DNA from: Kiritimatiellia bacterium
Lineage (GTDB): Bacteria > Verrucomicrobiota > Kiritimatiellia > RFP12 > DVOR01
Assembly: GCA_017558005.1 (NCBI GenBank)
Contig: JAFYWN010000023.1
Location: 1,159 to 65,158 of the forward strand
DNA length: 64,000 bases
Direction: 5' to 3'
Part shown: one piece after another, positions 1-64,000 of the stretch
Layout of the letters: each line of letters starts with the position of its first letter
How positions within the stretch are numbered: the first letter of the stretch is position 1
Made by a program: the position numbers and the translations under genes
Notes under the pieces: generated by a model
What the model saw: only the letters and a program-made list of their open reading frames with translations
The model's database searches: none
What the model was told of the DNA's origin: nothing

Positions 1-1
1 T

Positions 2-886
2 GGAGGGCAGACATTTCAGTATTGCTCAAGTTTGACCTCCGTAATATTCCCCGAAGGCATCACATTAATTGGGAATTATGCATTTGAGAATTGCTCAAGT
101 TTGACCTCCGTAACACTTCCTGAAAGTATCAGCTCCATTGGGAGTTATGTGTTTACGAATTGTACTAATTTAGCATTGATCCATTTTGAGGGCACACCTC
201 CGAGTGTTGGCGATGAAACTTTTTACAAAGTTTTTGCTACGGGGTCATACTTGCCTAAATACGCGGAAGCATGGGAGTCAGACTTAGATGTGAATGGCAA
301 GTGGAATGGATTGACAATGAGTCGTTTAACAATTAACACATTCTCAATGACACTCACAGTGGTTGGCAATGGCACGGCAACAGGAGCTGGTTATTATGCT
401 ACAGACGAAACGGTGACAGTAACCGCAATGCCTGCAGAAGGCTATGTCTTCTGTGGATGGAGTGAATCATCTGCGAAATCGGCAACATACACCTTTACGA
501 TGCCGGAGAAGCCCGTTGAAATCATCGCCTACTTCGCACCTAAAGCCGCAGTGGATACGTATGTAACTATGAACAACTTGATGATTAAAGAGGAGGCGGT
601 TCAGAGTGCTCTGGATGCTGATGAGGTCTTTACGGCAGATGAGATAAAGGAGATGGCATTTGGTTCACCAATTGTTGAAGCGAAGGAGGATGTGATTGAG
701 ATTGCTATTTCGCTTCAGACGGCAGAAACCTTAAATGCTTGGCAGGCCATGGCATTACAGGGCGCAACCTTGGAAATTGATGAAGCAAAGGGGCTGGTGC
801 GCGTAAAGGTGCCAAAGGGTGATCAGAAGGCCGCTTTCTATAAGTTTGTTATGCCCACTAAAGAAGAAGCACAAGAAAAGGAGTAA
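2..886 (+). CDS. BspA-type leucine-rich repeat surface protein with divergent InlB B-repeat, 5'-truncated by window edge
   Basis: LRR_5 repeats (LTSVTLPESISSIGSYVFTNC), GNGTATGAGYY...PAEGYVFCGW beta-repeat; frame open to window start. Confidence 0.8.
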   Translation, partial: GGQTFQYCSSLTSVIFPEGITLIGNYAFENCSSLTSVTLPESISSIGSYVFTNCTNLALIHFEGTPPSVGDETFYKVFATGSYLPKYAEAWESDLDVNGKWNGLTMSRLTINTFSMTLTVVGNGTATGAGYYATDETVTVTAMPAEGYVFCGWSESSAKSATYTFTMPEKPVEIIAYFAPKAAVDTYVTMNNLMIKEEAVQSALDADEVFTADEIKEMAFGSPIVEAKEDVIEIAISLQTAETLNAWQAMALQGATLEIDEAKGLVRVKVPKGDQKAAFYKFVMPTKEEAQEKE

Positions 887-906
887 GGGCTTCTTTTCCT
901 TCATCC

Positions 907-943
907 AACAGGCGTCAGGCATTCACGCTTGACGCTTGTTTTG
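907..943 (+). terminator. Intrinsic terminator
   Basis: AACAGGCGTCAGGC/GCTTGACGCTTGTT hairpin followed by T-run just after the stop. Confidence 0.6.
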
Positions 944-1128
944 CTTTTAGTGCGTGCAGACATGCGTCCAATAGGTCTTATTCCTTCACCCTTCCTACTA
1001 CTCCTTAACGTTTTTAACGGCTTTAAAACGTAACAGGCCCAAATGGTGCCGTCTAAAGTTTGTACTCCGTCAGAGGATTTGTGGTATCATTTGGACAAGA
1101 GTCTACGGTTATAAATAGCGTCAATGAA

Positions 1129-2052
1129 ATGGAACAGGTCTGGTATATCCCTGGGTGGCTGAGGAGTCAGAAGCCGATTAAGTCAATTATGCGTGTGGCT
1201 CAGCAGACCTTTCCACAGACACAGATTTGCTTTAAGGCGTGGGACGGGGAGAGTTATGTGTGGTCTTTGGCGCTTTCCAATGCGGAGAAGGAGGCGTGGA
1301 GAATCGCATTTGAAATCGCGGTCATGCCAGAAACGCAACGGCGCCACTTGACGCTTATTGGGCATTCGCTTGGGGCTCGCATGATTATTCGGGTCTTGGC
1401 CCTTTTGGCGGAACAGCATTTACAGATTCGGCAAGCGATTTTAATGGGGGCAGCACTGCCTGCGGACGATCCGGACTTTGCCAAAATTGGAAAGGGAAGT
1501 GAGCTCCCCATCTTGGCTATCTGCAACCCTAAGGATGTGGTATTGCGTTACATTTATGCCGAGGCTGGGGGTGAACGAGATGTGGCCTTTGGCGCAAATG
1601 GGTCGTTGCACCCACACGATAATTTAGTGGAGTATGTTTTACCTGCCACCATTACACGCGAAGTGGAGGTGTCGGCGCTCTGGGCAAAAATCGCCTTTGT
1701 GAAGCTTTTGGCGAATCATCATGAGCTCTTTTACTTCAATTATCTGAAACAGTTGCGCAATCACGAGACGCCGCCACATGAGATTATGGTGCCCCAAAGT
1801 TTCCCAACGCTTCAGCAACGCGTCTTAGACCGCGAGGTTTGGTGGCGTGTTTTAATTGAGGATGCGGAGTGGAAATTAGAAAAGCACATTCTCACAGGCC
1901 ATTGCCGTATTCTCAATCCACAAAAGGTGCGCACGGCATGGGGTTGGGAACGAAAGATGCGGTTGGCATTTGATAAGGTCATCCGTCAGGTGCGATTGCA
2001 GGAAACGCAGCAAGCCGGACCAAAAGAAGATCCCTCGCCCCTCTCTTCGTAA
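1129..2052 (+). CDS. Alpha/beta-hydrolase fold protein (DUF726-like)
   Basis: LIGHSLGAR nucleophile elbow, ILMGAA, DVVL, C-terminal His; ATG at 1129 preferred to TTG at 1060. Confidence 0.7.
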   Translation: MEQVWYIPGWLRSQKPIKSIMRVAQQTFPQTQICFKAWDGESYVWSLALSNAEKEAWRIAFEIAVMPETQRRHLTLIGHSLGARMIIRVLALLAEQHLQIRQAILMGAALPADDPDFAKIGKGSELPILAICNPKDVVLRYIYAEAGGERDVAFGANGSLHPHDNLVEYVLPATITREVEVSALWAKIAFVKLLANHHELFYFNYLKQLRNHETPPHEIMVPQSFPTLQQRVLDREVWWRVLIEDAEWKLEKHILTGHCRILNPQKVRTAWGWERKMRLAFDKVIRQVRLQETQQAGPKEDPSPLSS

Positions 2053-2209
2053 TCCATGGAATCACTTGGCGTGCGGCACATTCACTCCGTGACGCCACCC
2101 ACGAAACGCAGAACACCTCACGCACGATTCGTTAGTTAAAAAAACTATTGTCTTCAGTCTCTGAAGTATGCGATAATTCAATTGACTTCATTCTTGATAG
2201 AGTGAAGAT

Positions 2210-2347
2210 GCGCAGTGGTAGTTTTAGTCTCCGAGTATTGATTACCGCTCGCTGTGGGTTTACGATCGGAGTTGCGTCTACTCCCTGTTCCGTTGGCCTC
2301 GATGCCAATCGCTTCAGCGCTATCTACGCAGATGGCGCTGATTTTTT
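2210..2347 (+). ncRNA. Candidate structured small RNA ending in an intrinsic terminator
   Basis: Consecutive hairpins, then TCAGCGCTATCT/AGATGGCGCTGA + TTTTTT; TTGACT at 2182. Confidence 0.35.
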
Positions 2348-2460
2348 ATTTATTCAACTGAGATTTAAGAAAGCAAACTTGAGGTTAAAAAAATTAGCCT
2401 TGCGTTATACCATCCTTCGCTGAGTCGATCTAAATGCAGGTGACAAGAAGATGCTTTTTA

Positions 2461-2490
2461 TTGCACCGAAATCGTTTATTGTGGTAAAAT
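2461..2490 (+). promoter_or_regulatory. Sigma70-like promoter of vor operon
   Basis: TTGCAC ... TGGTAAAAT (extended -10). Confidence 0.5.
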
Positions 2491-2555
2491 GTAATTAGCA
2501 ATTGGGGATGCTTTGTCGGCATCGCATCCTTACGCTTAACCGAAAGGAGAAAAGC

Positions 2556-2807
2556 GTGGAACAGCAGTTTGATTTACCGTTTCCGCGGATTGAACCGGAT
2601 AGTTGCAAGAGTTGCGGACGGTGTGTAGCGGCATGCCCGAAGGGGTGCCTCGAAATCTCTGAAACGTACAATCGCTTTGGCGTCAAAGCGGTGCAGTACA
2701 AGGGAAATGGGTGCATCGGGTGTGGAATGTGCTTCTATAATTGCCCCGAACCCTATGCGATCCATATCGAAAAGCAAGACCCGACTCCGAAAGGCGGTGC
2801 GCAATGA
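2556..2807 (+). CDS. 2[4Fe-4S] delta subunit of 2-oxoacid:ferredoxin oxidoreductase
   Basis: CKSCGRCVAACP and CIGCGMCFYNCPE; AGGAG RBS before GTG; overlaps the alpha subunit start. Confidence 0.9.
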   Translation: MEQQFDLPFPRIEPDSCKSCGRCVAACPKGCLEISETYNRFGVKAVQYKGNGCIGCGMCFYNCPEPYAIHIEKQDPTPKGGAQ

Positions 2808-3856
2808 CAAAGTTCGTAAAGGGCAATGAAGCCGTTGTCATCGGTGCACTTTATGCTGGTGCAGAGGGCTATTTCGGTTATCCAATTACACCTGCTTCAG
2901 AAGTGGCACACAAGGCGGCGGAATATTTTCCTGCCGCAGGTCGTGTCTTTGTGCAGGGTGAGAGTGAAGATGCCGTCGCCTACATGCTTTATGGTGCAGC
3001 GGCGGCAGGGTGTCGCGCTTTAACGGCGACCTCTGGCCCTGGGTTCTCTCTGATGCAGGAAGCCATCTCCTACATGGCCGCCACCGATATTCCCACGGTG
3101 ATTGTGGATGTGATGCGCGCAGGCCCTGGGCTTGGCAACGTCTATCCTGAACAGGCCGACTACAATCAGGTGGTCAAGGGCGGCGGTCACGGCAGTTACC
3201 GTTGCCTCGTGCTTGCGCCCGGCAATGTGCAGGAGATGTGCGATCTCACCATCCTTGCCTTCGAAAAGGCCTTTGAATATCGCACCCCTGCGATTGTGCT
3301 CTCTGATGGTCAGCTCGGACAGATGATGGAACCGCTCCGCTTGCCGAAGGAAGAGGCGAAGCCAGTGGATACCACCGCATGGGCCGTCCAGGGCACACCC
3401 GAAACTCGCAAAAATCTCCTCACCTCCATTTACCTTGATGCTCCAGCGCAGGAACGCATGAATGTGAAGCTCCAGCGCAAGTATGCCAAAATGGACAAGG
3501 AGTTCCAACGCGCCGAATGCTACCAGTGCGATGACGCAGATGTGGTGTTGCTCGCGTATGGCTCAAGTAGCCGTAATGCCCGCACGGTGGTGGATATGCT
3601 CCGCGCAGAGGGCATTAAGGTGGGTCTCTTCCGACCGATTACGCTCTCCCCCTTCCCGATTAATGCCTTGCGCCCCTTGGCGAAGAAGCGCCTCTTCACG
3701 GTAGAGATGAGCGCGGGCCAATTCCGCGACGATGTGATGTTGCACCTGGCTCGTGAAGGTCTCTTACCGCCTGAAGGCGTGGGTCTCATCAATCGCATGG
3801 GTGGCATGTTGATTCCTGTCCAGGATATTGTCCGCGCAGTGAAAGGAGCACTGTAA
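2804..3856 (+). CDS. vorB: 2-oxoacid:ferredoxin oxidoreductase alpha subunit (VorB-like)
   Basis: KGNEA...GYPITPASE, TATSGPGFSLMQE, MRAGPGLG motifs. Confidence 0.9.
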   Translation: MTKFVKGNEAVVIGALYAGAEGYFGYPITPASEVAHKAAEYFPAAGRVFVQGESEDAVAYMLYGAAAAGCRALTATSGPGFSLMQEAISYMAATDIPTVIVDVMRAGPGLGNVYPEQADYNQVVKGGGHGSYRCLVLAPGNVQEMCDLTILAFEKAFEYRTPAIVLSDGQLGQMMEPLRLPKEEAKPVDTTAWAVQGTPETRKNLLTSIYLDAPAQERMNVKLQRKYAKMDKEFQRAECYQCDDADVVLLAYGSSSRNARTVVDMLRAEGIKVGLFRPITLSPFPINALRPLAKKRLFTVEMSAGQFRDDVMLHLAREGLLPPEGVGLINRMGGMLIPVQDIVRAVKGAL

Positions 3857-5277
3857 TGGCGACGCTTGAAACCAAAGGCATGTTTGATGTCTTCACGCGC
3901 TCGGGCTCCGAGAATCGCGTTACACACTATTGCGCAGGTTGCGGCCATGGCATCGTGCATAAGTTGCTCTCCGAGGCCTATGTTGACCTCGGCCTGCAGG
4001 ATAAAACGGTGATTGTGAACCCCATCGGCTGCGGCGTCTTCGGTTACTACTACTGGGACGTGGGCAATGTTAGCGCCGGCCACGGCCAAGCACCCTCCAT
4101 GGCCTCTGCCATTAGCCGCCTAAAGGACAAGGCCATCGTAATCTCCTACCAGGGCGATGGTGACTTAGCGGCAATTGGCTTGGGGCACACCTTGCAGGCA
4201 GCTGCACGTGGCGAACACATGGCCGTCTTCTTCATCAACAACTCCATTTACGGCATGACGGGCGGCCAGATGGCACCAACGACCCTGATTGGCCAAAAGA
4301 CCGCCACCTCGCCCTTAGGCAGAAATCCCGCCACTGACGGCATGCCGCTTCACATGGCTGAACTCATCAACCAGTTGGATCTGCCCGTCTACATTGAGCG
4401 CGTGTCAGTGGCTGACACCAAGCGCATCATGAAGGCGCGCCAAGCAATCCGTAAGGCATTGGAGATTCAGCGCGACCGCAAGGGTTACACCTTCGTGGAA
4501 ATCCTCTCGCCCTGCCCCACCTCTATGCGCGGGACGCCACTGGACGCGGCCAAGTTTGTCATTGAAAAGCTTGAAAAGGAATATCCGCTCGGTTGCTTAC
4601 GTGACCGTTCGGCAGAGGCACCTGTGCGCCCCGAACCCGCGAAGTGGGTCAAGCTCTCCGAATTCTTCGGCGATGATGGTTCCGAAGACCCCAAGTGCGA
4701 AACGTGTGACGACAAGGAACGTCGTTTCAAATTCACTGGCTTCGGCGGTCAGGGCATTTTGAGTTTAGGCTTGGTCGTGGCAGATGCGGCACGTGCAATG
4801 GGCTTGGAAACCACCTGGTTGCCTAGTTATGGTCCCGAACAGCGCGGTGGCGATGCGGCGTGTACCGTGGTCACCTCTACGCGTACCATCGGCGCTCCTG
4901 CCGTGGAAAATCCCGAATTGCTCGTGGTGATGAACCAGGCTGCTTGCAATAAACACCTCAAGACGGTGAAAGCGGGCGGCCTTGCACTCATTGACTCCAC
5001 GGTCAATCTGCCGAAGGAACTCCCTCCCGATGTGCGCATCGTGAAGATTCCCGCAATTGAAATTGCGTTAGCCAATGGCGTACCGAAGGCCGCCAACGTC
5101 GCCATTCTCGGCGGCTTGATTGCGTTGGACGCGCTCAATATCCCTGGGCACCTGCTCATTGAAGCGCTGGAACGCTCCTTCGCCAAGAAGCCTGCGTTGA
5201 TTGAAACCAATCGTAAAGTGCTCCAGGCGGCGATGGACTATTGCCGTCACCACGGACTCACAGGCGAGTTACCATAA
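3856..5277 (+). CDS. vorA: 2-oxoacid:ferredoxin oxidoreductase fused beta-gamma subunit (VorA-like)
   Basis: YCAGCGHG, QGDGD TPP motif, YGMTGGQMAPTT, then GFGGQG and PSYGPEQRGG gamma domain. Confidence 0.88.
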   Translation: MATLETKGMFDVFTRSGSENRVTHYCAGCGHGIVHKLLSEAYVDLGLQDKTVIVNPIGCGVFGYYYWDVGNVSAGHGQAPSMASAISRLKDKAIVISYQGDGDLAAIGLGHTLQAAARGEHMAVFFINNSIYGMTGGQMAPTTLIGQKTATSPLGRNPATDGMPLHMAELINQLDLPVYIERVSVADTKRIMKARQAIRKALEIQRDRKGYTFVEILSPCPTSMRGTPLDAAKFVIEKLEKEYPLGCLRDRSAEAPVRPEPAKWVKLSEFFGDDGSEDPKCETCDDKERRFKFTGFGGQGILSLGLVVADAARAMGLETTWLPSYGPEQRGGDAACTVVTSTRTIGAPAVENPELLVVMNQAACNKHLKTVKAGGLALIDSTVNLPKELPPDVRIVKIPAIEIALANGVPKAANVAILGGLIALDALNIPGHLLIEALERSFAKKPALIETNRKVLQAAMDYCRHHGLTGELP

Positions 5278-5321
5278 GCCTCGCCATCCCTTCTTTAACC
5301 CTCGTTGAATTGGAAAAAATT

Positions 5322-5999
5322 ATGTTAAACATTGTTCAGGAAATTGACAACCGCGTGGCCATGAAGCATGTGCTCATTAGCGTCTCCGATAAGACAGGCC
5401 TTGACACCTTTATCCCCGCTCTGCTCGCTGCCTGCCCTGGCGTGACGCTCTACTCCACGGGCGGCACCTACAATGCCATCAAGAACATGCTCACCCCCGA
5501 ACAGCAGTCGCAGCTCGTCGCCGTCTCCGACTACACGGGCCAACCCGAAATGCAGGGCGGCCTCGTGAAGACGCTCGACTTCAAGATTTACCTCGGCATC
5601 CTCTCCGAAACTTACAACGATGCCCACCAGGCCGACATCAAGCGTTTGGACGCCGTTCCTCTCGACATGGTGGTGGTGAATCTCTATCCCTTCAAGAACA
5701 CCGTGGCCATGCCAGGTGTCACACCCGAACAGGCTCGCACGAACATTGACATCGGCGGCCCCTGCATGGTGCGCGCCTCTGCTAAGAACTACCTGCGCGT
5801 GGCTTCTGTCACCGATCCGCAGGACTACGCCAAGCTCACCGATGAGCTTGCCGCTTGCGAAGGCACCCTCTCCCTCGAAACGCGTTTCTACCTCATGAAG
5901 AAGTCCTTCGCGCACACCGCCGACTACGATACCGCGATCGCCTCCTACTTCGCCAAGGTCCCCTTCGAGACGGTCAACAACACCTACAACAAGCACTAA
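5322..5999 (+). CDS. purH: IMP cyclohydrolase (stand-alone N-terminal PurH domain)
   Basis: LISVSDKTG, STGGT, TGQPEMQGGLVKTL, VVNLYPF, NIDIGGP, AHTADYDTAI; no AICAR transformylase domain. Confidence 0.85.
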   Translation: MLNIVQEIDNRVAMKHVLISVSDKTGLDTFIPALLAACPGVTLYSTGGTYNAIKNMLTPEQQSQLVAVSDYTGQPEMQGGLVKTLDFKIYLGILSETYNDAHQADIKRLDAVPLDMVVVNLYPFKNTVAMPGVTPEQARTNIDIGGPCMVRASAKNYLRVASVTDPQDYAKLTDELAACEGTLSLETRFYLMKKSFAHTADYDTAIASYFAKVPFETVNNTYNKH

Positions 6000-6016
6000 G
6001 ACCGAGTCGCACGCCG

Positions 6017-6055
6017 CGCCTCTGCTCCCACAGGGGCGGAGGCGTTTCGTTTTTT
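6017..6055 (+). terminator. Intrinsic terminator
   Basis: CGCCTCTGCTCC/GGGGCGGAGGCG hairpin + T-rich tail. Confidence 0.7.
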
Positions 6056-6093
6056 AGGCGCACTGCACTTTAACCACGCGAAGGGGTTTCCCG

Positions 6094-6951
6094 ATGATTG
6101 ACCTCCACACGCACTCCACCGCGAGCGATGGCAGCCTTACCCCCACCGAACTTGCCCGTGCAGGAAAGGCAGCGGGGCTGACCGTTATGGCGCTCACCGA
6201 CCACGATTGCGCGAAGGGCTTGGATGAATTCCTTTCTGAAACGGAGCAGATTGGCATCCGCGGAGTGCCAGGAATTGAGCTCTCTGCCGAGGTACCAAGC
6301 GGTCAACTGCATTTGGTGGGGCTCGGCTTTAATCATCAAGATCCTCGCCTACGCGCCGCCTTTGAACAGATGTTGGGCGGTAGAGATGCACGCAATCACG
6401 CCATGCTCGCCGCCTTTCAAGAAAACGGCATTGACCTCACCTATGAAGAGGTGGCGCAATATGCGGGCGATGAACTCGTTAGCCGCGTACACTTTGCGCA
6501 AGCATTGATTCGCCGAGGCCTCGTCAAAGATCTTGCGGAGGCCTTTGAGCGTTATCTCGGGAAGGGCGCGCTGTGTTATCGCGATCGCTTCCGTTATAGC
6601 CCTGCAGAGTGCGTGAAGCTCATTCGAGAAGCGGGTGGCATTGTCATCATGGCTCACCCGCTTAGCCTGGAAAAGGATCTCTCCGCGCTTGAACCGCGCA
6701 TTGCCGAACTCCGCAACGCAGGCATCTGCGGCATGGAGTGTTTCTACTCTGCTTACGACACCGAGACCACGGTTGCCCTCCTGCGCATCGCCAAACGGCT
6801 CAATCTCACTCCCTCGGTCGGCAGTGACTTCCACGGCACCCCCAAACCTACCGTTTTCCTTGGCAAACTTCCTGTGAGCACCGAAATCAAAGACGGGCTA
6901 TTTCGGTTGCTCAATGCCACCCACGCCTTTTCTAACCGCCCCCTTTATTAA
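6094..6951 (+). CDS. PHP-domain phosphoesterase (TrpH/YciV-like)
   Basis: DLHTHSTASDG, ALTDHD, GIELS, MAHP, GSDFHG. Confidence 0.9.
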   Translation: MIDLHTHSTASDGSLTPTELARAGKAAGLTVMALTDHDCAKGLDEFLSETEQIGIRGVPGIELSAEVPSGQLHLVGLGFNHQDPRLRAAFEQMLGGRDARNHAMLAAFQENGIDLTYEEVAQYAGDELVSRVHFAQALIRRGLVKDLAEAFERYLGKGALCYRDRFRYSPAECVKLIREAGGIVIMAHPLSLEKDLSALEPRIAELRNAGICGMECFYSAYDTETTVALLRIAKRLNLTPSVGSDFHGTPKPTVFLGKLPVSTEIKDGLFRLLNATHAFSNRPLY

Positions 6952-6976
6952 ATCTACCCAACCGAAAGTCTCCCCC

Positions 6977-7513
6977 ATGAGCAAGAAGATTCTCGTTATC
7001 TCTGGCAGCCCCCGTAAAAGCGCCAACTCCGAAACCCTCTGTAACCGTTTTGTCTCTGGTGCACGCGAAGCGGGACACTACGTAGAAAAATTCTCCCTCG
7101 CCGGCAAACAAATCGCACCCTGCCGTGCTTGCTATGCGTGCCGTTCTGGCTTCTGCCCCCAACAAGATGGCGCGCGTGGCATGATTGAAAAGATGCTTGA
7201 AGCCGACATCATCGTCTTGAGCACGCCCGTTTACTTCTACACCATGTGCGCCCAATTAAAGGCCCTCATTGATCGCAGTGTCATGGTCTACCCGCGCATC
7301 AAAAACAAAGCCTTCTACTACATCATGACCATGGCTGATGATGACCCTGCCAACTTCAAGGGCACCATTGAAGCCTTGCGTGGCTTTGTGGCTTGTTGCG
7401 AGGGCTCCACTGAAAATGGTATGCTCTGCGTCCCTGGTGTCTATGAACGCGGTGAAATCCAAAAACACCCCGAAGCCCTTCAAAAGGCCTACGAGCTCGG
7501 TCTCCATTGCTAA
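6977..7513 (+). CDS. Iron-sulfur flavoprotein / flavodoxin family protein
   Basis: ISGSPRK, CRACYAC...CPQQD, STPVYFY, KALIDR. Confidence 0.88.
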   Translation: MSKKILVISGSPRKSANSETLCNRFVSGAREAGHYVEKFSLAGKQIAPCRACYACRSGFCPQQDGARGMIEKMLEADIIVLSTPVYFYTMCAQLKALIDRSVMVYPRIKNKAFYYIMTMADDDPANFKGTIEALRGFVACCEGSTENGMLCVPGVYERGEIQKHPEALQKAYELGLHC

Positions 7514-7636
7514 GGAGACTCGCTCAACCGTGTAGCGCATCGAAAGAGCCCCCTCACGAAGACCCATTACGCTGCCGTTCGTGGAGACATTGGCCGCCTT
7601 ACAATCAAAAGAGCCCCCACACGAAGACCCAGTAAC
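7514..7636 (+). repeat. Tandem duplicated motif in marC leader (possible tandem aptamer)
   Basis: 28-nt repeat at 7539-7566 and 7604-7631 (2 mismatches), each preceded by GGAGAC and a variable hairpin. Confidence 0.6.
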
Positions 7637-7651
7637 ACTGGAGCACACAGT

Positions 7652-8248
7652 ATGGACTTTACCTTCATCTATTCCACCGCGATGTTGTTGCTCATGTTGA
7701 CCGACCCGTTCGGCAATTTACCGGTCTTCTTGGCAACGCTAAAGCATGTCCCCAAACATCGCCACCTCAAAATCATCTTCCGAGAAGTCTGTATCGCCTT
7801 AGTCGCGATGCTCTTGGCGCTCACCTTCGGTCACTCCTTCTTTGGGTTGCTACAGATTGAAGGGGGCACGTTAGCTATCGCAGGGGGACTCATCTTGCTC
7901 TTAACGGGCATTAAGATGGTCTTTGCCACGTTGGCTGAAACGAAGGAAGAAACGAAAGAAGAGCCCTTCATCGTGCCGATGGCCATCCCACTCATCTGCG
8001 GCCCTGGGGTGATTGCCATTCTTTCCACACTCTGTGGTAGCATCCCGCAAGCGACCTACCTCAATTGCCTCTGCGCCTTGCTCCTCACTTGGGTAATTCA
8101 AAGCATTATTCTCTGCGCGGGCCACCGCATCGCGCGCCGTTTAGACCGTCGCGTACTCAATGCCATTGAGTCCCTCATGGGGCTTCTTCTCGTCTGCCTT
8201 GCCGTCGGCCTTCTCCTCCGAGGCATCAACCAGACCTACGGGTTATAA
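7652..8248 (+). CDS. MarC family membrane protein
   Basis: DPFGNLPVF, IAGGLILL, IVPMAIPLICGPG, MGLLL motifs. Confidence 0.9.
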   Translation: MDFTFIYSTAMLLLMLTDPFGNLPVFLATLKHVPKHRHLKIIFREVCIALVAMLLALTFGHSFFGLLQIEGGTLAIAGGLILLLTGIKMVFATLAETKEETKEEPFIVPMAIPLICGPGVIAILSTLCGSIPQATYLNCLCALLLTWVIQSIILCAGHRIARRLDRRVLNAIESLMGLLLVCLAVGLLLRGINQTYGL

Positions 8249-8325
8249 GCGCCCCCTTTTGGCGCTTCTTCAATCTCCCCACGCCCACACTTAAAATCCG
8301 CACCTTGACGTTTGCCGTACAATAC

Positions 8326-8359
8326 AAAAAAGAGACCGAGCACCTCGGTCTCTTTTTTT
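8326..8359. terminator. Bidirectional intrinsic terminator between convergent genes
   Basis: A-run AGAGACCGAG/CTCGGTCTCT T-run. Confidence 0.85.
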
Positions 8360-8388
8360 GTATTTCTGCGAAGAGAGGGGCACATGGG

Positions 8389-8826
8389 TTAAGCGAAGAT
8401 GAGCGTAAACACCATCGCCGCAATCGCCACCACTTCAATCAGAAACAACCCCAATAACCGCAGGGGCAGCTTTGCCGAAATTACCGCAAGCGTATCGGTC
8501 TCGGATGCTTTCGCAAAGCGCGAAGCGAGCAATCCCTGTACGATGGCCACCACCGCAAAGAGCACGCCTGTCACCATCATCACATTGGGAGAGACCTCTG
8601 CCTTCTGCGCAACGCCAATACTCACAATCACTGCATAAAACATCTTGACGACAGGCGTACAGAGAAAAATGAAGCCACCGAAAAGAACAGACAAGATCAC
8701 ATTTGCGCCATCCTGCTCATTTTTCTTCGCTTGTAACAAACGAATCGCTTCAAGGGTTGCCGCCAACATACCGATGAAAACGCCACCGCCCGTCAAGAGC
8801 AACAACATTGAAATCGGGTTATCCAT
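8389..8826 (-). CDS. Four-TM protein, divergent paralog of V-type ATPase subunit K (proteolipid)
   Basis: Aligns by eye to 54984-55442: PVVKMFY/PITQTLY, AIVQG/AIFQG, EVVAIAAMVFTLI/ETTAIFVMVFTLI; GGAGG RBS. Confidence 0.7.
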   Translation of the reverse strand: MDNPISMLLLLTGGGVFIGMLAATLEAIRLLQAKKNEQDGANVILSVLFGGFIFLCTPVVKMFYAVIVSIGVAQKAEVSPNVMMVTGVLFAVVAIVQGLLASRFAKASETDTLAVISAKLPLRLLGLFLIEVVAIAAMVFTLIFA

Positions 8827-8985
8827 ACTTTACCTCCAATTTATTTCAAAACAAACGCGAAAACGCAGAAAATGCAACGACTAACAGAGCGCCGATTAAA
8901 GGCACCAAAACGCAGGTCTAAGGTTAGAAGAAAAACCGTTCTTGGCGAAGGCTGACCACCCTACGAACAAACACGGGGCTAAAGC

Positions 8986-9026
8986 GAAAAGAAAACCCTC
9001 ACACGCTAAGTAAGGGTGTGAGGGTT
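8986..9026 (-). terminator. Intrinsic terminator after helicase gene
   Basis: AACCCTCACAC/GTGTGAGGGTT hairpin, T-tract on minus strand. Confidence 0.65.
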
Positions 9027-9030
9027 CGTC

Positions 9031-11301
9031 TTACTGACCAGGCGTCCATTCATCCGCGATGGGGCCACGGGCGCCAGGCGTATAGATTGGCCGCGCAGTA
9101 ATGGGGGCCGCGTGATGACTTTCAGATCCATCTCGCGGACCATCTGCCTGCGTGCGAGCAAAACGTTGCGCCACAGGCTTATTGGAACGCGGCGCCTTTG
9201 GCGCATCCGGCTCCTTGCGTTGGCGCTTTTGGCCGTGCGGCTTAAAACGCGGTTCACGTTCGGGACGGACCGACTTCTGAGCCTTCGGCGCGGGCTTTGC
9301 CTTCTGAGGCGCAGGGGCTTTGGGCTGTTCCTCTGCCTTTTCAGCCTTCACTTCGTGTTTTGCCTCGGTGGCTTCTGGCTTCACTTCCACGGGTTCAACC
9401 ACGGGTGCAGCCTCTTCCTTCACCTCGTTTTCAACCGCAGGGGTCTCCACAGGCGCAGGCGTTTCGGCAGGTTCTGCCACCACAGGGGTTGCTTCCACTG
9501 CCACGACGGGCACTTCTTCCTGGGTTACGGGTGCCTCTTCCTGCGCAGGTACTTCTGCAACTTCCGCAGGCGCTTCAGCTACAGGCTGGGCGAGGTCGTC
9601 ATTACGTTCACCACGTTCGTGGCGACGCTGACGCTTTTCACGCGCTTGCAACGGCGGCAATTCAGCATACATCCACTCTTCAGGCATCGAGCACTTGAGC
9701 GGTTCATTGATGTACGCTTCAATATCCGGAATAGCAAAGCTTTCGTTTTCATCTGCGAAGGAAATCGCAGTGCCCGTATTGCCCGCACGGCCCGTACGGC
9801 CGATACGATGGACGTAATCCTCGGGCTCATAGGGGAAGTCGTAGTTCACCACGAAGGCAATGTCATCCACATGAATACCGCGACCTGCGACATCGGTGGC
9901 CACCACCGTACGAATGCTTCCTGCGCGAAAAGCTTCCAAAATCTTCAGACGCTTCACCTGGTTCACATCGCCCGAGAGCATATCGCAGGGAATACCGCGG
10001 CGACGAAGATTTTCGCAAACGCGTTCAGTCGTGAATTTACGGTTGCAGAAGATGATGGTACGAGCACCTGGATACTTCGCCAAGTGGTTATAGAGAAGCG
10101 TAAACTTCTCTTCCGAACGAGCGATATAGACAATCTGACGGACCGTATCGGTGGCCAAACTCTCTGCTTCAATTTCCACGCGCACGGGATCACGCATCCA
10201 CATCGCCGCGAGATTCATCACGGTTTCGTTCAACGTGGCCGAGTACAACATTGTGCAACGGTGATCACGATCAGGCAGACGATTCACAATCGAGCGCACA
10301 TCGGGAATGAAGCCCATGTCCAGCATGCGGTCTGCCTCGTCAATCACGAGCGTATCGACCTGACGCAAATCCACAATGTGATTCCGCACAAAGTCAATCA
10401 AACGACCCGGCGTAGCCACCAATAAATCCACAGGCGCATCTTCAAGTTCGCGACGCTGGCGATTGTAATCCATGCCACCATACACTGCGAGCGAACGCAC
10501 ATCCCCGCAGTAACGACCGAGAGCTTCTGCATCCTTGCAAATCTGAATCACCAATTCACGCGTCGGCGCCAAAATTAATGCGCGTGGTGTGCCAGGCTTC
10601 AAATTACGCTTCTCAGGTGTCCGCAGATAACGCGTCAACACAGCAATCAAAAAGGCGGCAGTCTTACCCGTGCCCGTCTGCGCACGACCCGCCACATTCT
10701 TTCCTGCTAAAGAAAATTCCAACGACTGCGCCTGAATCGGCGTGCAGTACTGAAACTCCAAATCTGCCACTGCATGCAGAATCTCGCTGGGCAGATTAAA
10801 ATCGACAAAGCGTTTCTTGCCCTCAGCTTCAGGCACATCATACGAAGCAGGATCCCACGCTGCGTGTGCCGCGGCGTAGGCCTTCAACTGCTCCTTCGTG
10901 AAAGCACCGCCAGGACGATCCATCCCATCGGGCGTGTGCATCTGCGGTAGACGACGCTCCTTGCGTTCGCCTCCACGCTGATTTCCCTCACGATTCCGAC
11001 GATTTTCCTGACGACGCGACTTCTGCGCACCGCCCTGTTCACCCTCAGTACGAGGCTGATGATCACGGCGACGATGCTGTTCATCACGCGGTTTGCGATG
11101 CTGACGATCACGATTTTCTTCGCGATTCGTCCCACCCTCACCCGGACGCGCCGTACGCGAACGGTTAGGTCCACGGTTATCACGGCGATGATCGCGACGA
11201 CGACCTCCGGAATCCTTTCCGGAAGCCTGCTTTTTTGACGGCTGATCTGCCTTCGGCTTTGAGAATCCGAGGACAGACTTAATTTTTGAAAGAAGACCCA
11301 T
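9031..11301 (-). CDS. rhlB: DEAD-box RNA helicase (RhlB-like) with long disordered termini
   Basis: AQTGTGKT, APTREL, DEADRMLDMGF, SAT, VATDVAGRGIH, YVHRIGRTGRAG; CTPIQAQSL and GRGIH are RhlB-like. Confidence 0.8.
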   Translation of the reverse strand: MGLLSKIKSVLGFSKPKADQPSKKQASGKDSGGRRRDHRRDNRGPNRSRTARPGEGGTNREENRDRQHRKPRDEQHRRRDHQPRTEGEQGGAQKSRRQENRRNREGNQRGGERKERRLPQMHTPDGMDRPGGAFTKEQLKAYAAAHAAWDPASYDVPEAEGKKRFVDFNLPSEILHAVADLEFQYCTPIQAQSLEFSLAGKNVAGRAQTGTGKTAAFLIAVLTRYLRTPEKRNLKPGTPRALILAPTRELVIQICKDAEALGRYCGDVRSLAVYGGMDYNRQRRELEDAPVDLLVATPGRLIDFVRNHIVDLRQVDTLVIDEADRMLDMGFIPDVRSIVNRLPDRDHRCTMLYSATLNETVMNLAAMWMRDPVRVEIEAESLATDTVRQIVYIARSEEKFTLLYNHLAKYPGARTIIFCNRKFTTERVCENLRRRGIPCDMLSGDVNQVKRLKILEAFRAGSIRTVVATDVAGRGIHVDDIAFVVNYDFPYEPEDYVHRIGRTGRAGNTGTAISFADENESFAIPDIEAYINEPLKCSMPEEWMYAELPPLQAREKRQRRHERGERNDDLAQPVAEAPAEVAEVPAQEEAPVTQEEVPVVAVEATPVVAEPAETPAPVETPAVENEVKEEAAPVVEPVEVKPEATEAKHEVKAEKAEEQPKAPAPQKAKPAPKAQKSVRPEREPRFKPHGQKRQRKEPDAPKAPRSNKPVAQRFARTQADGPRDGSESHHAAPITARPIYTPGARGPIADEWTPGQ

Positions 11302-11381
11302 AAGGCGGCGTCCTCCCTATAAAAACGTTGAAATCCAGGCTTAGGCAGCGTCAAGCTCCCCGAAACTCCCAGATTGAGAGC

Positions 11382-11424
11382 GAAAGAAGGGCGGCGTCCT
11401 CTGCAGAAGACGTCCGCCCCCTTC
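11382..11424 (-). terminator. Terminator of rplM-rpsI
   Basis: GC-rich hairpin GAAGGGCGG.../...CCGCCCCCTTC downstream of rpsI. Confidence 0.5.
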
Positions 11425-11461
11425 GGAAATCGTTGCGGGGAAAGACCCCGCACGACAGTAA

Positions 11462-11854
11462 TTAGCGCTTCGAGAACTGGAAGCGAGCACGGGCGCCACG
11501 CTGACCGGGCTTTTTACGTTCCTTCATGCGGGAATCGCGCGTCAAGCAACCGGCCTTCTTGAGCACTTCGCGGTAGCTGGCATCCATCGCGCAGAGAGCG
11601 CGAGAGAGCGCATGACGCATAGCGCCAGCCTGACCAGCGATGCCGCCGCCCTTAGCGGAGACGAGCACGTCATACTTGCCGACCAAATCGGTCATAGCGA
11701 AGGGCTGATTGATGTAAGCGCGGAGCGATTCGCTGGGAATGTAACGTTCCACATCGACGCCATTGACGGTCCACTTACCGCTACCAGCGATCAGACGCAC
11801 GTGAGCGACTGCGGTTTTACGGCGACCGGTACCTTTGGTGAGTTCGTTAGCCAT
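11462..11854 (-). CDS. rpsI: 30S ribosomal protein S9
   Basis: GTGRRKTAVA, GGGIAGQAGA, LTRDSRMKERKKPG, QFSKR. Confidence 0.98.
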   Translation of the reverse strand: MANELTKGTGRRKTAVAHVRLIAGSGKWTVNGVDVERYIPSESLRAYINQPFAMTDLVGKYDVLVSAKGGGIAGQAGAMRHALSRALCAMDASYREVLKKAGCLTRDSRMKERKKPGQRGARARFQFSKR

Positions 11855-11880
11855 TTGTGGTAAATCCTTTCGAAGACTAA

Positions 11881-12315
11881 TCAGATGCTGAGCGTTTCGG
11901 GCTTCTGAGCCGCGTGCGGGTGTTCGGCACCAGCATAGACTTTCAAGCGAGTCATGCGGATGTCGGCGGTGTTATTCTTCGGAAGCATGCCCCACACAGC
12001 GTCAGAGATGAGGCGGGTGGGATTCTTTTCACGGATCACGTTCGCCGGGGTCTTGGAGAGACCGCCACGCCAACCGGTGAAGTCCACATAGAGCTTCTGG
12101 TCATTCTTCTTACCCGTGAGCGCCACTTTCTGTGCGTTGATCACGATCACGAATGCACCGGTGTCCACAGAGGGAGCGAAATCGGCTTTGTCTTTGCCAC
12201 GGAGCACGTTAGCAACCTTAACTGCCAAACGGCCGAGGGGCTTATCTGCTGCATCGACAATGTACCACTTGCGGTTGTCGTTGCTGGGCAACTCAGGAAG
12301 AGTCGTCTTTGTCAT
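11881..12315 (-). CDS. rplM: 50S ribosomal protein L13
   Basis: KWYIVDA, LGRLA, LRGKDK, GMLPKN, HPHAAQKP. Confidence 0.97.
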   Translation of the reverse strand: MTKTTLPELPSNDNRKWYIVDAADKPLGRLAVKVANVLRGKDKADFAPSVDTGAFVIVINAQKVALTGKKNDQKLYVDFTGWRGGLSKTPANVIREKNPTRLISDAVWGMLPKNNTADIRMTRLKVYAGAEHPHAAQKPETLSI

Positions 12316-12561
12316 GTTTTGTACCCTGTCTTTCTTTAACAAGCGGCCCCGCTCAGTACGCCTTCAACGGTCCGGCGTCCGGGAGCCTCATTTGCGCGGA
12401 TTCTGCCGGGACAAAGCATCAGGGAGTTGGTACGTACTTTGTCAATTCCGCACATAAGTCCATATAAAATAACACAAACCGCCACACAAATACAAGCAAA
12501 AAATACCCTCCCCTATAAGAAAAGTACGTAGAAGAGGACCTTTTACCCCATTTAATGCGCA

Positions 12562-13260
12562 TTACTCTTTCGGCAATCGACGACGCGGATGACGAAAATG
12601 CCACCGTTGCGCCTCAGGAATTGAATGCGATGCAGGCAGATGAAATTTAAACCGCATCGCCACCAAACGAATGAGCACCACCAATGCTGAAACAATCCAA
12701 AAACGCCCCAAATAGTCCACACTCGGCACAAATTTCCAAAGCCCAACAAAGACCACCCCGCCCAAAAGTGCCGCCGTAGCATAAAAATCACTGCGCAAAA
12801 CCGCCGGAATACGCATCACCAAAACATCACGAATCACACCGCCGCCCACCGCAGTCATCACCCCACACAGAACCGTTGCCGCGCGTCCACACCCATAAAG
12901 CGCCGCCTTTTCGCATCCAATTGCTGTAAATACGCCGAGCCCCACGGCATCTAAAATCGGAATTACATTCCAGCGCACACTCAAGCGCGGTGCCACAAAA
13001 AATGAAATGGACGCCACCAAGACACAAATCACCAAGTAACGCCCATCCTCAAAGGCCGCCACAGGCGTCGCCCCGATCGTGGCATCACGCATGATTCCTC
13101 CGCCCACACCCACCGCGCAGGCCAAGACACACACGCCCAAAAAGTCCAAATGACGCCGAAACCCTCGCAACGCCCCTGTAATTGCAAAGATTGCCGTACC
13201 AAAAAGGTCCAGCCCAAAAATCACCATCTCTTGATGTTCAGTCAGAAACGAGAGTCCCAT
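12562..13260 (-). CDS. Trimeric intracellular cation channel (TRIC/UPF0126) family protein
   Basis: FAITGA, GVGGGIMRD, DAVGLGVF, TAVGGGVIRDVL...IP, YATAA. Confidence 0.9.
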   Translation of the reverse strand: MGLSFLTEHQEMVIFGLDLFGTAIFAITGALRGFRRHLDFLGVCVLACAVGVGGGIMRDATIGATPVAAFEDGRYLVICVLVASISFFVAPRLSVRWNVIPILDAVGLGVFTAIGCEKAALYGCGRAATVLCGVMTAVGGGVIRDVLVMRIPAVLRSDFYATAALLGGVVFVGLWKFVPSVDYLGRFWIVSALVVLIRLVAMRFKFHLPASHSIPEAQRWHFRHPRRRLPKE

Positions 13261-13440
13261 CGCCACCTCACCTTCCTTTCCACCAATTATAACACGTCCC
13301 CAAACCTCCCCCAAAGACACTTTTCCCGCTTTTCTCCACCCCTATTCACCTGTATCCAAGAAACATAACCCTAAATGCATCCGCCAACCGAGAACGAATT
13401 AGGTGACGACCCTCTTAACCAGTGCCGTCTTCTTCTCACA

Positions 13441-13943
13441 TACACTAAAAGTGTAGCAAAACGGGGACAAGTAGTCAACTCTACCGACCCAGGTAAGCGA
13501 AAATTTTGCGATAAGTAGGCGAAATTTCCACTTGAAAATCGGCGACTTTGGTCACCCAATTTCGCTGACTTTGCTCACCGATTTCGCTGATATTGCTCGC
13601 CAATTTCGCTGATATTGACCCGAAATTGCTTCAGCTTTCCCCCAAAAAGCTGCTACCTGTTGATAACTTTTCTAGCACCTCTACCCCAAATTTTCGCAAG
13701 GAAGCCGCTGTAGCGGAGTTGATTTGCCCCTATTTTTGCTTTATCTCTTTATTTATCAAGGAGTTATGCAGTTTTTGCAAAGTTGAGCAAAAGTGCCTAA
13801 AATCCGCCGACGTGCCAAGAAAAAATCAAAAAACTGCGTCGAAAAAGGTGAATTGTTGATAACTTGTTGATAACTCAAAAAAGTTTTCAACAGGCGAAAT
13901 TTCGCTGAAAAAATGAAAAAAGTGACAAACCTGCGCACGAGAG
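13441..13943. repeat. Origin-like non-coding module, copy A (inverted homolog of 38982-39486)
   Basis: TGTTGATAA at 13658, 13854, 13865; TTTTCAACA at 13884; IHF consensus TATCAAGGAGTTA 13754-13766; 22-bp repeats 13558-13623; 34-bp block identical to copy B. Confidence 0.85.
13450..13478 (-). promoter_or_regulatory. Outward sigma70 promoter at end of module A
   Basis: TTGACT-17 bp-TACACT with TG extension; conserved in copy B. Confidence 0.6.
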
Positions 13944-14037
13944 TTTAAAGGGACAAAAGAGACGGACGAGACGAAAGGGATGAACGGAGAAAAGAAAGAA
14001 AAGGATAAAAAGGATGGAAAGAATGGAAGGGATGATG

Positions 14038-14352
14038 TGGGGGCAACGCCGCCCCCACACCCCGCGGCAGGACTGAGTCCTGCACGCTACGCATCCTAAC
14101 GGATGCTTTTTGGTGCTCACGGAAAAGGAAGGCGAGTCCGTAGGACGAGCACGGGGTGGAGCGTACCACGCTCCCGCGGGTGCAGGGGTGCGACCCCCTG
14201 CCTTGGGGGGCGCGGGGGCGAAGCAGCCCCCACCTCTTCCACATCGTCTTTAGTGCTCCTGCTTTTCTCCGTCTTTACAGGCGAGTCCGTAGGACGAGCA
14301 CGGGGTGGAGCGTACCACGCTCCCGCGGGGCGTGGGGCTGCGCAAGCCCCAC
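14038..14352. repeat. Cluster of GC-rich REP/MITE-like palindromes with an exact 51-bp direct repeat
   Basis: 14130-14180 identical to 14279-14329; hairpins GGGGGCAACGCCGCCCCC, GCAGGACTGAGTCCTGC, GCATCCTAACGGATGC. Confidence 0.75.
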
Positions 14353-14582
14353 ATCATCTCTATCACTTTTATCACTTCCCTTTTTAAGTCTCCCCTCGCC
14401 ATCCTGAAGCATGGGTGATTAGAAGACGGGGAGGATAACGTGGGGCTTGGTACCATTGTAAGCAGGGGCATTTTTCCCTAAGGAGGCGATTAAATTTAGG
14501 TGCAATGGTAGGAGTATTTGTGTTATTATCGTTCTCACGATTGAACTTATTATCAATTTAGAATTGAGTTTTGGAGTTTTTT

Positions 14583-15839
14583 ATGAAACAGATTCCTCGT
14601 TTGTTTACGGCACTTTGCGTTGCGACGCTTGCCTCTGTTACTGCCTTTGCGGCGCCCAACCCGAAGTGGGTCCCTGCACAGTCTGACTTTGTCATCACGA
14701 TTGATGGTCTTGATGTAGCCGATCCTGCTGCAGACCAGGTGTGGAAGGATGCCTATGCAAAGATTGGCATGCCGCAGCAGAGTCCGCTTGAGACGATCAA
14801 GTTGCTTGAAGAAGAATGCCCTGGCATTACCGAAGTCTTCAAGGTGGCCTTTGGTCTCAATGATGATTTTACGGCAACGGATACGAAGTCGCTCACCTTT
14901 GCTTGCACGTTGCAGAAGGAACCTGGCGAGGATGATTTGGATGACACCTCGGCGGTGCTCGTCCTTGAAAATCCAAAGGCAAACCTTGACACCTTGGAAG
15001 CCACACTCCGCAAGACGCTTGATGCGAAGTTGGGAGAAGGGGCACACTTCGTCCGTGAAGGCAAGTGGTTGACCCTCCGTGAAAAGAATGTTGCAGGCAA
15101 GCCTGAAAAGGGCGTGCTGGCAATCTGCCAGATTCCCGAAGGCTATTTGGTGACGCTTCAGCGCACGATGAAGGCCGTGGAGACGATTGGTTCGGACTCC
15201 TTTAAGGCAATTACGGCCGATCATCCCTTGATGAAGGCCTTTACCCCGCGCCCGGACGGCACGCGTTTGGCAACGACTTACCTCTTGAAGGACCTCTCCG
15301 AACTCGCCACGCGCCTTTCTACGCCTGAAACACTTCAGGTTATCAAGGCTCAGCACCCCGCAGTGCTCAAGTCCGATGCTGTAACGGTGACCTCCATCAC
15401 CCGTGGCACCACCACGGACATCGCTTTGACCATCGCCACCGAAGAGCCTACCGCCGCCCAGCAGTTGCAGGAAGTCGTCCTTGGTTACAAGATGATGGCT
15501 CAGATGATGGGTCCTGCCATCCTCGGCAAGCCCGACTCGAAGATTGTCGCCTTCATCTCCAAGATTGCTTGCACGGTTGAGGGCAATAATCTCGTGGTTA
15601 AGGCCCAAATCACCCCCGAGACCTTCATTCCCGTCCTTGAAGAAATCGCAGCGATCCAGGCTCAGCAACAGCAGATGGCCGAAGCGCTTGACCTCGATGA
15701 CGAAGAAGAAGACGAAGCGGAAGAAGATTTGAGCGATGTACCTGCCATGACGAAGGAAGAAGCAGCCGCTATTTTGGATGCTTTGGACAATGACGTGGCA
15801 CCTGCCACGCCTGCCGTTGGTGTACCTGCCACCAAGTAA
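14583..15839 (+). CDS. Exported hypothetical protein with acidic C-terminal tail
   Basis: Sec signal peptide (MKQIPRLFTALCVATLASVTAFA), long ORF, GGAG RBS, terminator after. Confidence 0.75.
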   Translation: MKQIPRLFTALCVATLASVTAFAAPNPKWVPAQSDFVITIDGLDVADPAADQVWKDAYAKIGMPQQSPLETIKLLEEECPGITEVFKVAFGLNDDFTATDTKSLTFACTLQKEPGEDDLDDTSAVLVLENPKANLDTLEATLRKTLDAKLGEGAHFVREGKWLTLREKNVAGKPEKGVLAICQIPEGYLVTLQRTMKAVETIGSDSFKAITADHPLMKAFTPRPDGTRLATTYLLKDLSELATRLSTPETLQVIKAQHPAVLKSDAVTVTSITRGTTTDIALTIATEEPTAAQQLQEVVLGYKMMAQMMGPAILGKPDSKIVAFISKIACTVEGNNLVVKAQITPETFIPVLEEIAAIQAQQQQMAEALDLDDEEEDEAEEDLSDVPAMTKEEAAAILDALDNDVAPATPAVGVPATK

Positions 15840-15861
15840 GGCGATTCACCTTTCTTTTAAC

Positions 15862-15895
15862 GCCCGGTTTTCCTTTAGGTTAGCCGGGCTTTTTC
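15862..15895 (+). terminator. Intrinsic terminator
   Basis: GCCCGGTT/AGCCGGGC + TTTTT. Confidence 0.65.
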
Positions 15896-15921
15896 ATCTG
15901 ATGATGTGCTAAAATACCAAT

Positions 15922-16527
15922 ATGAATGAAATCTTACCGCACGTTTTGGAATTGAAAGAAGACGATAAGGTCTTCGAGCACCCCTTTCTCGCCCCAGGCA
16001 TGCCCCCCATCGAACTTGAGATTGGCTGTGGCAATGGACGCTTTATCGCGGCGCGCGCCACCAAAAATCCTGACCAACCCTACTTGGCAGTGGAGCGCAT
16101 GATGGAGCGTCTGCGTCGGTGCTCACGCAAAGCGCAAAATGGTCCCGAGGGTGAATTAAAGAATCTTGATTTCATTCGCGTGGAAGCAGGACGCTTTGTG
16201 CGCGAGCTTTTGCCCGATCACTGCCTCAAAGCGATGTACCTCTTCTTCCCCGATCCGTGGCCCAAGCGCCGCCACCACAAGAATCGCTTCTTCCAACGTG
16301 AGATGTGCGACACCCTCACCCGCCTCTTCGTTCCTGGCGGCATTATGTACATCTCCACAGACCACGAAGAGTACTTTAAAGAGATGTACAAATATCTCTC
16401 TGAAGACACGCGTTTCAAAGAAATCGCCCCCCTCATCCGTGAAGAAGATGAACAGACCGACTTTGAACGTCTCTTCCTCTCCAAGGGTGACCCCATCTAC
16501 CATTGCGCGTTCCAACTCCAAGACTAA
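15922..16527 (+). CDS. trmB: tRNA (guanine-N7)-methyltransferase
   Basis: LEIGCGNGRF, FFPDPWPKRRHHKNR, STDHEEY, TDFE. Confidence 0.95.
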   Translation: MNEILPHVLELKEDDKVFEHPFLAPGMPPIELEIGCGNGRFIAARATKNPDQPYLAVERMMERLRRCSRKAQNGPEGELKNLDFIRVEAGRFVRELLPDHCLKAMYLFFPDPWPKRRHHKNRFFQREMCDTLTRLFVPGGIMYISTDHEEYFKEMYKYLSEDTRFKEIAPLIREEDEQTDFERLFLSKGDPIYHCAFQLQD

Positions 16528-16544
16528 GCCCAAAGGAGGCCGTC

Positions 16545-17366
16545 ATGCGCGTCGACATCCATACCCACTCATTTCCCGCCCACAAGGCACCCGAAGTGAT
16601 TACTACGCTCGTGCGGAAATCGGCGAGCCGTTGCCCCCTCACCCCTCAAGGCAATGGCACGATGGCCGACCTCATCCGCCAAGAGCGCGAAGACGGCTTT
16701 GATCGTTACGCCATCTGCCCCATTGCGGTGCGCCCAGAACAGTTCAACTACATGACGCGCTTTATGCACGCATTAAGTTCGGGCGCTTGCGGTGAAGAAG
16801 CGAAGGAACGCGTCATCCCCTGTGTCTCGTTGCACCCCGATGACAAAGATGCCGAGTTACACATCCAAACGCTCATTGAACTCGGCGCAAAGATGGTCAA
16901 ACTGCACCCCTACTTCCAGCAAACACGCTTAGATAGCCGCAAGATGATTCGGTTATTGCGCATTATCACGGAAGCGGGGCTCCCCATTCTCTGCCACACA
17001 GGCGGCGACATCTCCTACGATAGCGACCCCATGGCGGCGCCCTTGCAGATTGTCAACGTCTATCGTCGCGTGCCCAATCTGCGCATGATTTGCGCCCACT
17101 GCGCCTCTTGGCGTCACCCTGAAGCCGTGCGCTTCCTCCTCGGTCGCTCCATTTACGTGGATCTCTCCTACCAAAAACAAGGTGGCACCGAACCCACCGT
17201 GCGCGCCTTTGCGGAAAAACATCCGCAGGACTTCGTTCTCTTTGGAAGTGATTGGCCTTGGGGACGCCCTGGTAAACACGCCGCCACGATTGCCTCATGG
17301 GATATCGCGCCCTCGCGTTTAGAGGCAATTATGGGGGGCAATGCGGCACGTTTGCTCAAGCTCTAA
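16545..17366 (+). CDS. Amidohydrolase_2 family metal-dependent hydrolase
   Basis: DIHTH, VKLHPYFQ, CHTG, CAH, LFGSDWPW, GGNAARLL. Confidence 0.85.
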   Translation: MRVDIHTHSFPAHKAPEVITTLVRKSASRCPLTPQGNGTMADLIRQEREDGFDRYAICPIAVRPEQFNYMTRFMHALSSGACGEEAKERVIPCVSLHPDDKDAELHIQTLIELGAKMVKLHPYFQQTRLDSRKMIRLLRIITEAGLPILCHTGGDISYDSDPMAAPLQIVNVYRRVPNLRMICAHCASWRHPEAVRFLLGRSIYVDLSYQKQGGTEPTVRAFAEKHPQDFVLFGSDWPWGRPGKHAATIASWDIAPSRLEAIMGGNAARLLKL

Positions 17367-17496
17367 TCGCCTTTTTGAAGAAAAAGCGCACGACTCCCAA
17401 ACATTAGACTCGTCAAACAGGCCTTCACTTTGTTATAGTTGAACTAATTCGCACGAAGTATGTTCACTTTTGTGCATCAATCCAAGGAGAAAGACC

Positions 17497-17667
17497 ATGG
17501 CTTACAAAATTACTGACAAGTGCGTTGCTTGCGGAACCTGCGCTGGCGAATGCCCCGTTGAAGCAATCGCCGCTGGCGATCCCACCTACACCATCGACCC
17601 CGCTAAGTGCGTGAGCTGCGGCACCTGCGCTGGCGTTTGCCCGATGGAAGCAATCGTCGAAGACTAA
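17497..17667 (+). CDS. Clostridial-type 2[4Fe-4S] ferredoxin
   Basis: CVACGTCAGECP and CVSCGTCAGVCP; AGGAG RBS. Confidence 0.95.
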   Translation: MAYKITDKCVACGTCAGECPVEAIAAGDPTYTIDPAKCVSCGTCAGVCPMEAIVED

Positions 17668-17690
17668 TTCGCTTCGGTGATTCATTGGCG

Positions 17691-17726
17691 ACAGAGATCC
17701 GTTCATTCGGGTCTCTGTTTCTTTTT
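17691..17726 (+). terminator. Intrinsic terminator
   Basis: ACAGAGATCCG/CGGGTCTCTGT + T-run. Confidence 0.7.
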
Positions 17727-17771
17727 ACCCACGCACTATGCTACACTGTCCCTATGAAAGCGTGCACAGAT

Positions 17772-18443
17772 ATGAAGCGAATCCTTGTCCTCGGCGCCAC
17801 CTCTGGCATCGGTAAAGCCTTAGTGGAGCAACTCCGCGCACTCGGTTATGAAGTCATTGCGGCGGGGCGTCGTAAAGCCTTGCTTGACGCCCTCGGAGGA
17901 GAGACACTGGAATTAGATGTCACCGCACCTGATGCCGTAGAAAAGGCGGCCGCCACAGGGGCAGATACGGTTCTCTTTAATGCAGGCTTCGGTGAACGCA
18001 CCCCGATGCCAGATGCGAACCGAACCGACCGCGCGCTACAAGTCAACATACTCGCATTTGAACGTTTTGCGCGCTGGGCACTCACCACGTGCACCTGCTT
18101 TGCCGCGACTGCGAGCATCGCTGGCATTCGGGGGTTGGAAGATACCAATGGTTACTCCGCGTCAAAGGCGTACATGATTAACGCCATGGAAGGCTACCGT
18201 CGAAAGGCTCGCCACGGAAAGCATCCCTGCCGATACGTCACCCTTATGCCAGGTTTTGTAGACACCGCCATGGGACAAGCCTCCACCTTTTGGCGATGCA
18301 GTCCAGAAGTCGCCGCGAAGGTCATCATTCGTGGACTTCTGCGCCGTAAAGCCGTCGTCTACGTTACCCCACGGTGGCGCCTCATCGCCCTCCTCTTACG
18401 CGCCCTTCCGCGTGCCCTCTTTGAACGCATCCCCATCTGCTAA
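17772..18443 (+). CDS. Short-chain dehydrogenase/reductase
   Basis: GATSGIG, NAG, ASIAG, YSASK, PGFVDT. Confidence 0.9.
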   Translation: MKRILVLGATSGIGKALVEQLRALGYEVIAAGRRKALLDALGGETLELDVTAPDAVEKAAATGADTVLFNAGFGERTPMPDANRTDRALQVNILAFERFARWALTTCTCFAATASIAGIRGLEDTNGYSASKAYMINAMEGYRRKARHGKHPCRYVTLMPGFVDTAMGQASTFWRCSPEVAAKVIIRGLLRRKAVVYVTPRWRLIALLLRALPRALFERIPIC

Positions 18444-18566
18444 GCCCGCAGTGCGCACTTCAGCCCTTAATCGGGCAAGAATTTCTCCGCTTACACCGCT
18501 AAAATCCTCCACAACCGTCGCGGGATGTGGCATAATATCTTATTAAAGAGAAAGAATACCATCGCC

Positions 18567-18902
18567 ATGTCTCAAACAGCCCCGCTTTTACACCCAGAGC
18601 TCACTGTTTCCGGTTGTGACACCAACGCATTAGTTGAGGTCTCCAAACAGTTTGCCGAATTTGAATTTGAAGCCCTCTATCGCAACGAGGTCACTGCGGC
18701 TCAAGTCGCCGCCGACAAGGCCGATTGGGCGGCATTGGGCGCCTCAATGGGCATCGTCTATCAATCCCTCTGCGATGGTGAAAATGAAAAGGTGATGGGC
18801 GCATTACACACCATTGAGACCATTCTCATGCGACATGGCGTCCTTGTGCCACGTCCCACCGTTAATCCTGCCACACAGGAGGGTCCAACCGATGGCGAAT
18901 AA
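18567..18902 (+). CDS. Hypothetical protein
   Basis: ORF overlapping the next gene start, upstream TG-CATAAT -10, typical codon usage. Confidence 0.65.
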   Translation: MSQTAPLLHPELTVSGCDTNALVEVSKQFAEFEFEALYRNEVTAAQVAADKADWAALGASMGIVYQSLCDGENEKVMGALHTIETILMRHGVLVPRPTVNPATQEGPTDGE

Positions 18903-19500
18903 TGCAAAGACCGCCCTACTCTGCGCCTACACCTTGGCCAAAGCCAAACAGTACGCAGAAGCAGAAGCCCTCATCCTCTCCCATGAAGAACTCGCCAAGA
19001 CCCCCGAGGCGATCGACCTCTTGGCGCGTATGCGCTTAGAAGAAGGCGATGAAGCCGAAGCGCGTCGCTTGTGGCAGAGTATCCAAGCAGTCTATCCTGA
19101 ACACGCCCCCTCACGCACCGCGCTCAAACTCATCGGGAAGCGTCCATTCAAAATCGATTGGGTGAGCATCTTGTCGGTACTCGCATTGGTGCTCTTTTGC
19201 GTTGGCTTTTTCTTAGGTTCCTCCATCACGAAAGCCCCCCAACCGAACGTGACCACAGTCCAGTGGGACAAGATCCCCACGCAAGCGAAGTTGGATGCGT
19301 TGAGTGTTTACAAAGGAGGTGTGAAGCGTGTTTGCATTGCCTCGCACTTCTTCTCTGACCCCGACCGCATCTTTAGCCGTCAATTGCTCACCGAATACGT
19401 CGGGAAGGCTCTTGACCTTCCTGCTTCTGCGATTTTCATTGGCGAAGCACCCGAAGCCCTTGGGGAAGAAGCCATCACCGTGGATCTTTTACGTCAATGA
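18892..19500 (+). CDS. TPR-containing single-pass membrane protein
   Basis: TPR-like helices (YAEAEA...DLLARM...GDEAEARRLW), TM segment; GGAGG RBS. Confidence 0.7.
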   Translation: MANNAKTALLCAYTLAKAKQYAEAEALILSHEELAKTPEAIDLLARMRLEEGDEAEARRLWQSIQAVYPEHAPSRTALKLIGKRPFKIDWVSILSVLALVLFCVGFFLGSSITKAPQPNVTTVQWDKIPTQAKLDALSVYKGGVKRVCIASHFFSDPDRIFSRQLLTEYVGKALDLPASAIFIGEAPEALGEEAITVDLLRQ

Positions 19501-20312
19501 GTTCTCGCCGGAAGACTGCGCTTGTTTTAGGAAGTGGTGGCGCTCGCGGATGGGCGCACATCGGCGTAATTCGCGCCCTCAAGCGTATCGGCTTTGAACC
19601 CGACATCGTCACGGGCACAAGCATTGGTGCACTGATTGGCGCGATGGTTGCCGCCGATATCTTTGACGCCTTTGACCGCGAAGTTGCAACGATGTCCCCG
19701 GTGAAACTTGCCAAGTTCTTCACCGAAATTCACTTTCCACAGGCAGGGATTCTCTCAGGAAAACCCATCCTTGAGTGGTTGAAGCAGCCCCATCTCTTAG
19801 GAAATCGCACCTTTGCCGACCTCAAGAAACCCTTTGCGGCAGTGGCAACAGACCTCTATCGCGAACGCGCCGTTGTTCTATCCAGTGGCAACGTCGCAGA
19901 AGCGGTCCGCGCCTCCATCTCCATTCCTGGCGTCTTTGACCCCGTTGTTCGAGGGGATGCGGTATTAGTGGACGGTGGATTGGTCGACCCTGTCCCCATC
20001 AAGGCGGCACGCGCACTCGGCGCAGAGCGCATTATCGCAGTGGACATCAACACCCTTTTGCCAGAAGAAAAGGCCCCCATTGATGGAGAAGCCCCCGCGC
20101 TCCCCTCAATGGTCACTACACTCCTGCAAACCATGCGCATGATTGAAAACACAGGCTGTAGAGTGATGTTAGAGCGCGATGCGCCCGATTTACTCCTCCG
20201 CCCTGCGGCAGGCCATTTGCATACACTTGAATTTAATGCGGGCAAGTCCCTTATCTCCGCAGGCGAAGCAGCCGTTGTGGCGGCACAAAAAACATTGGAA
20301 TCTTGGTTATGA
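19497..20312 (+). CDS. Patatin-like phospholipase (RssA-like)
   Basis: GSGGARGWAHIG, GTSIG, ASISIPG, VDGG. Confidence 0.92.
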   Translation: MSSRRKTALVLGSGGARGWAHIGVIRALKRIGFEPDIVTGTSIGALIGAMVAADIFDAFDREVATMSPVKLAKFFTEIHFPQAGILSGKPILEWLKQPHLLGNRTFADLKKPFAAVATDLYRERAVVLSSGNVAEAVRASISIPGVFDPVVRGDAVLVDGGLVDPVPIKAARALGAERIIAVDINTLLPEEKAPIDGEAPALPSMVTTLLQTMRMIENTGCRVMLERDAPDLLLRPAAGHLHTLEFNAGKSLISAGEAAVVAAQKTLESWL

Positions 20313-21424
20313 GCCTCAAAGACTTTTTCATTTTGCACCGTGCACGTAAAGCCTTGAAGGATTTACGCACCGAATATCGCCTCCATGAGGACCTCTTGGA
20401 CACCAAGACGCGCGAAGCCTTAGACGAGCGCTTCTTGGATGCGAAGCAAGCCATCCGTGGAAAAGAGGTAGAAGATGTCATGGGCGTGATCGAGACCCTG
20501 CGCACCGAACTCGTGGAGGCCTTGCCTGCAAAGCGTTGCCCCTGGATGACAGAACTCCTCGACATCACCATTTCGGCACTTGCCGTGGCCTTCTGTTTCC
20601 GCGCCTACTACTACGAGCCCTTCCGAATCCCCACCGGCTCCATGCAGCCAACGCTCTACGGCATTCACTCCATCCCCGCCGACAAACCTGGCGCATGGGA
20701 TCAGCAACCCCTCAAATTCCTCAAGTGGTGTGCCACGGGCACCTCGTGGAAGGAGGTCACGGTGGCGCGTGGAGGCGTGGTCTCAGGCTTTATGCCATCG
20801 CCAAACCCAGGCTATGCAACTTTGGTCGTCAATGGACGCGACCGCTATGATTTGCCCGATGATGCGGCGCAAGCGCTTCGTTACACCCTCACCCCTGGCA
20901 CCCGCCTCCGCACAGGTCAGAAGCTCTGGAGTGGTTATGTCACCAGTGGCGACTTTCTCTTTGTGAATCGGTGGATTTGGAACTTTCGCCATCCGAAGTT
21001 GGGCGAGACCATTGTCTTCTCCACAGAAGGGCTCAAGGGCCTCCCCGATAACCAACACTACATCAAGCGCCTCTGCGGAAGGCCCGGGGATACCGTGGAA
21101 ATCAAGCCAGACTCCACGCACTTGTGGATTAATGGCGAAGCGGCGACCAAGCCTGAACGTTTGGCAGAAATTGCAGAAAAGCTCACGGCCTACCCTGGCG
21201 CGCCCGCCTATTTGGGTTACCAACAAGCCCAGCCTGGCGGCAGTTATCCCGAAACCTATTCGCGCTTTGACTTGGCCCCCGGCGAATATCTCGCCCTTGG
21301 TGACAACACGGGCAACAGCCTCGACAGCCGTTATTGGGGGAAAGTACCAGCCAAAAATCTCTTAGGCCCAGCAAGTTTCGTGCATTGGCCCTTTATTTCT
21401 CCGCGTTGGGGTGCCATTCGTTAA
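20309..21424 (+). CDS. lepB: Signal peptidase I
   Basis: IPTGSMQPTL, YIKRLCGRPGD, LGDNTGNSLDSRYWG. Confidence 0.92.
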   Translation: MSLKDFFILHRARKALKDLRTEYRLHEDLLDTKTREALDERFLDAKQAIRGKEVEDVMGVIETLRTELVEALPAKRCPWMTELLDITISALAVAFCFRAYYYEPFRIPTGSMQPTLYGIHSIPADKPGAWDQQPLKFLKWCATGTSWKEVTVARGGVVSGFMPSPNPGYATLVVNGRDRYDLPDDAAQALRYTLTPGTRLRTGQKLWSGYVTSGDFLFVNRWIWNFRHPKLGETIVFSTEGLKGLPDNQHYIKRLCGRPGDTVEIKPDSTHLWINGEAATKPERLAEIAEKLTAYPGAPAYLGYQQAQPGGSYPETYSRFDLAPGEYLALGDNTGNSLDSRYWGKVPAKNLLGPASFVHWPFISPRWGAIR

Positions 21425-21464
21425 CCCAATATGGTAAGATGTTAGTACGAGAAAGGAATTTCGT

Positions 21465-22637
21465 ATGAAGACTGCGTCCGAACCGTTACCACCAGCAGAT
21501 AGCTATGATGTCCTCGTCGTTGGCGCTGGCCTTTGGGGGTGCGTTGTTGCACGAGAATTAGCAGAAGCGGGAAATCGCGTTCTCGTCATTGAAGCACGTT
21601 CGCTCCCGGGTGGCAATGCTCGCAGCGCATTTGATCCCGCGACTGGCATCGAGTGTCACTGCTATGGCGCACACATCTTCCATACCTCCGATGAAACGGT
21701 GTGGCAATACATCACCCGTTTCGCCGCCTTTACCGACTATCGTCACCGTGTTTTGACCGAATACCAAGGCAAGGTCTACTCCATGCCACTCGGTCTCACG
21801 CTCATTAATGCCTTCTACAACACCAATCTCAAGCCCTCCGAAGTCCCCGCCTTCATCGCAGAAGAAGTGCGCAAGGCTGGCCTTGAGGGCGAACCGAAGA
21901 ACTTAGAAGAGCAGGCCATCTCCCTAATTGGCCGTCCCCTTTACGAAGCCTTCATTAAGGGTTACACCCAAAAGCAGTGGAATACCGACCCGAAGGATTT
22001 GCCCGCCTTTATCATTCGTCGCCTCCCTGTGCGCGCCAATTACAACACGGACTACTTCAATGATACGCACCAGGGCGTTCCTTTGAAGGGTTATGGTGCC
22101 ATCTTTGAGGCGCTGCTGGATCATCCCGCCATTCAGTTGCGTTGCAACACCGACTACCTCGCCCTTCGCGACACCTTCCCAGCCGACCTGCCCGTTTTCT
22201 ATAGCGGTCCGATTGATGCCCTCTTTGACTTCAAGTATGGCGCATTACCTTGGCGCGGCTTGAAGTTTGAGTGGGAGACCAAGCCCGTTCAGGATTGGCA
22301 AGGCACCACCGTGATGAACTACGCTGATGCAGAAATTCCCTACACGCGTATTCACGAATTTAAACACTTCCACCCAGAACGCAAGGGCGTCTTCGCCTCT
22401 GAAAAGACCATCATCTGCCGTGAATATCCTGCAGATTGGAAACTGGGCGACCTGCCTTACTACCCCGTAAACGCCGATAGCACCGCCGCCCTCCTCGCAA
22501 AGTATCGCGAAGAAGCCGCAACCCTCCCGAACGTGGTTATCGGTGGCCGTCTCGGCGAATACTGTTACTATGACATGGATAAGGTTATCGGACGTGCGCT
22601 TGAACAGGCACATGCATGGTTAGATGCCAAAAAGTAA
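21465..22637 (+). CDS. glf: UDP-galactopyranose mutase
   Basis: VGAGLWG, YGAHIFHT, YTQKQW, YTRIHEFKHF, PYYPVN, GRLGEYCYYDMD. Confidence 0.95.
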   Translation: MKTASEPLPPADSYDVLVVGAGLWGCVVARELAEAGNRVLVIEARSLPGGNARSAFDPATGIECHCYGAHIFHTSDETVWQYITRFAAFTDYRHRVLTEYQGKVYSMPLGLTLINAFYNTNLKPSEVPAFIAEEVRKAGLEGEPKNLEEQAISLIGRPLYEAFIKGYTQKQWNTDPKDLPAFIIRRLPVRANYNTDYFNDTHQGVPLKGYGAIFEALLDHPAIQLRCNTDYLALRDTFPADLPVFYSGPIDALFDFKYGALPWRGLKFEWETKPVQDWQGTTVMNYADAEIPYTRIHEFKHFHPERKGVFASEKTIICREYPADWKLGDLPYYPVNADSTAALLAKYREEAATLPNVVIGGRLGEYCYYDMDKVIGRALEQAHAWLDAKK

Positions 22638-22688
22638 AGCAGATCTGAGCCGAACTTGTTATACTGATCCCCTTCAGGAGATACAAAA

Positions 22689-23648
22689 ATGAAGTTGAAA
22701 TCCGTATTGTTGACCGCAAGCTGCGCCCTCTTAATCGCCTTTGCTGGTTGCGGAAAAGAAGATGCCGCCGAAGCCGCTCGTAAGGAACGTGCCGCCGCAT
22801 TGCGCGCCGAAGCACGCACCGCAGAAGCGCAGGGCAATATCACCGCCGCCGAAACGTTCTATCGCCAGCTCTTGGTCGTTGACCCCTCGGATGCCGCCGC
22901 CCACTTGAGCCTTGCCAACCTCTCGCATGACGCTCGCAAGAACTACTTGGACGCAATTTACCACTATCAGCGTTACCTTGACCTTGTCCCCGACTCGGAC
23001 AAGACCCAAATGGTCACCGATCGACTCGCCTCTGCTCGTACGCTCTTGGCAAACCAGATGGCCGCTGAAATCGTTGCACGCGAACAGCGTATCCTCACGG
23101 AAGAACGCGACACCTTGCAAGCCGAGGTAAACGAACAAAAGGCCGCCATTCGCAAGCTCGAAAACACCGTTGAGTCGCGCAACAATGATATTGAAGATTT
23201 GAAGGCTGAAATCAAGCGCCTCAATCGTTTGATTGACCAATTGAAGACGATTGAAGCCGAGTCTCGCGCCTCCCAGGCCGCCTTACTTGAACAAGCTCGC
23301 AAGGAACTCGAAGCTGAACGTTCGAAGCCCGACCTCTCTGGCACCGATGATCGCGTGAAGGCCGCTCGTGAAGAGGCCGATGCCATCCTCAATGAACCCG
23401 ATGGTGGCGCCTCTCGCATTGACACCGCGCTCCGCGCAAAGGCTGAAGGTGCGGGCGATGAAATCCCCGTCGCCGCTTCGCCCACCGCTGGCAAGCGTTA
23501 CCTCGTACGTCCGGGCGACCGTTACTCTTCGCTCGCACGTGAAGCATATGGTAATGCAGCCCTCTGGCCGCGCATTCGCGATGCAAACCGTTCCACGACC
23601 AACCCGGATGGCCGTTTGCTCGCAGGTGAAACCATCTTGATCCCCTAA
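22689..23648 (+). CDS. Lipoprotein with TPR, coiled coil and C-terminal LysM domain
   Basis: Lipobox FAGC; TPR; YLVRPGD...LA...YG...W...AN...L.AGETILIP. Confidence 0.85.
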   Translation: MKLKSVLLTASCALLIAFAGCGKEDAAEAARKERAAALRAEARTAEAQGNITAAETFYRQLLVVDPSDAAAHLSLANLSHDARKNYLDAIYHYQRYLDLVPDSDKTQMVTDRLASARTLLANQMAAEIVAREQRILTEERDTLQAEVNEQKAAIRKLENTVESRNNDIEDLKAEIKRLNRLIDQLKTIEAESRASQAALLEQARKELEAERSKPDLSGTDDRVKAAREEADAILNEPDGGASRIDTALRAKAEGAGDEIPVAASPTAGKRYLVRPGDRYSSLAREAYGNAALWPRIRDANRSTTNPDGRLLAGETILIP

Positions 23649-23711
23649 GATTGACCTATTTATCAGCGGGCGCACCTCCGTGCGTCCGCTTCTTTATCCC
23701 CATTTGCCGCT

Positions 23712-23978
23712 ATGCAACAGAAGAAGTATCGGAAATACGCTTTGCGCGAACATAGTTCTGACGCCTTTAGGTTACACACCGGCGACATTTCCGAAACATA
23801 TCCTGGCTTTTCCAATCGCAGACGCCGCACGGCATTAGCGCGCCTCTTGGGGGCCGGCGGCACGCATGATACACGAAATGACCCGACCGCCTTTCCCCTT
23901 CGACGGTCATGGCATCGCTTCTGCTTTGTACTCATCGTGCTAACCCTTATTTGGTTGCTCGGCTTTTTCCTTCCCTAA
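23712..23978 (+). CDS. Small hypothetical protein with C-terminal TM helix
   Basis: Fills the gap between operon genes; hydrophobic C-terminus. Confidence 0.5.
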   Translation: MQQKKYRKYALREHSSDAFRLHTGDISETYPGFSNRRRRTALARLLGAGGTHDTRNDPTAFPLRRSWHRFCFVLIVLTLIWLLGFFLP

Positions 23979-24003
23979 TCGTCCCTTTCACGGAGGACTC
24001 GGC

Positions 24004-25170
24004 ATGCTCAACACCCCCGCCTTCGTCGTGGATACACTTGCCCTAACGCGTAATGCCGCCATTTTGCGCGAGGTCGCAGAACGTTCTGGCGCCCGTATGT
24101 TGCTTGCATTAAAGGCATTTTCCATGCCTGCGGCCGCGCCCTATCTTTACTTTGAGGGCACTTGCGCCAGTAGCGTCCACGAAGCAATGCTCGGCATGGA
24201 AGCCTTTGGTGGTGAACAGCATGCCTTTGCAGCCGCCTTCTCTGAAGCCGACATGCGCGCCTTGATGCAGTTAGGCATCCACCACGTCACGCTCAATTCC
24301 TTTGCCCAGCTTCGCCAATGGCGTCGCATTGCCGCAGAACTTGGCCACACCTCCACCCAAATCGGACTGCGCATTAACCCCGAACACTCCGAGGGGCAAG
24401 TTCCCATTTACGACCCTTGCGCCCCTCACTCGCGTCTCGGCATTCGAAAAGTAGCCTTTGAGGGCGAAGACTTGAGCGACATCTCGGGCCTGCATTGCCA
24501 CAATTTGTGCGAACAGAATGCCGACTGCTTTGCCCGCACATTGAAAGCGATTGAGGAAAAATTTGGCGATCTCCTGCCCCAGATTAAGTGGTTTAACTTT
24601 GGCGGCGGGCACCATATCACCCGCGATGATTACGACCGCGAGCTCCTCATTTCCACGCTCCAAGAGTTCCACAAGCGCTATCCGCACATTACGTACTACC
24701 TTGAGCCTGGCGAAGCGCATGTGCTCAATGCAGGCACCTTCGTTTGTCGCGTCTTAGATGTCGTAGAGAATGCGGGGCCCATTGCGATCTTGGATGGTTC
24801 GGCGGCATGCCACACCCCAGACGTTATTGAGATGCCCTACACCCCGCGTGTCTTCACCGATCCGCACTGGAGCGGCGAATCTATGCCGAGCCCCACCGCC
24901 CTTCGCGCCGGCCAACCCGGCGAACACGCCATTGACGTGCGCCTCGCAGGGCCGAGTTGCCTCGCGGGCGATTGCTTCGGGGACTACTCCTTTGACCGCG
25001 TGCCCGCCCCTGGCGACCTCCTCTACTTTGAAGACATGGCGCTCTACACCATGGTAAAGACCAACACCTTCAATGGCATTCACCTCCCCGACCTTGTGCT
25101 CCGCACTGCGCCAAAAACTTTTAAAGTTGTCCGCACCTTCGGCTACGAGGACTTCCGCTCGCGCCTCTAA
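24004..25170 (+). CDS. nspC: Carboxynorspermidine decarboxylase
   Basis: LLALKAFS, YDPCAPHSRLG, HNLCEQ, GGGHHIT, CLAGD, YTMVKTNTFNG. Confidence 0.95.
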   Translation: MLNTPAFVVDTLALTRNAAILREVAERSGARMLLALKAFSMPAAAPYLYFEGTCASSVHEAMLGMEAFGGEQHAFAAAFSEADMRALMQLGIHHVTLNSFAQLRQWRRIAAELGHTSTQIGLRINPEHSEGQVPIYDPCAPHSRLGIRKVAFEGEDLSDISGLHCHNLCEQNADCFARTLKAIEEKFGDLLPQIKWFNFGGGHHITRDDYDRELLISTLQEFHKRYPHITYYLEPGEAHVLNAGTFVCRVLDVVENAGPIAILDGSAACHTPDVIEMPYTPRVFTDPHWSGESMPSPTALRAGQPGEHAIDVRLAGPSCLAGDCFGDYSFDRVPAPGDLLYFEDMALYTMVKTNTFNGIHLPDLVLRTAPKTFKVVRTFGYEDFRSRL

Positions 25171-25273
25171 GCCCCGAACGCCCACGTCTGATTCGCTGTA
25201 TCACCGCGTCAACAAAGAGAAGAACGACGACTTTTACCTTGACGGCAACGCCTCTTTTTGTCACACTGCTCCT

Positions 25274-25660
25274 ATGACTTTGATTGCAAAAGTATTCCAA
25301 TCCCTCCAGACGATGACGGCACACGTCATCGCGGTGGCATTGGTTTTGCTTTCGCTCTTTAGTGCAGTTCATGTCCACCATTGCCATGGAGCAACTGACG
25401 TCTGCACGCACCACCAGGAGACTTGTTGCCACGCCGCTGAAGAAGTCTGCCACCACGAGACAACGCTTGCCTGCGCACCCTTAATGCAAGAAGTGCAATC
25501 ATTGCAACGCGTGCAACCGCCCACTGTCCCAACTTTAACTCCCCCACAGGTGCATTGTGCGACCTCCATCTCGTTGATTCGCCTCGCGCCCTCCACCTCC
25601 CCGCCCCGTGTAGCGAGTGATTACCTCGCCTATTCATCACGGCTCTATCCACGCACATAA
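25274..25660 (+). CDS. His/Cys-rich exported leader protein upstream of RND efflux (DUF2946-like)
   Basis: Hydrophobic N-terminus, HVHHCH...CTHH..TCCH..CHH, Pro-rich C-terminus with SPP. Confidence 0.55.
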   Translation: MTLIAKVFQSLQTMTAHVIAVALVLLSLFSAVHVHHCHGATDVCTHHQETCCHAAEEVCHHETTLACAPLMQEVQSLQRVQPPTVPTLTPPQVHCATSISLIRLAPSTSPPRVASDYLAYSSRLYPRT

Positions 25661-25753
25661 GTCAGTCTACCGCACCCGAAGTTCGGTCTGCGGAGGGTTT
25701 CATCTTACATGCGGTTATCACAACCGCCAACCCGATTGATTGCTGACTTATTC

Positions 25754-28700
25754 ATGAGAAGTTTATTCAATTTTATCGTCCGTAATCCAAAGAGTGTGAT
25801 TGCGGTAATCCTCTTAATCGCGGGACTTGGCTGTGTCTTTTGGCAACGCCTCGCCGTGGACGTTTTCCCTGATATTTCTGTACCGCGTGTCACGATTCAA
25901 ACCGAAGCAGGCGCACTTACCGCCGAAGAGGTGGAGCAACTCGTAACCATTCCGATCGAAGCCGCCGTTAATGGCATCCCTGGCGTGACCACGGTACGTT
26001 CAAGCTCCAGTGGCGGACTCTCCTTTGTCTGGGTGGACTTTGACTGGAATGAACCGCTTTCGCGGGCTCGATTTAATGTCTTTGAGCGTCTTTCACGTGT
26101 GCAGGCCATCCTCCCAGAAGAAGCCGAGACGGAAATTGCGCCTGAAGTTTCAGTCACTGGCGAAATCATGTTGGTCGCACTCACGGCGAAACCAGGCGGC
26201 CTCTCTCCCTTCGAATTGCGCGAAATGGCAGAGTATGATCTACGCACGCGCCTCTTAGCCATCCCTGGCATCGGTGAAGTTGTGGTCATTGGTGGTCAAC
26301 TGCCAGAGTACAGAGTCACCGCAGACCCAACCGTTTTAGCCACCTTTGGCCTCACCTTTTCAGATGTCGTCGCGGCAGCAAGTGATTCGCGCACCTACTT
26401 AAGTGCGGGCTACTTGCCCCACGTCGCCGGCGAAGAGATTCCCCTCCGTCAACTTGCTCGTGCCGACACCTTAGCCGCCATTAAGGCTGCCGCGGTTCCC
26501 ACCGCCGAAGGCGTTGGGGTGCGCTTAGGAGATGTCACAGACATCTCGCTCGCAGGCATGCCGCGCAGAGGAAGTGCCTCCTTTAATGGTAAAGATGCCG
26601 TCATCCTCTCCATTCAGAAGGCACCTGGCGGCAATACGCTCGCATTAACCGATCAGATTGATGCCGCCTTAACCGCCTTTGCGGCAGAAACAAAGCAACA
26701 CATTGACGTCCACCCCGACGCTTACCGCCAGAAGGATTTCATTGCTGCGTCCGTTCACGGCGGTAGTTTGGTCTTACGCGATGCCGTGATTGTGGTGATT
26801 GGCGTTCTCCTCATCACCCTACTTGAGCTACGCACCATTCTCATTGTCCTGCTCACAATGCCGCTCTCCATCTTGGCAGGCTTGACCCTCTTCCCGCTCT
26901 TCGGCCTGGGCGTCAACGTTATGACCTTGGGCGGATTCGCGGTGGCGGCAGGAGATATCGTGGATGCCGCCATTATCTTCACCGAAGCCATCCGAAGAAA
27001 ACTCGGCGAAAATGCCGCGCTTGATGAGTCAAGCCGTCGCCCCGTTACGCAAGTGATTGTCGATGCGGCATGCTCGGTTGCGCCAGGCGTGCTCTTCTCC
27101 ACCTTCATTGTGATGTTGGTCTTCACGCCGCTACTATTGCTCTCAGGCCTTGAAGGACGTTTTTTCCGCCCCTTGGCCCTCTCCTACCTCTGCGTCTTTG
27201 CGATGTCATTGGTTTGCGCATGGTGCGTGGTGCCTGCATTAGCAAAACTCTTTCGCATTGGGGTGCGCCCCAAACGAGCGAAAAAGCCCACCCAATCCAC
27301 CTCGCTTGGCGTACGGGTCTTACGCGGACTCTATCGTCCATTCCTCTCCTTAACTCTGCGCCTCCCCAAAACCATGCTTCTTCTGTCTCTCATTGGGACG
27401 GGCTTTGCGATTTACACCGCCATGAGTTTTGGCACAAGCTTCCTCCCTCCCTTCCGAGAAGATGCCTTTAATGTGATGGTGTCACTTCCGCCTGGAGCCT
27501 CATTGGAGGAGACCGAACGTCTCTCCGAAGCGTGCGTCCCCGCCTTGACGACCCCCGCAATCCCAGGCATCCTCTCCATCGCACGGCGCACGGGTCGTGC
27601 CGAACGTGACCAACATGCCGAACCCGTCTCCAGCTCTGAATTTGTTGTTCGCGTGGATTTAGCCTCCGACACGGGGGCGATTCGCGATGAAATCCGTGCG
27701 CGTCTCTCTGCGCTTCCTGGCTGTGCCGTCGTTGTGGGTTATCCCATCGCCCACCGCATTAGCGCCGTCCTCTCGGGCACCGAAGCAGAACTCGCCGTCA
27801 ATGTCTACGGAGAGGATATCGCCACCTTACGCGAAGTCGTGGCAAAGATGAAGCAACAGATGGAGCAGTTGCCCGAAATCGCTGACGTAAGAGCTAATCG
27901 TGAAATCACCGTGCGCACCTTACGCATTGATTATGACACCGAGGCCCTCCTTGAGGCTGGTCTCACCCTACGTGAAGCAGGCGAACAAGTTGCCGCCGCC
28001 TTTAATGGCCTTGTTGTCGGCGAAGTCCGCAATGGCATTCGGAGACGTTCGGTTACGGTGCGCTTAGCCGCCGACTCCCTCTCGGACCCCGATGCGGTTA
28101 AGGCGCTCATCCTCTCCTCTTCCACGGGTAAATTCGTCCGCTTGGACCAAGTGGCCCAAGTGGTCCCAGAGGACGCCTCTAATTTGATGTTGCGCGAAGG
28201 TGGCCGCCGTAAGGCATTAATTTCCTGCAACCCCGCACCAAATATTGACACCGGCAAGGTCGTCGAACGGCTCCGTGAAACCCTCTCGCCGATTGCCGCA
28301 GAGGCGGGGTGTACCCTCTCCTTCGGCGGCAGTTATCAAGCACGCGAAAGTGCTACAAACCGTTTAACCCTCCTTGGCATCGGCCTTCTTGTGGCAATTG
28401 GATTCATCCTTGTGGTGGCTTTAGGCTCTGCCAAGGCGGCACTCATTGCATTGATCAACGTGCCATTGAGTTTAATGGGGGCCGTGCTGGCAGTGTGGTT
28501 GGCCGAACCCGTCTTATCGGTCTCCTCATTGGTCGGCTTTGTCACCGTCATCGGCTTTGTTTTGCGCAACGGCATCCTGCTCATCAATAGTTATCACGAA
28601 CGTCTAAACAATGGCGAAAGCCTTGAAACCGCCATCCGTCAAGGTTCGGAAGAGCGCATGGTTCCCATCGTGATGACCTCGCTCACCACGGTAATCGGCT

Positions 28701-28861
28701 TAATCCCCATCATGTTGGCAGGCGAAAAACCCGGAGGCGAACTCCTTGCTCCGCTCGCCATTGTTCAATTTGGTGGTCTTTTGGGCGCAATGTGCCTCAA
28801 CCTTTTAATCCTCCCCGCGGCCGTTCGCATCTTCGGTCTTGAAGCGAAAGGAATCAAATGA
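25754..28861 (+). CDS. Heavy-metal efflux RND transporter (CusA/CzcA family)
   Basis: VDVFPDI...QTEA...AEEVEQLVT, NVMTLGG, ERMVPIVMT, GGELLAPLA. Confidence 0.92.
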   Translation: MRSLFNFIVRNPKSVIAVILLIAGLGCVFWQRLAVDVFPDISVPRVTIQTEAGALTAEEVEQLVTIPIEAAVNGIPGVTTVRSSSSGGLSFVWVDFDWNEPLSRARFNVFERLSRVQAILPEEAETEIAPEVSVTGEIMLVALTAKPGGLSPFELREMAEYDLRTRLLAIPGIGEVVVIGGQLPEYRVTADPTVLATFGLTFSDVVAAASDSRTYLSAGYLPHVAGEEIPLRQLARADTLAAIKAAAVPTAEGVGVRLGDVTDISLAGMPRRGSASFNGKDAVILSIQKAPGGNTLALTDQIDAALTAFAAETKQHIDVHPDAYRQKDFIAASVHGGSLVLRDAVIVVIGVLLITLLELRTILIVLLTMPLSILAGLTLFPLFGLGVNVMTLGGFAVAAGDIVDAAIIFTEAIRRKLGENAALDESSRRPVTQVIVDAACSVAPGVLFSTFIVMLVFTPLLLLSGLEGRFFRPLALSYLCVFAMSLVCAWCVVPALAKLFRIGVRPKRAKKPTQSTSLGVRVLRGLYRPFLSLTLRLPKTMLLLSLIGTGFAIYTAMSFGTSFLPPFREDAFNVMVSLPPGASLEETERLSEACVPALTTPAIPGILSIARRTGRAERDQHAEPVSSSEFVVRVDLASDTGAIRDEIRARLSALPGCAVVVGYPIAHRISAVLSGTEAELAVNVYGEDIATLREVVAKMKQQMEQLPEIADVRANREITVRTLRIDYDTEALLEAGLTLREAGEQVAAAFNGLVVGEVRNGIRRRSVTVRLAADSLSDPDAVKALILSSSTGKFVRLDQVAQVVPEDASNLMLREGGRRKALISCNPAPNIDTGKVVERLRETLSPIAAEAGCTLSFGGSYQARESATNRLTLLGIGLLVAIGFILVVALGSAKAALIALINVPLSLMGAVLAVWLAEPVLSVSSLVGFVTVIGFVLRNGILLINSYHERLNNGESLETAIRQGSEERMVPIVMTSLTTVIGLIPIMLAGEKPGGELLAPLAIVQFGGLLGAMCLNLLILPAAVRIFGLEAKGIK

Positions 28862-30111
28862 ACCGCACACTTCTCTTCATCTTCACCATGACGGTGCTCT
28901 TCGCGGGGTGTCAGTCTTATGCCCCAGCTCCCATTGATTGGGACGCCGTCACCGCGCCTGCCCCCGCAGCAAGCATCACCCTCGCCACACCCGCCGATGC
29001 AGTCACCTTGGCACTCGTTGGGAATCGAGAGATTAACCTTCTCCGTCTTAAGGCCACTTCTGCTGAAGCCGTGGCCCAAGAAACAGGCTGGTGGGAAGAC
29101 CCCGAACTGGAATTTGACCTCAAACGCATTCTTGGTTCGTCGGCTCACCCCTTCCTCGGTGGCGCAGGACTCGTCTTTACAATCCCGCTCTCGGGTGTCC
29201 GCGAAGCGCAAATCAAAGCGGCACAAGCCTACACGCGTGCAACTCTCGCCGAAATCAAGGCCGCCGAACATGCCCTTGCGACCCAAGCGCAAATCGCCGT
29301 AGTGGAATTAGCAGCCGCGAGAGAACAAGTGGCACAGCTGCGTGCGCACCTTGAGGACCCGCGGATTCACAAGGCAGGGGAGAACGTTGCACGTCTCTAC
29401 GCCGCAGGCGAGGTGGACTACGCCGCAAGTACTGCCACCCAACGCGCTCGTCACCTCCGTGAACACGCCCTACTTGAGGCGCAGCACACCGCCCGTGCCG
29501 CCGAAATTAAGGTGCTCCAACTCCTCGGACTACGCCCTGACACACAAATCGCATTGGGCTTCACGTTAGAATCATTAGGCGCAATCACCTCGCCCACGAT
29601 TGATGTGCGCACCCTTGTCCGTCACCCAGAGGTATTATCCGCCTTAGCTCAAGTGGATGAACAGGAAGCCGCGCTTGAAATCGCCATCCGACAGCAGTAT
29701 CCCGATCTCAAATTGGGGCCCGTCTATGCCAATGAAGAGGGGTTAAATCGTCTTGGTTTTACGGCGGGCATCACCCTGCCCTTATGGAATCGTAATCGTC
29801 AAGCCATCGCCGAAGCGAAGGGCGCTCGCGAAGAAACGCGTCAGAGCGCGATTGACACGTGGAAGAATTTGGTCTGTGAAGCCGCCACTGCCGCACACGC
29901 CTTGGCCACACGCCTCGCACACCAACCACCCCACGCTGGCGATGTCGCCGTAGCGGACCAACTCTTAGCCGCAGGTGAACTCTCCTCATCCGATTACCTC
30001 TCCTTCCGAGAAGAAACCCTCGACCTCGCCCTTGCGGAAGCGGATTGGCTCCGTGAAACGCATACTGCCGCTCTCAATTTAAACAATTTTAATGTGGACC
30101 TCGCCCAATGA
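28858..30111 (+). CDS. TolC/CzcC-like outer-membrane efflux lipoprotein
   Basis: Lipobox FAGC, QQYPDL, ITLPLWNRN. Confidence 0.88.
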   Translation: MNRTLLFIFTMTVLFAGCQSYAPAPIDWDAVTAPAPAASITLATPADAVTLALVGNREINLLRLKATSAEAVAQETGWWEDPELEFDLKRILGSSAHPFLGGAGLVFTIPLSGVREAQIKAAQAYTRATLAEIKAAEHALATQAQIAVVELAAAREQVAQLRAHLEDPRIHKAGENVARLYAAGEVDYAASTATQRARHLREHALLEAQHTARAAEIKVLQLLGLRPDTQIALGFTLESLGAITSPTIDVRTLVRHPEVLSALAQVDEQEAALEIAIRQQYPDLKLGPVYANEEGLNRLGFTAGITLPLWNRNRQAIAEAKGAREETRQSAIDTWKNLVCEAATAAHALATRLAHQPPHAGDVAVADQLLAAGELSSSDYLSFREETLDLALAEADWLRETHTAALNLNNFNVDLAQ

Positions 30112-31448
30112 AGAACCTTGCCTCCCTCCCCCTCATCCTCCTCTTTGCCTACGCACTCCCCCAATTCGGCTACGCACATGACCACGAGCATGACCATGGC
30201 ACCACGTGTAGTGGAGACCATGCACATGAAGTCGAAGCTCATGAACACAAACACGAGCATGAACATGACCATGGTGCCACGTGTAGTGGAGACCACGCGC
30301 ATGAAGTCGAAGCTCATGACCATAAACACGAACATGACCATGAACATGGTGCCGCGTGTAGTGGAGACCATGCACATGAAGTCGAAGTTCATGAACACAA
30401 ACACGAGCACGATCATGAACATGGCGCCACGTGTAGCGGAGACCATACACATGAAACGCCTGCGCTGCGAGCTGTGGTTGTTCCAGAGTCCGCGCAACGC
30501 ATCATCGGCTTAAAAACAGTCGCCGCGCCCCCTCGTCAATTACACGCCATGCGCCGGCTCATTGGTCGTTATGAACCGTTGCCCGAAGCGCGCCAAACGG
30601 TTGCGTCGCCCATCACGGGGCGCCTCACGTTGCTTGTCCGCAGTTTAGATCGCGTGGCCAAGGGTGACGCTCTCTGCACCATCGCCTCACCCGAACTCAC
30701 TGCCCGCGCCGCCGAAATCGCCCTATTGCAAAAGCGTCTTACCATCTATCGCGACCTCCAAACGCCGAATGCCGCGCTGGAAACCGAGCTTGCCGTTAAG
30801 CAAGCCGAATACAAGGCGCTCCTCCTTGATGCAGAGGAGAACGAAGGCTCTGTGGTTTTGCGCGCATCCTGCGCAGGACAGGTGGATGCCTTTGACGTAG
30901 AAAGTGGCGCATGGGTAGAAGCAGGCGCACCCGTCTTGCGCCTTATCCAACCCCAAGCGCTGCGCTTTAAGGCATTGATTCCCGCTACGGAAGCACAGAC
31001 ACTCCAAGATCGCTTGCACGTCCATGTAGAAGAAGCTCATGGCGAGTTGCGCCTCGGCATCGGCTCTGAAAACGGCCTTACCCCCGTCTACATCTACTTC
31101 GAAACCGCTCCGAAATCGGCGCGTGCCGGCGCAAAGGCTGATGTCATCTGCACGATGGAGAGTCACGAAACGCCGCTCCTTTCTGTTCCCTCCTCCGCGA
31201 TTATCACCGTCAACTTGCAGCCCTCCGTCTTTATGCGTGACCCTCACGATGCCACGCGCTTCATCTGCGTACCCGTCACGCCTGGGCTTAGCGCCGCAGG
31301 GTGGACCGCTGTTGAGGGGCTACCGTCACCCACAACCGAAGTTGTCACCGACGGCGCCTACGAACTCAAACTCGCCCTCCCTGGCAATGCGCAAAAACCC
31401 GCGGGCCACTTCCACGCCGACGGCGTCTATCACGAAGGCGAACACTAA
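30108..31448 (+). CDS. RND membrane-fusion protein with His-rich repeat domain
   Basis: VASPITG, lipoyl-like hybrid motif, VPSSAI, VVTDGAY; N-terminal His repeats. Confidence 0.88.
   Translation: MKNLASLPLILLFAYALPQFGYAHDHEHDHGTTCSGDHAHEVEAHEHKHEHEHDHGATCSGDHAHEVEAHDHKHEHDHEHGAACSGDHAHEVEVHEHKHEHDHEHGATCSGDHTHETPALRAVVVPESAQRIIGLKTVAAPPRQLHAMRRLIGRYEPLPEARQTVASPITGRLTLLVRSLDRVAKGDALCTIASPELTARAAEIALLQKRLTIYRDLQTPNAALETELAVKQAEYKALLLDAEENEGSVVLRASCAGQVDAFDVESGAWVEAGAPVLRLIQPQALRFKALIPATEAQTLQDRLHVHVEEAHGELRLGIGSENGLTPVYIYFETAPKSARAGAKADVICTMESHETPLLSVPSSAIITVNLQPSVFMRDPHDATRFICVPVTPGLSAAGWTAVEGLPSPTTEVVTDGAYELKLALPGNAQKPAGHFHADGVYHEGEH
30177..30455 (+). repeat. In-frame 75-bp tandem repeat (~4 units)
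   Basis: GTGTAG(T/C)GGAGACCA at 30206, 30281, 30356, 30431; encodes HEHKHEHEHDHGATCSGDHAHEVEA. Confidence 0.95.
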
Positions 31449-31505
31449 ACCCTAAATACGTTGTTAGGTGCACCCCAATCACGGTTACAAGGTCTATCTA
31501 CAGCG

Positions 31506-31540
31506 CCCCTCGGTTCATCATTGAATCGAGGGGTCTTTTT
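31506..31540 (+). terminator. Intrinsic terminator of efflux operon
   Basis: CCCCTCGGTTCA/TGAATCGAGGGG + T-run. Confidence 0.75.
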
Positions 31541-31630
31541 GTGCAAGCACGCCCTGCGTAGTCCTTTAATCACAAGAAGAGGTGAAGGAGGAATTTTGCC
31601 GTTTAAGGTTGTTTTTGGTATACTTTTCGC

Positions 31631-31792
31631 ATGAAAAAGATTCTTTTTTTACTCGGTTTTATCGCATTATTGGTCTCTGGATGCGTGAATCAGAGCATCG
31701 CGGCGCGGCGTTCGGATATTCCGTGGAATGCGCCGGCACGTGCAGATGCCACGGGTGCGTTGCCTGATTCGCTGGTTGACCAGTATGAGTAA
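31631..31792 (+). CDS. Small lipoprotein (53 aa), absent from the ORF track
   Basis: MKKILFLLGFIALLVSGC lipobox; ...SDIPWNAPA...; stop overlaps ribD start region. Confidence 0.75.
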   Translation: MKKILFLLGFIALLVSGCVNQSIAARRSDIPWNAPARADATGALPDSLVDQYE

Positions 31793-32813
31793 TGCCTCAA
31801 TTGATGCACAGTTTCTCTTTCGAGCGGTAGCGCTCGCAGAGGCGTATGTCGGCCGCACGGCACCGAACCCACCGGTTGGCGCCGTCTGTGTGCGAGATGG
31901 CGTCATCCTTGGCGAGGGCGCGCACCAACGCGCCGGTACGCCACACGCAGAGGTGCACTGTCTCTCTCAATGCCCCGACGATCTCTCTGGGGCAACGCTC
32001 TATGTCACGTTGGAGCCGTGCTCTACAGCTGGGCGCACACCGCCGTGTTGCGATCTCATTTTAAAACGTCGTCCTGCGCGAGTGGTCATCGGGTGTCTTG
32101 ACCCCAATCCTCGACATGCGGGGGGTGCAATTCCCCGTTTGGAAGCGGCGGGCATTCAGGTTTGTGTTGCAACAGGTGAAGCGGCGGCAGCTTGTCAGGC
32201 ATTAATTGCGCCGTTTGCAAAGGCGATTACCACAGGCTTGCCCTATGTGCGTGTAAAATTGGCAATGACCTTGGATGGTTATTTGGCAGATCGCACGCAG
32301 ACTTCACGTTGGGTCACAGGTGCCCAAGCACGAGAGTGGGTGCAGCACCAACGGCTTCGCGCAGATGCCATCATGGTCGGTGCTGGCACAGCTCGTATTG
32401 ATCACCCCTCTTTGCAGCCCCACCTACCCAATGCCCCCCTCAAGGTTCGCGTCCTCATGGATCGTCACACCCCCATCGCCCCAGCAGATCGCGATGCGCA
32501 GACCCTCGTCGCCACGGAAGATCTCGGGTATGATGGGGCACATCTTGAGCCCGCCTTGCGTGCGCTCTGCCAACGTGGCATCAATGAAGTCTTCTGCGAA
32601 GGTGGCGGTCAACTTGCCGCAGCATTGCTTGAGCAACACCTTGTTGATGAGCTCATTTTAATCTATGCCCCCAAAGTTTTGGGCGACCCCCATGCGGTTC
32701 GCGGACTCCCCATTCTCCCCCGCTTACTCGCGCAGGGGATGACCTTCACCACAATCAATCGCATCTCCCTTGGGGAGGATACGGCACTCTGTTTGCGCCC
32801 GACACAGGTGTAA
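31785..32813 (+). CDS. ribD: Riboflavin biosynthesis deaminase/reductase
   Basis: PNPPVGA, PHAE, VTLEPC...TPPC, KLAMTLDG, EGGG. Confidence 0.95.
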   Translation: MSNASIDAQFLFRAVALAEAYVGRTAPNPPVGAVCVRDGVILGEGAHQRAGTPHAEVHCLSQCPDDLSGATLYVTLEPCSTAGRTPPCCDLILKRRPARVVIGCLDPNPRHAGGAIPRLEAAGIQVCVATGEAAAACQALIAPFAKAITTGLPYVRVKLAMTLDGYLADRTQTSRWVTGAQAREWVQHQRLRADAIMVGAGTARIDHPSLQPHLPNAPLKVRVLMDRHTPIAPADRDAQTLVATEDLGYDGAHLEPALRALCQRGINEVFCEGGGQLAAALLEQHLVDELILIYAPKVLGDPHAVRGLPILPRLLAQGMTFTTINRISLGEDTALCLRPTQV

Positions 32814-32888
32814 CTTTCATGCTTCTTCGAACGGCTTTCGCGCGCGATTAGGGTGTAATGTGATATTCTTATAAGAAAAGGAGACACT

Positions 32889-33830
32889 ATGAATAAAGTC
32901 TTTCTCTTCATTCTGTTATTTGCTGTCGGCATGCTCCGCGCAGAATTACAACGTTTTGATGGCGTGGTCGCCTATGTGGATGACAAGGTGATTACGATGG
33001 ATACGGTGCTTAATGAGTTGCGCGCCAGTAAGCAACTCTGGAATACTGCACCCGAACTGCAAGCGGCTGAGACCATCAAGTACTTTCCGGTCTTCCGTGA
33101 CTTGCTGATTGAACGCATGCTTATCCTCAAGGCTTACGAAGCCTCTGGTGGCACGCTCCCCGCAGAAGCCGTCAATGAACGCATCAAGCAAATTATTGCA
33201 GATGGGTATGAGGGTAGTGAAGCAAAGCTGCATAATGAGTTGCGTCGGGCAGGTCTCTCCTACCCAGAATGGCAGAAGCAAGTACGCGAAAATATGATTG
33301 TTCAAGCGATGCGTCACTTGCAGGTGGAGAAGAAGATTCACGTCTCCCCCAAGCGCATTCGCGAATACTACAAAGCCCATCCCGAACAGTTTACCACCTC
33401 CGAAGGAGTGCAGTTGCAAACCATTCTCCTGCCGCCGGCTCAAGGGCGCGTGGCAGCCGAAGAGGTGCTTCACCAACTCCGTGAAGGAGCTGACTTCGCA
33501 GAGCTCGCGCGTCAGTTCTCTGTGGACCAATACGCCGCCGATGGGGGCGACACGGGCTTTATCCAACCCGAAGAGCAGTTCTCCCCTGAAGCCGTGGCAA
33601 TCATTCGCAATCTTAAGGTTGGCGAACTCTCTGACATCTTCGAAGTGAAGGGCTACTGCCAAATCTTCCGTAAGGTCGCCAACAAGGGCGAAAAGCTTCG
33701 TCCGCTTCAAGAAGCATGGGCCGATGCCGAAGCGGCAGTTCATGCAGAATTGGCCAAAGAACGTTATGCCAGGTGGATTCAATCCCTTCGCGATAACGCG
33801 CACATTCGGTATGTTGAACTTGGCTTCTAA
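32889..33830 (+). CDS. SurA/PpiC-type peptidyl-prolyl isomerase chaperone
   Basis: Signal peptide, DGVVAYVDD.VIT SurA N-domain, GADFAELARQFS...GGDTG rotamase. Confidence 0.85.
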   Translation: MNKVFLFILLFAVGMLRAELQRFDGVVAYVDDKVITMDTVLNELRASKQLWNTAPELQAAETIKYFPVFRDLLIERMLILKAYEASGGTLPAEAVNERIKQIIADGYEGSEAKLHNELRRAGLSYPEWQKQVRENMIVQAMRHLQVEKKIHVSPKRIREYYKAHPEQFTTSEGVQLQTILLPPAQGRVAAEEVLHQLREGADFAELARQFSVDQYAADGGDTGFIQPEEQFSPEAVAIIRNLKVGELSDIFEVKGYCQIFRKVANKGEKLRPLQEAWADAEAAVHAELAKERYARWIQSLRDNAHIRYVELGF

Positions 33831-33848
33831 ACACAGAGCGTAACCTCT

Positions 33849-34685
33849 ATGAATCGCACCTCTCCCAGTGATGTTAAAGCATGGTGTATCGGACGGGGAT
33901 TCCATCCGAACAAAACGCTCGGCCAAAACTTCCTCATTGATCGCAATATTCTCACCGCGCTCGTGGATGCCGTTGGCGCTGGCGAAGGAGATCGCGTCCT
34001 GGAAGTGGGGCCTGGTTTAGGCGTAATGACCGAGGCTTTGCTCCAACGTGGCATCCACGTTACTGCGATTGAAAAAGATCCCGCACTGGCTGCGTGGCTT
34101 AGAGACTCCCTTCTGAAGGAGTATCCCAACACTCTCACCCTCATTGAAGGCGATGCATTAGAGACCGATTGGGAGCCCCTCCTCGCACAAAACTTCAAGG
34201 CCTTCGCCTCCAATCTGCCCTACTCGGTGGGTACGCGCATCCTCATGGATTTAATCTGCCAAGCAGGCGCTCCCGAACGTTTGGTCACGCTTGTCCAACA
34301 AGAGGTCGCCGAACGTTTCGCCGCGCGTCCCACTACGCCCGAACGTGGTACGGCCGCAATTTGGATTCAGACGGATTACGATGTGCAGATTGTGCGTTCC
34401 GTAAAGCCGAGTTGCTTCTGGCCACCACCCGAAGTCACGAGTGCCGTGGTCGCAATGCAGCGCCACCAACGTTCCACCCTCTCCAATGAGGGAAAGGCAA
34501 TGTTACGCGCGCTTTCCAAACAGGTCTTTACCCAACGTCGCAAGCAGCTCGGCACCGTTCTGAGAAAATCTCCTGCGCCGTTCAATAAGGCCGATCCTAT
34601 CGCCGCAAATATTGAACCTACGCGACGCGCCGAAACGCTCACCCTTCCCGAATGGGAAGCGCTCACCGCCACCCTCTGCCCTTAA
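33849..34685 (+). CDS. rsmA: 16S rRNA dimethyladenosine transferase
   Basis: LGQNFLID, LEVGPGLG, SNLPY, FWPPPEVTS, QRRKQL. Confidence 0.95.
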   Translation: MNRTSPSDVKAWCIGRGFHPNKTLGQNFLIDRNILTALVDAVGAGEGDRVLEVGPGLGVMTEALLQRGIHVTAIEKDPALAAWLRDSLLKEYPNTLTLIEGDALETDWEPLLAQNFKAFASNLPYSVGTRILMDLICQAGAPERLVTLVQQEVAERFAARPTTPERGTAAIWIQTDYDVQIVRSVKPSCFWPPPEVTSAVVAMQRHQRSTLSNEGKAMLRALSKQVFTQRRKQLGTVLRKSPAPFNKADPIAANIEPTRRAETLTLPEWEALTATLCP

Positions 34686-34763
34686 TCAATACCGCCCTCT
34701 GCGACCCCGCTGCACCTTGACCTTCCTCCCCGCGACACACCCCCGTGACACTTTTTAGGAGAG

Positions 34764-35540
34764 ATGACCATGCTTCAGGATATCGCCGCACCCCTCACGC
34801 TCTTCCCGCAGGCAACGCCTGCTGTAGGCGACTATGTTTTCCAGTGCAAGGGCGCCTCGGTGGCACTCACCCCATGGAGTCGCGCCGCCTCGACCGCGTT
34901 GCCTTTGGTTAAGGTTGGTGAAACCACGCTCTTCCTTGGGGCGGCACCCGATGCCGAATGGGGCACCACGCAGATTTTACGTCGGTTAGAACCCGCCGAG
35001 CTCCGCTTTGCCGCCTTCTGTGCCAATCACCTCGCCCAGTGGTATCTGAATCACCGTTGGTGTGGACGATGCGGAACAATGCTCACACGGCAGCGCGCCT
35101 CGCTCACGTGTTCGGCCTGCGGGCACGAGATTTTTCCTGTGATTGCCCCTGCTGTGATTGTGGGGCTCATCAATAACGGTCGCCTCCTCGTCACGCGTTA
35201 TGCAGACCGCCCCTATCGCGGGCCCGCCTTAGTAGCAGGCTATTGCGAAGTGGGTGAGACCGCCGAAGCGACTTGCCTCCGCGAAACGCTTGAAGAAACA
35301 GGGTTGCACATCACCCGTCTGCGCTACTTTGCTTCCCAACCCTGGGGCCTTAGCGGCTCACTCCTCTTGGGCTTCTTTGCCGAAACGGCCGATGACCACG
35401 TCATGCTCGATGATAACGAATTGGCAGAAGCCGTGTGGTTAAAATCCGATGAACTGCCCCCGCCGCCCGATGCGGCAGGCCCGCTTTCCTTGACCGCAAC
35501 GATGATTAAAGCCTTCGCCGAAGGTCAATCCATCTTCTAA
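34764..35540 (+). CDS. nudC: NADH pyrophosphatase
   Basis: Zn ribbon CGRCG...CSACG, Nudix box, SQPW motif. Confidence 0.9.
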   Translation: MTMLQDIAAPLTLFPQATPAVGDYVFQCKGASVALTPWSRAASTALPLVKVGETTLFLGAAPDAEWGTTQILRRLEPAELRFAAFCANHLAQWYLNHRWCGRCGTMLTRQRASLTCSACGHEIFPVIAPAVIVGLINNGRLLVTRYADRPYRGPALVAGYCEVGETAEATCLRETLEETGLHITRLRYFASQPWGLSGSLLLGFFAETADDHVMLDDNELAEAVWLKSDELPPPPDAAGPLSLTATMIKAFAEGQSIF

Positions 35541-35638
35541 TCTTACCTATCCCCTCTGACTGGGAGCACCCTTTCCTTGATGCTCAGAAAGCACTCCCAA
35601 ACGCGCAATCTTTTGTTTGTTTTGAAAGGAGCCACGCC

Positions 35639-37000
35639 ATGAACGCAACGCATTTTGAAGCCTGGACCGGCGGCAAGTGGACCCAAGCGCCCACCTTCCC
35701 GATTACCAAAGTCACCCAAGACAGCCGTCAAGCCTGCCTCGGTGTGCTTTATGTCGCGCTCAAAGGCGAACGCCATGATGGGCACGACTTCGTCTCGGCC
35801 GCCTTTCGTACAGGCGCGACCGCCGCAATGGTCAAAAAGGGATGGATGCCACCTGCAGATGTGGCAGGTCTCCCCCTACTCTGCGTTGACGATCCCGCCA
35901 AGGCATTAACGGACTTAGCGAAGGGCTACCGTACGACGTTGACCGCGAAGATGATTGGCATCACGGGCAGCGCAGGGAAGACCACCTTGAAGGAACTCAC
36001 TGCCGCGATGCTCTCTGGCGCAGGTCTCACGGCCGCGACGCCAGGTAATTACAACAACGAGGTCGGCCTGCCCCTCTCTCTTCTCTCTGTACCCGAAGAG
36101 GCAAAGTTTGCCGTAATCGAAGCGGGCATTAGCCATCCCAACGATATGGACCCGCTCGCAGACACGCTTGTTCCTGATGCCGCCGCGATCTCGTGCATTG
36201 GGCCGGCTCACATTGAATACTTTGGGACGGAACGCGCCATCGCCGCCGAAAAAGCAAAGTTGCTCGCCGCAGTGCCCGAAACAGGATTTGCAGTCCTTCC
36301 AGATACCTGCGCAGAATTTGAAACCTTACGCGCGGCATGCCGTTGTCGCGTGGTGACGTGTTCGCTAAAAAATGAATCGGCAGACTGGTATGGCGAACCG
36401 CTCGCAAAGGGCGTCATTCGCGTTCATCACGCCGATGAAAGCGCCGTGCTCTTAGAAACAGGATTGGCTGGAGAACACAATGCCTCCAATGCCTTAATCG
36501 CCTACGCCTTGGCACGCGAAAGTGGCATCACTGCCGCAGAAGCCCTCGTAGGCCTCACCCACTTTAAGGCGCCGGCAATGCGTTGGGAAACCCTGCGCGC
36601 AGGAAATTTCACCGTCATCAACGATGCCTACAATGCCAATCCGCTCTCTATGCGTGCAGCCTTGGAAACCTTCGCTGGCTCTGATGTGGTGGGCACCAAG
36701 GTGGTCTGCGTCGGCGATATGTTGGAACTCGGCGATGCATCAGATCGCCAACATCGCGATGTGGGCGAAGCTTCTGGCAATGGCCCGTGGCGTCTCCTCG
36801 CTGCGGTGGGCACCGCCTCGCGCGCCCTCATTGAAGGGGCGATTAAGGCGGGTTACCCCGCCTCCAAGACGGTTTGGTTCGCCACCACCGCCGAAGCTGC
36901 AGAGGCGCTCCCCTTGCTCTTGCAACCTGGCGACACGCTTCTCCTTAAAGCCTCGCGTGGCATGCGACTTGAACAAATTCTTGACGCACTGAACCGTTAA
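35639..37000 (+). CDS. murF: UDP-MurNAc-tripeptide D-Ala-D-Ala ligase
   Basis: GERHDGHDF, GITGSAGKTT, NNEVGLP, NDAYNANP, GDMLELG, KASRG. Confidence 0.95.
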   Translation: MNATHFEAWTGGKWTQAPTFPITKVTQDSRQACLGVLYVALKGERHDGHDFVSAAFRTGATAAMVKKGWMPPADVAGLPLLCVDDPAKALTDLAKGYRTTLTAKMIGITGSAGKTTLKELTAAMLSGAGLTAATPGNYNNEVGLPLSLLSVPEEAKFAVIEAGISHPNDMDPLADTLVPDAAAISCIGPAHIEYFGTERAIAAEKAKLLAAVPETGFAVLPDTCAEFETLRAACRCRVVTCSLKNESADWYGEPLAKGVIRVHHADESAVLLETGLAGEHNASNALIAYALARESGITAAEALVGLTHFKAPAMRWETLRAGNFTVINDAYNANPLSMRAALETFAGSDVVGTKVVCVGDMLELGDASDRQHRDVGEASGNGPWRLLAAVGTASRALIEGAIKAGYPASKTVWFATTAEAAEALPLLLQPGDTLLLKASRGMRLEQILDALNR

Positions 37001-37020
37001 GTGTAAGCTGCACGCCCCCT

Positions 37021-38325
37021 ATGTGGCACTTGATCCGTCAACTCTTAGGCTTGGCCCCCGCTGACCCTGCGCAACGCGACCTCACCCTCGCGTTTTGGCG
37101 CAACACCATCGGGGTCTTCATTGCCCTTCGCGTGGCGGATCTCCTTAATGCCATCACAGGACTCTACGTCATCCCCCTCTACTTGCCGATGGAAGTCCTT
37201 GGCGCGGTCTTACCCCTTATGCAAGTAGGGGCAGTCCTTGCGATCCCTGTGAGCGTCTTCACCTTAACCTTCACACGCCACCTCTGCGCCTATGCCGTGG
37301 CAGGGGATAGCGTTCGCACGCGAGGGCTTTTACGCGATGCGCTCGTCGCCACTTTGATGACCTTATGTGGGGCACTCCTCCTCGCGGCGTTGCTCATGCC
37401 GTGGATTTGTGCCATCTTACGCGTCCCCTATTCGGCGGCGGGTTACTTGGCGGTGGGTTATGGACTCCTTGCCGCCTTTACCCCGATGGCATGGTCTGCC
37501 TTACAAGCCTTACGTCGTTTTGGCACCCTCTCCATCGGCACGCTCATTGGCGCGCCGATTCGTCTCATCGCGATGATTCTCCTCTTGCCCTTGTGCGGCT
37601 TAAGCGGTTACTTCATTGGCCAGAGTCTGCCACCCCTCATTCTGCTTGGGGCAGCATGGATTACTCTGGCGCCCCTCTTACGTCAGAGCCGAACAGCCCC
37701 CTTGATGGCTTGGCGCAATGACCTCAAGCCCATGCTTCGTTATGCAGGATTCATCACCTTAGGGGTGCTTGCCGCGGCACTGCAAGGCGCGGTCATCACC
37801 TTTGTCATTCGCCATCGCCTTAGCGACGATGCCTCTGGCGCGTACTACCTCATCTCCCGATTTGCCGAAATTGCCACCTACTGCGGCACCACATTAGCGA
37901 CCGTGCTCTTTCCCTTTGCCGTTGAGGCGCATGTTCGCGGACTCTCCTCCAACCGCTTTCATGGTGGCGTCACCCTCTGCCTTCTCCTTTTAGGAGGCGT
38001 CCTCGCCGCGGGGCTCTATTGGTGGCTCCCCCCACTCCTCGCCCACCTACCCGGGCTCTCCCCCTACCTTGGTTATGAGGGGGCGGCGGCCTATCTCACC
38101 CTCATTACCACCCTCAATGCCGCTTCCACCCTCCACTTTACCCACACGGCGGCACGCGATCGCTTCACCTACCTCACCTTCGTCCTCCCCCTCACCCTCA
38201 TCCTCTCTGCCACGCTCTACTTCCTACCAAGCCCCACCCTTTTCCAAATCCTCCACCTCCTCTTCGGTGTCGCCCTCCTACAATTTATCGGGTGCCTCAT
38301 CGATGCCCGCCCCACCTCGGCATAG
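37021..38325 (+). CDS. Polysaccharide flippase-like (Wzx/MOP superfamily) membrane protein
   Basis: About 12 TM segments, IRHRLSDDASGAY...SRF...LFP pattern. Confidence 0.6.
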   Translation: MWHLIRQLLGLAPADPAQRDLTLAFWRNTIGVFIALRVADLLNAITGLYVIPLYLPMEVLGAVLPLMQVGAVLAIPVSVFTLTFTRHLCAYAVAGDSVRTRGLLRDALVATLMTLCGALLLAALLMPWICAILRVPYSAAGYLAVGYGLLAAFTPMAWSALQALRRFGTLSIGTLIGAPIRLIAMILLLPLCGLSGYFIGQSLPPLILLGAAWITLAPLLRQSRTAPLMAWRNDLKPMLRYAGFITLGVLAAALQGAVITFVIRHRLSDDASGAYYLISRFAEIATYCGTTLATVLFPFAVEAHVRGLSSNRFHGGVTLCLLLLGGVLAAGLYWWLPPLLAHLPGLSPYLGYEGAAAYLTLITTLNAASTLHFTHTAARDRFTYLTFVLPLTLILSATLYFLPSPTLFQILHLLFGVALLQFIGCLIDARPTSA

Positions 38326-38439
38326 CCACCATTCCGCGTTCTCCGTTACCCCTAAAACCTACGCACACACCCCTCTTTTGAACAAATAGGCCAAAAATGA
38401 GGGTTTCAAATTACTGATTTTATAGGCTTTGAAGGCCGT

Positions 38440-38480
38440 CTACGAACCAAAATTGAAAATTTTTCATTTTTGGTTCGTAG
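38440..38480. repeat. 41-bp near-perfect palindrome
   Basis: CTACGAACCAAAATTGAAAA-T-TTTTCATTTTTGGTTCGTAG, 20-bp arms with one mismatch. Confidence 0.9.
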
Positions 38481-38561
38481 AATTTCAACCCTCTTTCACT
38501 CCCCCCTCCTCCATCACCAATAACACCAATCCCACACATCAACAAATGCCCTCAGATGTCA

Positions 38562-38755
38562 CCACCCTCCACTTCACCCACACGGCGGCACGCGATCGCT
38601 TCACCTACCTCACCTTCGTCCTCCCCCTCACCCTCATCCTCTCTGCCACGCTCTACTTCCTACCAAGCCCCACCCTTTTCCAAATCCTCCACCTCCTCTT
38701 CGCCATCGCCCTCCTGCAATTTATCGGCTGCCTCATTGATGCCCGCCACCCATAA
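38562..38755 (+). pseudogene. Duplicated 3' fragment of the flippase gene
   Basis: 38562-38747 matches 38126-38311 with 7 substitutions. Confidence 0.9.
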
Positions 38756-38835
38756 GTAAATAGTTTGACCCAATTTACTCGATCAAGCTGGCATTCAGCC
38801 ATTGGTGCCCGCCACCCATAAGTGAATAGTTTGAC
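38734..38835 (+). repeat. 36-bp direct repeat pair separated by 30 bp
   Basis: CATTG(A/G)TGCCCGCCACCCATAAGT(A/G)AATAGTTTGAC at 38734-38769 and 38800-38835. Confidence 0.85.
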
Positions 38836-38981
38836 AGGCACACCTTCCTGCCCCTAAGGAATTGAAGGGATTTAGGCGATAGAAGCGATTAAAGCGAGTA
38901 TCGCGAGCGAAACTCTCCCTTGCGGCGAAGCCGCTTTCCCGTGGTTTCTAAAAATTCATGTAATTTCGTAAAATTCGTGCT

Positions 38982-39486
38982 TTTCCCGTGCGCGAAAAAT
39001 TCACTTTTCCCACTTTTTTATCGAATTTTCGGCTGTTGAAAACTTTTTTAAGTTATCAACACCTTATCTACAATTTAGGGTTTTTATCGCAGTTTTTGAT
39101 GAAATACTTCTGCGGAGCGGCGGTTTTCAGCACTTTTGCCCTTCTTTGCTAAAACTGCACAACTCTTTAATAAAGAAAGAGATAATGTAAAAATCTGGCG
39201 AAATCAACTCCGCTACAGCGGCTTCCTTGCGAAATTTTTGGGTTAAGGTGGTAGAAAAGTTATCAACAATTTCAGCCTTTTTGGGGGAATGCTAAAGGAA
39301 TTTCGGGTCAATATGGGCGAAATTGAGTCGGAAAACAGGCGAAATTGAGTCACCAATATGGGCGAAATTGGGTAGATAAAGTCGCCCATTTTCACTCGAA
39401 AAAGTTGCCTACTTTTCGCGGGATTTTAGCTGACTCGGGTCTGCGAAGTTGACACCTTGTCTCCGCTTTGCTACACTAAAAGTGTG
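38982..39486. repeat. Origin-like non-coding module, copy B (inverted homolog of 13441-13943)
   Basis: TTATCAACA 39053 and 39260, TTATCTACA 39064, TGTTGAAAA 39034; GGCGAAATTG at 39316, 39338, 39361; core 39201-39234 identical to reverse complement of 13692-13725. Confidence 0.85.
39449..39477 (+). promoter_or_regulatory. Outward sigma70 promoter at end of module B
   Basis: TTGACA-17 bp-TACACT with TG extension. Confidence 0.65.
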
Positions 39487-39979
39487 CGTAGAGGAGAGGT
39501 TGTTCGAAGTTCGGAGTTCAGGGTCGCCCGCTTCGCCGTGCGGAATAGCATGGAAATGGCAACCCCATCCCTTTGTCGAACAAAACAACACAAAAACGAA
39601 GTGTCAACTTTAAGCGGGGACTTGACAAGGGCGGCTTATGTAAAGGGATGCATGATGGGCGCAGTAGCGCGTTTCGCGCGCCAGCGTGCGTTCACCGAGG
39701 GCTGAGGTCCCTCTGTCCCATCGGCGACCGCCCCATGGGGCTCATCTTTCCCCCACAGTGCTCAAAAAGGCGAGGAAACCCTGTGCTTCTTTTGTGCGAA
39801 TAGGCGTCCATCACGCACGATTTCCGCTCGTTATCGCTCCACTTTTGAAATTGAATTGTCTCCTCCTTAACGGTCTCTTCCCCAATGAAAACCCTACGAA
39901 ATTCGCCTGTTTGGGCGCCCTTCGCCCTTCTTACACCCTTTTTCATGACCCCTTTTCGGCGATACCCAAAAATAAATCA

Positions 39980-40009
39980 TTGACGTATGAGTAAAAGGTG
40001 TGTTACTAT
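39980..40009 (+). promoter_or_regulatory. Promoter of rpmE-prfA
   Basis: TTGACG ... TG-T-TACTAT. Confidence 0.55.
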
Positions 40010-40045
40010 GTGCAGACATTTTTTGAGATTGAAAGGCGTTAACCA

Positions 40046-40246
40046 ATGAAGAAAGACATCCATCCGAAGTACGAAGACGCAACCATTACCTGCGCTTGCG
40101 GTAACGTGATCCAGACGCGTTCCACCGTGAAGGCCATGTCCTGCAACGTCTGCTCCGCGTGCCATCCTTACTACACCGGCAAGAAGACCGTGATGGACAC
40201 GGAAGGCCGCATCGACAAGTTCATGCAGCGCTACGGCCGCAAGTAA
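40046..40246 (+). CDS. rpmE: 50S ribosomal protein L31 (Zn-binding form)
   Basis: [29 protein letters not shown]. Confidence 0.97.
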
Positions 40247-40403
40247 GCCGAAAGCTTCTTTGTCTGAAATCGCCGGCACCGCGCTTGTCGCGCTGTGTCG
40301 GCGTTTCGTTTTGAAGCAAGCAGGGCCGACCTTCACGAACTCCATACGTGGGATTGCCCTCGGCTAACTCCACCACGCCCAGACGTTCCATCTATTTCCG
40401 ACT

Positions 40404-41483
40404 ATGCTTGATCGCGATTTAATTCAGAGTTATCTCACGGCGCTCCCCAATTTGGAGGCGCAAATGGCTGATCCTGCTGTGACGGGTGACCGTCGCCGTT
40501 ATGGAGAGGTCTTGCGTGAGCATACGCGCCTGAAGAAAATCGAGGCGGCAGCCACGCGCTTCTTCGGCTTGCAGGCCGAAATTGAGGCGGCGAAGGAATT
40601 ACTCGCGGACCCAGACATGGCGGAGATGGCGCAGGAAGAGTTGCCCCTCTTAGAGGCCCAACTCCCTGAAGCCGAAAACAAACTCACCGAAGCGCTCCTC
40701 CCCGAAGACCCTTTGGATAGTCGCAATGCGATGATTGAAATCCGCGCGGGCACGGGTGGTGATGAGGCGGCACTCTTTGCTGCGGACCTCTTCCGCATGT
40801 ATACGCGGTGGTGTGAAACGCATGGTTACAAGGTGACGGTGATGGACGCCTCGCCAAGTGAACTCGGGGGCTACAAGGAAATTGTGCTCTCGGTATCGGG
40901 CGGCGAGACGCCCTATGGGCGCTTCCGCTTTGAAAGTGGCGGGCATCGCGTGCAGCGCGTCCCCGTCACCGAAGCGCAAGGGCGCATCCATACGAGCGCG
41001 GCAACCGTGATTGTCCTGCCTGAAGCAGACGAAGAGGACGATCTGGTGATTCCCGAAAGCGAACTGCGCGTGGATATTTTCTGCGCAGGCGGTCATGGCG
41101 GCCAAGGCGTGAACACCACCTACTCTGCCATTCGCATCACCCACTTGCCCACGGGGCTCGTGGCACAGTGCCAGGATGAACGCAGCCAACACCGCAATAA
41201 GGAAAAGGCATTAGCCGTCCTCAAATCGCGTATCTTGGACGCACGCCGCCAGGAAGAGGCGGCAAAGGTGGGCGCCACGCGCCTTACCCTACGTGGCAGC
41301 GGAGACCGTTCGCAACGCATTCGCACCTACAACTTCCCCCAAAATCGTCTCACCGACCACCGCATTAACCTCACCCTTTACTCGCTTGACCGCGTCATGG
41401 AAGGCGAACTGGATGAACTCTTCGCGCAGATGGATGCGTTTGACGTCAAGCAACGCTTTGAGGCGGCATTGGAGAATAACTAA
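40404..41483 (+). CDS. prfA: Peptide chain release factor 1
   Basis: EIRAGTGGDEA, VQRVPVTE (PxT), GGQ, IRTYNFPQ. Confidence 0.97.
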   Translation: MLDRDLIQSYLTALPNLEAQMADPAVTGDRRRYGEVLREHTRLKKIEAAATRFFGLQAEIEAAKELLADPDMAEMAQEELPLLEAQLPEAENKLTEALLPEDPLDSRNAMIEIRAGTGGDEAALFAADLFRMYTRWCETHGYKVTVMDASPSELGGYKEIVLSVSGGETPYGRFRFESGGHRVQRVPVTEAQGRIHTSAATVIVLPEADEEDDLVIPESELRVDIFCAGGHGGQGVNTTYSAIRITHLPTGLVAQCQDERSQHRNKEKALAVLKSRILDARRQEEAAKVGATRLTLRGSGDRSQRIRTYNFPQNRLTDHRINLTLYSLDRVMEGELDELFAQMDAFDVKQRFEAALENN

Positions 41484-42257
41484 ATGGGTTGCCTCGGACA
41501 ATTTATCCTCTTCTTTTTGGTGATTCCCTTCGTGTGGAATCACCTCATTGCGCCGCTCTTCTTCAAGCAGCAGCGTCCCGAAGCGCCGGATGACACGTGG
41601 GGCAACTTTGGTGGACGTTCACCCAAAGAGCACTACTTATCGCTCTTAATGCCCCTTTTGGCAAAGATTGCCAAGGCAGATGGTCGTATTACCGAGAGCG
41701 AAATCTCACACATCGAAACCATCTTCGCCGAACTGCGCCTCACTCGCGAGGAACGGCTCTTTGCCCAACAACGCTTCACCGAAGCGAAGCACTCGGCGCG
41801 CCGCTTTGAAGCCTATGCGAGCATTTTTGCGCAAGCCAACTATGACTTTGAGGTGCGTCTAATCACCTTTAAGTTTATGGTGCGCGTGGCAGGTAGCGAT
41901 GGAGCGCTCAGCGAACAAGAACGTCAGATGCTGGCTTACGCAGGCCTCCTTTTCGGCATCCCGCGCAACATCATTGTTGAATTGCTCCGCACACTTGGTG
42001 GCGCAAGCGGTTCGAGTGGCAATTACCGTTCGCGCCAACAGTGGACTGCCTCGCCTTCGCAACGCGAACAAGATTTGGCGTTGCTCGGGCTCAAGAAAAA
42101 TGCCTCTGCCGAAGAGATTAAAAAGGCCTATCGACAGAAGGTTAAAGAACTCCATCCCGATCGTCTGCAGGCACAAGGCCTCCCCGAAGCCATGCTCAAA
42201 GAGGCGACCGAACGTATGGCCGCCATCAATGCGGCATATGACAGACTCACAAAGTAA
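41484..42257 (+). CDS. djlA: DjlA-like co-chaperone (TerB-like + J domain)
   Basis: N-terminal TM, AKIAKADGRITESEI, C-terminal HPD J-domain. Confidence 0.85.
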   Translation: MGCLGQFILFFLVIPFVWNHLIAPLFFKQQRPEAPDDTWGNFGGRSPKEHYLSLLMPLLAKIAKADGRITESEISHIETIFAELRLTREERLFAQQRFTEAKHSARRFEAYASIFAQANYDFEVRLITFKFMVRVAGSDGALSEQERQMLAYAGLLFGIPRNIIVELLRTLGGASGSSGNYRSRQQWTASPSQREQDLALLGLKKNASAEEIKKAYRQKVKELHPDRLQAQGLPEAMLKEATERMAAINAAYDRLTK

Positions 42258-42324
42258 CGGTCAATTACGGTTGACAAGACTCAGATTTTGCTAAAATAGC
42301 ATTGTTTAGAAAGGTGATTATCCT

Positions 42325-43329
42325 ATGTTTAAACTGAACCACGCGCTCCTCGGTCGCTCGTTGCTGAACATCCGTTCGCTCTCTGACGACGAGTTAGCCT
42401 ACATGGTTGATCTCGCAATCGCGTTGAAAGCCCGCCGTAAGGCTGGTATCCGTGGCGAATTACTCCGCCGCAAAAACATCGCGTTAATCTTCGAAAAGAG
42501 CTCCACCCGTACCCGCAACTCTGCGGCCATCGCCGTGCGTGACGAAGGCGGCCATGCGGAATTCTTGACGGGCCAGGCTACGCACTTCGGCGCAAAGGAA
42601 TCCGTTGCCGACTCCGCACGCGTGCTCGGTCGTCTCTTTGATGGTATTCTCTTCCGCGGTTATGCCCAGAGCACCGTGGAAACCCTCGCTGCACGTTCTG
42701 GCGTGCCGGTGTGGAATGGTCTCACCGACGAAAGCCACCCCACGCAGTTCTTGGCCGATATGATGACCATGCGCGAAGCATTCGGCGACGTGAAGGGTAA
42801 GACCATGGCCTATGTGGGCGACGGTCGCAACAATGTGGCCAACTCCCTCATGATGGGATGCGCTAAGGCAGGCATCAATTTCGTCAATGTCACCCCACGT
42901 GAACTCTTCCCCTGCGAAGCCCTCGTGGAAGAAGCCCGCGCTATCGCCGCACGCAATGGGTGCGAAGTGCGCGTAGAAACCGACCCTGTGACGGGCGTGA
43001 AGGGCGCCAATGTGCTCTACACCGACGTCTGGGTGAGCATGGGTGAAGAAGACAAGAAGGCCGAGCGCCTCGCCTTGTTGCGCCCCTACCAAATCAATAT
43101 GCCGCTTTGTGAAGCGACGGGCAATCTCGGTGGCGAGTTAATCTTCCTCCACTGCTTGCCCGCATTCCACGACAACAACACCGAAGTCTCTCGTGAGACC
43201 GGCGCACTCGAAGTCACTGACGACGTCTTCGAATCCACTTTCTCCAAGGTTTTCGACGAAGCAGAAAACCGCATGCACACCATTAAGGCGCTTTACGTCT
43301 CCGCGCTCTGCGAAGAAGCCGCCTTTTAA
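42325..43329 (+). CDS. argF: Ornithine carbamoyltransferase
   Basis: FEKSSTRTR, VWNGLTD.SHPTQ, DVWVSMGE, HCLPAFH, AENRMHTIKA. Confidence 0.95.
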   Translation: MFKLNHALLGRSLLNIRSLSDDELAYMVDLAIALKARRKAGIRGELLRRKNIALIFEKSSTRTRNSAAIAVRDEGGHAEFLTGQATHFGAKESVADSARVLGRLFDGILFRGYAQSTVETLAARSGVPVWNGLTDESHPTQFLADMMTMREAFGDVKGKTMAYVGDGRNNVANSLMMGCAKAGINFVNVTPRELFPCEALVEEARAIAARNGCEVRVETDPVTGVKGANVLYTDVWVSMGEEDKKAERLALLRPYQINMPLCEATGNLGGELIFLHCLPAFHDNNTEVSRETGALEVTDDVFESTFSKVFDEAENRMHTIKALYVSALCEEAAF

Positions 43330-43349
43330 CCCGCCCTCGGAGGCAAACA

Positions 43350-44441
43350 ATGAATGTGAAAGACATCACCACCATCAAATGGGAAGACTTTGAAGCCCTC
43401 CCGAAACAAGAGAAGGCTCCTTATCTCATGCAGAAGGATGGGATGCCCTTTCACACGCTCTTTGCCCAACAGTTTGACCGGCCTCTCCTTGAGCGCCTCT
43501 GCGCCTTCGCCACACGCATTCGCCGCATTGCGAAGACCCGCGAAGGCGCGCTCTTCTTGAGTTCGCTACTCTCGCATAAGCGTGCGATGCTCTACTTTTC
43601 GCAACCCAGCTCCCGCACCTTCCTCTCACACCTTTCTGCGTGCGAGATTTTGGGCATGCGCACGGGTTCTGTGCGTGACGCGGCGACGAGTTCCGAACTC
43701 AAGGGCGAGAGTAAAGAGGACTCTGTGCGCACCTTCTCCTCTTACTTTGACCTCGTGATTATGCGTTCGCCAGACAAGGGTCTCGCCGAACGCGTCGCTT
43801 GGGTCTTGGGCAACTCCGAACGTAACGTCCCCCTTATCAATGCTGGCTCGGGCAAGGATCAGCACCCCACGCAGGCCTTGCTTGACATCTACACCCTGCA
43901 CCGTTCCTTTGAAACGCAAGGTGGCATTGATGGCAAGACGGTGGTCTTTGTGGGGGACTTGTTGCGTGGGCGTACGGTGCGTTCGCTCGCCTTCCTCTTG
44001 ACGCGTTTTGAAAATGTGCGTCAAGTCTTCGTGGCCCCGAAGGAACTGCAGATTAAGCCCGATATCTTGAAGATTCTTGATGCGCACAATGTGAAGTACG
44101 AACTCTCCGACGATTTGGCACGTTGGCTACCCGAAGCAGATGCCGTTTACATGACGCGCATTCAGGATGAATGGGACAAGGCAAACGGCGAATCGGCGAA
44201 GATTGACACCTCTGCCTTCAAGCTTGGCGCAGAACAGGTCGCCACCATGAAGCCTGGCGCGGCCATCTTGCACCCCTTGCCGCGTCGCGATGAAATCTCC
44301 ACCGATGTTGATACCGACCCGCGCGCAAAGTATTGGCGTCAGATGCGTAACGGTATGTGGATTCGTACCGCACTCATTGCCGCAACGTTCGGATGCGAAG
44401 CGGTCATCAATGACTACTACACCGCGCACCTTAGCCGTTGA
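43350..44441 (+). CDS. pyrB: Aspartate carbamoyltransferase catalytic subunit
   Basis: PSSRT, KGES, INAGSG.DQHPTQALLD, GDL..GRTVRSL, YMTRIQ, HPLPR. Confidence 0.92.
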   Translation: MNVKDITTIKWEDFEALPKQEKAPYLMQKDGMPFHTLFAQQFDRPLLERLCAFATRIRRIAKTREGALFLSSLLSHKRAMLYFSQPSSRTFLSHLSACEILGMRTGSVRDAATSSELKGESKEDSVRTFSSYFDLVIMRSPDKGLAERVAWVLGNSERNVPLINAGSGKDQHPTQALLDIYTLHRSFETQGGIDGKTVVFVGDLLRGRTVRSLAFLLTRFENVRQVFVAPKELQIKPDILKILDAHNVKYELSDDLARWLPEADAVYMTRIQDEWDKANGESAKIDTSAFKLGAEQVATMKPGAAILHPLPRRDEISTDVDTDPRAKYWRQMRNGMWIRTALIAATFGCEAVINDYYTAHLSR

Positions 44442-44449
44442 TCACGGGT

Positions 44450-45412
44450 ATGGAACCGAAAAATCTCTTCACCTACACCCTCACCGCTGAGCAGGCGGCG
44501 GCCCTTGAGATGGTCACTGAAGGCATGAACTCGCTCCAACGCGTTCAAGTGCCTTACACCTCCCTCGCCCTGAAGGGCAAACACTTAACCATCAATCTTT
44601 ACACCTCTGGCAAACTCGTTGTACAGGGGAAAGAGGCGCAGGACTTCGTGCTCTTTACGTTGGAACCGCTCGTCCTTGGCGCGGCAACGGTAGGCTATGA
44701 AGAGGTGCTTGACCCCAAGATGTTTGCGCCGCACATGGGGTCGGACGAAAGTGGCAAGGGCGACATCTTTGGTCCGCTCATTACCGTCGCCGCTTTCATT
44801 GACGAAACCACGGGCAAAAAGCTCGCAGACTTGGGCATTCGCGACTCAAAGACCATCGCGGATAGCAAGATTACCGTGCTCGCCGCAGAGACACGCAAAA
44901 TCCTCGGTCGCAATAATTGCGCCTTTGTCCTGCTCCGCCCGCAGACGTATAATCGCGTGTACAACAAGATTGCCAACCTCAATCGTCTCTTGGCATGGTG
45001 CCATGCCCGTGCCATTGAAACCTTGGCCGAGCAGCGTCCCGACTGTCCACGTGCCGTCATTGACCAATTTGCCAAGACGGAAGCCACGATTAACCGCGCC
45101 CTCATGCCGCGCGGGAAGAAGTTGATTATCGAGCAAATGCACAAGGCCGAACGCGATATTGCCGTGGCGGCCGCCTCCGTGCTTGCACGCGACGTCTTCA
45201 TCAAGGAGATGAAAAAGCTCTCCGAAGCCGTCGGGGTGGAACTCCCCAAGGGCGCTGGCCCGAAGATTCCCGAAACATTGTCTACCCTTTTGAAGACGAA
45301 AGGCCCCGAGGTGTTGCCTCAGGTCGCGAAGTGTCACTTTAAGACGATTGATGAAGCGCTCACCAAACACGGCTTCACGCGCGATGATTTACCGGCCGAT
45401 ACAGAGGCCTAA
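44450..45412 (+). CDS. rnhC: Ribonuclease HIII
   Basis: TBP-like YTSGKLVVQG, GSDESGKGD.FGPL, DSK, IDQF, VAAASVLAR, KCHFKT. Confidence 0.93.
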   Translation: MEPKNLFTYTLTAEQAAALEMVTEGMNSLQRVQVPYTSLALKGKHLTINLYTSGKLVVQGKEAQDFVLFTLEPLVLGAATVGYEEVLDPKMFAPHMGSDESGKGDIFGPLITVAAFIDETTGKKLADLGIRDSKTIADSKITVLAAETRKILGRNNCAFVLLRPQTYNRVYNKIANLNRLLAWCHARAIETLAEQRPDCPRAVIDQFAKTEATINRALMPRGKKLIIEQMHKAERDIAVAAASVLARDVFIKEMKKLSEAVGVELPKGAGPKIPETLSTLLKTKGPEVLPQVAKCHFKTIDEALTKHGFTRDDLPADTEA

Positions 45413-45451
45413 TGGCCCTTTCTCTACTGCCTCCCACCGGAGTCCGCTCCC

Positions 45452-46744
45452 ATGACACAGACTATTTCCCCGCGTTCTTGTCCATTAACTGGCACTTATC
45501 GCCCCGAAGGCGACAAGTCCCTCTCCCACCGTGCACTCCTCTTTGCCTCGTTAGCAGAGGGTGAAAGCACGATTCGACGCTTCTTAATCGGCGGCGTGAC
45601 GCGGGCGATGTTGCGTTGCTTGCGCGCCTTGGGGGTGGAATGGACATTGGATGAGGAGTCGCATGTGCTCAAGGTTAAGGGCGTCGGCCTCAAAGGCTTT
45701 AAGACGCCCGATGCGCCCTTGGACTGCGGCAACTCTGCGACCACCTTCCGTTTGCTCGCAGGTGCAGTGGCGGCCGCGGGCATTGAATGCACATTAGATG
45801 GCTCTGAAGGTCTCCGCAAGCGCCCGATGGCGCGTATCATTGAACCCCTGCGCATCCTTGGCGCAGAGGTGGAGTCGGCCGACAATCGCGCGCCGCTCAC
45901 CTTTAAGCCTGCGAAGATGGGCTCCATCAACTATGTATTGCCGGTGGCCTCGGCCCAAGTAAAGAGTTGCTTACTCCTCGCCGCGCTCTCGGGAAACGCC
46001 CCCAGTGCGATTTTAGAGCCTGGCCCTTCACGCGACCATACCGAACGTATGCTTGCAGCGATGAGCGCACGTGTTCGTAATTTCTCTGAGGGTTACGGCG
46101 CCGTGGTGCTCCCCCAGAGCGAACCCCTCAAGCCACTTGATACCGAACTCGCCGGCGACATCTCCAGCGCCGCCTTCCTCATGGTCGCGGCGACCCTTTT
46201 GCCTGGAAGTGATTTCGTCTTAGAAAAGGTCGGCATCAATCCCACTCGCACTGGCATTGTAGATGCGCTTCGCGCGATGGGCGCAGAGATTACCTTTGAG
46301 AATGAAACTGAAATGGCGGGCGAACCCGTGGCCGACATTCGCATTCGCGCCGCAAAGTCGCTCTCCGGCATCACCATCCAGGGTGATCTCGTCGTGCGTA
46401 TGATTGACGAATTCCCCGCCTTTATGATTGCCGCAGCGTATGCCACGGGCGAGACCATCGTCCGTGATGCCGCCGAACTCCGCACAAAGGAGTCGGACCG
46501 CATCGCCATCATGGCGGCCAATCTTCAAGCGCTCGGCGTGGAAATTGAAGAGTATCCCGATGGCTTCCGTATCCAGGGCACTGGGAAAATTCCTGGCGGC
46601 GTAACCGTTCATGCGCAGGGCGATCACCGCATTGCGATGAGCATGGCACTCGCCGCACTTCGTGCTGAGGCTCCAGTGGCAATTGAACATTTTGAAATGC
46701 TCAATGAATCCTTCCCGGATTTCCCTCGCGTGCTCGATCTCTAA
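45452..46744 (+). CDS. aroA: EPSP synthase
   Basis: GDKSLSHRA, DCGNSATT, ASAQVKS, RDHTERM, ELRTKESDRI, DHRIAM. Confidence 0.96.
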   Translation: MTQTISPRSCPLTGTYRPEGDKSLSHRALLFASLAEGESTIRRFLIGGVTRAMLRCLRALGVEWTLDEESHVLKVKGVGLKGFKTPDAPLDCGNSATTFRLLAGAVAAAGIECTLDGSEGLRKRPMARIIEPLRILGAEVESADNRAPLTFKPAKMGSINYVLPVASAQVKSCLLLAALSGNAPSAILEPGPSRDHTERMLAAMSARVRNFSEGYGAVVLPQSEPLKPLDTELAGDISSAAFLMVAATLLPGSDFVLEKVGINPTRTGIVDALRAMGAEITFENETEMAGEPVADIRIRAAKSLSGITIQGDLVVRMIDEFPAFMIAAAYATGETIVRDAAELRTKESDRIAIMAANLQALGVEIEEYPDGFRIQGTGKIPGGVTVHAQGDHRIAMSMALAALRAEAPVAIEHFEMLNESFPDFPRVLDL

Positions 46745-46798
46745 TGTGGTCGCACGCTACAGTGCGCCCCACCCTTTCACCTCTTTTCGAAACGCACG

Positions 46799-48175
46799 AT
46801 GACCACTCTCCCTGCACCTTCTGAGAAGACTGCCACCTATCGTGAGTGTCTCTCCGTCGCATGGCCGTTAGTCTTGGCGATGACGGGTAATGCGCTCATG
46901 ATGTTTGCCGACCGCATCTTCCTCTCACGTCATAGCGCCATCAATATCCAAGCCGCCCTGCCCGCGGGACTGATGTCCTTTATGGTGCTCGCGTTCTTAC
47001 AGAATATTGTGCTCTATTCGGGCACCTTCGTGGCGCAATTCTCTGGCGCAGGCTCACGCGCCGCTTGTGCGCGTGCCACCGCACAGGGATTGTGGCTGGC
47101 CATTCTCTGCATTCCCCTGCTCCTGCTCTCCATTCCCCTCGGCTACTGGCTCTTTGACGTTGTAGGGCACGCACCCGAAGTGATTGTCGCCGAACGGAGC
47201 TACTACCTCACCCTGACGCTCGGCAGCTTTTTCATTCCCTTTGGCGCTGCCTTCTCTGGCTTCTTTACGGGGCGTGGCTATACACGCCTCGTGATGATTG
47301 CCAATATCATTGGCAATGCTGTAAATGTCGCCCTGGACCCGCTCTTCATTTGGGGATGGGGACCCATTCCAGAACTGGGCATCGTCGGCGCAGGTATTGC
47401 CACGGCATTGGGCCAAATCGTAATTACCGCGATCCTCGGCATCGCGATGTTGCGTGAGAAACACTTTTCCACCTCGTACCGCCGAAAAGTGGCCTTCGCG
47501 ATGAAGCTTCCTATGATGCTGCGCATTATCCGTTATGGCGTGCCGAGTGGGAGCCATGTCCTGTTGGATATTTCCACCTTTACCGTCTTCGTCTTTCTCA
47601 CTGGAAAACTCGACGCACTGAGCTTTGCGGTGAGCAATATTGTCCTCTCCATCAACCACCTCATCTTCGCCCCGCTCATGGGCATCGCCATGGCCGCCTC
47701 TGTATTGGTGGGCCAACGCATCGGCGCGAAAGATTTCGCAGGGGCCACGCGCGCAGGGCGACGTTGCGTAACCATTGGCTTAGCTTATGTCTTCCTAATG
47801 GTTGCCATTATTGGTACCTTCCACGAAGAGATGTTGCGCTTCTTCTATGCGAGCAACTCTCCCTTCGCCTATGCAGACTACCTTCACGTGGGCAAAATGC
47901 TCACCGTCATCTTCCTCGCGTGGGCCGCAGGAGATGCCTTCAATATCATCTTAGGGGGCGCTCTCAAGGGCGCGGGCGACACTCGCTTTGTAATGTGGAT
48001 TATCGGAATCATCTCTTGTGTCTTATGGTTGCCCGCCGTCTTCATCTGCTACTCCTTAGGCTGCAACATCGTCACCCTTTGGTGGACGATGCCGGGCTAC
48101 GTCTTTGTTGCGGCAGGCACCTTCGCTTGGCGCTTCTTTAGAGGTGACTGGAAACAACACAATCTCATCCACTAA
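46799..48175 (+). CDS. MATE family efflux transporter
   Basis: DRIFL, VAQFSGA, NVALD..FI.G, GAGIAT, GALKGAGDT. Confidence 0.92.
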   Translation: MTTLPAPSEKTATYRECLSVAWPLVLAMTGNALMMFADRIFLSRHSAINIQAALPAGLMSFMVLAFLQNIVLYSGTFVAQFSGAGSRAACARATAQGLWLAILCIPLLLLSIPLGYWLFDVVGHAPEVIVAERSYYLTLTLGSFFIPFGAAFSGFFTGRGYTRLVMIANIIGNAVNVALDPLFIWGWGPIPELGIVGAGIATALGQIVITAILGIAMLREKHFSTSYRRKVAFAMKLPMMLRIIRYGVPSGSHVLLDISTFTVFVFLTGKLDALSFAVSNIVLSINHLIFAPLMGIAMAASVLVGQRIGAKDFAGATRAGRRCVTIGLAYVFLMVAIIGTFHEEMLRFFYASNSPFAYADYLHVGKMLTVIFLAWAAGDAFNIILGGALKGAGDTRFVMWIIGIISCVLWLPAVFICYSLGCNIVTLWWTMPGYVFVAAGTFAWRFFRGDWKQHNLIH

Positions 48176-48177
48176 CC

Positions 48178-48597
48178 ATGCGCCGCCAACTCCTCGCGCT
48201 TCTTCTTCCCTTGCTCCTTCTCGTGGGGTGTCGCACTCTCTTGCCGCCGCCGCCCCCAAAAATTGCTTGGGGCTACACGCGTGAGCATCCTCTCCCGATG
48301 CCCTCTGTGTTGACTTCGGTAGAGTACATCGATCGCTTGCGTAATCTTGACGGCTCTACGCCGCAGTGGCGCCGCGTTGGCGCCGAACATATCCCCGTAC
48401 CGATTGATCCCGAGCCCTGTGGACATCAAACCCGTCTTGATCGCTTCCGCGCGTGGTTAGGCATGGAGCGCACCCCTGGCACCATCTTAGATCGTTACGA
48501 ACTCCACACCCCGCACGGCACCATCACCCTCTGGGTCAATCCCTATGCCGGCCACTACCCCGACGAACCGCCCCAAAACTTCATCCTCGCGCCCTAA
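48178..48597 (+). CDS. Hypothetical lipoprotein
   Basis: Lipobox LVGC; WGYTREHP...EYIDRL...LDRYEL...LWVNPY. Confidence 0.7.
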   Translation: MRRQLLALLLPLLLLVGCRTLLPPPPPKIAWGYTREHPLPMPSVLTSVEYIDRLRNLDGSTPQWRRVGAEHIPVPIDPEPCGHQTRLDRFRAWLGMERTPGTILDRYELHTPHGTITLWVNPYAGHYPDEPPQNFILAP

Positions 48598-48668
48598 TCT
48601 CTTTGCGCGCGATAATAACCCACTTCCCTAAAACAAAAAACGCTTGAGCGATTGCTCAAGCGTAAAAC

Positions 48669-48743
48669 TGGCTCCGAAGGCAGGATTCGAACCTGCGACC
48701 AAGTGATTAACAGTCACCTGCGCTACCACTGCGCCACTTCGGA
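48669..48743 (-). tRNA. tRNA-Asn(GTT)
   Basis: Cloverleaf, GTT anticodon, TTCGAAT loop, CCA end. Confidence 0.97.
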
Positions 48744-48765
48744 ACAAAGTAAATTGTCTGAAAAT

Positions 48766-48840
48766 TGGCTCCGAAGGCAGGATTCGAACCTGCGACCAAG
48801 TGATTAACAGTCACCTGCGCTACCACTGCGCCACTTCGGA
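48766..48840 (-). tRNA. tRNA-Asn(GTT), identical copy
   Basis: Identical to 48669-48743. Confidence 0.97.
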
Positions 48841-48866
48841 ACGTGGGAACCGTTTTCTAAAAAAAT

Positions 48867-48942
48867 TGGTGGCGGGTGAGGGTCACGATCCCCCGACACG
48901 CGGATTATGATTCCGCTGCTCTACCAACTGAGCTAACCCGCC
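48867..48942 (-). tRNA. tRNA-Met(CAT), elongator-like, atypical T-loop
   Basis: G1-C72 paired acceptor stem, CAT anticodon, CCA; T-loop ATCGTGA. Confidence 0.9.
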
Positions 48943-49113
48943 AAGCAGAAAACGTCGCACATTATAGCAAGGCCCCTTTTCACCCGTCAAGCACTTTTTT
49001 CATCAATTAGCAGATTTTTCCTATCGCTCATTGAAACCCACGCGTATTAACCTTCTTCGCGCGGGTAGAGAAAATGCCACAAGCCTCAGGGGGAGTCCTT
49101 TTTAAAGCGCGCC

Positions 49114-49812
49114 TCAGCGCGCTGCATGAGCCTCTTTTACGCGTTTGTTCCAGCTGATCCAGCCGTAGATGCCATTGCCGAGATACGCGCCCCACATGAG
49201 AACCATCATCGCGCCCTGCGGACTCCCGTGGTACCAACGCAAGCTCCACATCACCACCGAAACAACATCTAAGACCAACCACACCAGCCACTGTTCACGA
49301 TAGCGCAACATCTGTAAAGAGAAGGCAACCACTGAAAAGACGTTTGTGAGAGCATCCAAGTCCGGCGTGTGTTGCCCCGCAATCAAGGCCAATAGCCGAC
49401 CTAAGAGAAACGTCCCCGCCGCACACAAAATGGCACTAAGCAACACCGCCCATCGGCTCATGCGACGAATTTCGAGTTGCCCATTCGCTTGAATATTCCG
49501 ATACCAGAGGCAGTGCCCCACCACATTCACGGGAAGGAAGAAGAGAAGATTGAGCCCCACTTCGCCATAAAGCCCATTAAGCCACGCACTCCAAGCATAG
49601 AGAAGGATATTGATATACCCCACCCAAAAGGAGATGAGCAACCCTTTCGCAATCAATACCACACAGAGAACGCCACTCAAAAAGGCCGCAAAGCCCAATA
49701 AATCATAGCCCGACCAAAACGAAATAAAGATAGCGATCGAAATGAAACATCCCACCCAAATGCGTTCAAAGAGACTCCACAACGAGAGATGTTGCTTCAA
49801 AGCCAGTAGCAT
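49114..49812 (-). CDS. pnuC: PnuC family vitamin/nucleoside transporter
   Basis: GVLCVVLIAKG, LYGEV, LDALT, RYREQW..W..., N..YG...W. Confidence 0.88.
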   Translation of the reverse strand: MLLALKQHLSLWSLFERIWVGCFISIAIFISFWSGYDLLGFAAFLSGVLCVVLIAKGLLISFWVGYINILLYAWSAWLNGLYGEVGLNLLFFLPVNVVGHCLWYRNIQANGQLEIRRMSRWAVLLSAILCAAGTFLLGRLLALIAGQHTPDLDALTNVFSVVAFSLQMLRYREQWLVWLVLDVVSVVMWSLRWYHGSPQGAMMVLMWGAYLGNGIYGWISWNKRVKEAHAAR

Positions 49813-49852
49813 ACGCGCCTCCGATCTTTAATCCACTCAAACGTCTCACGGC

Positions 49853-50227
49853 TTAACGAAAAAGGTGTTTCGCTAAACCCATCCCTGCCCCTGCTGCCAA
49901 GAGTCCCGTGACATTTTGCAACAACACATTCAATGCACATTTGCCATACTGCGCCGCTTCAAGCAACCGCACACTCTCCAAAGCAAAGCTACTAAACGTG
50001 GTAAATGCGCCCAAAAATCCAATAAAGAGCACCGGAAGATAGTCGCACGATTGAAACTTTGCGCGGCAAAGGACAAAACAAAATCCAGCAATCAATGCCC
50101 CCACGACATTGACCATGAGTGTCCCCCACGGGAAGCTTGCCGAAATCGGGCTCAACCATCGTACGCACCCATAGCGCGTCAAGGTGCCAATCGCCCCAGC
50201 CAATGCAATTAAAAGAAGTAATTTCAT
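49853..50227 (-). CDS. crcB: Fluoride efflux channel Fluc
   Basis: GAIGTLTRY, FPWGTL.VN, GFLGAFTTFSSF. Confidence 0.95.
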   Translation of the reverse strand: MKLLLLIALAGAIGTLTRYGCVRWLSPISASFPWGTLMVNVVGALIAGFCFVLCRAKFQSCDYLPVLFIGFLGAFTTFSSFALESVRLLEAAQYGKCALNVLLQNVTGLLAAGAGMGLAKHLFR

Positions 50228-50241
50228 GCCACTCCTAAAAC

Positions 50242-50350
50242 AAAAAAAGACGAGCCAACGCTCGCCTCTCTTCCGTTTTTCCTTTTTATGGTAAACCTAT
50301 ATGGACTGAAGTCCAACTTTGGAGATGGTCGAGCGGGCGGCGAAAGTTAT
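50242..50350 (-). promoter_or_regulatory. Attenuator-like 5' leader of crcB-pnuC
   Basis: TG-C-TACAAT -10 at 50358-50363; terminator GGCGAGC/GCTCGTC + T7 just before the RBS; possible antiterminator. Confidence 0.55.
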
Positions 50351-50382
50351 GGAGGAAATTGTAGCACTTTTGGAGTGTGTAT

Positions 50383-50415
50383 AAAAAAAGCAGCCGAGGT
50401 TTTCGGCCGCTTTTT
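50383..50415. terminator. Intrinsic terminator (bidirectional form)
   Basis: A-run GCAGCCGA/TCGGCCGC T-run. Confidence 0.75.
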
Positions 50416-50424
50416 GTGCGTTGT

Positions 50425-50724
50425 CTATTCTGTGAAACAAGTTGACGCAATGGCTTTGAATTGTTCGGCGTTGCGTTTGGTTTCTCTTAGCATTTCGGCG
50501 GTGACAGCATCTTCGGGCCCAAGCCTTTCAGCCATGTCTGCAAGCTTGTTCGCAGATGCAAGCATTTCCTCTAAAAGGTCGCCGATCGCTTGTTTACGTT
50601 CTTTTGCGCCAGCCTTGAGAGCCTTTGCAAGTTTTTCCGTGACGTAAATCACATCTTTGTTTTTTGTGGTGCGATTGCCCCACCTTGCAGCAGCAGCAAT
50701 TTGTGCGCGCGTCTTTGTATCCAT
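50425..50724 (-). CDS. Small putative DNA-binding protein (AAAARW motif + ribbon-helix-helix-like)
   Basis: AGGAGG RBS; VIYVTEKLAKALK..AKE....IGDLLEEML pattern. Confidence 0.6.
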   Translation of the reverse strand: MDTKTRAQIAAAARWGNRTTKNKDVIYVTEKLAKALKAGAKERKQAIGDLLEEMLASANKLADMAERLGPEDAVTAEMLRETKRNAEQFKAIASTCFTE

Positions 50725-50870
50725 ATCAACCTCCTTGGAAAACTTCTAAAAGCCAATCCTTGAACACATTGGAGCAGTCATGCTTGGACTGAGTTCAAAA
50801 ACTTCCTTCATTTTAGCATTTATGTTTAGTATCTGCACATGTTTTATTCTTTTTTGTTCGAATTAGTTTT

Positions 50871-51674
50871 TCAATCAACATACGAATCTAACGAGGGAAG
50901 GATTGGATGTTCGCCTTTCCAATAGGCCAGCAAATGCGGTTGCTCTTCAAAAAGATGAATGACATCTTTCATAAAAGCAGTGTTGTTTTTGTAACTATCA
51001 TTGTATGCTTCACTGCCATTCCATCGGGCAAGGACAAGACGTTCTAAAAGTTGAACTGCGCCACGTTCATAGGTTTCTCGGTCAAAGAAGAGGTCATATT
51101 CTTCTTCGTATTGGGTTAAACTAAGGCGAATCATTTGTGGTGAATGGTGCACCTTCGTTTCCCAAAAACCGCTACACCCAGGTTCGCCGCATCCACAGGT
51201 CAAATAATCGCCCGAATAGCTCCCACGTAAAGACCCCACGATGCCATAAATCTTCAAACATCCCGCCAATGGCTTCTCTTTTCCTGGTGGCACAATCGAG
51301 AAGATTGTCCGATCAAATGGAGACTCATAAATGATTTGATGCGCATCTTGAATTTGCGCGCGGGCAGGCGTCTTTGGAATCTCTATCGACGGGAATTCCC
51401 TTTGAATCAACCGCCGCATCTTCTTACTAATTATTTCCCATGGTAATTTTGGGGAAAAGCATTGAGAAAAGGCGGTTCGCGTCTTTTCATTTTGGACGCA
51501 ACTCTTCATGAGGCACAACCACGCTTCTGGGGTTAGCCGTTCAAATGGAATCCATTCCGCATGGCACGCATCTACAAGGAGCAGTTCTACACAGTCCAGC
51601 GCTGAGAGTTCTGCTTGATGCGCTTGAATAAAGGCTAACCCTTCGTGTTTTAATTTATCCCATAAATTGTACAT
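50871..51674 (-). CDS. Hypothetical protein with CGCGEPGC motif
   Basis: Long lower-GC ORF with AAGGTG RBS; YLTCGCGEPGCSG. Confidence 0.7.
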   Translation of the reverse strand: MYNLWDKLKHEGLAFIQAHQAELSALDCVELLLVDACHAEWIPFERLTPEAWLCLMKSCVQNEKTRTAFSQCFSPKLPWEIISKKMRRLIQREFPSIEIPKTPARAQIQDAHQIIYESPFDRTIFSIVPPGKEKPLAGCLKIYGIVGSLRGSYSGDYLTCGCGEPGCSGFWETKVHHSPQMIRLSLTQYEEEYDLFFDRETYERGAVQLLERLVLARWNGSEAYNDSYKNNTAFMKDVIHLFEEQPHLLAYWKGEHPILPSLDSYVD

Positions 51675-51689
51675 ATTTACACCTTTTAT

Positions 51690-53333
51690 TTATTCAAATG
51701 ATACTTTTTCCCATCTTTCCATCGTCTGTAAGGCTACAATGCCCTGCGCCAAATAGGTGTGTAACATTTCCAATACGCGCGCTAATGGCACAGATTTTAC
51801 TGTCCTGAATTGCCATTTCACATTGTGTATCTGCCATTCCACCTGCCAAAGACCATCTTCCGTTTGAATCCCTTGGAAAAACTCCGAGTATACTAATGGC
51901 ACAACGATAAAAAAGTCTTCTTCCTGACAGCGTGAGAGATATTCCTCTAATTCCTTTACCGACTCAAACCATCCATTCTCGTAAACGAATGAAAACCGCT
52001 CCTCTGGAAGAGATTGATATCCCGACAATAACGTATAACGAAGCACCTTGCCTGTTGCATCCACCGCCACTAATAACGACGTATAGAGTTCTGATAACTG
52101 ACGCGGCGAAGGGCATGCACACCACAAATGACGTTCGCCTGTACTCGGCGCGTGAGCGACATGTAACACATTCAGTTGATCAGCTAAAGTCTCAAACGAA
52201 TACAACAGATGTTGGCTCACCTCTGGAATCTGTTCTAAAATCGCAATCAACTCCTCGCGCTTCAAAGGTGGTAATGCCTCCAAATCATCAGGCTTATACC
52301 GTAAATAATTTGCGTAAGTCACAAAGGTAGGATAAACCTCTGCCACGCTTGCTTCCAAACCGCCGCCAAAATCCTCCACTTTAGGATAATGTTCAAGGCC
52401 GCGCGGCAAGAGCATCCGATCCACAGATGCCATCTCCTCCACCGCTTCTTCTGTAGGCGTGGGCTCCGTTTCGTCTTCTACCGCTTCTGCAGCTTCCTCT
52501 GCAAGGAATACTTCCTCGGGATAATGAATCGTAGCCCGCGCAAACGTTTTCTCTGGAAGTGAAGGCGAAAACCAACCAAATAATGCCGCCTTACCCGCAA
52601 TCGCATCTCCCACGCGTGGGATGTAATGCTCCTTAATGCAATGTTCAGGCACCAATAATTGCCACGAAAAACCGTCCGGCAGATTTGGTGGCGCACTCCA
52701 CACCATTAACTTCCAACAAAGCTCACCCTCTACACACTCAAAATTCACATCCTCCACGACCGAATAGAACTCCGCCATCGCAGGCGCATCCTCCAAATCA
52801 CACCCCGACAACGCACGCACGTGTGATAAATCAAATCGTTCGGGCAACCCTTTCCCCTGCCGACAGTCTGCACCCGATAAAATACAATGCTCATTGCGAC
52901 ACTCCAAATAGACGCCCAACCCCGTAATCGTCAAATGAGCAAGCCCACCCGCTCGATAATGGTCAAAAAGCGCACGATCCCGCCACGCATTTGCTACCAC
53001 AAAAGGTAGACCACACTCACACTCAGAATCAAACAGCACCTCTGAATGCCAAATCGGCTCGTCATTCGCTATACGATAAAAAGGCGACACGCAAAAAATA
53101 TCCCTCGGCTTTAAATTTCGCCACGGGCGCACCAACACCTCAAAGCGACGAATCCCAAGCCCCTCCTCCGTATGTACAGTCTCATAGAGTAATTCCACCG
53201 ACTCCGACAACGATGCCGTCAAAAAAGGAGACGCATCCTCCTCTAAAGCCTCCACCAATTCAGCCTCACCCACGCGAGCCATAGCCACATCCAACAACAT
53301 CTGTATCTCAGGAAAGAAATCCATCTCGTACAT
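51690..53333 (-). CDS. Acidic hypothetical protein
   Basis: 547-aa ORF in tandem with the downstream gene; no recognisable family. Confidence 0.7.
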   Translation of the reverse strand: MYEMDFFPEIQMLLDVAMARVGEAELVEALEEDASPFLTASLSESVELLYETVHTEEGLGIRRFEVLVRPWRNLKPRDIFCVSPFYRIANDEPIWHSEVLFDSECECGLPFVVANAWRDRALFDHYRAGGLAHLTITGLGVYLECRNEHCILSGADCRQGKGLPERFDLSHVRALSGCDLEDAPAMAEFYSVVEDVNFECVEGELCWKLMVWSAPPNLPDGFSWQLLVPEHCIKEHYIPRVGDAIAGKAALFGWFSPSLPEKTFARATIHYPEEVFLAEEAAEAVEDETEPTPTEEAVEEMASVDRMLLPRGLEHYPKVEDFGGGLEASVAEVYPTFVTYANYLRYKPDDLEALPPLKREELIAILEQIPEVSQHLLYSFETLADQLNVLHVAHAPSTGERHLWCACPSPRQLSELYTSLLVAVDATGKVLRYTLLSGYQSLPEERFSFVYENGWFESVKELEEYLSRCQEEDFFIVVPLVYSEFFQGIQTEDGLWQVEWQIHNVKWQFRTVKSVPLARVLEMLHTYLAQGIVALQTMERWEKVSFE

Positions 53334-53552
53334 AATCAACACCTAAAATAAAAACGTTTAAGCAAACGTTTAATCACTCACAGAAAACTTAGCACACCTA
53401 TATCAGAGAAATAAATGCCCCAAAATGCGGCTAAGCCGAATAAAAACAAAAAACACACCGCAACGCAGTGTGATCTTCAAGAATCTTAATAAAAATTCAT
53501 TAACTTTTGGGGTTTGGAGGCGATAAGTCATCGCCTGCATTAATCCTTTTTA

Positions 53553-53628
53553 TGGTGGAGGTAAGGGGAGTCGAACCCCTGACCTTTTGAATGCCATTCA
53601 AACGCTCTACCAACTGAGCTATACCCCC
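53553..53628 (-). tRNA. tRNA-Ala(GGC)
   Basis: Cloverleaf, GGC anticodon, G3-U70, CCA. Confidence 0.97.
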
Positions 53629-53756
53629 GAAAAGGAATGGCAGTAAGATATCATAATCCCTCACACCAATGCAAGCATTATTTTCAAAATTCTTTATTTT
53701 CTAAAAAGATGTTGATTAAAAAAGTAAGTGAACTGGCGAGACGGAAGAAGACATAA

Positions 53757-53842
53757 AGAACGAAGCCCTTGTTTTACCTCCAGACATAACGGCATCTAAG
53801 GCCGAGATTGCACTTGGAGTTTTCAAGGGCTCCAAACTAATG
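53757..53842 (-). ncRNA. Candidate structured small RNA
   Basis: TTGACG-17-TATCTT promoter; closing stem GGAGCCCTTG/CAAGGGCTTC with inner CTCCA/TGGAG and CGGC/GCCG stems. Confidence 0.4.
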
Positions 53843-54136
53843 CGTAAGATACTACAATGAGTTTACGCCGTCAATCTTAAAAGAGTTTCCAAGATTCTAA
53901 CAATCGTCCACCCCTTCCAAAGTGAGCGTTTGGTGAAAATTTGGAGCGTGAGGAGAAGTGTCATCATTAATTTAAGCTTTTGAGAACGGATACGCCACTG
54001 TTACCTACACCCCCACCAACCAAGTGAGGCATTGCCAACCACTTGGGCGATTTGGGAAACTAAGGGCTGGGGCAAAAAGCAAACACAGGGTGTCTATTTT
54101 CTACACCTTGCGAGCAGAAAAGAGGCAAATTTGGGC

Positions 54137-54775
54137 TTAAAAGCCGGCTGCGCGGTTTAAGTCTTCAATCACGTAGGGGAAGTCCGCATAGTAGGCGCTT
54201 TCCTTACTACAATGCTCCCACGTGAGAGGGATTAGTTTAGTAACGAATTGTCCACCCTTTATTAATTCAAAATAAACAACGTGTTCGTCGTTGTTAATCT
54301 TATTAACGGAGACGATTGTTTTTAGTTTTTCAAACGGAATGACTGGGATTCCAATGATTAAGCCTTCCATCTCTTCAAATGAAAGGACACTGAAGGAGTC
54401 AATCTTAAACTCAAAAAGTGTTTCATGAACTCCCCTTGCAAAGGTGGGGACAAAGTGCCAACTATTTCGATTTTCAATTGCCTCAAGGGTGCCAGGTTCT
54501 ACAGTCTCCACGAGGCGTCCATCCTTTTTGTGTAAGAAGGAGGCAGAATAGTAATCGTCTTCAGGAAATAACAGATCCACCGATGACCGGCACCACACGG
54601 TAAACGACACGACGGCGTGATTTTTGAGTTGTTTAAGCGTGGGGGGCCCCACAAGCAGAAGTTCCATCTCTACAGGCGCAGAGGGCTCGTCACTTGCGAT
54701 GATTGGACCGTGCGAAACACAACCCGCCCCAAAGCAGACCCATAAACAGCACCATGCCAACATCCGAATCTTCAT
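54137..54775 (-). CDS. Hypothetical lipoprotein
   Basis: Signal peptide ending GAGC; GAGGG RBS; lower GC. Confidence 0.65.
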   Translation of the reverse strand: MKIRMLAWCCLWVCFGAGCVSHGPIIASDEPSAPVEMELLLVGPPTLKQLKNHAVVSFTVWCRSSVDLLFPEDDYYSASFLHKKDGRLVETVEPGTLEAIENRNSWHFVPTFARGVHETLFEFKIDSFSVLSFEEMEGLIIGIPVIPFEKLKTIVSVNKINNDEHVVYFELIKGGQFVTKLIPLTWEHCSKESAYYADFPYVIEDLNRAAGF

Positions 54776-54927
54776 AGATCCCTCATCAGTTCAAACACCC
54801 TTATCGAGGCAGATGAGCCGCACATAACGCCTCACCCGCTACCTCAATTATAGCAAAAAAAGATAGCGCAACCATTTCTCACCTTGCATGACGCGCACCT
54901 CTCCTCCTCTGCGTCTGCAATTTAACA

Positions 54928-54958
54928 CAAAAAAGGCGCGCCCAAAGGGACGCGCCTC
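54928..54958 (-). terminator. Terminator of V-ATPase operon
   Basis: AGGCGCG/CGCGCCT hairpin followed by T-run on minus strand. Confidence 0.7.
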
Positions 54959-54983
54959 TCTGTTTGAAAACAATTCGAACCGA

Positions 54984-55442
54984 TTAAGCAGCAGCCTTGA
55001 GTGCGCCCACGGCAATCAAGGTGAAGACCATGACGAAGATTGCCGTGGTTTCAACAATGCCGAGTGCGGCGAGGTTGTTGGTGAAGCCCTGGCCGGTTTC
55101 GCCCTGAGCATCAGCGGCGCAACCACCTGCACGGCCCTGGAAGATAGCGGACATGCCGATACCAAGACCAGCGAAGATGCCGAGGATGAGCATGCCAACG
55201 CCACCACCAGGGATCACCTTCGTGGCGTTCATGACGAACATCAAAATCATCCCGTAGAGCGTCTGGGTGATCGGTGCACCGACATAGGCGAGCAACAAGA
55301 ACGGCGCGGGGCGGTTCTGTGCGTAGCATTTCTTCCATGCGCCAACTGCGCCAGCGGCGGCGAAGCCCGTGCCAATAGCAGAACCAAGGCCGGAGAGGGC
55401 GAGACAGGCAACGGCGCCTGCGACGGTAAGTGCGGTATCCAT
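54984..55442 (-). CDS. atpK: V-type ATP synthase subunit K
   Basis: PITQTLYG, FQG, GIVET..IF. Confidence 0.93.
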   Translation of the reverse strand: MDTALTVAGAVACLALSGLGSAIGTGFAAAGAVGAWKKCYAQNRPAPFLLLAYVGAPITQTLYGMILMFVMNATKVIPGGGVGMLILGIFAGLGIGMSAIFQGRAGGCAADAQGETGQGFTNNLAALGIVETTAIFVMVFTLIAVGALKAAA

Positions 55443-55457
55443 AGTGTAATGTTTCCT

Positions 55458-57281
55458 TTACTGTTGAGGTTGTTTAAAAGGGTTGTAAGCTTGTCCAGAC
55501 CAAGTAATACCTTTCGCATTGGAGAATTCCAAGGTATTCAAACGCACGGCATGAACAAGGATGGAGAGTGCGCCCATTGCGAGGTTCAAGCCATGCCCCA
55601 CAAGGAGGATGGCGCAGACTGCGACAATGCGAAGCGCCAGAGGTAAATCAAGCGAGAGGGCCATCTCATTGAAGTTTTCAGCGACCTTAACGGAGGCAAG
55701 TCCCACGGCGAAGAGACGGACATAACTGATGATGTCGCCCATCGCACTGATGATATTGAGCGGGAGCATACCAATGCTGATACCTTCATTCTTGATGTCG
55801 GCCACCAATGGGATGAGGATGACCACAGTACTGCCGCCAAGCAACCACCACGCCCAGGCAGGCTGGTTGAACCAGTTGACCACAATACCACAGACAATCA
55901 TGAACATACTCCAGGTAATGCCAAGCCAACCGATTTCACCGAGCATTTTAATGTTCGGCGCGAGCAGGATGGCATTCCAAATGCGTGCCAAGGAGATATG
56001 GCAAGCACCAATCAGGAAGCACAAGAACATGATATTGCTATCCACTCCCAACCACGCGACGGTCGGAATCGCGCTCAAGCACGTCGGCAATGCGTCCTTA
56101 GCAATGCCAAAATACGTTCCAGAGAGCACGCCCCAAACGATGGTGGAGAGGCAGAAGACGGTGAGAATCAAGAGCAACGGACGTGCCGCTTCATTCTTTC
56201 TCAGCTTCCATCCCGCCGCAAGCACGCCTGCAAGCATCACGGCGCCGTAACCAGCGTCGCCCACGAGCATGGCGAAGAAGAGGGAGAAGAAGAGATAGAA
56301 CGGCACAGAGCAGTCACCTTCGGAGTAACCCGGCAGAATGCCAAGCCCCTTGAAGAGGGTGGTAATCGCACGAAATCCACGCGGAGGCTCGAGCAACACG
56401 GGTACATTCGCGTCATTGGGATCCACGTCATTAAAGACGACGCCCCACCCTTCCGCGTCCGCTTTCGCGAGCACTTCTAAGACATTGCGATCGGGCAAAT
56501 AGCCTTGGAGCCATGCCAGTTCACCAGCGTCACGCAGATTGGCCGCGACTTCTGTGGCGGTTTTGTCATCCTGACAAGCGCGCAGAGCCGCCGTCAGCGG
56601 CTTACGCAAGTCTGCTGCCGCATCTGCCAACGCACGCACCAATTGATTTGCCTGCGCTTCAGCGGCGGCAATTCGACGGCGCATTTCTGCGGTGGAGAGT
56701 TCTGGCACGGGGATGGTTTCAAAGTCTTCAGGCAAACCTTCAGCGCGCATCCAAACGCCGTAAATGAAGCCTGCATCCACCGTGAAGGTGAAGACGCCCT
56801 CAGTGGGCAATTCCGCAGCGATAGGCGCCTTGAACAAGGTGGCAGTGATGCCAGCGCCTGCAAGTGCGGTAATCGTCTCGGGATTGACCTCGCCAAAGAC
56901 CTCATAACGACGCAAGAGAAGCGCATTCGCCATCGCCTCATCACGCAACCGCGTCACGATCTCAGCAGTCGTATTGACACTTGCCGTATCCTTGGGGGCG
57001 GGCATCTGCGCCGCGGCGGCTTCCAATTCAACGAAGGAATAGGTCGAGACCTTGGAATTTGCATCCGGACGGAAGGCAAAGGCGCCATTCTTTTCTGCGA
57101 CATCCAGCACGCGGAGCGCCTGTTCTGCGGCGGTGACCGCAGCGGCAGAACGGCGAATTGCCTCGCCATCGCGCACCTCGAGCTTTACATGAACGCAGCC
57201 CAGTTCACGCAGAACCGCCAGCGCCTTTTCACGTGCCGCGGTAGTGCAGACCAAGGTCAGTTGTTTCATCGGAACAATCAT
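55458..57281 (-). CDS. atpI: V-type ATP synthase subunit I
   Basis: MIVPMK, FFAMLVGDAGYG, DIISYVRLFAVG, VHAVRLN.LEF. Confidence 0.93.
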   Translation of the reverse strand: MIVPMKQLTLVCTTAAREKALAVLRELGCVHVKLEVRDGEAIRRSAAAVTAAEQALRVLDVAEKNGAFAFRPDANSKVSTYSFVELEAAAAQMPAPKDTASVNTTAEIVTRLRDEAMANALLLRRYEVFGEVNPETITALAGAGITATLFKAPIAAELPTEGVFTFTVDAGFIYGVWMRAEGLPEDFETIPVPELSTAEMRRRIAAAEAQANQLVRALADAAADLRKPLTAALRACQDDKTATEVAANLRDAGELAWLQGYLPDRNVLEVLAKADAEGWGVVFNDVDPNDANVPVLLEPPRGFRAITTLFKGLGILPGYSEGDCSVPFYLFFSLFFAMLVGDAGYGAVMLAGVLAAGWKLRKNEAARPLLLILTVFCLSTIVWGVLSGTYFGIAKDALPTCLSAIPTVAWLGVDSNIMFLCFLIGACHISLARIWNAILLAPNIKMLGEIGWLGITWSMFMIVCGIVVNWFNQPAWAWWLLGGSTVVILIPLVADIKNEGISIGMLPLNIISAMGDIISYVRLFAVGLASVKVAENFNEMALSLDLPLALRIVAVCAILLVGHGLNLAMGALSILVHAVRLNTLEFSNAKGITWSGQAYNPFKQPQQ

Positions 57282-57892
57282 TCGTCCGCCTCCTCTTTCT
57301 TGACGGGCGTACGACCCTTGGCAATCTTACCGCGAACCACTGCGGCGGTCTGTTCATCGCCGATAAAGATGCGAATCACGCGGATGTTTTCCTTACACTC
57401 CGGGATTTTCACCTTTTCGAAGAGATTGACGCGCTGTCCTGTCGTGTGCAGTTCTTCGCGAATCAATTCGCGCTGACGCGAGAGCACATCGCCCTCAGCA
57501 CGCAGCGCCATCAATTCAGCGAGCATATCCTGTGCATCATCGGTCCAAGCCGGCGTACGATAGGGATCCAAGGGCACCGGTTCGGCATTGATCCCTTCAT
57601 ACACAGGAATGGCGACACCGGCAATATTGCCCTGTGCCGTGCGCACTCCATTGAAGGTAACCAATGCATCGGGTTGAACAGCGGTGTCGGAATAGAGAGC
57701 CACCCATGCTTCAAGACGTTTCCGGGCAGCAGCTTCGCGTTTCTGCACCTCTGCAAGCTTTGCAGAGATCCCAGCAATTTCCGCTTGTAGCTGCTGTTTC
57801 TTTAACTGAAGCATCGGCAGAAAGCGCTGAAACCGCTTTAATGCATCGGTTTGCGCCTTTAGTTCTGTCTTTGTATGCTTGATTTTAGCCAT
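57278..57892 (-). CDS. atpD: V-type ATP synthase subunit D
   Basis: LPMLQLKKQQL, QRVNLFEKVKIP. Confidence 0.93.
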   Translation of the reverse strand: MAKIKHTKTELKAQTDALKRFQRFLPMLQLKKQQLQAEIAGISAKLAEVQKREAAARKRLEAWVALYSDTAVQPDALVTFNGVRTAQGNIAGVAIPVYEGINAEPVPLDPYRTPAWTDDAQDMLAELMALRAEGDVLSRQRELIREELHTTGQRVNLFEKVKIPECKENIRVIRIFIGDEQTAAVVRGKIAKGRTPVKKEEADE

Positions 57893-57922
57893 TGCGACCT
57901 CGCATCAGCTGTGCGGCTTCAC

Positions 57923-59218
57923 TTAGGCTTTCGGCCAGAAACGGTCTGCCATCTTGGAGGGAATACCCGTTTCCATCGGTTCAAAGCACGTGGCGAGGAT
58001 TTGCCATCCGAGGTCAAGAGCCTGTTCCAACGGGATATTCACGGAGAGGTCCATCATCTTCTCTTCGAAGAGTGCACCATAACGCAAAAGCTTACGGTCC
58101 CATTCACTCATACGGAAGCCCATGGACTGCTTTTCTGCGGCATCCTTGTACTGGGCGTAGAGCTTAATCATAGCATCCATGATGGTGCGATGATCTTCAC
58201 GGGTATCCTTATTCACCTGCTGCTTCAGACGCGAGAGCGAACCGAAGGGTTCAATGCGGCCATTGCGGAGATAGAACTGACCTTCGGTGATGTAACCGGT
58301 GTTGTCCGGCACGGGGTGGGTCACGTCATCGCCAGGCATGGTCGTCACCGCAAGAATGGTGATGGAGCCTGCGCCTTCGAAGTCAACCGCCTTTTCATAA
58401 CGTGCGGCCAACTGCGAATAGAGGTCGCCAGGATAACCACGGTTGGACGGGATCTGTTCCATCGTGATGGCGATTTCCTTCATCGCATCGGCGAAGGAGG
58501 TCATATCCGTCAACAGCACGAGCACGCGCTTGCCCTTGAGGGCGAACTGTTCTGCCACAGCGAGCGAAACGTCCGGCACGAGCATACATTCCACCACGGG
58601 GTCTGCTGCGGTGTGCACGAACATCACCGTACGGGAAAGTGCACCAGACGCATCAAGCGTATCACGGAAAGCGAGGTAGTCGTCGTGCTTCAAGCCCATA
58701 CCACCGAGGATGATGATATCGACTTCTGCCTGCAGGGCGATACGTGCGAGCAAGTCATTGTAGGGTTCACCTGCGCGAGCGAAGATGGGGAGCTTCTGGC
58801 TTTCGACGAGCGTATTGAATACGTCAATCATCGGAATGCCCGTGCGAACCATGTTACGCGGGATAATACGCTTAGCAGGGTTCACAGAGGGCGTACCAAT
58901 GTCGGTGGCATTCATGGTCAATTCAGGACCATTGTCACGCGGCTTAGCAGAACCCGTAAAGACGCGGCCGAGCAATTCATCGCCGAAGGGCACCTGCATC
59001 GGGTGACCCAAGAAGCGCACCTGAGCATCGGTCGCAATACCACGTGCACCAGCAAAGACCTGAAGCGTCACTTCATCGCCGGCAAGCTTAATCACCTGTG
59101 CGAGCGAGGTTCCCGTGCGAGAATCAATTTCCGCAAGCTCTTTATTGCGCACACCATCGGCGCGCAAGGTCACAACAGAACCGGAAATGTTGTCAATCTG
59201 ATGGTAGAGCTTATGCAT
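57923..59218 (-). CDS. atpB: V-type ATP synthase subunit B
   Basis: [38 protein letters not shown]. Confidence 0.95.
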
Positions 59219-60953
59219 GAGGAGCCTCCGTTACGAGCTTGAGCACTGCGGCGCGACGGGTGTCATAATCGGCGCCGCCCATAGGGGTGTTGTTCCAGTC
59301 GATGAATGCCTGCTGCAGCTGGAGGAAGGCATGACGCGCTTCACCCTTGTCTGTGTAAGCATAGGTTTCATTCACCACAGTCTCGAGCACATCAAACGAT
59401 GCCTTCTGACGATCGACCGAACTGCTTGCATCCACGTCATTGAAGGCGTTCTGCTGCAGATACACCGCATCAATCAATTCCTTCTTGAGGAACATGACGA
59501 AGTCTTCCATGGCGGTACCTTCTTCACCGACCACCTTCATCATCTGTTCGACGTCTGCACCCTTACGCAAGATGGCACGGAGATTTTCCACACGATTCTG
59601 CTCGATGACCGAGCGATACTTGCTCCAAGAGTCCAAGGGGTCAATTGCAGGGAAGCGGCGCGCATCGGAACGTGCACGGGAGAGACCATGGAATGCACCC
59701 ACCACCTTCAACGTTGCCTGCGTCACAGGTTCGTCGAAGTTACCACCTGCAGGGGAGACCGTGCCACCGATGGTGACCGAGCCAATTGAACCATCCTTCA
59801 GACGGACACGACCAGCGCGTTCGTAGAAGCCTGCGATCACCGATTCAAGGTAAGCCGGGAAGGCTTCGTCACCAGGAATTTCTTCCAAGCGGCCCGACAT
59901 TTCACGGAGTGCCTGTGCCCACCGCGACGTGGAGTCTGCGAGCAAGAGCACATTTAGGCCCATCTGGCGATAGTAGCCCGCCAAGGTCACCGCCGTGTAC
60001 ACCGAAGCTTCACGAGCGGCCACAGGCATCGACGAGGTGTTACAAATAATCACCGTACGGTCCATGAGCGTGCGGCCCGTCTTGGGGTCGGTCAACTCAG
60101 GGAATTCACGCAGAGTTTCCACCACTTCACCTGCACGTTCACCGCAAGCTGCCACAATCACGATATCCACGTCTGCATACTGGGAGGTCTGGTGCTGAAT
60201 CACCGTCTTGCCTGCGCCGAAGGGACCTGGCACGCAGTACGTACCACCCACTGCGACGGGGAAGAAGGTGTCCACAGAACGAATACCCGTGGAGAGCGTT
60301 TCGGTCGGACGCAGACGTTCTGCATAGCAGTTAATCGGCAACTTCACCGGCCACTTCTGCATCAACTTCACTTCGCGTTCATTCCCCTGAGCATCCGTCA
60401 CAATGGCGACCGTGTCTTCCACTGTGTAGGAGCCTGCGGGCATCACCTGCTTCACCGTGTACACGCCACGCCAGGCAAAGGGAATCATAATGCGGTGCGT
60501 ATAGACACCTTCTGGCACAGTACCAACCGTTTCGCCTGCGGTCAAACGATCGCCCACGGCTGCCTTCGGGGTAAATTCCCACTTGGCCACACGGTCAAGC
60601 GAAGGCAAGTAGGTGCCGCGCTGCAAGAAGAAGCCGCACTGTTCTGCCAATTCAGGAAGCGGATTCAGCAAACCGTCGTACACGCGACCGAGCAAACCAG
60701 GACCCAATTCTGCGGCAAGCATGTCACCCGTAAAGTCCAGCACATCGCCCACCTTTAAGTCGCGCGTGTCTTCGAAGACCTGAAGATCTGCCACACCGTC
60801 ACGAATACGGACGATTTCACTCATCAGCCGCAACGTGCGGTCGCCGTCGGGAATGCACGCATATCCGACTTCGTTCTGCGCCACGGCACCGGTGAAAGCC
60901 ACCGTAATCATGTTGCCGTTGACGCCTGTCACTTTGCCTGTTGTTTTTTCCAT
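59211..60953 (-). CDS. atpA: V-type ATP synthase subunit A
   Basis: [35 protein letters not shown]. Confidence 0.96.
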
Positions 60954-60998
60954 TGAGAAACCTTACTGTTTAAATTGTTTCCGACTTCGCCAACGACG

Positions 60999-61529
60999 TT
61001 AAAGCGTCTGCGCGGGCAATGCCGCTTCCAATCGTTCAGCACCGACCGTCGCATCGCGCGCGGCCTTGTTCAATGCTAAGCGCAAGCGCACAGCATAGGC
61101 GAAAATCTGTCCTTTACTCATCGGGTCAAAGCCCGCGAGTTCATCTGCCGCCGTCCAGTAAACACGCATCAGCGCCTCTTCTCTGGCGAGTGGATCGGGT
61201 GCAGATTCAAATGCAGATGCCACCGAGCGCAACAGCCACACCGGACACGCCGTGGTCTCGGGTGCAGTGTAATTACCCACATTGCCACCGCGCTTCGCTA
61301 AGCGACGTTGGCCCACTGCGCCGGCAATTGCCGACTCAAGCGCGCGCCATTGGCATACATAAGGGTGATCCGAAGGTGCAGCATCGCCCGCGACCAAAAC
61401 GGCAGCCGCGGCGGCATCTTTTACAGAAAGTGCACTTTCACACGCCGAAACAAAGGCTTCCCGCGTTATTTGCGGAGCGCGATCCGGCGCGAGCATCGGA
61501 AGAGAGGCCAATAAATAGCCGAGGCTCAT
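60999..61529 (-). CDS. V-ATPase-associated DUF2764-like protein (subunit C-like)
   Basis: Position between E and A; YLLASLP N-terminal motif. Confidence 0.75.
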   Translation of the reverse strand: MSLGYLLASLPMLAPDRAPQITREAFVSACESALSVKDAAAAAVLVAGDAAPSDHPYVCQWRALESAIAGAVGQRRLAKRGGNVGNYTAPETTACPVWLLRSVASAFESAPDPLAREEALMRVYWTAADELAGFDPMSKGQIFAYAVRLRLALNKAARDATVGAERLEAALPAQTL

Positions 61530-61531
61530 AA

Positions 61532-62107
61532 TTAGTCCTTCAACAATTCCGCCAACTGCGGACGCAACAAGGCTGCCAAGGCATCCGTCACCGACGCGCC
61601 TGTGAAGTCATGCTCCACACGACCGCCAGCAAGCTTCACGCGGAAACCGGTGCCCATCTGTGCATCCGTCACCACGGTGACTTCCTTTTGTGCGGCGAGC
61701 TTCGTCTTGAGTGCCTTTGCCACATCAGGAGCAGCCACGACTTCTGCTGCACCGCCCTTAATGTAAGCAGTCACAGCGTCTGCCACAAGCTTTTCAACCA
61801 AGGGGCCTGCCTTCAGGCTTTCATCCACCGCACCGCCAAGCGTACGCTCCAAAAGCGCGGTAATATCCTGGCCCAACTTCAACAACACATCGCGAGCCGC
61901 CTGGCGAATCGTCGCCTCAGCGCCCTGTGCGGCGCGTTCTGCTTCTGCTTTGGCAGTGGCGAGTGCTGTTTCTGCTTCCTTCTTCGCAGCGGCGACAATT
62001 GCATCCGCATCGGCCTTAGCCTTGGCGAGAAGTGCGTCGGCTTCAGCCTTGGCGGCATCCACACCTTCGCTACGAATCTTGTTCAACAAAGCGTCCAAGT
62101 TTTCCAT
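61532..62107 (-). CDS. atpE: V-type ATP synthase subunit E
   Basis: L..LL.KI..EGV..AK.EA coiled coil, GFRV...DFT....L...LRP. Confidence 0.88.
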   Translation of the reverse strand: MENLDALLNKIRSEGVDAAKAEADALLAKAKADADAIVAAAKKEAETALATAKAEAERAAQGAEATIRQAARDVLLKLGQDITALLERTLGGAVDESLKAGPLVEKLVADAVTAYIKGGAAEVVAAPDVAKALKTKLAAQKEVTVVTDAQMGTGFRVKLAGGRVEHDFTGASVTDALAALLRPQLAELLKD

Positions 62108-62317
62108 AGTGCAGTTAAAACCTTTCTCAATCTATATTTTTATTCTATCACCTACCCCGTGACCACGCAAGAAAAAAAGAAAGTAGAGCTTTAATGCCTT
62201 TTAAAAACGCAAATAGGCGCACCTTAGTGATCCTAAAGCACGCCTGCTCATACAGAAATTAAAATGTGATACCTAAAAACAAAAAAATCGACCCTCTCAG
62301 GCCGATTTCCTTTTTTA

Positions 62318-62393
62318 TGGTAGGGGTGCACGGGCTCGAACCGTGGACCCAGTGATTAAGAGTCACTTGCTCTACCAACTGAGCTACACCCCC
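62318..62393 (-). tRNA. tRNA-Lys(CTT)
   Basis: Cloverleaf, CTT anticodon, CCA. Confidence 0.97.
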
Positions 62394-62405
62394 ATAAATG
62401 GAAAA

Positions 62406-62481
<76 letters not shown>

Positions 62482-62516
62482 TTTGGTAGATGTTTCTGCG
62501 GCGTTCCATCTCGGAA

Positions 62517-62592
62517 TGGTAGGGGTGCACGGGCTCGAACCGTGGACCCAGTGATTAAGAGTCACTTGCTCTACCAACTGAGCTACACCCCC
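62517..62592 (-). tRNA. tRNA-Lys(CTT), identical copy
   Basis: Identical to 62318-62393. Confidence 0.97.
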
Positions 62593-62601
62593 ATTAAGAG
62601 A

Positions 62602-62677
<76 letters not shown>

Positions 62678-62873
62678 ACGCTCAAAAACGGGGCATATTG
62701 TATCACTTTGAAATTTTCAATGCAAGCACTTTTTTTAACTTTTTTTATTTTTATTTAAATTCCCATTTCTGTTAAATAATCTTCCTCCTCCGATGACTTC
62801 TAATTCATCGACCGCCCAATCTAATCACGATTAATTAGCCACCCCCTCCTCGGCCAGATTCTTCCCCACAAAA

Positions 62874-62906
62874 CAAAAAAGCCTGCAAACAGCGTTTGCA
62901 GGCTTT
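62874..62906 (-). terminator. Terminator after tRNA-Thr
   Basis: AAGCCTGCAAAC/GTTTGCAGGCTT hairpin with T-run on minus strand. Confidence 0.75.
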
Positions 62907-62912
62907 GAAAAC

Positions 62913-62989
62913 TGGAGCCAACTGACGGAATCGAACCGACGACCTGCGCATTACGAATGCGCTGCTCTACCTAGCTGAGCTAAGTTGGC
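62913..62989 (-). tRNA. tRNA-Thr(CGT)
   Basis: Cloverleaf, CGT anticodon, CCA. Confidence 0.96.
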
Positions 62990-63249
62990 TTAACGTCCAC
63001 CATAATATCAAATTGACAGGTGGAGATGCAAGCACTTTTTTATCTTTCTGAAAATTTAAGAGAAAGTCTGCACCAAACGCGAGGTCGCTATTGTACAAAA
63101 GTGTACACAAAGTGAAATTTATCCGAAAAAAGTCCCACTTTATCTCTCAAATGAGGTATTATTATTAATAGTGTTGTTAACACCCCCTTTAAATCGGCTC
63201 TTTGAATAGAGCCACTCAACAGGCTAACCTTCATTAAAGGATACCAAAC

Positions 63250-64000
63250 ATGAAAATGACTAAATTCGTCGCATTGGCACTGCTTGCTTGTGCCACACTC
63301 GGCGGGCTGCACGCACAGTCCCTCTCCCAAGGTACTAAGGCTCATTGGGACAAGGGTACACTCGTTATTGAAACCCCTGCTCGCCCTGCCAATCAGAAGC
63401 ACGTTCTCGGCTTGGCACTTCCGAAGATGAAGACGGTCCGCGTGGCATTCGTGGGTCTCGGTATGCGTGGCCCTGGCGCTGTGGCTCGCTTCACGCACAT
63501 CCCTGGCGTTGAAATCGTCGCTCTCTGCGACTACGTCCCTGAACGCGCTGAAAAGTGCCAGAAGGATTTGCGTGCCGCCGGCTTGGCTCCTGCTGCCATC
63601 TATTCTGGCGCAGATGGTTATAAGGAACTCTGCAAGCGTGACGACATCGACTTGGTCTACGTCGCAGTGGACTGGATGAACCACTACCCTGTCGCCAAGT
63701 GCGCCATGGAAAATGGTAAGAACGTCGCTCTCGAAGTGCCCAGCGTGATGAACCTCGAACAGTGCTGGTCGCTCATCAACCTCGCAGAACAGAATCGCAA
63801 GCACTGCATGATTCTCGAAAACTGCTGCTATGACTGGTTCGAATTGGATGCTCTCAACATGGCTCAGAAGGGTGTCTTCGGTGAAGTGCTCTACGCTAAG
63901 GGCGCTTACATCCACAACCTTGATCCGTTCTGGGATTACTATTGGAGCAACCCCGCCGACGATCCGGATAAACTCGGCTGGCGCTTAAAGTACAACATGG
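63250..64000 (+). CDS. Gfo/Idh/MocA-family glycoside hydrolase, GH109-like (alpha-N-acetylgalactosaminidase), 3'-truncated; absent from ORF track
   Basis: Translated by hand: signal peptide, VRVAFVGLGMRG, DIDLVY, EVP, MILENCCYD, GAYIH. Confidence 0.88.
   Translation, partial: MKMTKFVALALLACATLGGLHAQSLSQGTKAHWDKGTLVIETPARPANQKHVLGLALPKMKTVRVAFVGLGMRGPGAVARFTHIPGVEIVALCDYVPERAEKCQKDLRAAGLAPAAIYSGADGYKELCKRDDIDLVYVAVDWMNHYPVAKCAMENGKNVALEVPSVMNLEQCWSLINLAEQNRKHCMILENCCYDWFELDALNMAQKGVFGEVLYAKGAYIHNLDPFWDYYWSNPADDPDKLGWRLKYNM

What the first reader, a model, noticed from the sequence alone, without database searches (positions are those of the whole stretch)
13441..39486. Pair of inverted, diverged ~500-bp origin-like modules (DnaA-like boxes + IHF site + iterons + promoter) with no rep gene
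13441-13943 aligns colinearly with the reverse complement of 38982-39486. Conservation is concentrated in motifs while spacers vary, which suggests selection on protein-binding sites rather than recent duplication. Shared order: outward promoter TTGAC-17-TACACT whose -10 is one arm of a TACACT-N3-AGTGT palindrome; three AATTTCGC repeats at 22-23-bp (two-turn) spacing; a TGTTGATAA box; an identical 34-bp core with the CCGCT-GT-AGCGG palindrome; an IHF-consensus WATCAANNNNTTR (exact in A, one mismatch in B); two tandem TGT(T/A)GATAA boxes plus an opposed TTTTCAACA. TTATCAACA is one mismatch from the DnaA box TTATCCACA. This combination typifies iteron-plasmid origins, oriC and datA/DARS. Two copies in housekeeping context, with no dnaA, rep or integrase nearby, suggest an undescribed dispersed replication-control or nucleoid element family, or conserved relics of an unknown mobile element (inference).
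Basis: partly seen in the sequence, partly recalled or inferred. Interest (0 to 1): 0.85.

Follow-up and report, generated by a model that had tools for sequence, protein, structure and literature searches.

The report
Dispersed intergenic repeat carrying origin-type DnaA boxes
The two look-alike 500-bp stretches are two of about 44 copies of a non-coding repeat that carries the same DnaA-type boxes as the bacterium's own replication origin, points the same way as replication, and hands a promoter to neighbouring genes, which is an unusual way to scatter replication-protein binding sites over a chromosome.

Summary
A (13428-13950, +) and B (38982-39499, -) are colinear inverted copies, about 78% identical, with the motifs described. 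They are not a pair: the 2.05-Mb genome holds 45 BLAST hits, 44 of them distinct. A sister species has 42 matches, a third assembly has 39 loci, and two further same-genus genomes have diverged or weak relatives.

The copies are intergenic. They show no conserved open frame, no conserved RNA fold, no terminal inverted repeats and no partner gene. TTATCAACA is this genus's origin-type box: it clusters beside dnaA at a GC-skew switch, and box variants cluster at 22 of 23 other dnaA loci against 0 of 23 control loci. Of 149 perfect boxes in the genome, 120 lie in modules. Between orthologous copies the boxes changed at 1 of 252 sites, against 12% elsewhere in the module.

Modules favour divergent promoter regions (19 of 29). 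Their orientation follows replication direction (36 of 43). One subfamily evolves in concert, and copies mark rearrangement breakpoints. The IHF site is not conserved, and no rep gene was found.

Best reading: a selected, DNA-level platform that binds DnaA and an unknown factor and also supplies a promoter. It is not an origin. The main rival is a relic of a replicon-derived mobile element. All evidence is computational.

The parts
13428..13950 (+). Module A, a full copy of the 'young' subfamily, in the usual orientation relative to GC skew
   Evidence: Limits come from the 34-copy alignment and end anchors. Identity to other copies is 72-92%. Local skew is -0.078.
38982..39499 (-). Module B, a divergent copy with the alternative right tail. 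It is one of the 8 of 45 copies with the minority orientation relative to skew.
   Evidence: 77.5% to A; long branch. It has no positional ortholog in G023.
13441..13478 (-). A: outward sigma-70-type promoter. -35 at 13473-13478, -10 at 13450-13455 with TG. The ACACT-N3-AGTGT palindrome (13442-13454) spans the -10 and the start region.
   Evidence: The -10 arm AGTGTA is exact in 53 of 55 copies. The -35 is TTGACT in the young subfamily and TTGACA in the old one.
13556..13617 (+). A: three iterons (CCAATTTCGCTGAyrTTG) at 22-bp spacing. Further TTTCGC/GCGAAA half-sites lie at 13495-13530, 13692-13700 and 13892-13905.
   Evidence: D2, D10, I5, I9, I10. The 9-mer matches its group's majority form exactly or with <=1 mismatch in 22-28 of 27-28 copies per iteron.
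13658..13666 (+). A: box 1, TGTTGATAA (= TTATCAACA on the other strand). With its flanks it forms a 16-nt inverted pair with box 4.
   Evidence: Exact in 54 of 55 copies. I2.
13692..13725 (+). A: the 34-bp core, identical in A and B. It is the part best kept in the diverged G005 family.
   Evidence: Ortholog changes: 7 of 238 sites.
13854..13892 (+). A: boxes 2 and 3 (tandem TGTTGATAA, 11-bp phase) and the opposed box 4 (TTTTCAACA, 13884-13892)
   Evidence: 52, 52 and 54 of 55 exact. A 26-nt stretch including the tandem pair is identical to one beside dnaA.
39449..39477 (+). B: outward promoter TTGACA-17-TACACT with TG
   Evidence: The next real genes are a 66-aa ORF at 40046-40246 (L31-like by recall, not searched) and RF-1 at 40404-41483.
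39309..39380 (-). B: three iterons, spacing 22 and 23
   Evidence: D12.
39201..39268 (-). B: box 1 (39260-39268) and the 34-bp core (39201-39234)
39034..39072 (-). B: box 2 variant TGTAGATAA (39064-39072), box 3 TGTTGATAA (39053-39061), box 4 TTTTCAACA (39034-39042)

Best explanation
A and B are two members of a lineage-specific dispersed repeat family: about 44 assembled copies of about 520 bp, roughly 1.1% of this Kiritimatiellae genome.

Each copy is non-coding DNA made of arrays of protein-binding motifs:
- at one end, an outward sigma-70-type promoter whose -10 lies in an operator-like palindrome;
- about nine TTTCGC half-sites, three of them iterons in 22-bp phase;
- a 34-bp core;
- four nearly invariant boxes of the variant DnaA-box type that marks this genus's oriC.

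Proposed mechanism (inferred). The module acts as double-stranded DNA. It binds the initiator DnaA at the four boxes and an unidentified factor at the TTTCGC sites. Because the modules hold about 80% of the genome's perfect boxes, they are the main chromosomal DnaA-binding sites outside oriC. They would therefore act as dispersed initiator-titration or DnaA-responsive regulatory sites, while the end promoter drives the neighbouring gene in the same direction as the replication fork.

Shown here: copies are kept by purifying selection in place, are homogenised by gene conversion in one subfamily, and serve as substrates for rearrangement. The module is not itself an origin.
For: Family size and spread.

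DNA-level rather than RNA or protein.
- Rfam at gathering thresholds finds only 9 tRNAs in the window.
- The consensus fold of 55 copies is only -20 (+ strand) and -14.5 (- strand) kcal/mol over 527 columns, with 40 and 39 pairs and no pair changed on both sides.
- There is no codon periodicity, and many copies carry stops or frameshifts.

The boxes are origin-type.
- TTATCAACA occurs 149 times in the genome, 120 of them in modules.
- 11 of the other 29 lie within 5.4 kb around dnaA, including the same tandem pair.
- The canonical TTATCCACA occurs 18 times and is never clustered.
- GC skew changes sign at about 16-18 kb on that contig.
- In 23 other species, dnaA loci hold 168 boxes of type TGTYRAWAA in 76.9 kb, against 5 in 80.2 kb of control loci. 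22 of 23 dnaA loci have >=3 boxes, against 0 of 23 controls.
- Local alignments between the module and oriC score 52 and 36, against shuffle maxima of 32 and 30.

Selection.
- Boxes are exact in 52-54 of 55 copies from two species.
- In 7 orthologous 'old' pairs: boxes 1 of 252, iterons 5 of 189, core 7 of 238, promoter 8 of 140, other sites 348 of 2848 (Fisher p = 9e-20).

Placement.
- The gene on the left-end side diverges from the module in 27 of 35 cases.
- The downstream gene points away in 29 of 39 cases.
- Both hold in 19 of 29 cases, against 21% divergent pairs among gaps >150 bp genome-wide (p = 4e-7).

Polarity.
- The promoter is co-directional with the G-rich strand in 36 of 43 copies. 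Only 671 of 1285 genes (52%) are on that strand (p = 2e-5).
- The same direction is seen in 5 of 6 (G005 loci), 11 of 15 (named sister MAG) and 20 of 23 (third assembly). These sets are not independent.

Concerted evolution and breakpoints.
Against: - No binding, transcription or replication data exist. 'DnaA box' rests on clustering at dnaA and on resemblance to the consensus.
- The diverged family in G005 keeps the core and right half but lacks the boxes and the 22-bp iterons. The boxes are therefore not essential to the family as a whole.
- Box 1 lies about 215 bp and boxes 2-4 about 410-450 bp upstream of the predicted start, which is far for direct control of that promoter.
- Genes next to the promoter end share no theme.
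- Conservation between orthologs could be partly restored by gene conversion rather than by selection at each locus. The iteron, core and promoter site classes were chosen from the same sequences; only the box class has an outside definition.
- The polarity could come from selection on a strong promoter, or from a single-strand transposition mechanism, rather than from any role in replication.
- All genomes are draft MAGs. Map positions relative to ori and ter are unknown.
- RNA-run contigs overlap the promoter region up to 13470, about 27 nt upstream of the predicted start. This neither supports nor excludes that start.
Confidence: 0.5

Rival explanations
1. The module is a relic or non-autonomous derivative of a mobile or extrachromosomal element. 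Two versions are possible: the 'ori plus rep-promoter' part of an iteron-type replicon that lost rep, or a single-strand (HUH/Y1-type) transposon derivative. On this reading the conserved motifs served its own replication or transposition, and the host merely tolerates or exploits the promoter.
For: - The order of parts is the order recalled for iteron plasmid replicons such as pSC101: DnaA boxes, AT-rich stretch, box, three phased iterons, half-iteron palindromes, then a promoter facing outward.
- Distribution within the genus is patchy. The module query gave strong matches in 2 of 41 relatives searched, counting G000.
- One locus has the module in G023 but not in G000.
- The strong orientation bias with replication is what is recalled for IS200/IS605-type insertion into the lagging-strand template.
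- A subterminal hairpin-capable palindrome sits at the left end, and an inverted box 3/box 4 pair near the right end.
- Two RAYT-like Y1 proteins exist in the genome.
Against: - No terminal inverted repeats and no clean target duplication.
- No split copy enclosing a gene among the 45 hits.
- Rep3_N was not found in G000, G023 or G005. No TnpB-type match in G000 or G023.
- The better-scoring RAYT-like gene is flanked by a different repeat.
- No match in 72,556 plasmids. No pattern match in viral contigs. Only a 35-nt match in phage records.
- Most copies sit at orthologous sites in two species, and their motifs are under constraint since the split. Dead relics should not show this.
Confidence: 0.25
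2. The module is a propagated promoter and regulatory cassette only. The element matters as a strong, regulated, bidirectionally placed promoter region: the palindrome is an operator, the iterons are activator sites, and the boxes are either incidental or are used by DnaA as a transcription factor. On this reading it has no role in replication control.
For: - The promoter hexamers and palindrome are conserved in both subfamilies.
- The module is enriched in divergent promoter regions and usually faces a gene start.
- Homology ends about 15-20 nt past the predicted start.
- Reuse of similar promoters upstream of unrelated genes is described in PMC3575422 (listing and start of abstract seen).
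Against: - The best-kept parts are the boxes and core, 200-450 bp from the promoter. The promoter itself changed more between orthologs: 8 of 140 sites against 1 of 252 for the boxes.
- The G005 family has no promoter of its own, yet it keeps the core and right half.
- The served genes share no function.
- B's promoter lies about 570 nt from the next gene, which has its own promoter-like site.
Confidence: 0.15
3. The modules are additional functional replication origins, DnaA-dependent and without a rep gene.
For: Box clusters of the oriC type, AT-rich stretches and iterons. One 48-nt AT-rich stretch resembles the oriC spacer.
Against: - About 44 copies would mean about 44 origins.
- GC skew keeps one sign across the long contigs that carry several copies. 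The contig with A and B reads -0.06, -0.12, -0.08, -0.10 in four 20-kb windows.
- The single skew switch seen lies beside dnaA.
- Contig depth on the two sides of A is equal, 473 against 497.
Confidence: 0.02
4. The module encodes a non-coding RNA or a small protein.
For: - A single-sequence fold of A is somewhat more stable than mononucleotide shuffles (z = -3.3 and -2.4).
- A stop-free frame of 74 codons recurs in some copies.
- RNA-library contigs touch the region.
Against: - No Rfam family.
- The consensus fold is nearly empty and shows no compensatory pairs.
- There is no third-position excess: entropy by codon position is 0.62, 0.51, 0.63. Gap lengths within the aligned copies are almost never multiples of three (2 of 712 gap runs).
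- Per DNA copy, RNA-contig depth over 13404-13737 is far below that of the neighbouring genes. This is a weak measure because the data are contigs only.
Confidence: 0.03

Closest known systems
Chromosomal DnaA-box clusters outside oriC: E. coli datA, DARS1/DARS2, and the Bacillus subtilis DnaA-box clusters (recalled, not read here)
   Same: Non-coding intergenic clusters of 3-5 DnaA boxes away from the origin. They include tandem plus opposed boxes and are thought to titrate or remodel DnaA.
   Different: The known clusters are a handful of unrelated single loci. Here about 44 homologous copies of one 520-bp module carry the boxes together with iterons, a core and a promoter, and the copies are polarised with replication. 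The IHF site that datA and DARS need is not conserved here.
Iteron-type plasmid origins such as pSC101, P1, R6K and RK2 (recalled)
   Same: The order of parts matches: DnaA box(es), AT-rich region, three or more iterons in about 22-bp phase, half-iteron inverted repeats, then a promoter that in plasmids drives rep.
   Different: No rep gene lies at the promoter or was found elsewhere in the genome. The copies are chromosomal, multi-copy and flanked by housekeeping genes. No plasmid homolog was found.
Dispersed intergenic repeats with host-factor sites or promoters: BIME/RIP elements of enterobacteria, Correia elements of Neisseria, and reused 'mobile promoters' (PMC3575422, listing and abstract start seen; the rest recalled)
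   Same: Lineage-specific, non-coding, tens to hundreds of copies between genes. Some carry IHF sites or outward promoters, and they act as recombination substrates.
   Different: This element is much longer (520 bp). It has no terminal inverted repeats and is not hairpin-based. It sits in divergent promoter regions rather than at gene 3' ends, and it carries origin-type DnaA boxes and phased iterons.
IS200/IS605-derived non-autonomous elements and REP/REPIN with RAYT (the abstract of 10.1101/279083 was seen; the details are recalled)
   Same: No terminal inverted repeats and no target duplication. A subterminal palindrome is present. Orientation bias relative to replication is strong. RAYT-like genes are present in the genome.
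   Different: No conserved target tetranucleotide is seen at the left junction. The RAYT-like gene has different flanking repeats. The motifs are AT-rich protein-site arrays, not GC-rich hairpins.

Membership tests
Bacterial chromosomal origin (oriC) | Unique locus with a GC-skew sign switch, usually beside dnaA or dnaN | tested here: not met
   There are 44 copies. The contig holding A and B shows no skew switch. dnaA and the skew switch are on contig C10.
Bacterial chromosomal origin (oriC) | Cluster of the organism's own DnaA boxes | tested here: met
   Four boxes per module, of the types enriched at dnaA loci across the genus.
Iteron-plasmid origin | Three or more directly repeated iterons in helical phase | tested here: met
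   Three iterons at 22/22 bp (A) and 22/23 bp (B). They are conserved across copies.
Iteron-plasmid origin | Cognate Rep initiator gene, adjacent or in trans | tested here: not met
   The genes at the promoter end are unrelated housekeeping genes. PF01051 was found in 0 of 3 genomes. Other Rep families were not searched.
Iteron-plasmid origin | Supports autonomous replication | not testable with these tools
   This needs a replication assay.
datA/DARS-type DnaA-control site | Cluster of DnaA boxes in a fixed arrangement | tested here: met
   A tandem pair at 11-bp phase plus an opposed box, kept in 52-54 of 55 copies.
datA/DARS-type DnaA-control site | Essential IHF-binding site | tested here: not met
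   The IHF consensus is exact in A only. The majority forms lack ATCAA. The pattern is near its chance level in the window.
datA/DARS-type DnaA-control site | Changes the DnaA-ATP/ADP balance or initiation timing | not testable with these tools
   This needs biochemistry or genetics.
MITE (miniature inverted-repeat transposable element) | Terminal inverted repeats | tested here: not met
   All 18 inverted pairs found in A are internal motif pairs; none joins the two ends.
MITE (miniature inverted-repeat transposable element) | Target-site duplication, and an autonomous partner with the same ends | tested here: not met
   The junctions of 31 copies show no duplication. The one presence/absence locus has ragged borders. 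There are no split copies.
IS200/IS605-type derivative or REP-RAYT system | Subterminal hairpins and orientation bias with replication | tested here: inconclusive
   A left palindrome with 5-bp arms and an inverted box 3/box 4 pair are present. The orientation bias is 36 of 43. No conserved target motif is seen.
IS200/IS605-type derivative or REP-RAYT system | Y1 transposase flanked by, or matching, the element's ends | tested here: not met
   Two RAYT-like proteins score below the family cut-off. One is flanked by a different repeat and the other by no repeat of note.
Known RNA family (Rfam 15) | Match at the gathering score, or a conserved covarying structure | tested here: not met
   Only tRNAs match. 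The alignment fold is nearly empty.

The most novel reading that the evidence does not exclude
A bacterial lineage has spread its initiator-binding sites over the chromosome by amplifying one composite module: origin-type DnaA boxes, iterons for a second factor, and a promoter. It now uses these roughly 45 replication-polarised copies as a built-in initiator-titration and replication-coupled gene-control array. The module would descend from an iteron replicon, or from oriC itself, and be domesticated by the host.
Probability: 0.2. Interest if true: 0.9.

Novelty: new variant of a known kind. Interest (0 to 1): 0.7.

Why it matters
If DnaA binds these modules, four fifths of this genome's perfect DnaA boxes were put in place by a single repeat family. 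That would be a natural example of how sites for initiator titration or DnaA-dependent regulation can be created and redistributed quickly.

It would also show a dispersed repeat that is under purifying selection, is oriented with the replication fork, and sits in about one in five of the larger divergent promoter regions (at least 19 of the 97 divergent gaps above 150 bp).

It gives a testable variant DnaA box (TTWTYRACA) and an oriC position for an uncultured gut Kiritimatiellae genus.

In practice, the family explains contig breaks and rearrangements in these MAGs.

Tried and rejected
- ncRNA: rejected.
- Small protein: rejected.
- Sigma-54 promoter at the left end: read by eye. The GG/GC spacing is one base short and A lacks the GG, so it was dropped. 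This was no tool test.
- Rightward promoter: only a weak site, TTGCAA-17-TAAAAT at 13775-13803, in a moderately conserved stretch. Not pursued.
- A common function for the genes beside the left end: none found among the 22 left-end genes scanned (20, of which 8 without a Pfam match were rescanned; 2). The downstream genes were not annotated apart from A's and B's.
- Partner gene: flanking proteins share no family, apart from an assembly duplicate and unrelated paralogs.
- Autonomous element, plasmid or phage source: nothing found. In the metagenome scan, 39 of 46 loci, all from one assembly, carry A-type modules; 1 is a G005-like fragment; 6 are chance matches. I did not scan their neighbouring genes for rep or transposase.
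- Clean empty site: the only candidate locus has complex borders.
- Synteny with species that lack the module: the gene left of A is not next to A's right-hand gene or to L13 in 23 other species, so no ancestral empty site could be read.
- CsrA sponge idea for the purine-rich tail: no CsrA found in G000.
- RNA-library contigs: they are contigs only, without strand or ends. A part without cover, or the contig end at 13470, proves nothing.
- Literature: four searches listed no paper on a dispersed repeat carrying DnaA boxes or on repeats in Kiritimatiellae. Only listings and abstract starts were seen; no paper was read in full and no supplements were opened.
The structure, complex and protein-homology tools were not used because the element encodes no protein.
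This call repeats it with the same content.

Full report
**1. The observation**

The two stretches exist as described. The repeat finder reports three colinear inverted segments between 13442-13925 and 39001-39485, at 73-81% complementarity. The pairwise alignment shows the shared order of motifs and a 34-nt identical core.

Each copy has an outward sigma-70-type promoter at one end. In A it is TTGACT-17-TACACT on the - strand at 13478-13450. In B it is TTGACA-17-TACACT on the + strand at 39449-39477. Both have an upstream TG.

Three iterons lie at 22-23-bp spacing. TGTTGATAA occurs 5 times in the 64-kb window, always inside the two modules, against 0.39 expected.

The IHF consensus is exact in A. 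It is close to chance level in the window, and two of its five matches are the boxes themselves.

**2. It is a family, not a pair**

- BLAST of module A against the window's own 2.05-Mb, 37-contig assembly gives 45 hits, at 72-92% identity to A.
- 34 were recovered whole with flanks and 11 run into contig ends at that margin.
- Two hits are a 100% identical assembly duplicate. That leaves 44 distinct copies, about 1.1% of the genome.
- In a public DNA run that holds the locus, contig depth over the module is 36-62 times that of the flanks.

The aligned copies set the limits at about 13428-13950. On the left, homology starts about 14 nt outside the palindrome. On the right, it ends after an AAGTGAC...GCGCA block, with two alternative tails.

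**3. Distribution**

- 41 genomes were searched, counting the window's own. A sister species (G023) has 42 matches. G005 has a diverged family, with 31 matches to its own query. G015 has one truncated left part. G012 and G021 have weak fragments. The remaining 19 same-genus and 16 same-order genomes gave nothing with these DNA queries.
- A core pattern scanned over 185,579 species' genomes hit 28 loci in only two named MAG records, titled Candidatus Spyradenecus sp. and Kiritimatiellae bacterium.
- The metagenome scan found 39 A-type loci in one assembly, one G005-like fragment and six chance hits.
- Nothing was found in plasmids or viral contigs. Phage records gave only a 35-nt match.

**4. 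What it is not**

- Rfam finds only tRNAs in the window.
- RNAalifold on 55 copies from two species gives -20 and -14.5 kcal/mol for 527 columns, with no compensatory pair.
- No frame shows third-position relaxation, many copies carry stops or frameshifts, and gap lengths within the aligned copies are almost never multiples of three.
- There are no terminal inverted repeats, no target duplication and no copy split by a gene.
- Rep3_N was not found in three genomes.
- Two RAYT-like Y1 proteins exist, but the better one is flanked by a different repeat.

**5. The boxes are the genus's origin-type boxes**

This was the turning point of the analysis.

- TTATCAACA, the reverse of TGTTGATAA, occurs 149 times in the genome, 120 of them in modules.
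- Of the other 29, 11 lie in two clusters flanking dnaA on contig C10, at 18504-18843 and 23098-23885; the first cluster runs on to 18987 if TTTTCAACA is counted. They include the same 11-bp-phased tandem pair and the same arrangement of a box followed by an opposed TTTTCAACA.
- GC skew changes sign there.
- The canonical TTATCCACA occurs 18 times and never clusters.
- In 23 other species of the genus, the top 9-mers around dnaA are TGTCGATAA, TGTTGATAA, TGTTGAAAA and TGTTAATAA.
- The degenerate box occurs 168 times in 76.9 kb of dnaA loci, against 5 times in 80.2 kb of control loci. 22 of 23 dnaA loci have three or more boxes, against 0 of 23 controls.
- A 26-nt stretch of the module is identical to oriC, and a 48-nt AT-rich stretch is similar beyond shuffles.

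That DnaA binds these boxes is an inference from these data and from the resemblance to the textbook consensus.

**6. Selection, concerted evolution and rearrangement**

The four boxes are exact in 52-54 of 55 copies. This includes the 'old' subfamily, whose copies are only 72-78% identical to A.

Most G023 copies lie at sites orthologous to G000 copies, with flanks 85-99% identical.

In seven orthologous old pairs, changes since the split are:
- boxes: 1 of 252;
- iterons: 5 of 189;
- core: 7 of 238;
- promoter and palindrome: 8 of 140;
- other sites: 348 of 2848.

Only the box class was defined independently of these sequences.

In the tree, old copies pair up by locus, whereas 'young' copies cluster by genome although they occupy orthologous sites. 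That is the signature of gene conversion.

Copies also mark breakpoints:
- A's ortholog in G023 has a different upstream neighbour.
- The gene left of A has no module in G023.
- B's two flanks lie on different G023 contigs, next to DNA that G000 lacks.

**7. Placement and polarity**

These figures use a crude ORF set (>=130 aa).

- The promoter end faces a diverging gene in 27 of 35 cases.
- The other end faces a gene reading away in 29 of 39 cases.
- Both hold in 19 of 29 cases, against 21% divergent pairs among gaps above 150 bp (p = 4e-7).
- The served genes are unrelated. They include a YccF-like protein, an ABC ATPase, EF-P, DnaB, isocitrate dehydrogenase, MoxR, fumarase, HsdR, GrpE and ankyrin and LRR proteins.
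- The module's orientation follows GC skew. The promoter fires along the G-rich strand in 36 of 43 copies, while genes overall show almost no strand bias (671 of 1285).
- A follows the rule and B does not.
- Related assemblies show the same direction: 5 of 6, 11 of 15 and 20 of 23. These sets are not independent.

**8. Reading**

The module is best seen as a selected, DNA-level nucleoprotein platform. It carries origin-type DnaA boxes, sites for a second and unknown TTTCGC-binding factor, and an outward promoter. It was multiplied and is kept uniform by recombination.

Its layout mirrors an iteron replicon without rep, so descent from such a replicon, or from oriC, is plausible. A purely selfish relic remains the main rival. 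Extra origins, an RNA gene and a protein gene are unlikely.

The G005 family, which keeps the core but lacks the boxes, warns that the boxes may be a later addition.

Everything about binding, titration and regulation is inferred. Section 5 and the ortholog test are the strongest computed support.

Noticed in passing
G000 contig C10:18350-24000 (outside the window): Putative oriC. Two AT-rich clusters of TTATCAACA-type boxes flank dnaA (C10:21508-22965, - strand), with a GC-skew sign change at about 16-18 kb. The variant box consensus TTWTYRACA recurs at dnaA loci across the genus.
   Followed up: yes
window 14040-14370 and many other places in the genome: A separate family of GC-rich hairpin repeats: three successive stem-loops, the last followed by a T run. 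It is often found to the right of the module and also on its own, and is repeated at 14130-14180 and 14279-14329.
   Followed up: partly
window 13950-14035: Purine-rich tandem units of about 10 nt lie between the module's right end and the hairpin repeats, and their length varies among copies. RNA-library contig depth per DNA copy is highest over 13905-14238, which is weak evidence because the data are contigs only. No CsrA gene was found in the genome.
   Followed up: partly
G000 C14:83947-85104 and C15:56572-57585: Two RAYT-like (REP-associated tyrosine transposase) proteins of 385 and 337 aa, both below the family cut-off. The first is flanked on both sides by its own REP-like repeats.
   Followed up: partly
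window 38126-38311 and 38562-38747: A 186-nt direct repeat (96% identity) lies next to module B and overlaps the end of the 434-aa gene. The first copy marks the point where homology with the sister species stops.
   Followed up: partly
window 30176-30455: A tandem repeat of 75-nt units (3 overlapping copies of 130 nt, 87-88% identity) lies inside a long ORF.
   Followed up: no
window 48669-48942 and 62318-62989: tRNA arrays with duplicated genes: Asn-Asn-Met, then Lys-Gly-Lys-Gly and Thr.
   Followed up: no
G000 C2:116425-119277 and C33:331-3183: The two contigs share an identical stretch that includes a module copy and a 631-aa gene. This looks like an assembly duplicate.
   Followed up: partly
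G000 C1:8082-28508: An open reading frame of about 6809 aa starts 889 nt from the promoter end of a module copy.
   Followed up: no
G000 C15:95308 and C32:69423: Short solo sequences resemble the module's left end (CACGCACACTTACAG...). The C15 one lies at the junction of a rearrangement relative to the sister species.
   Followed up: partly
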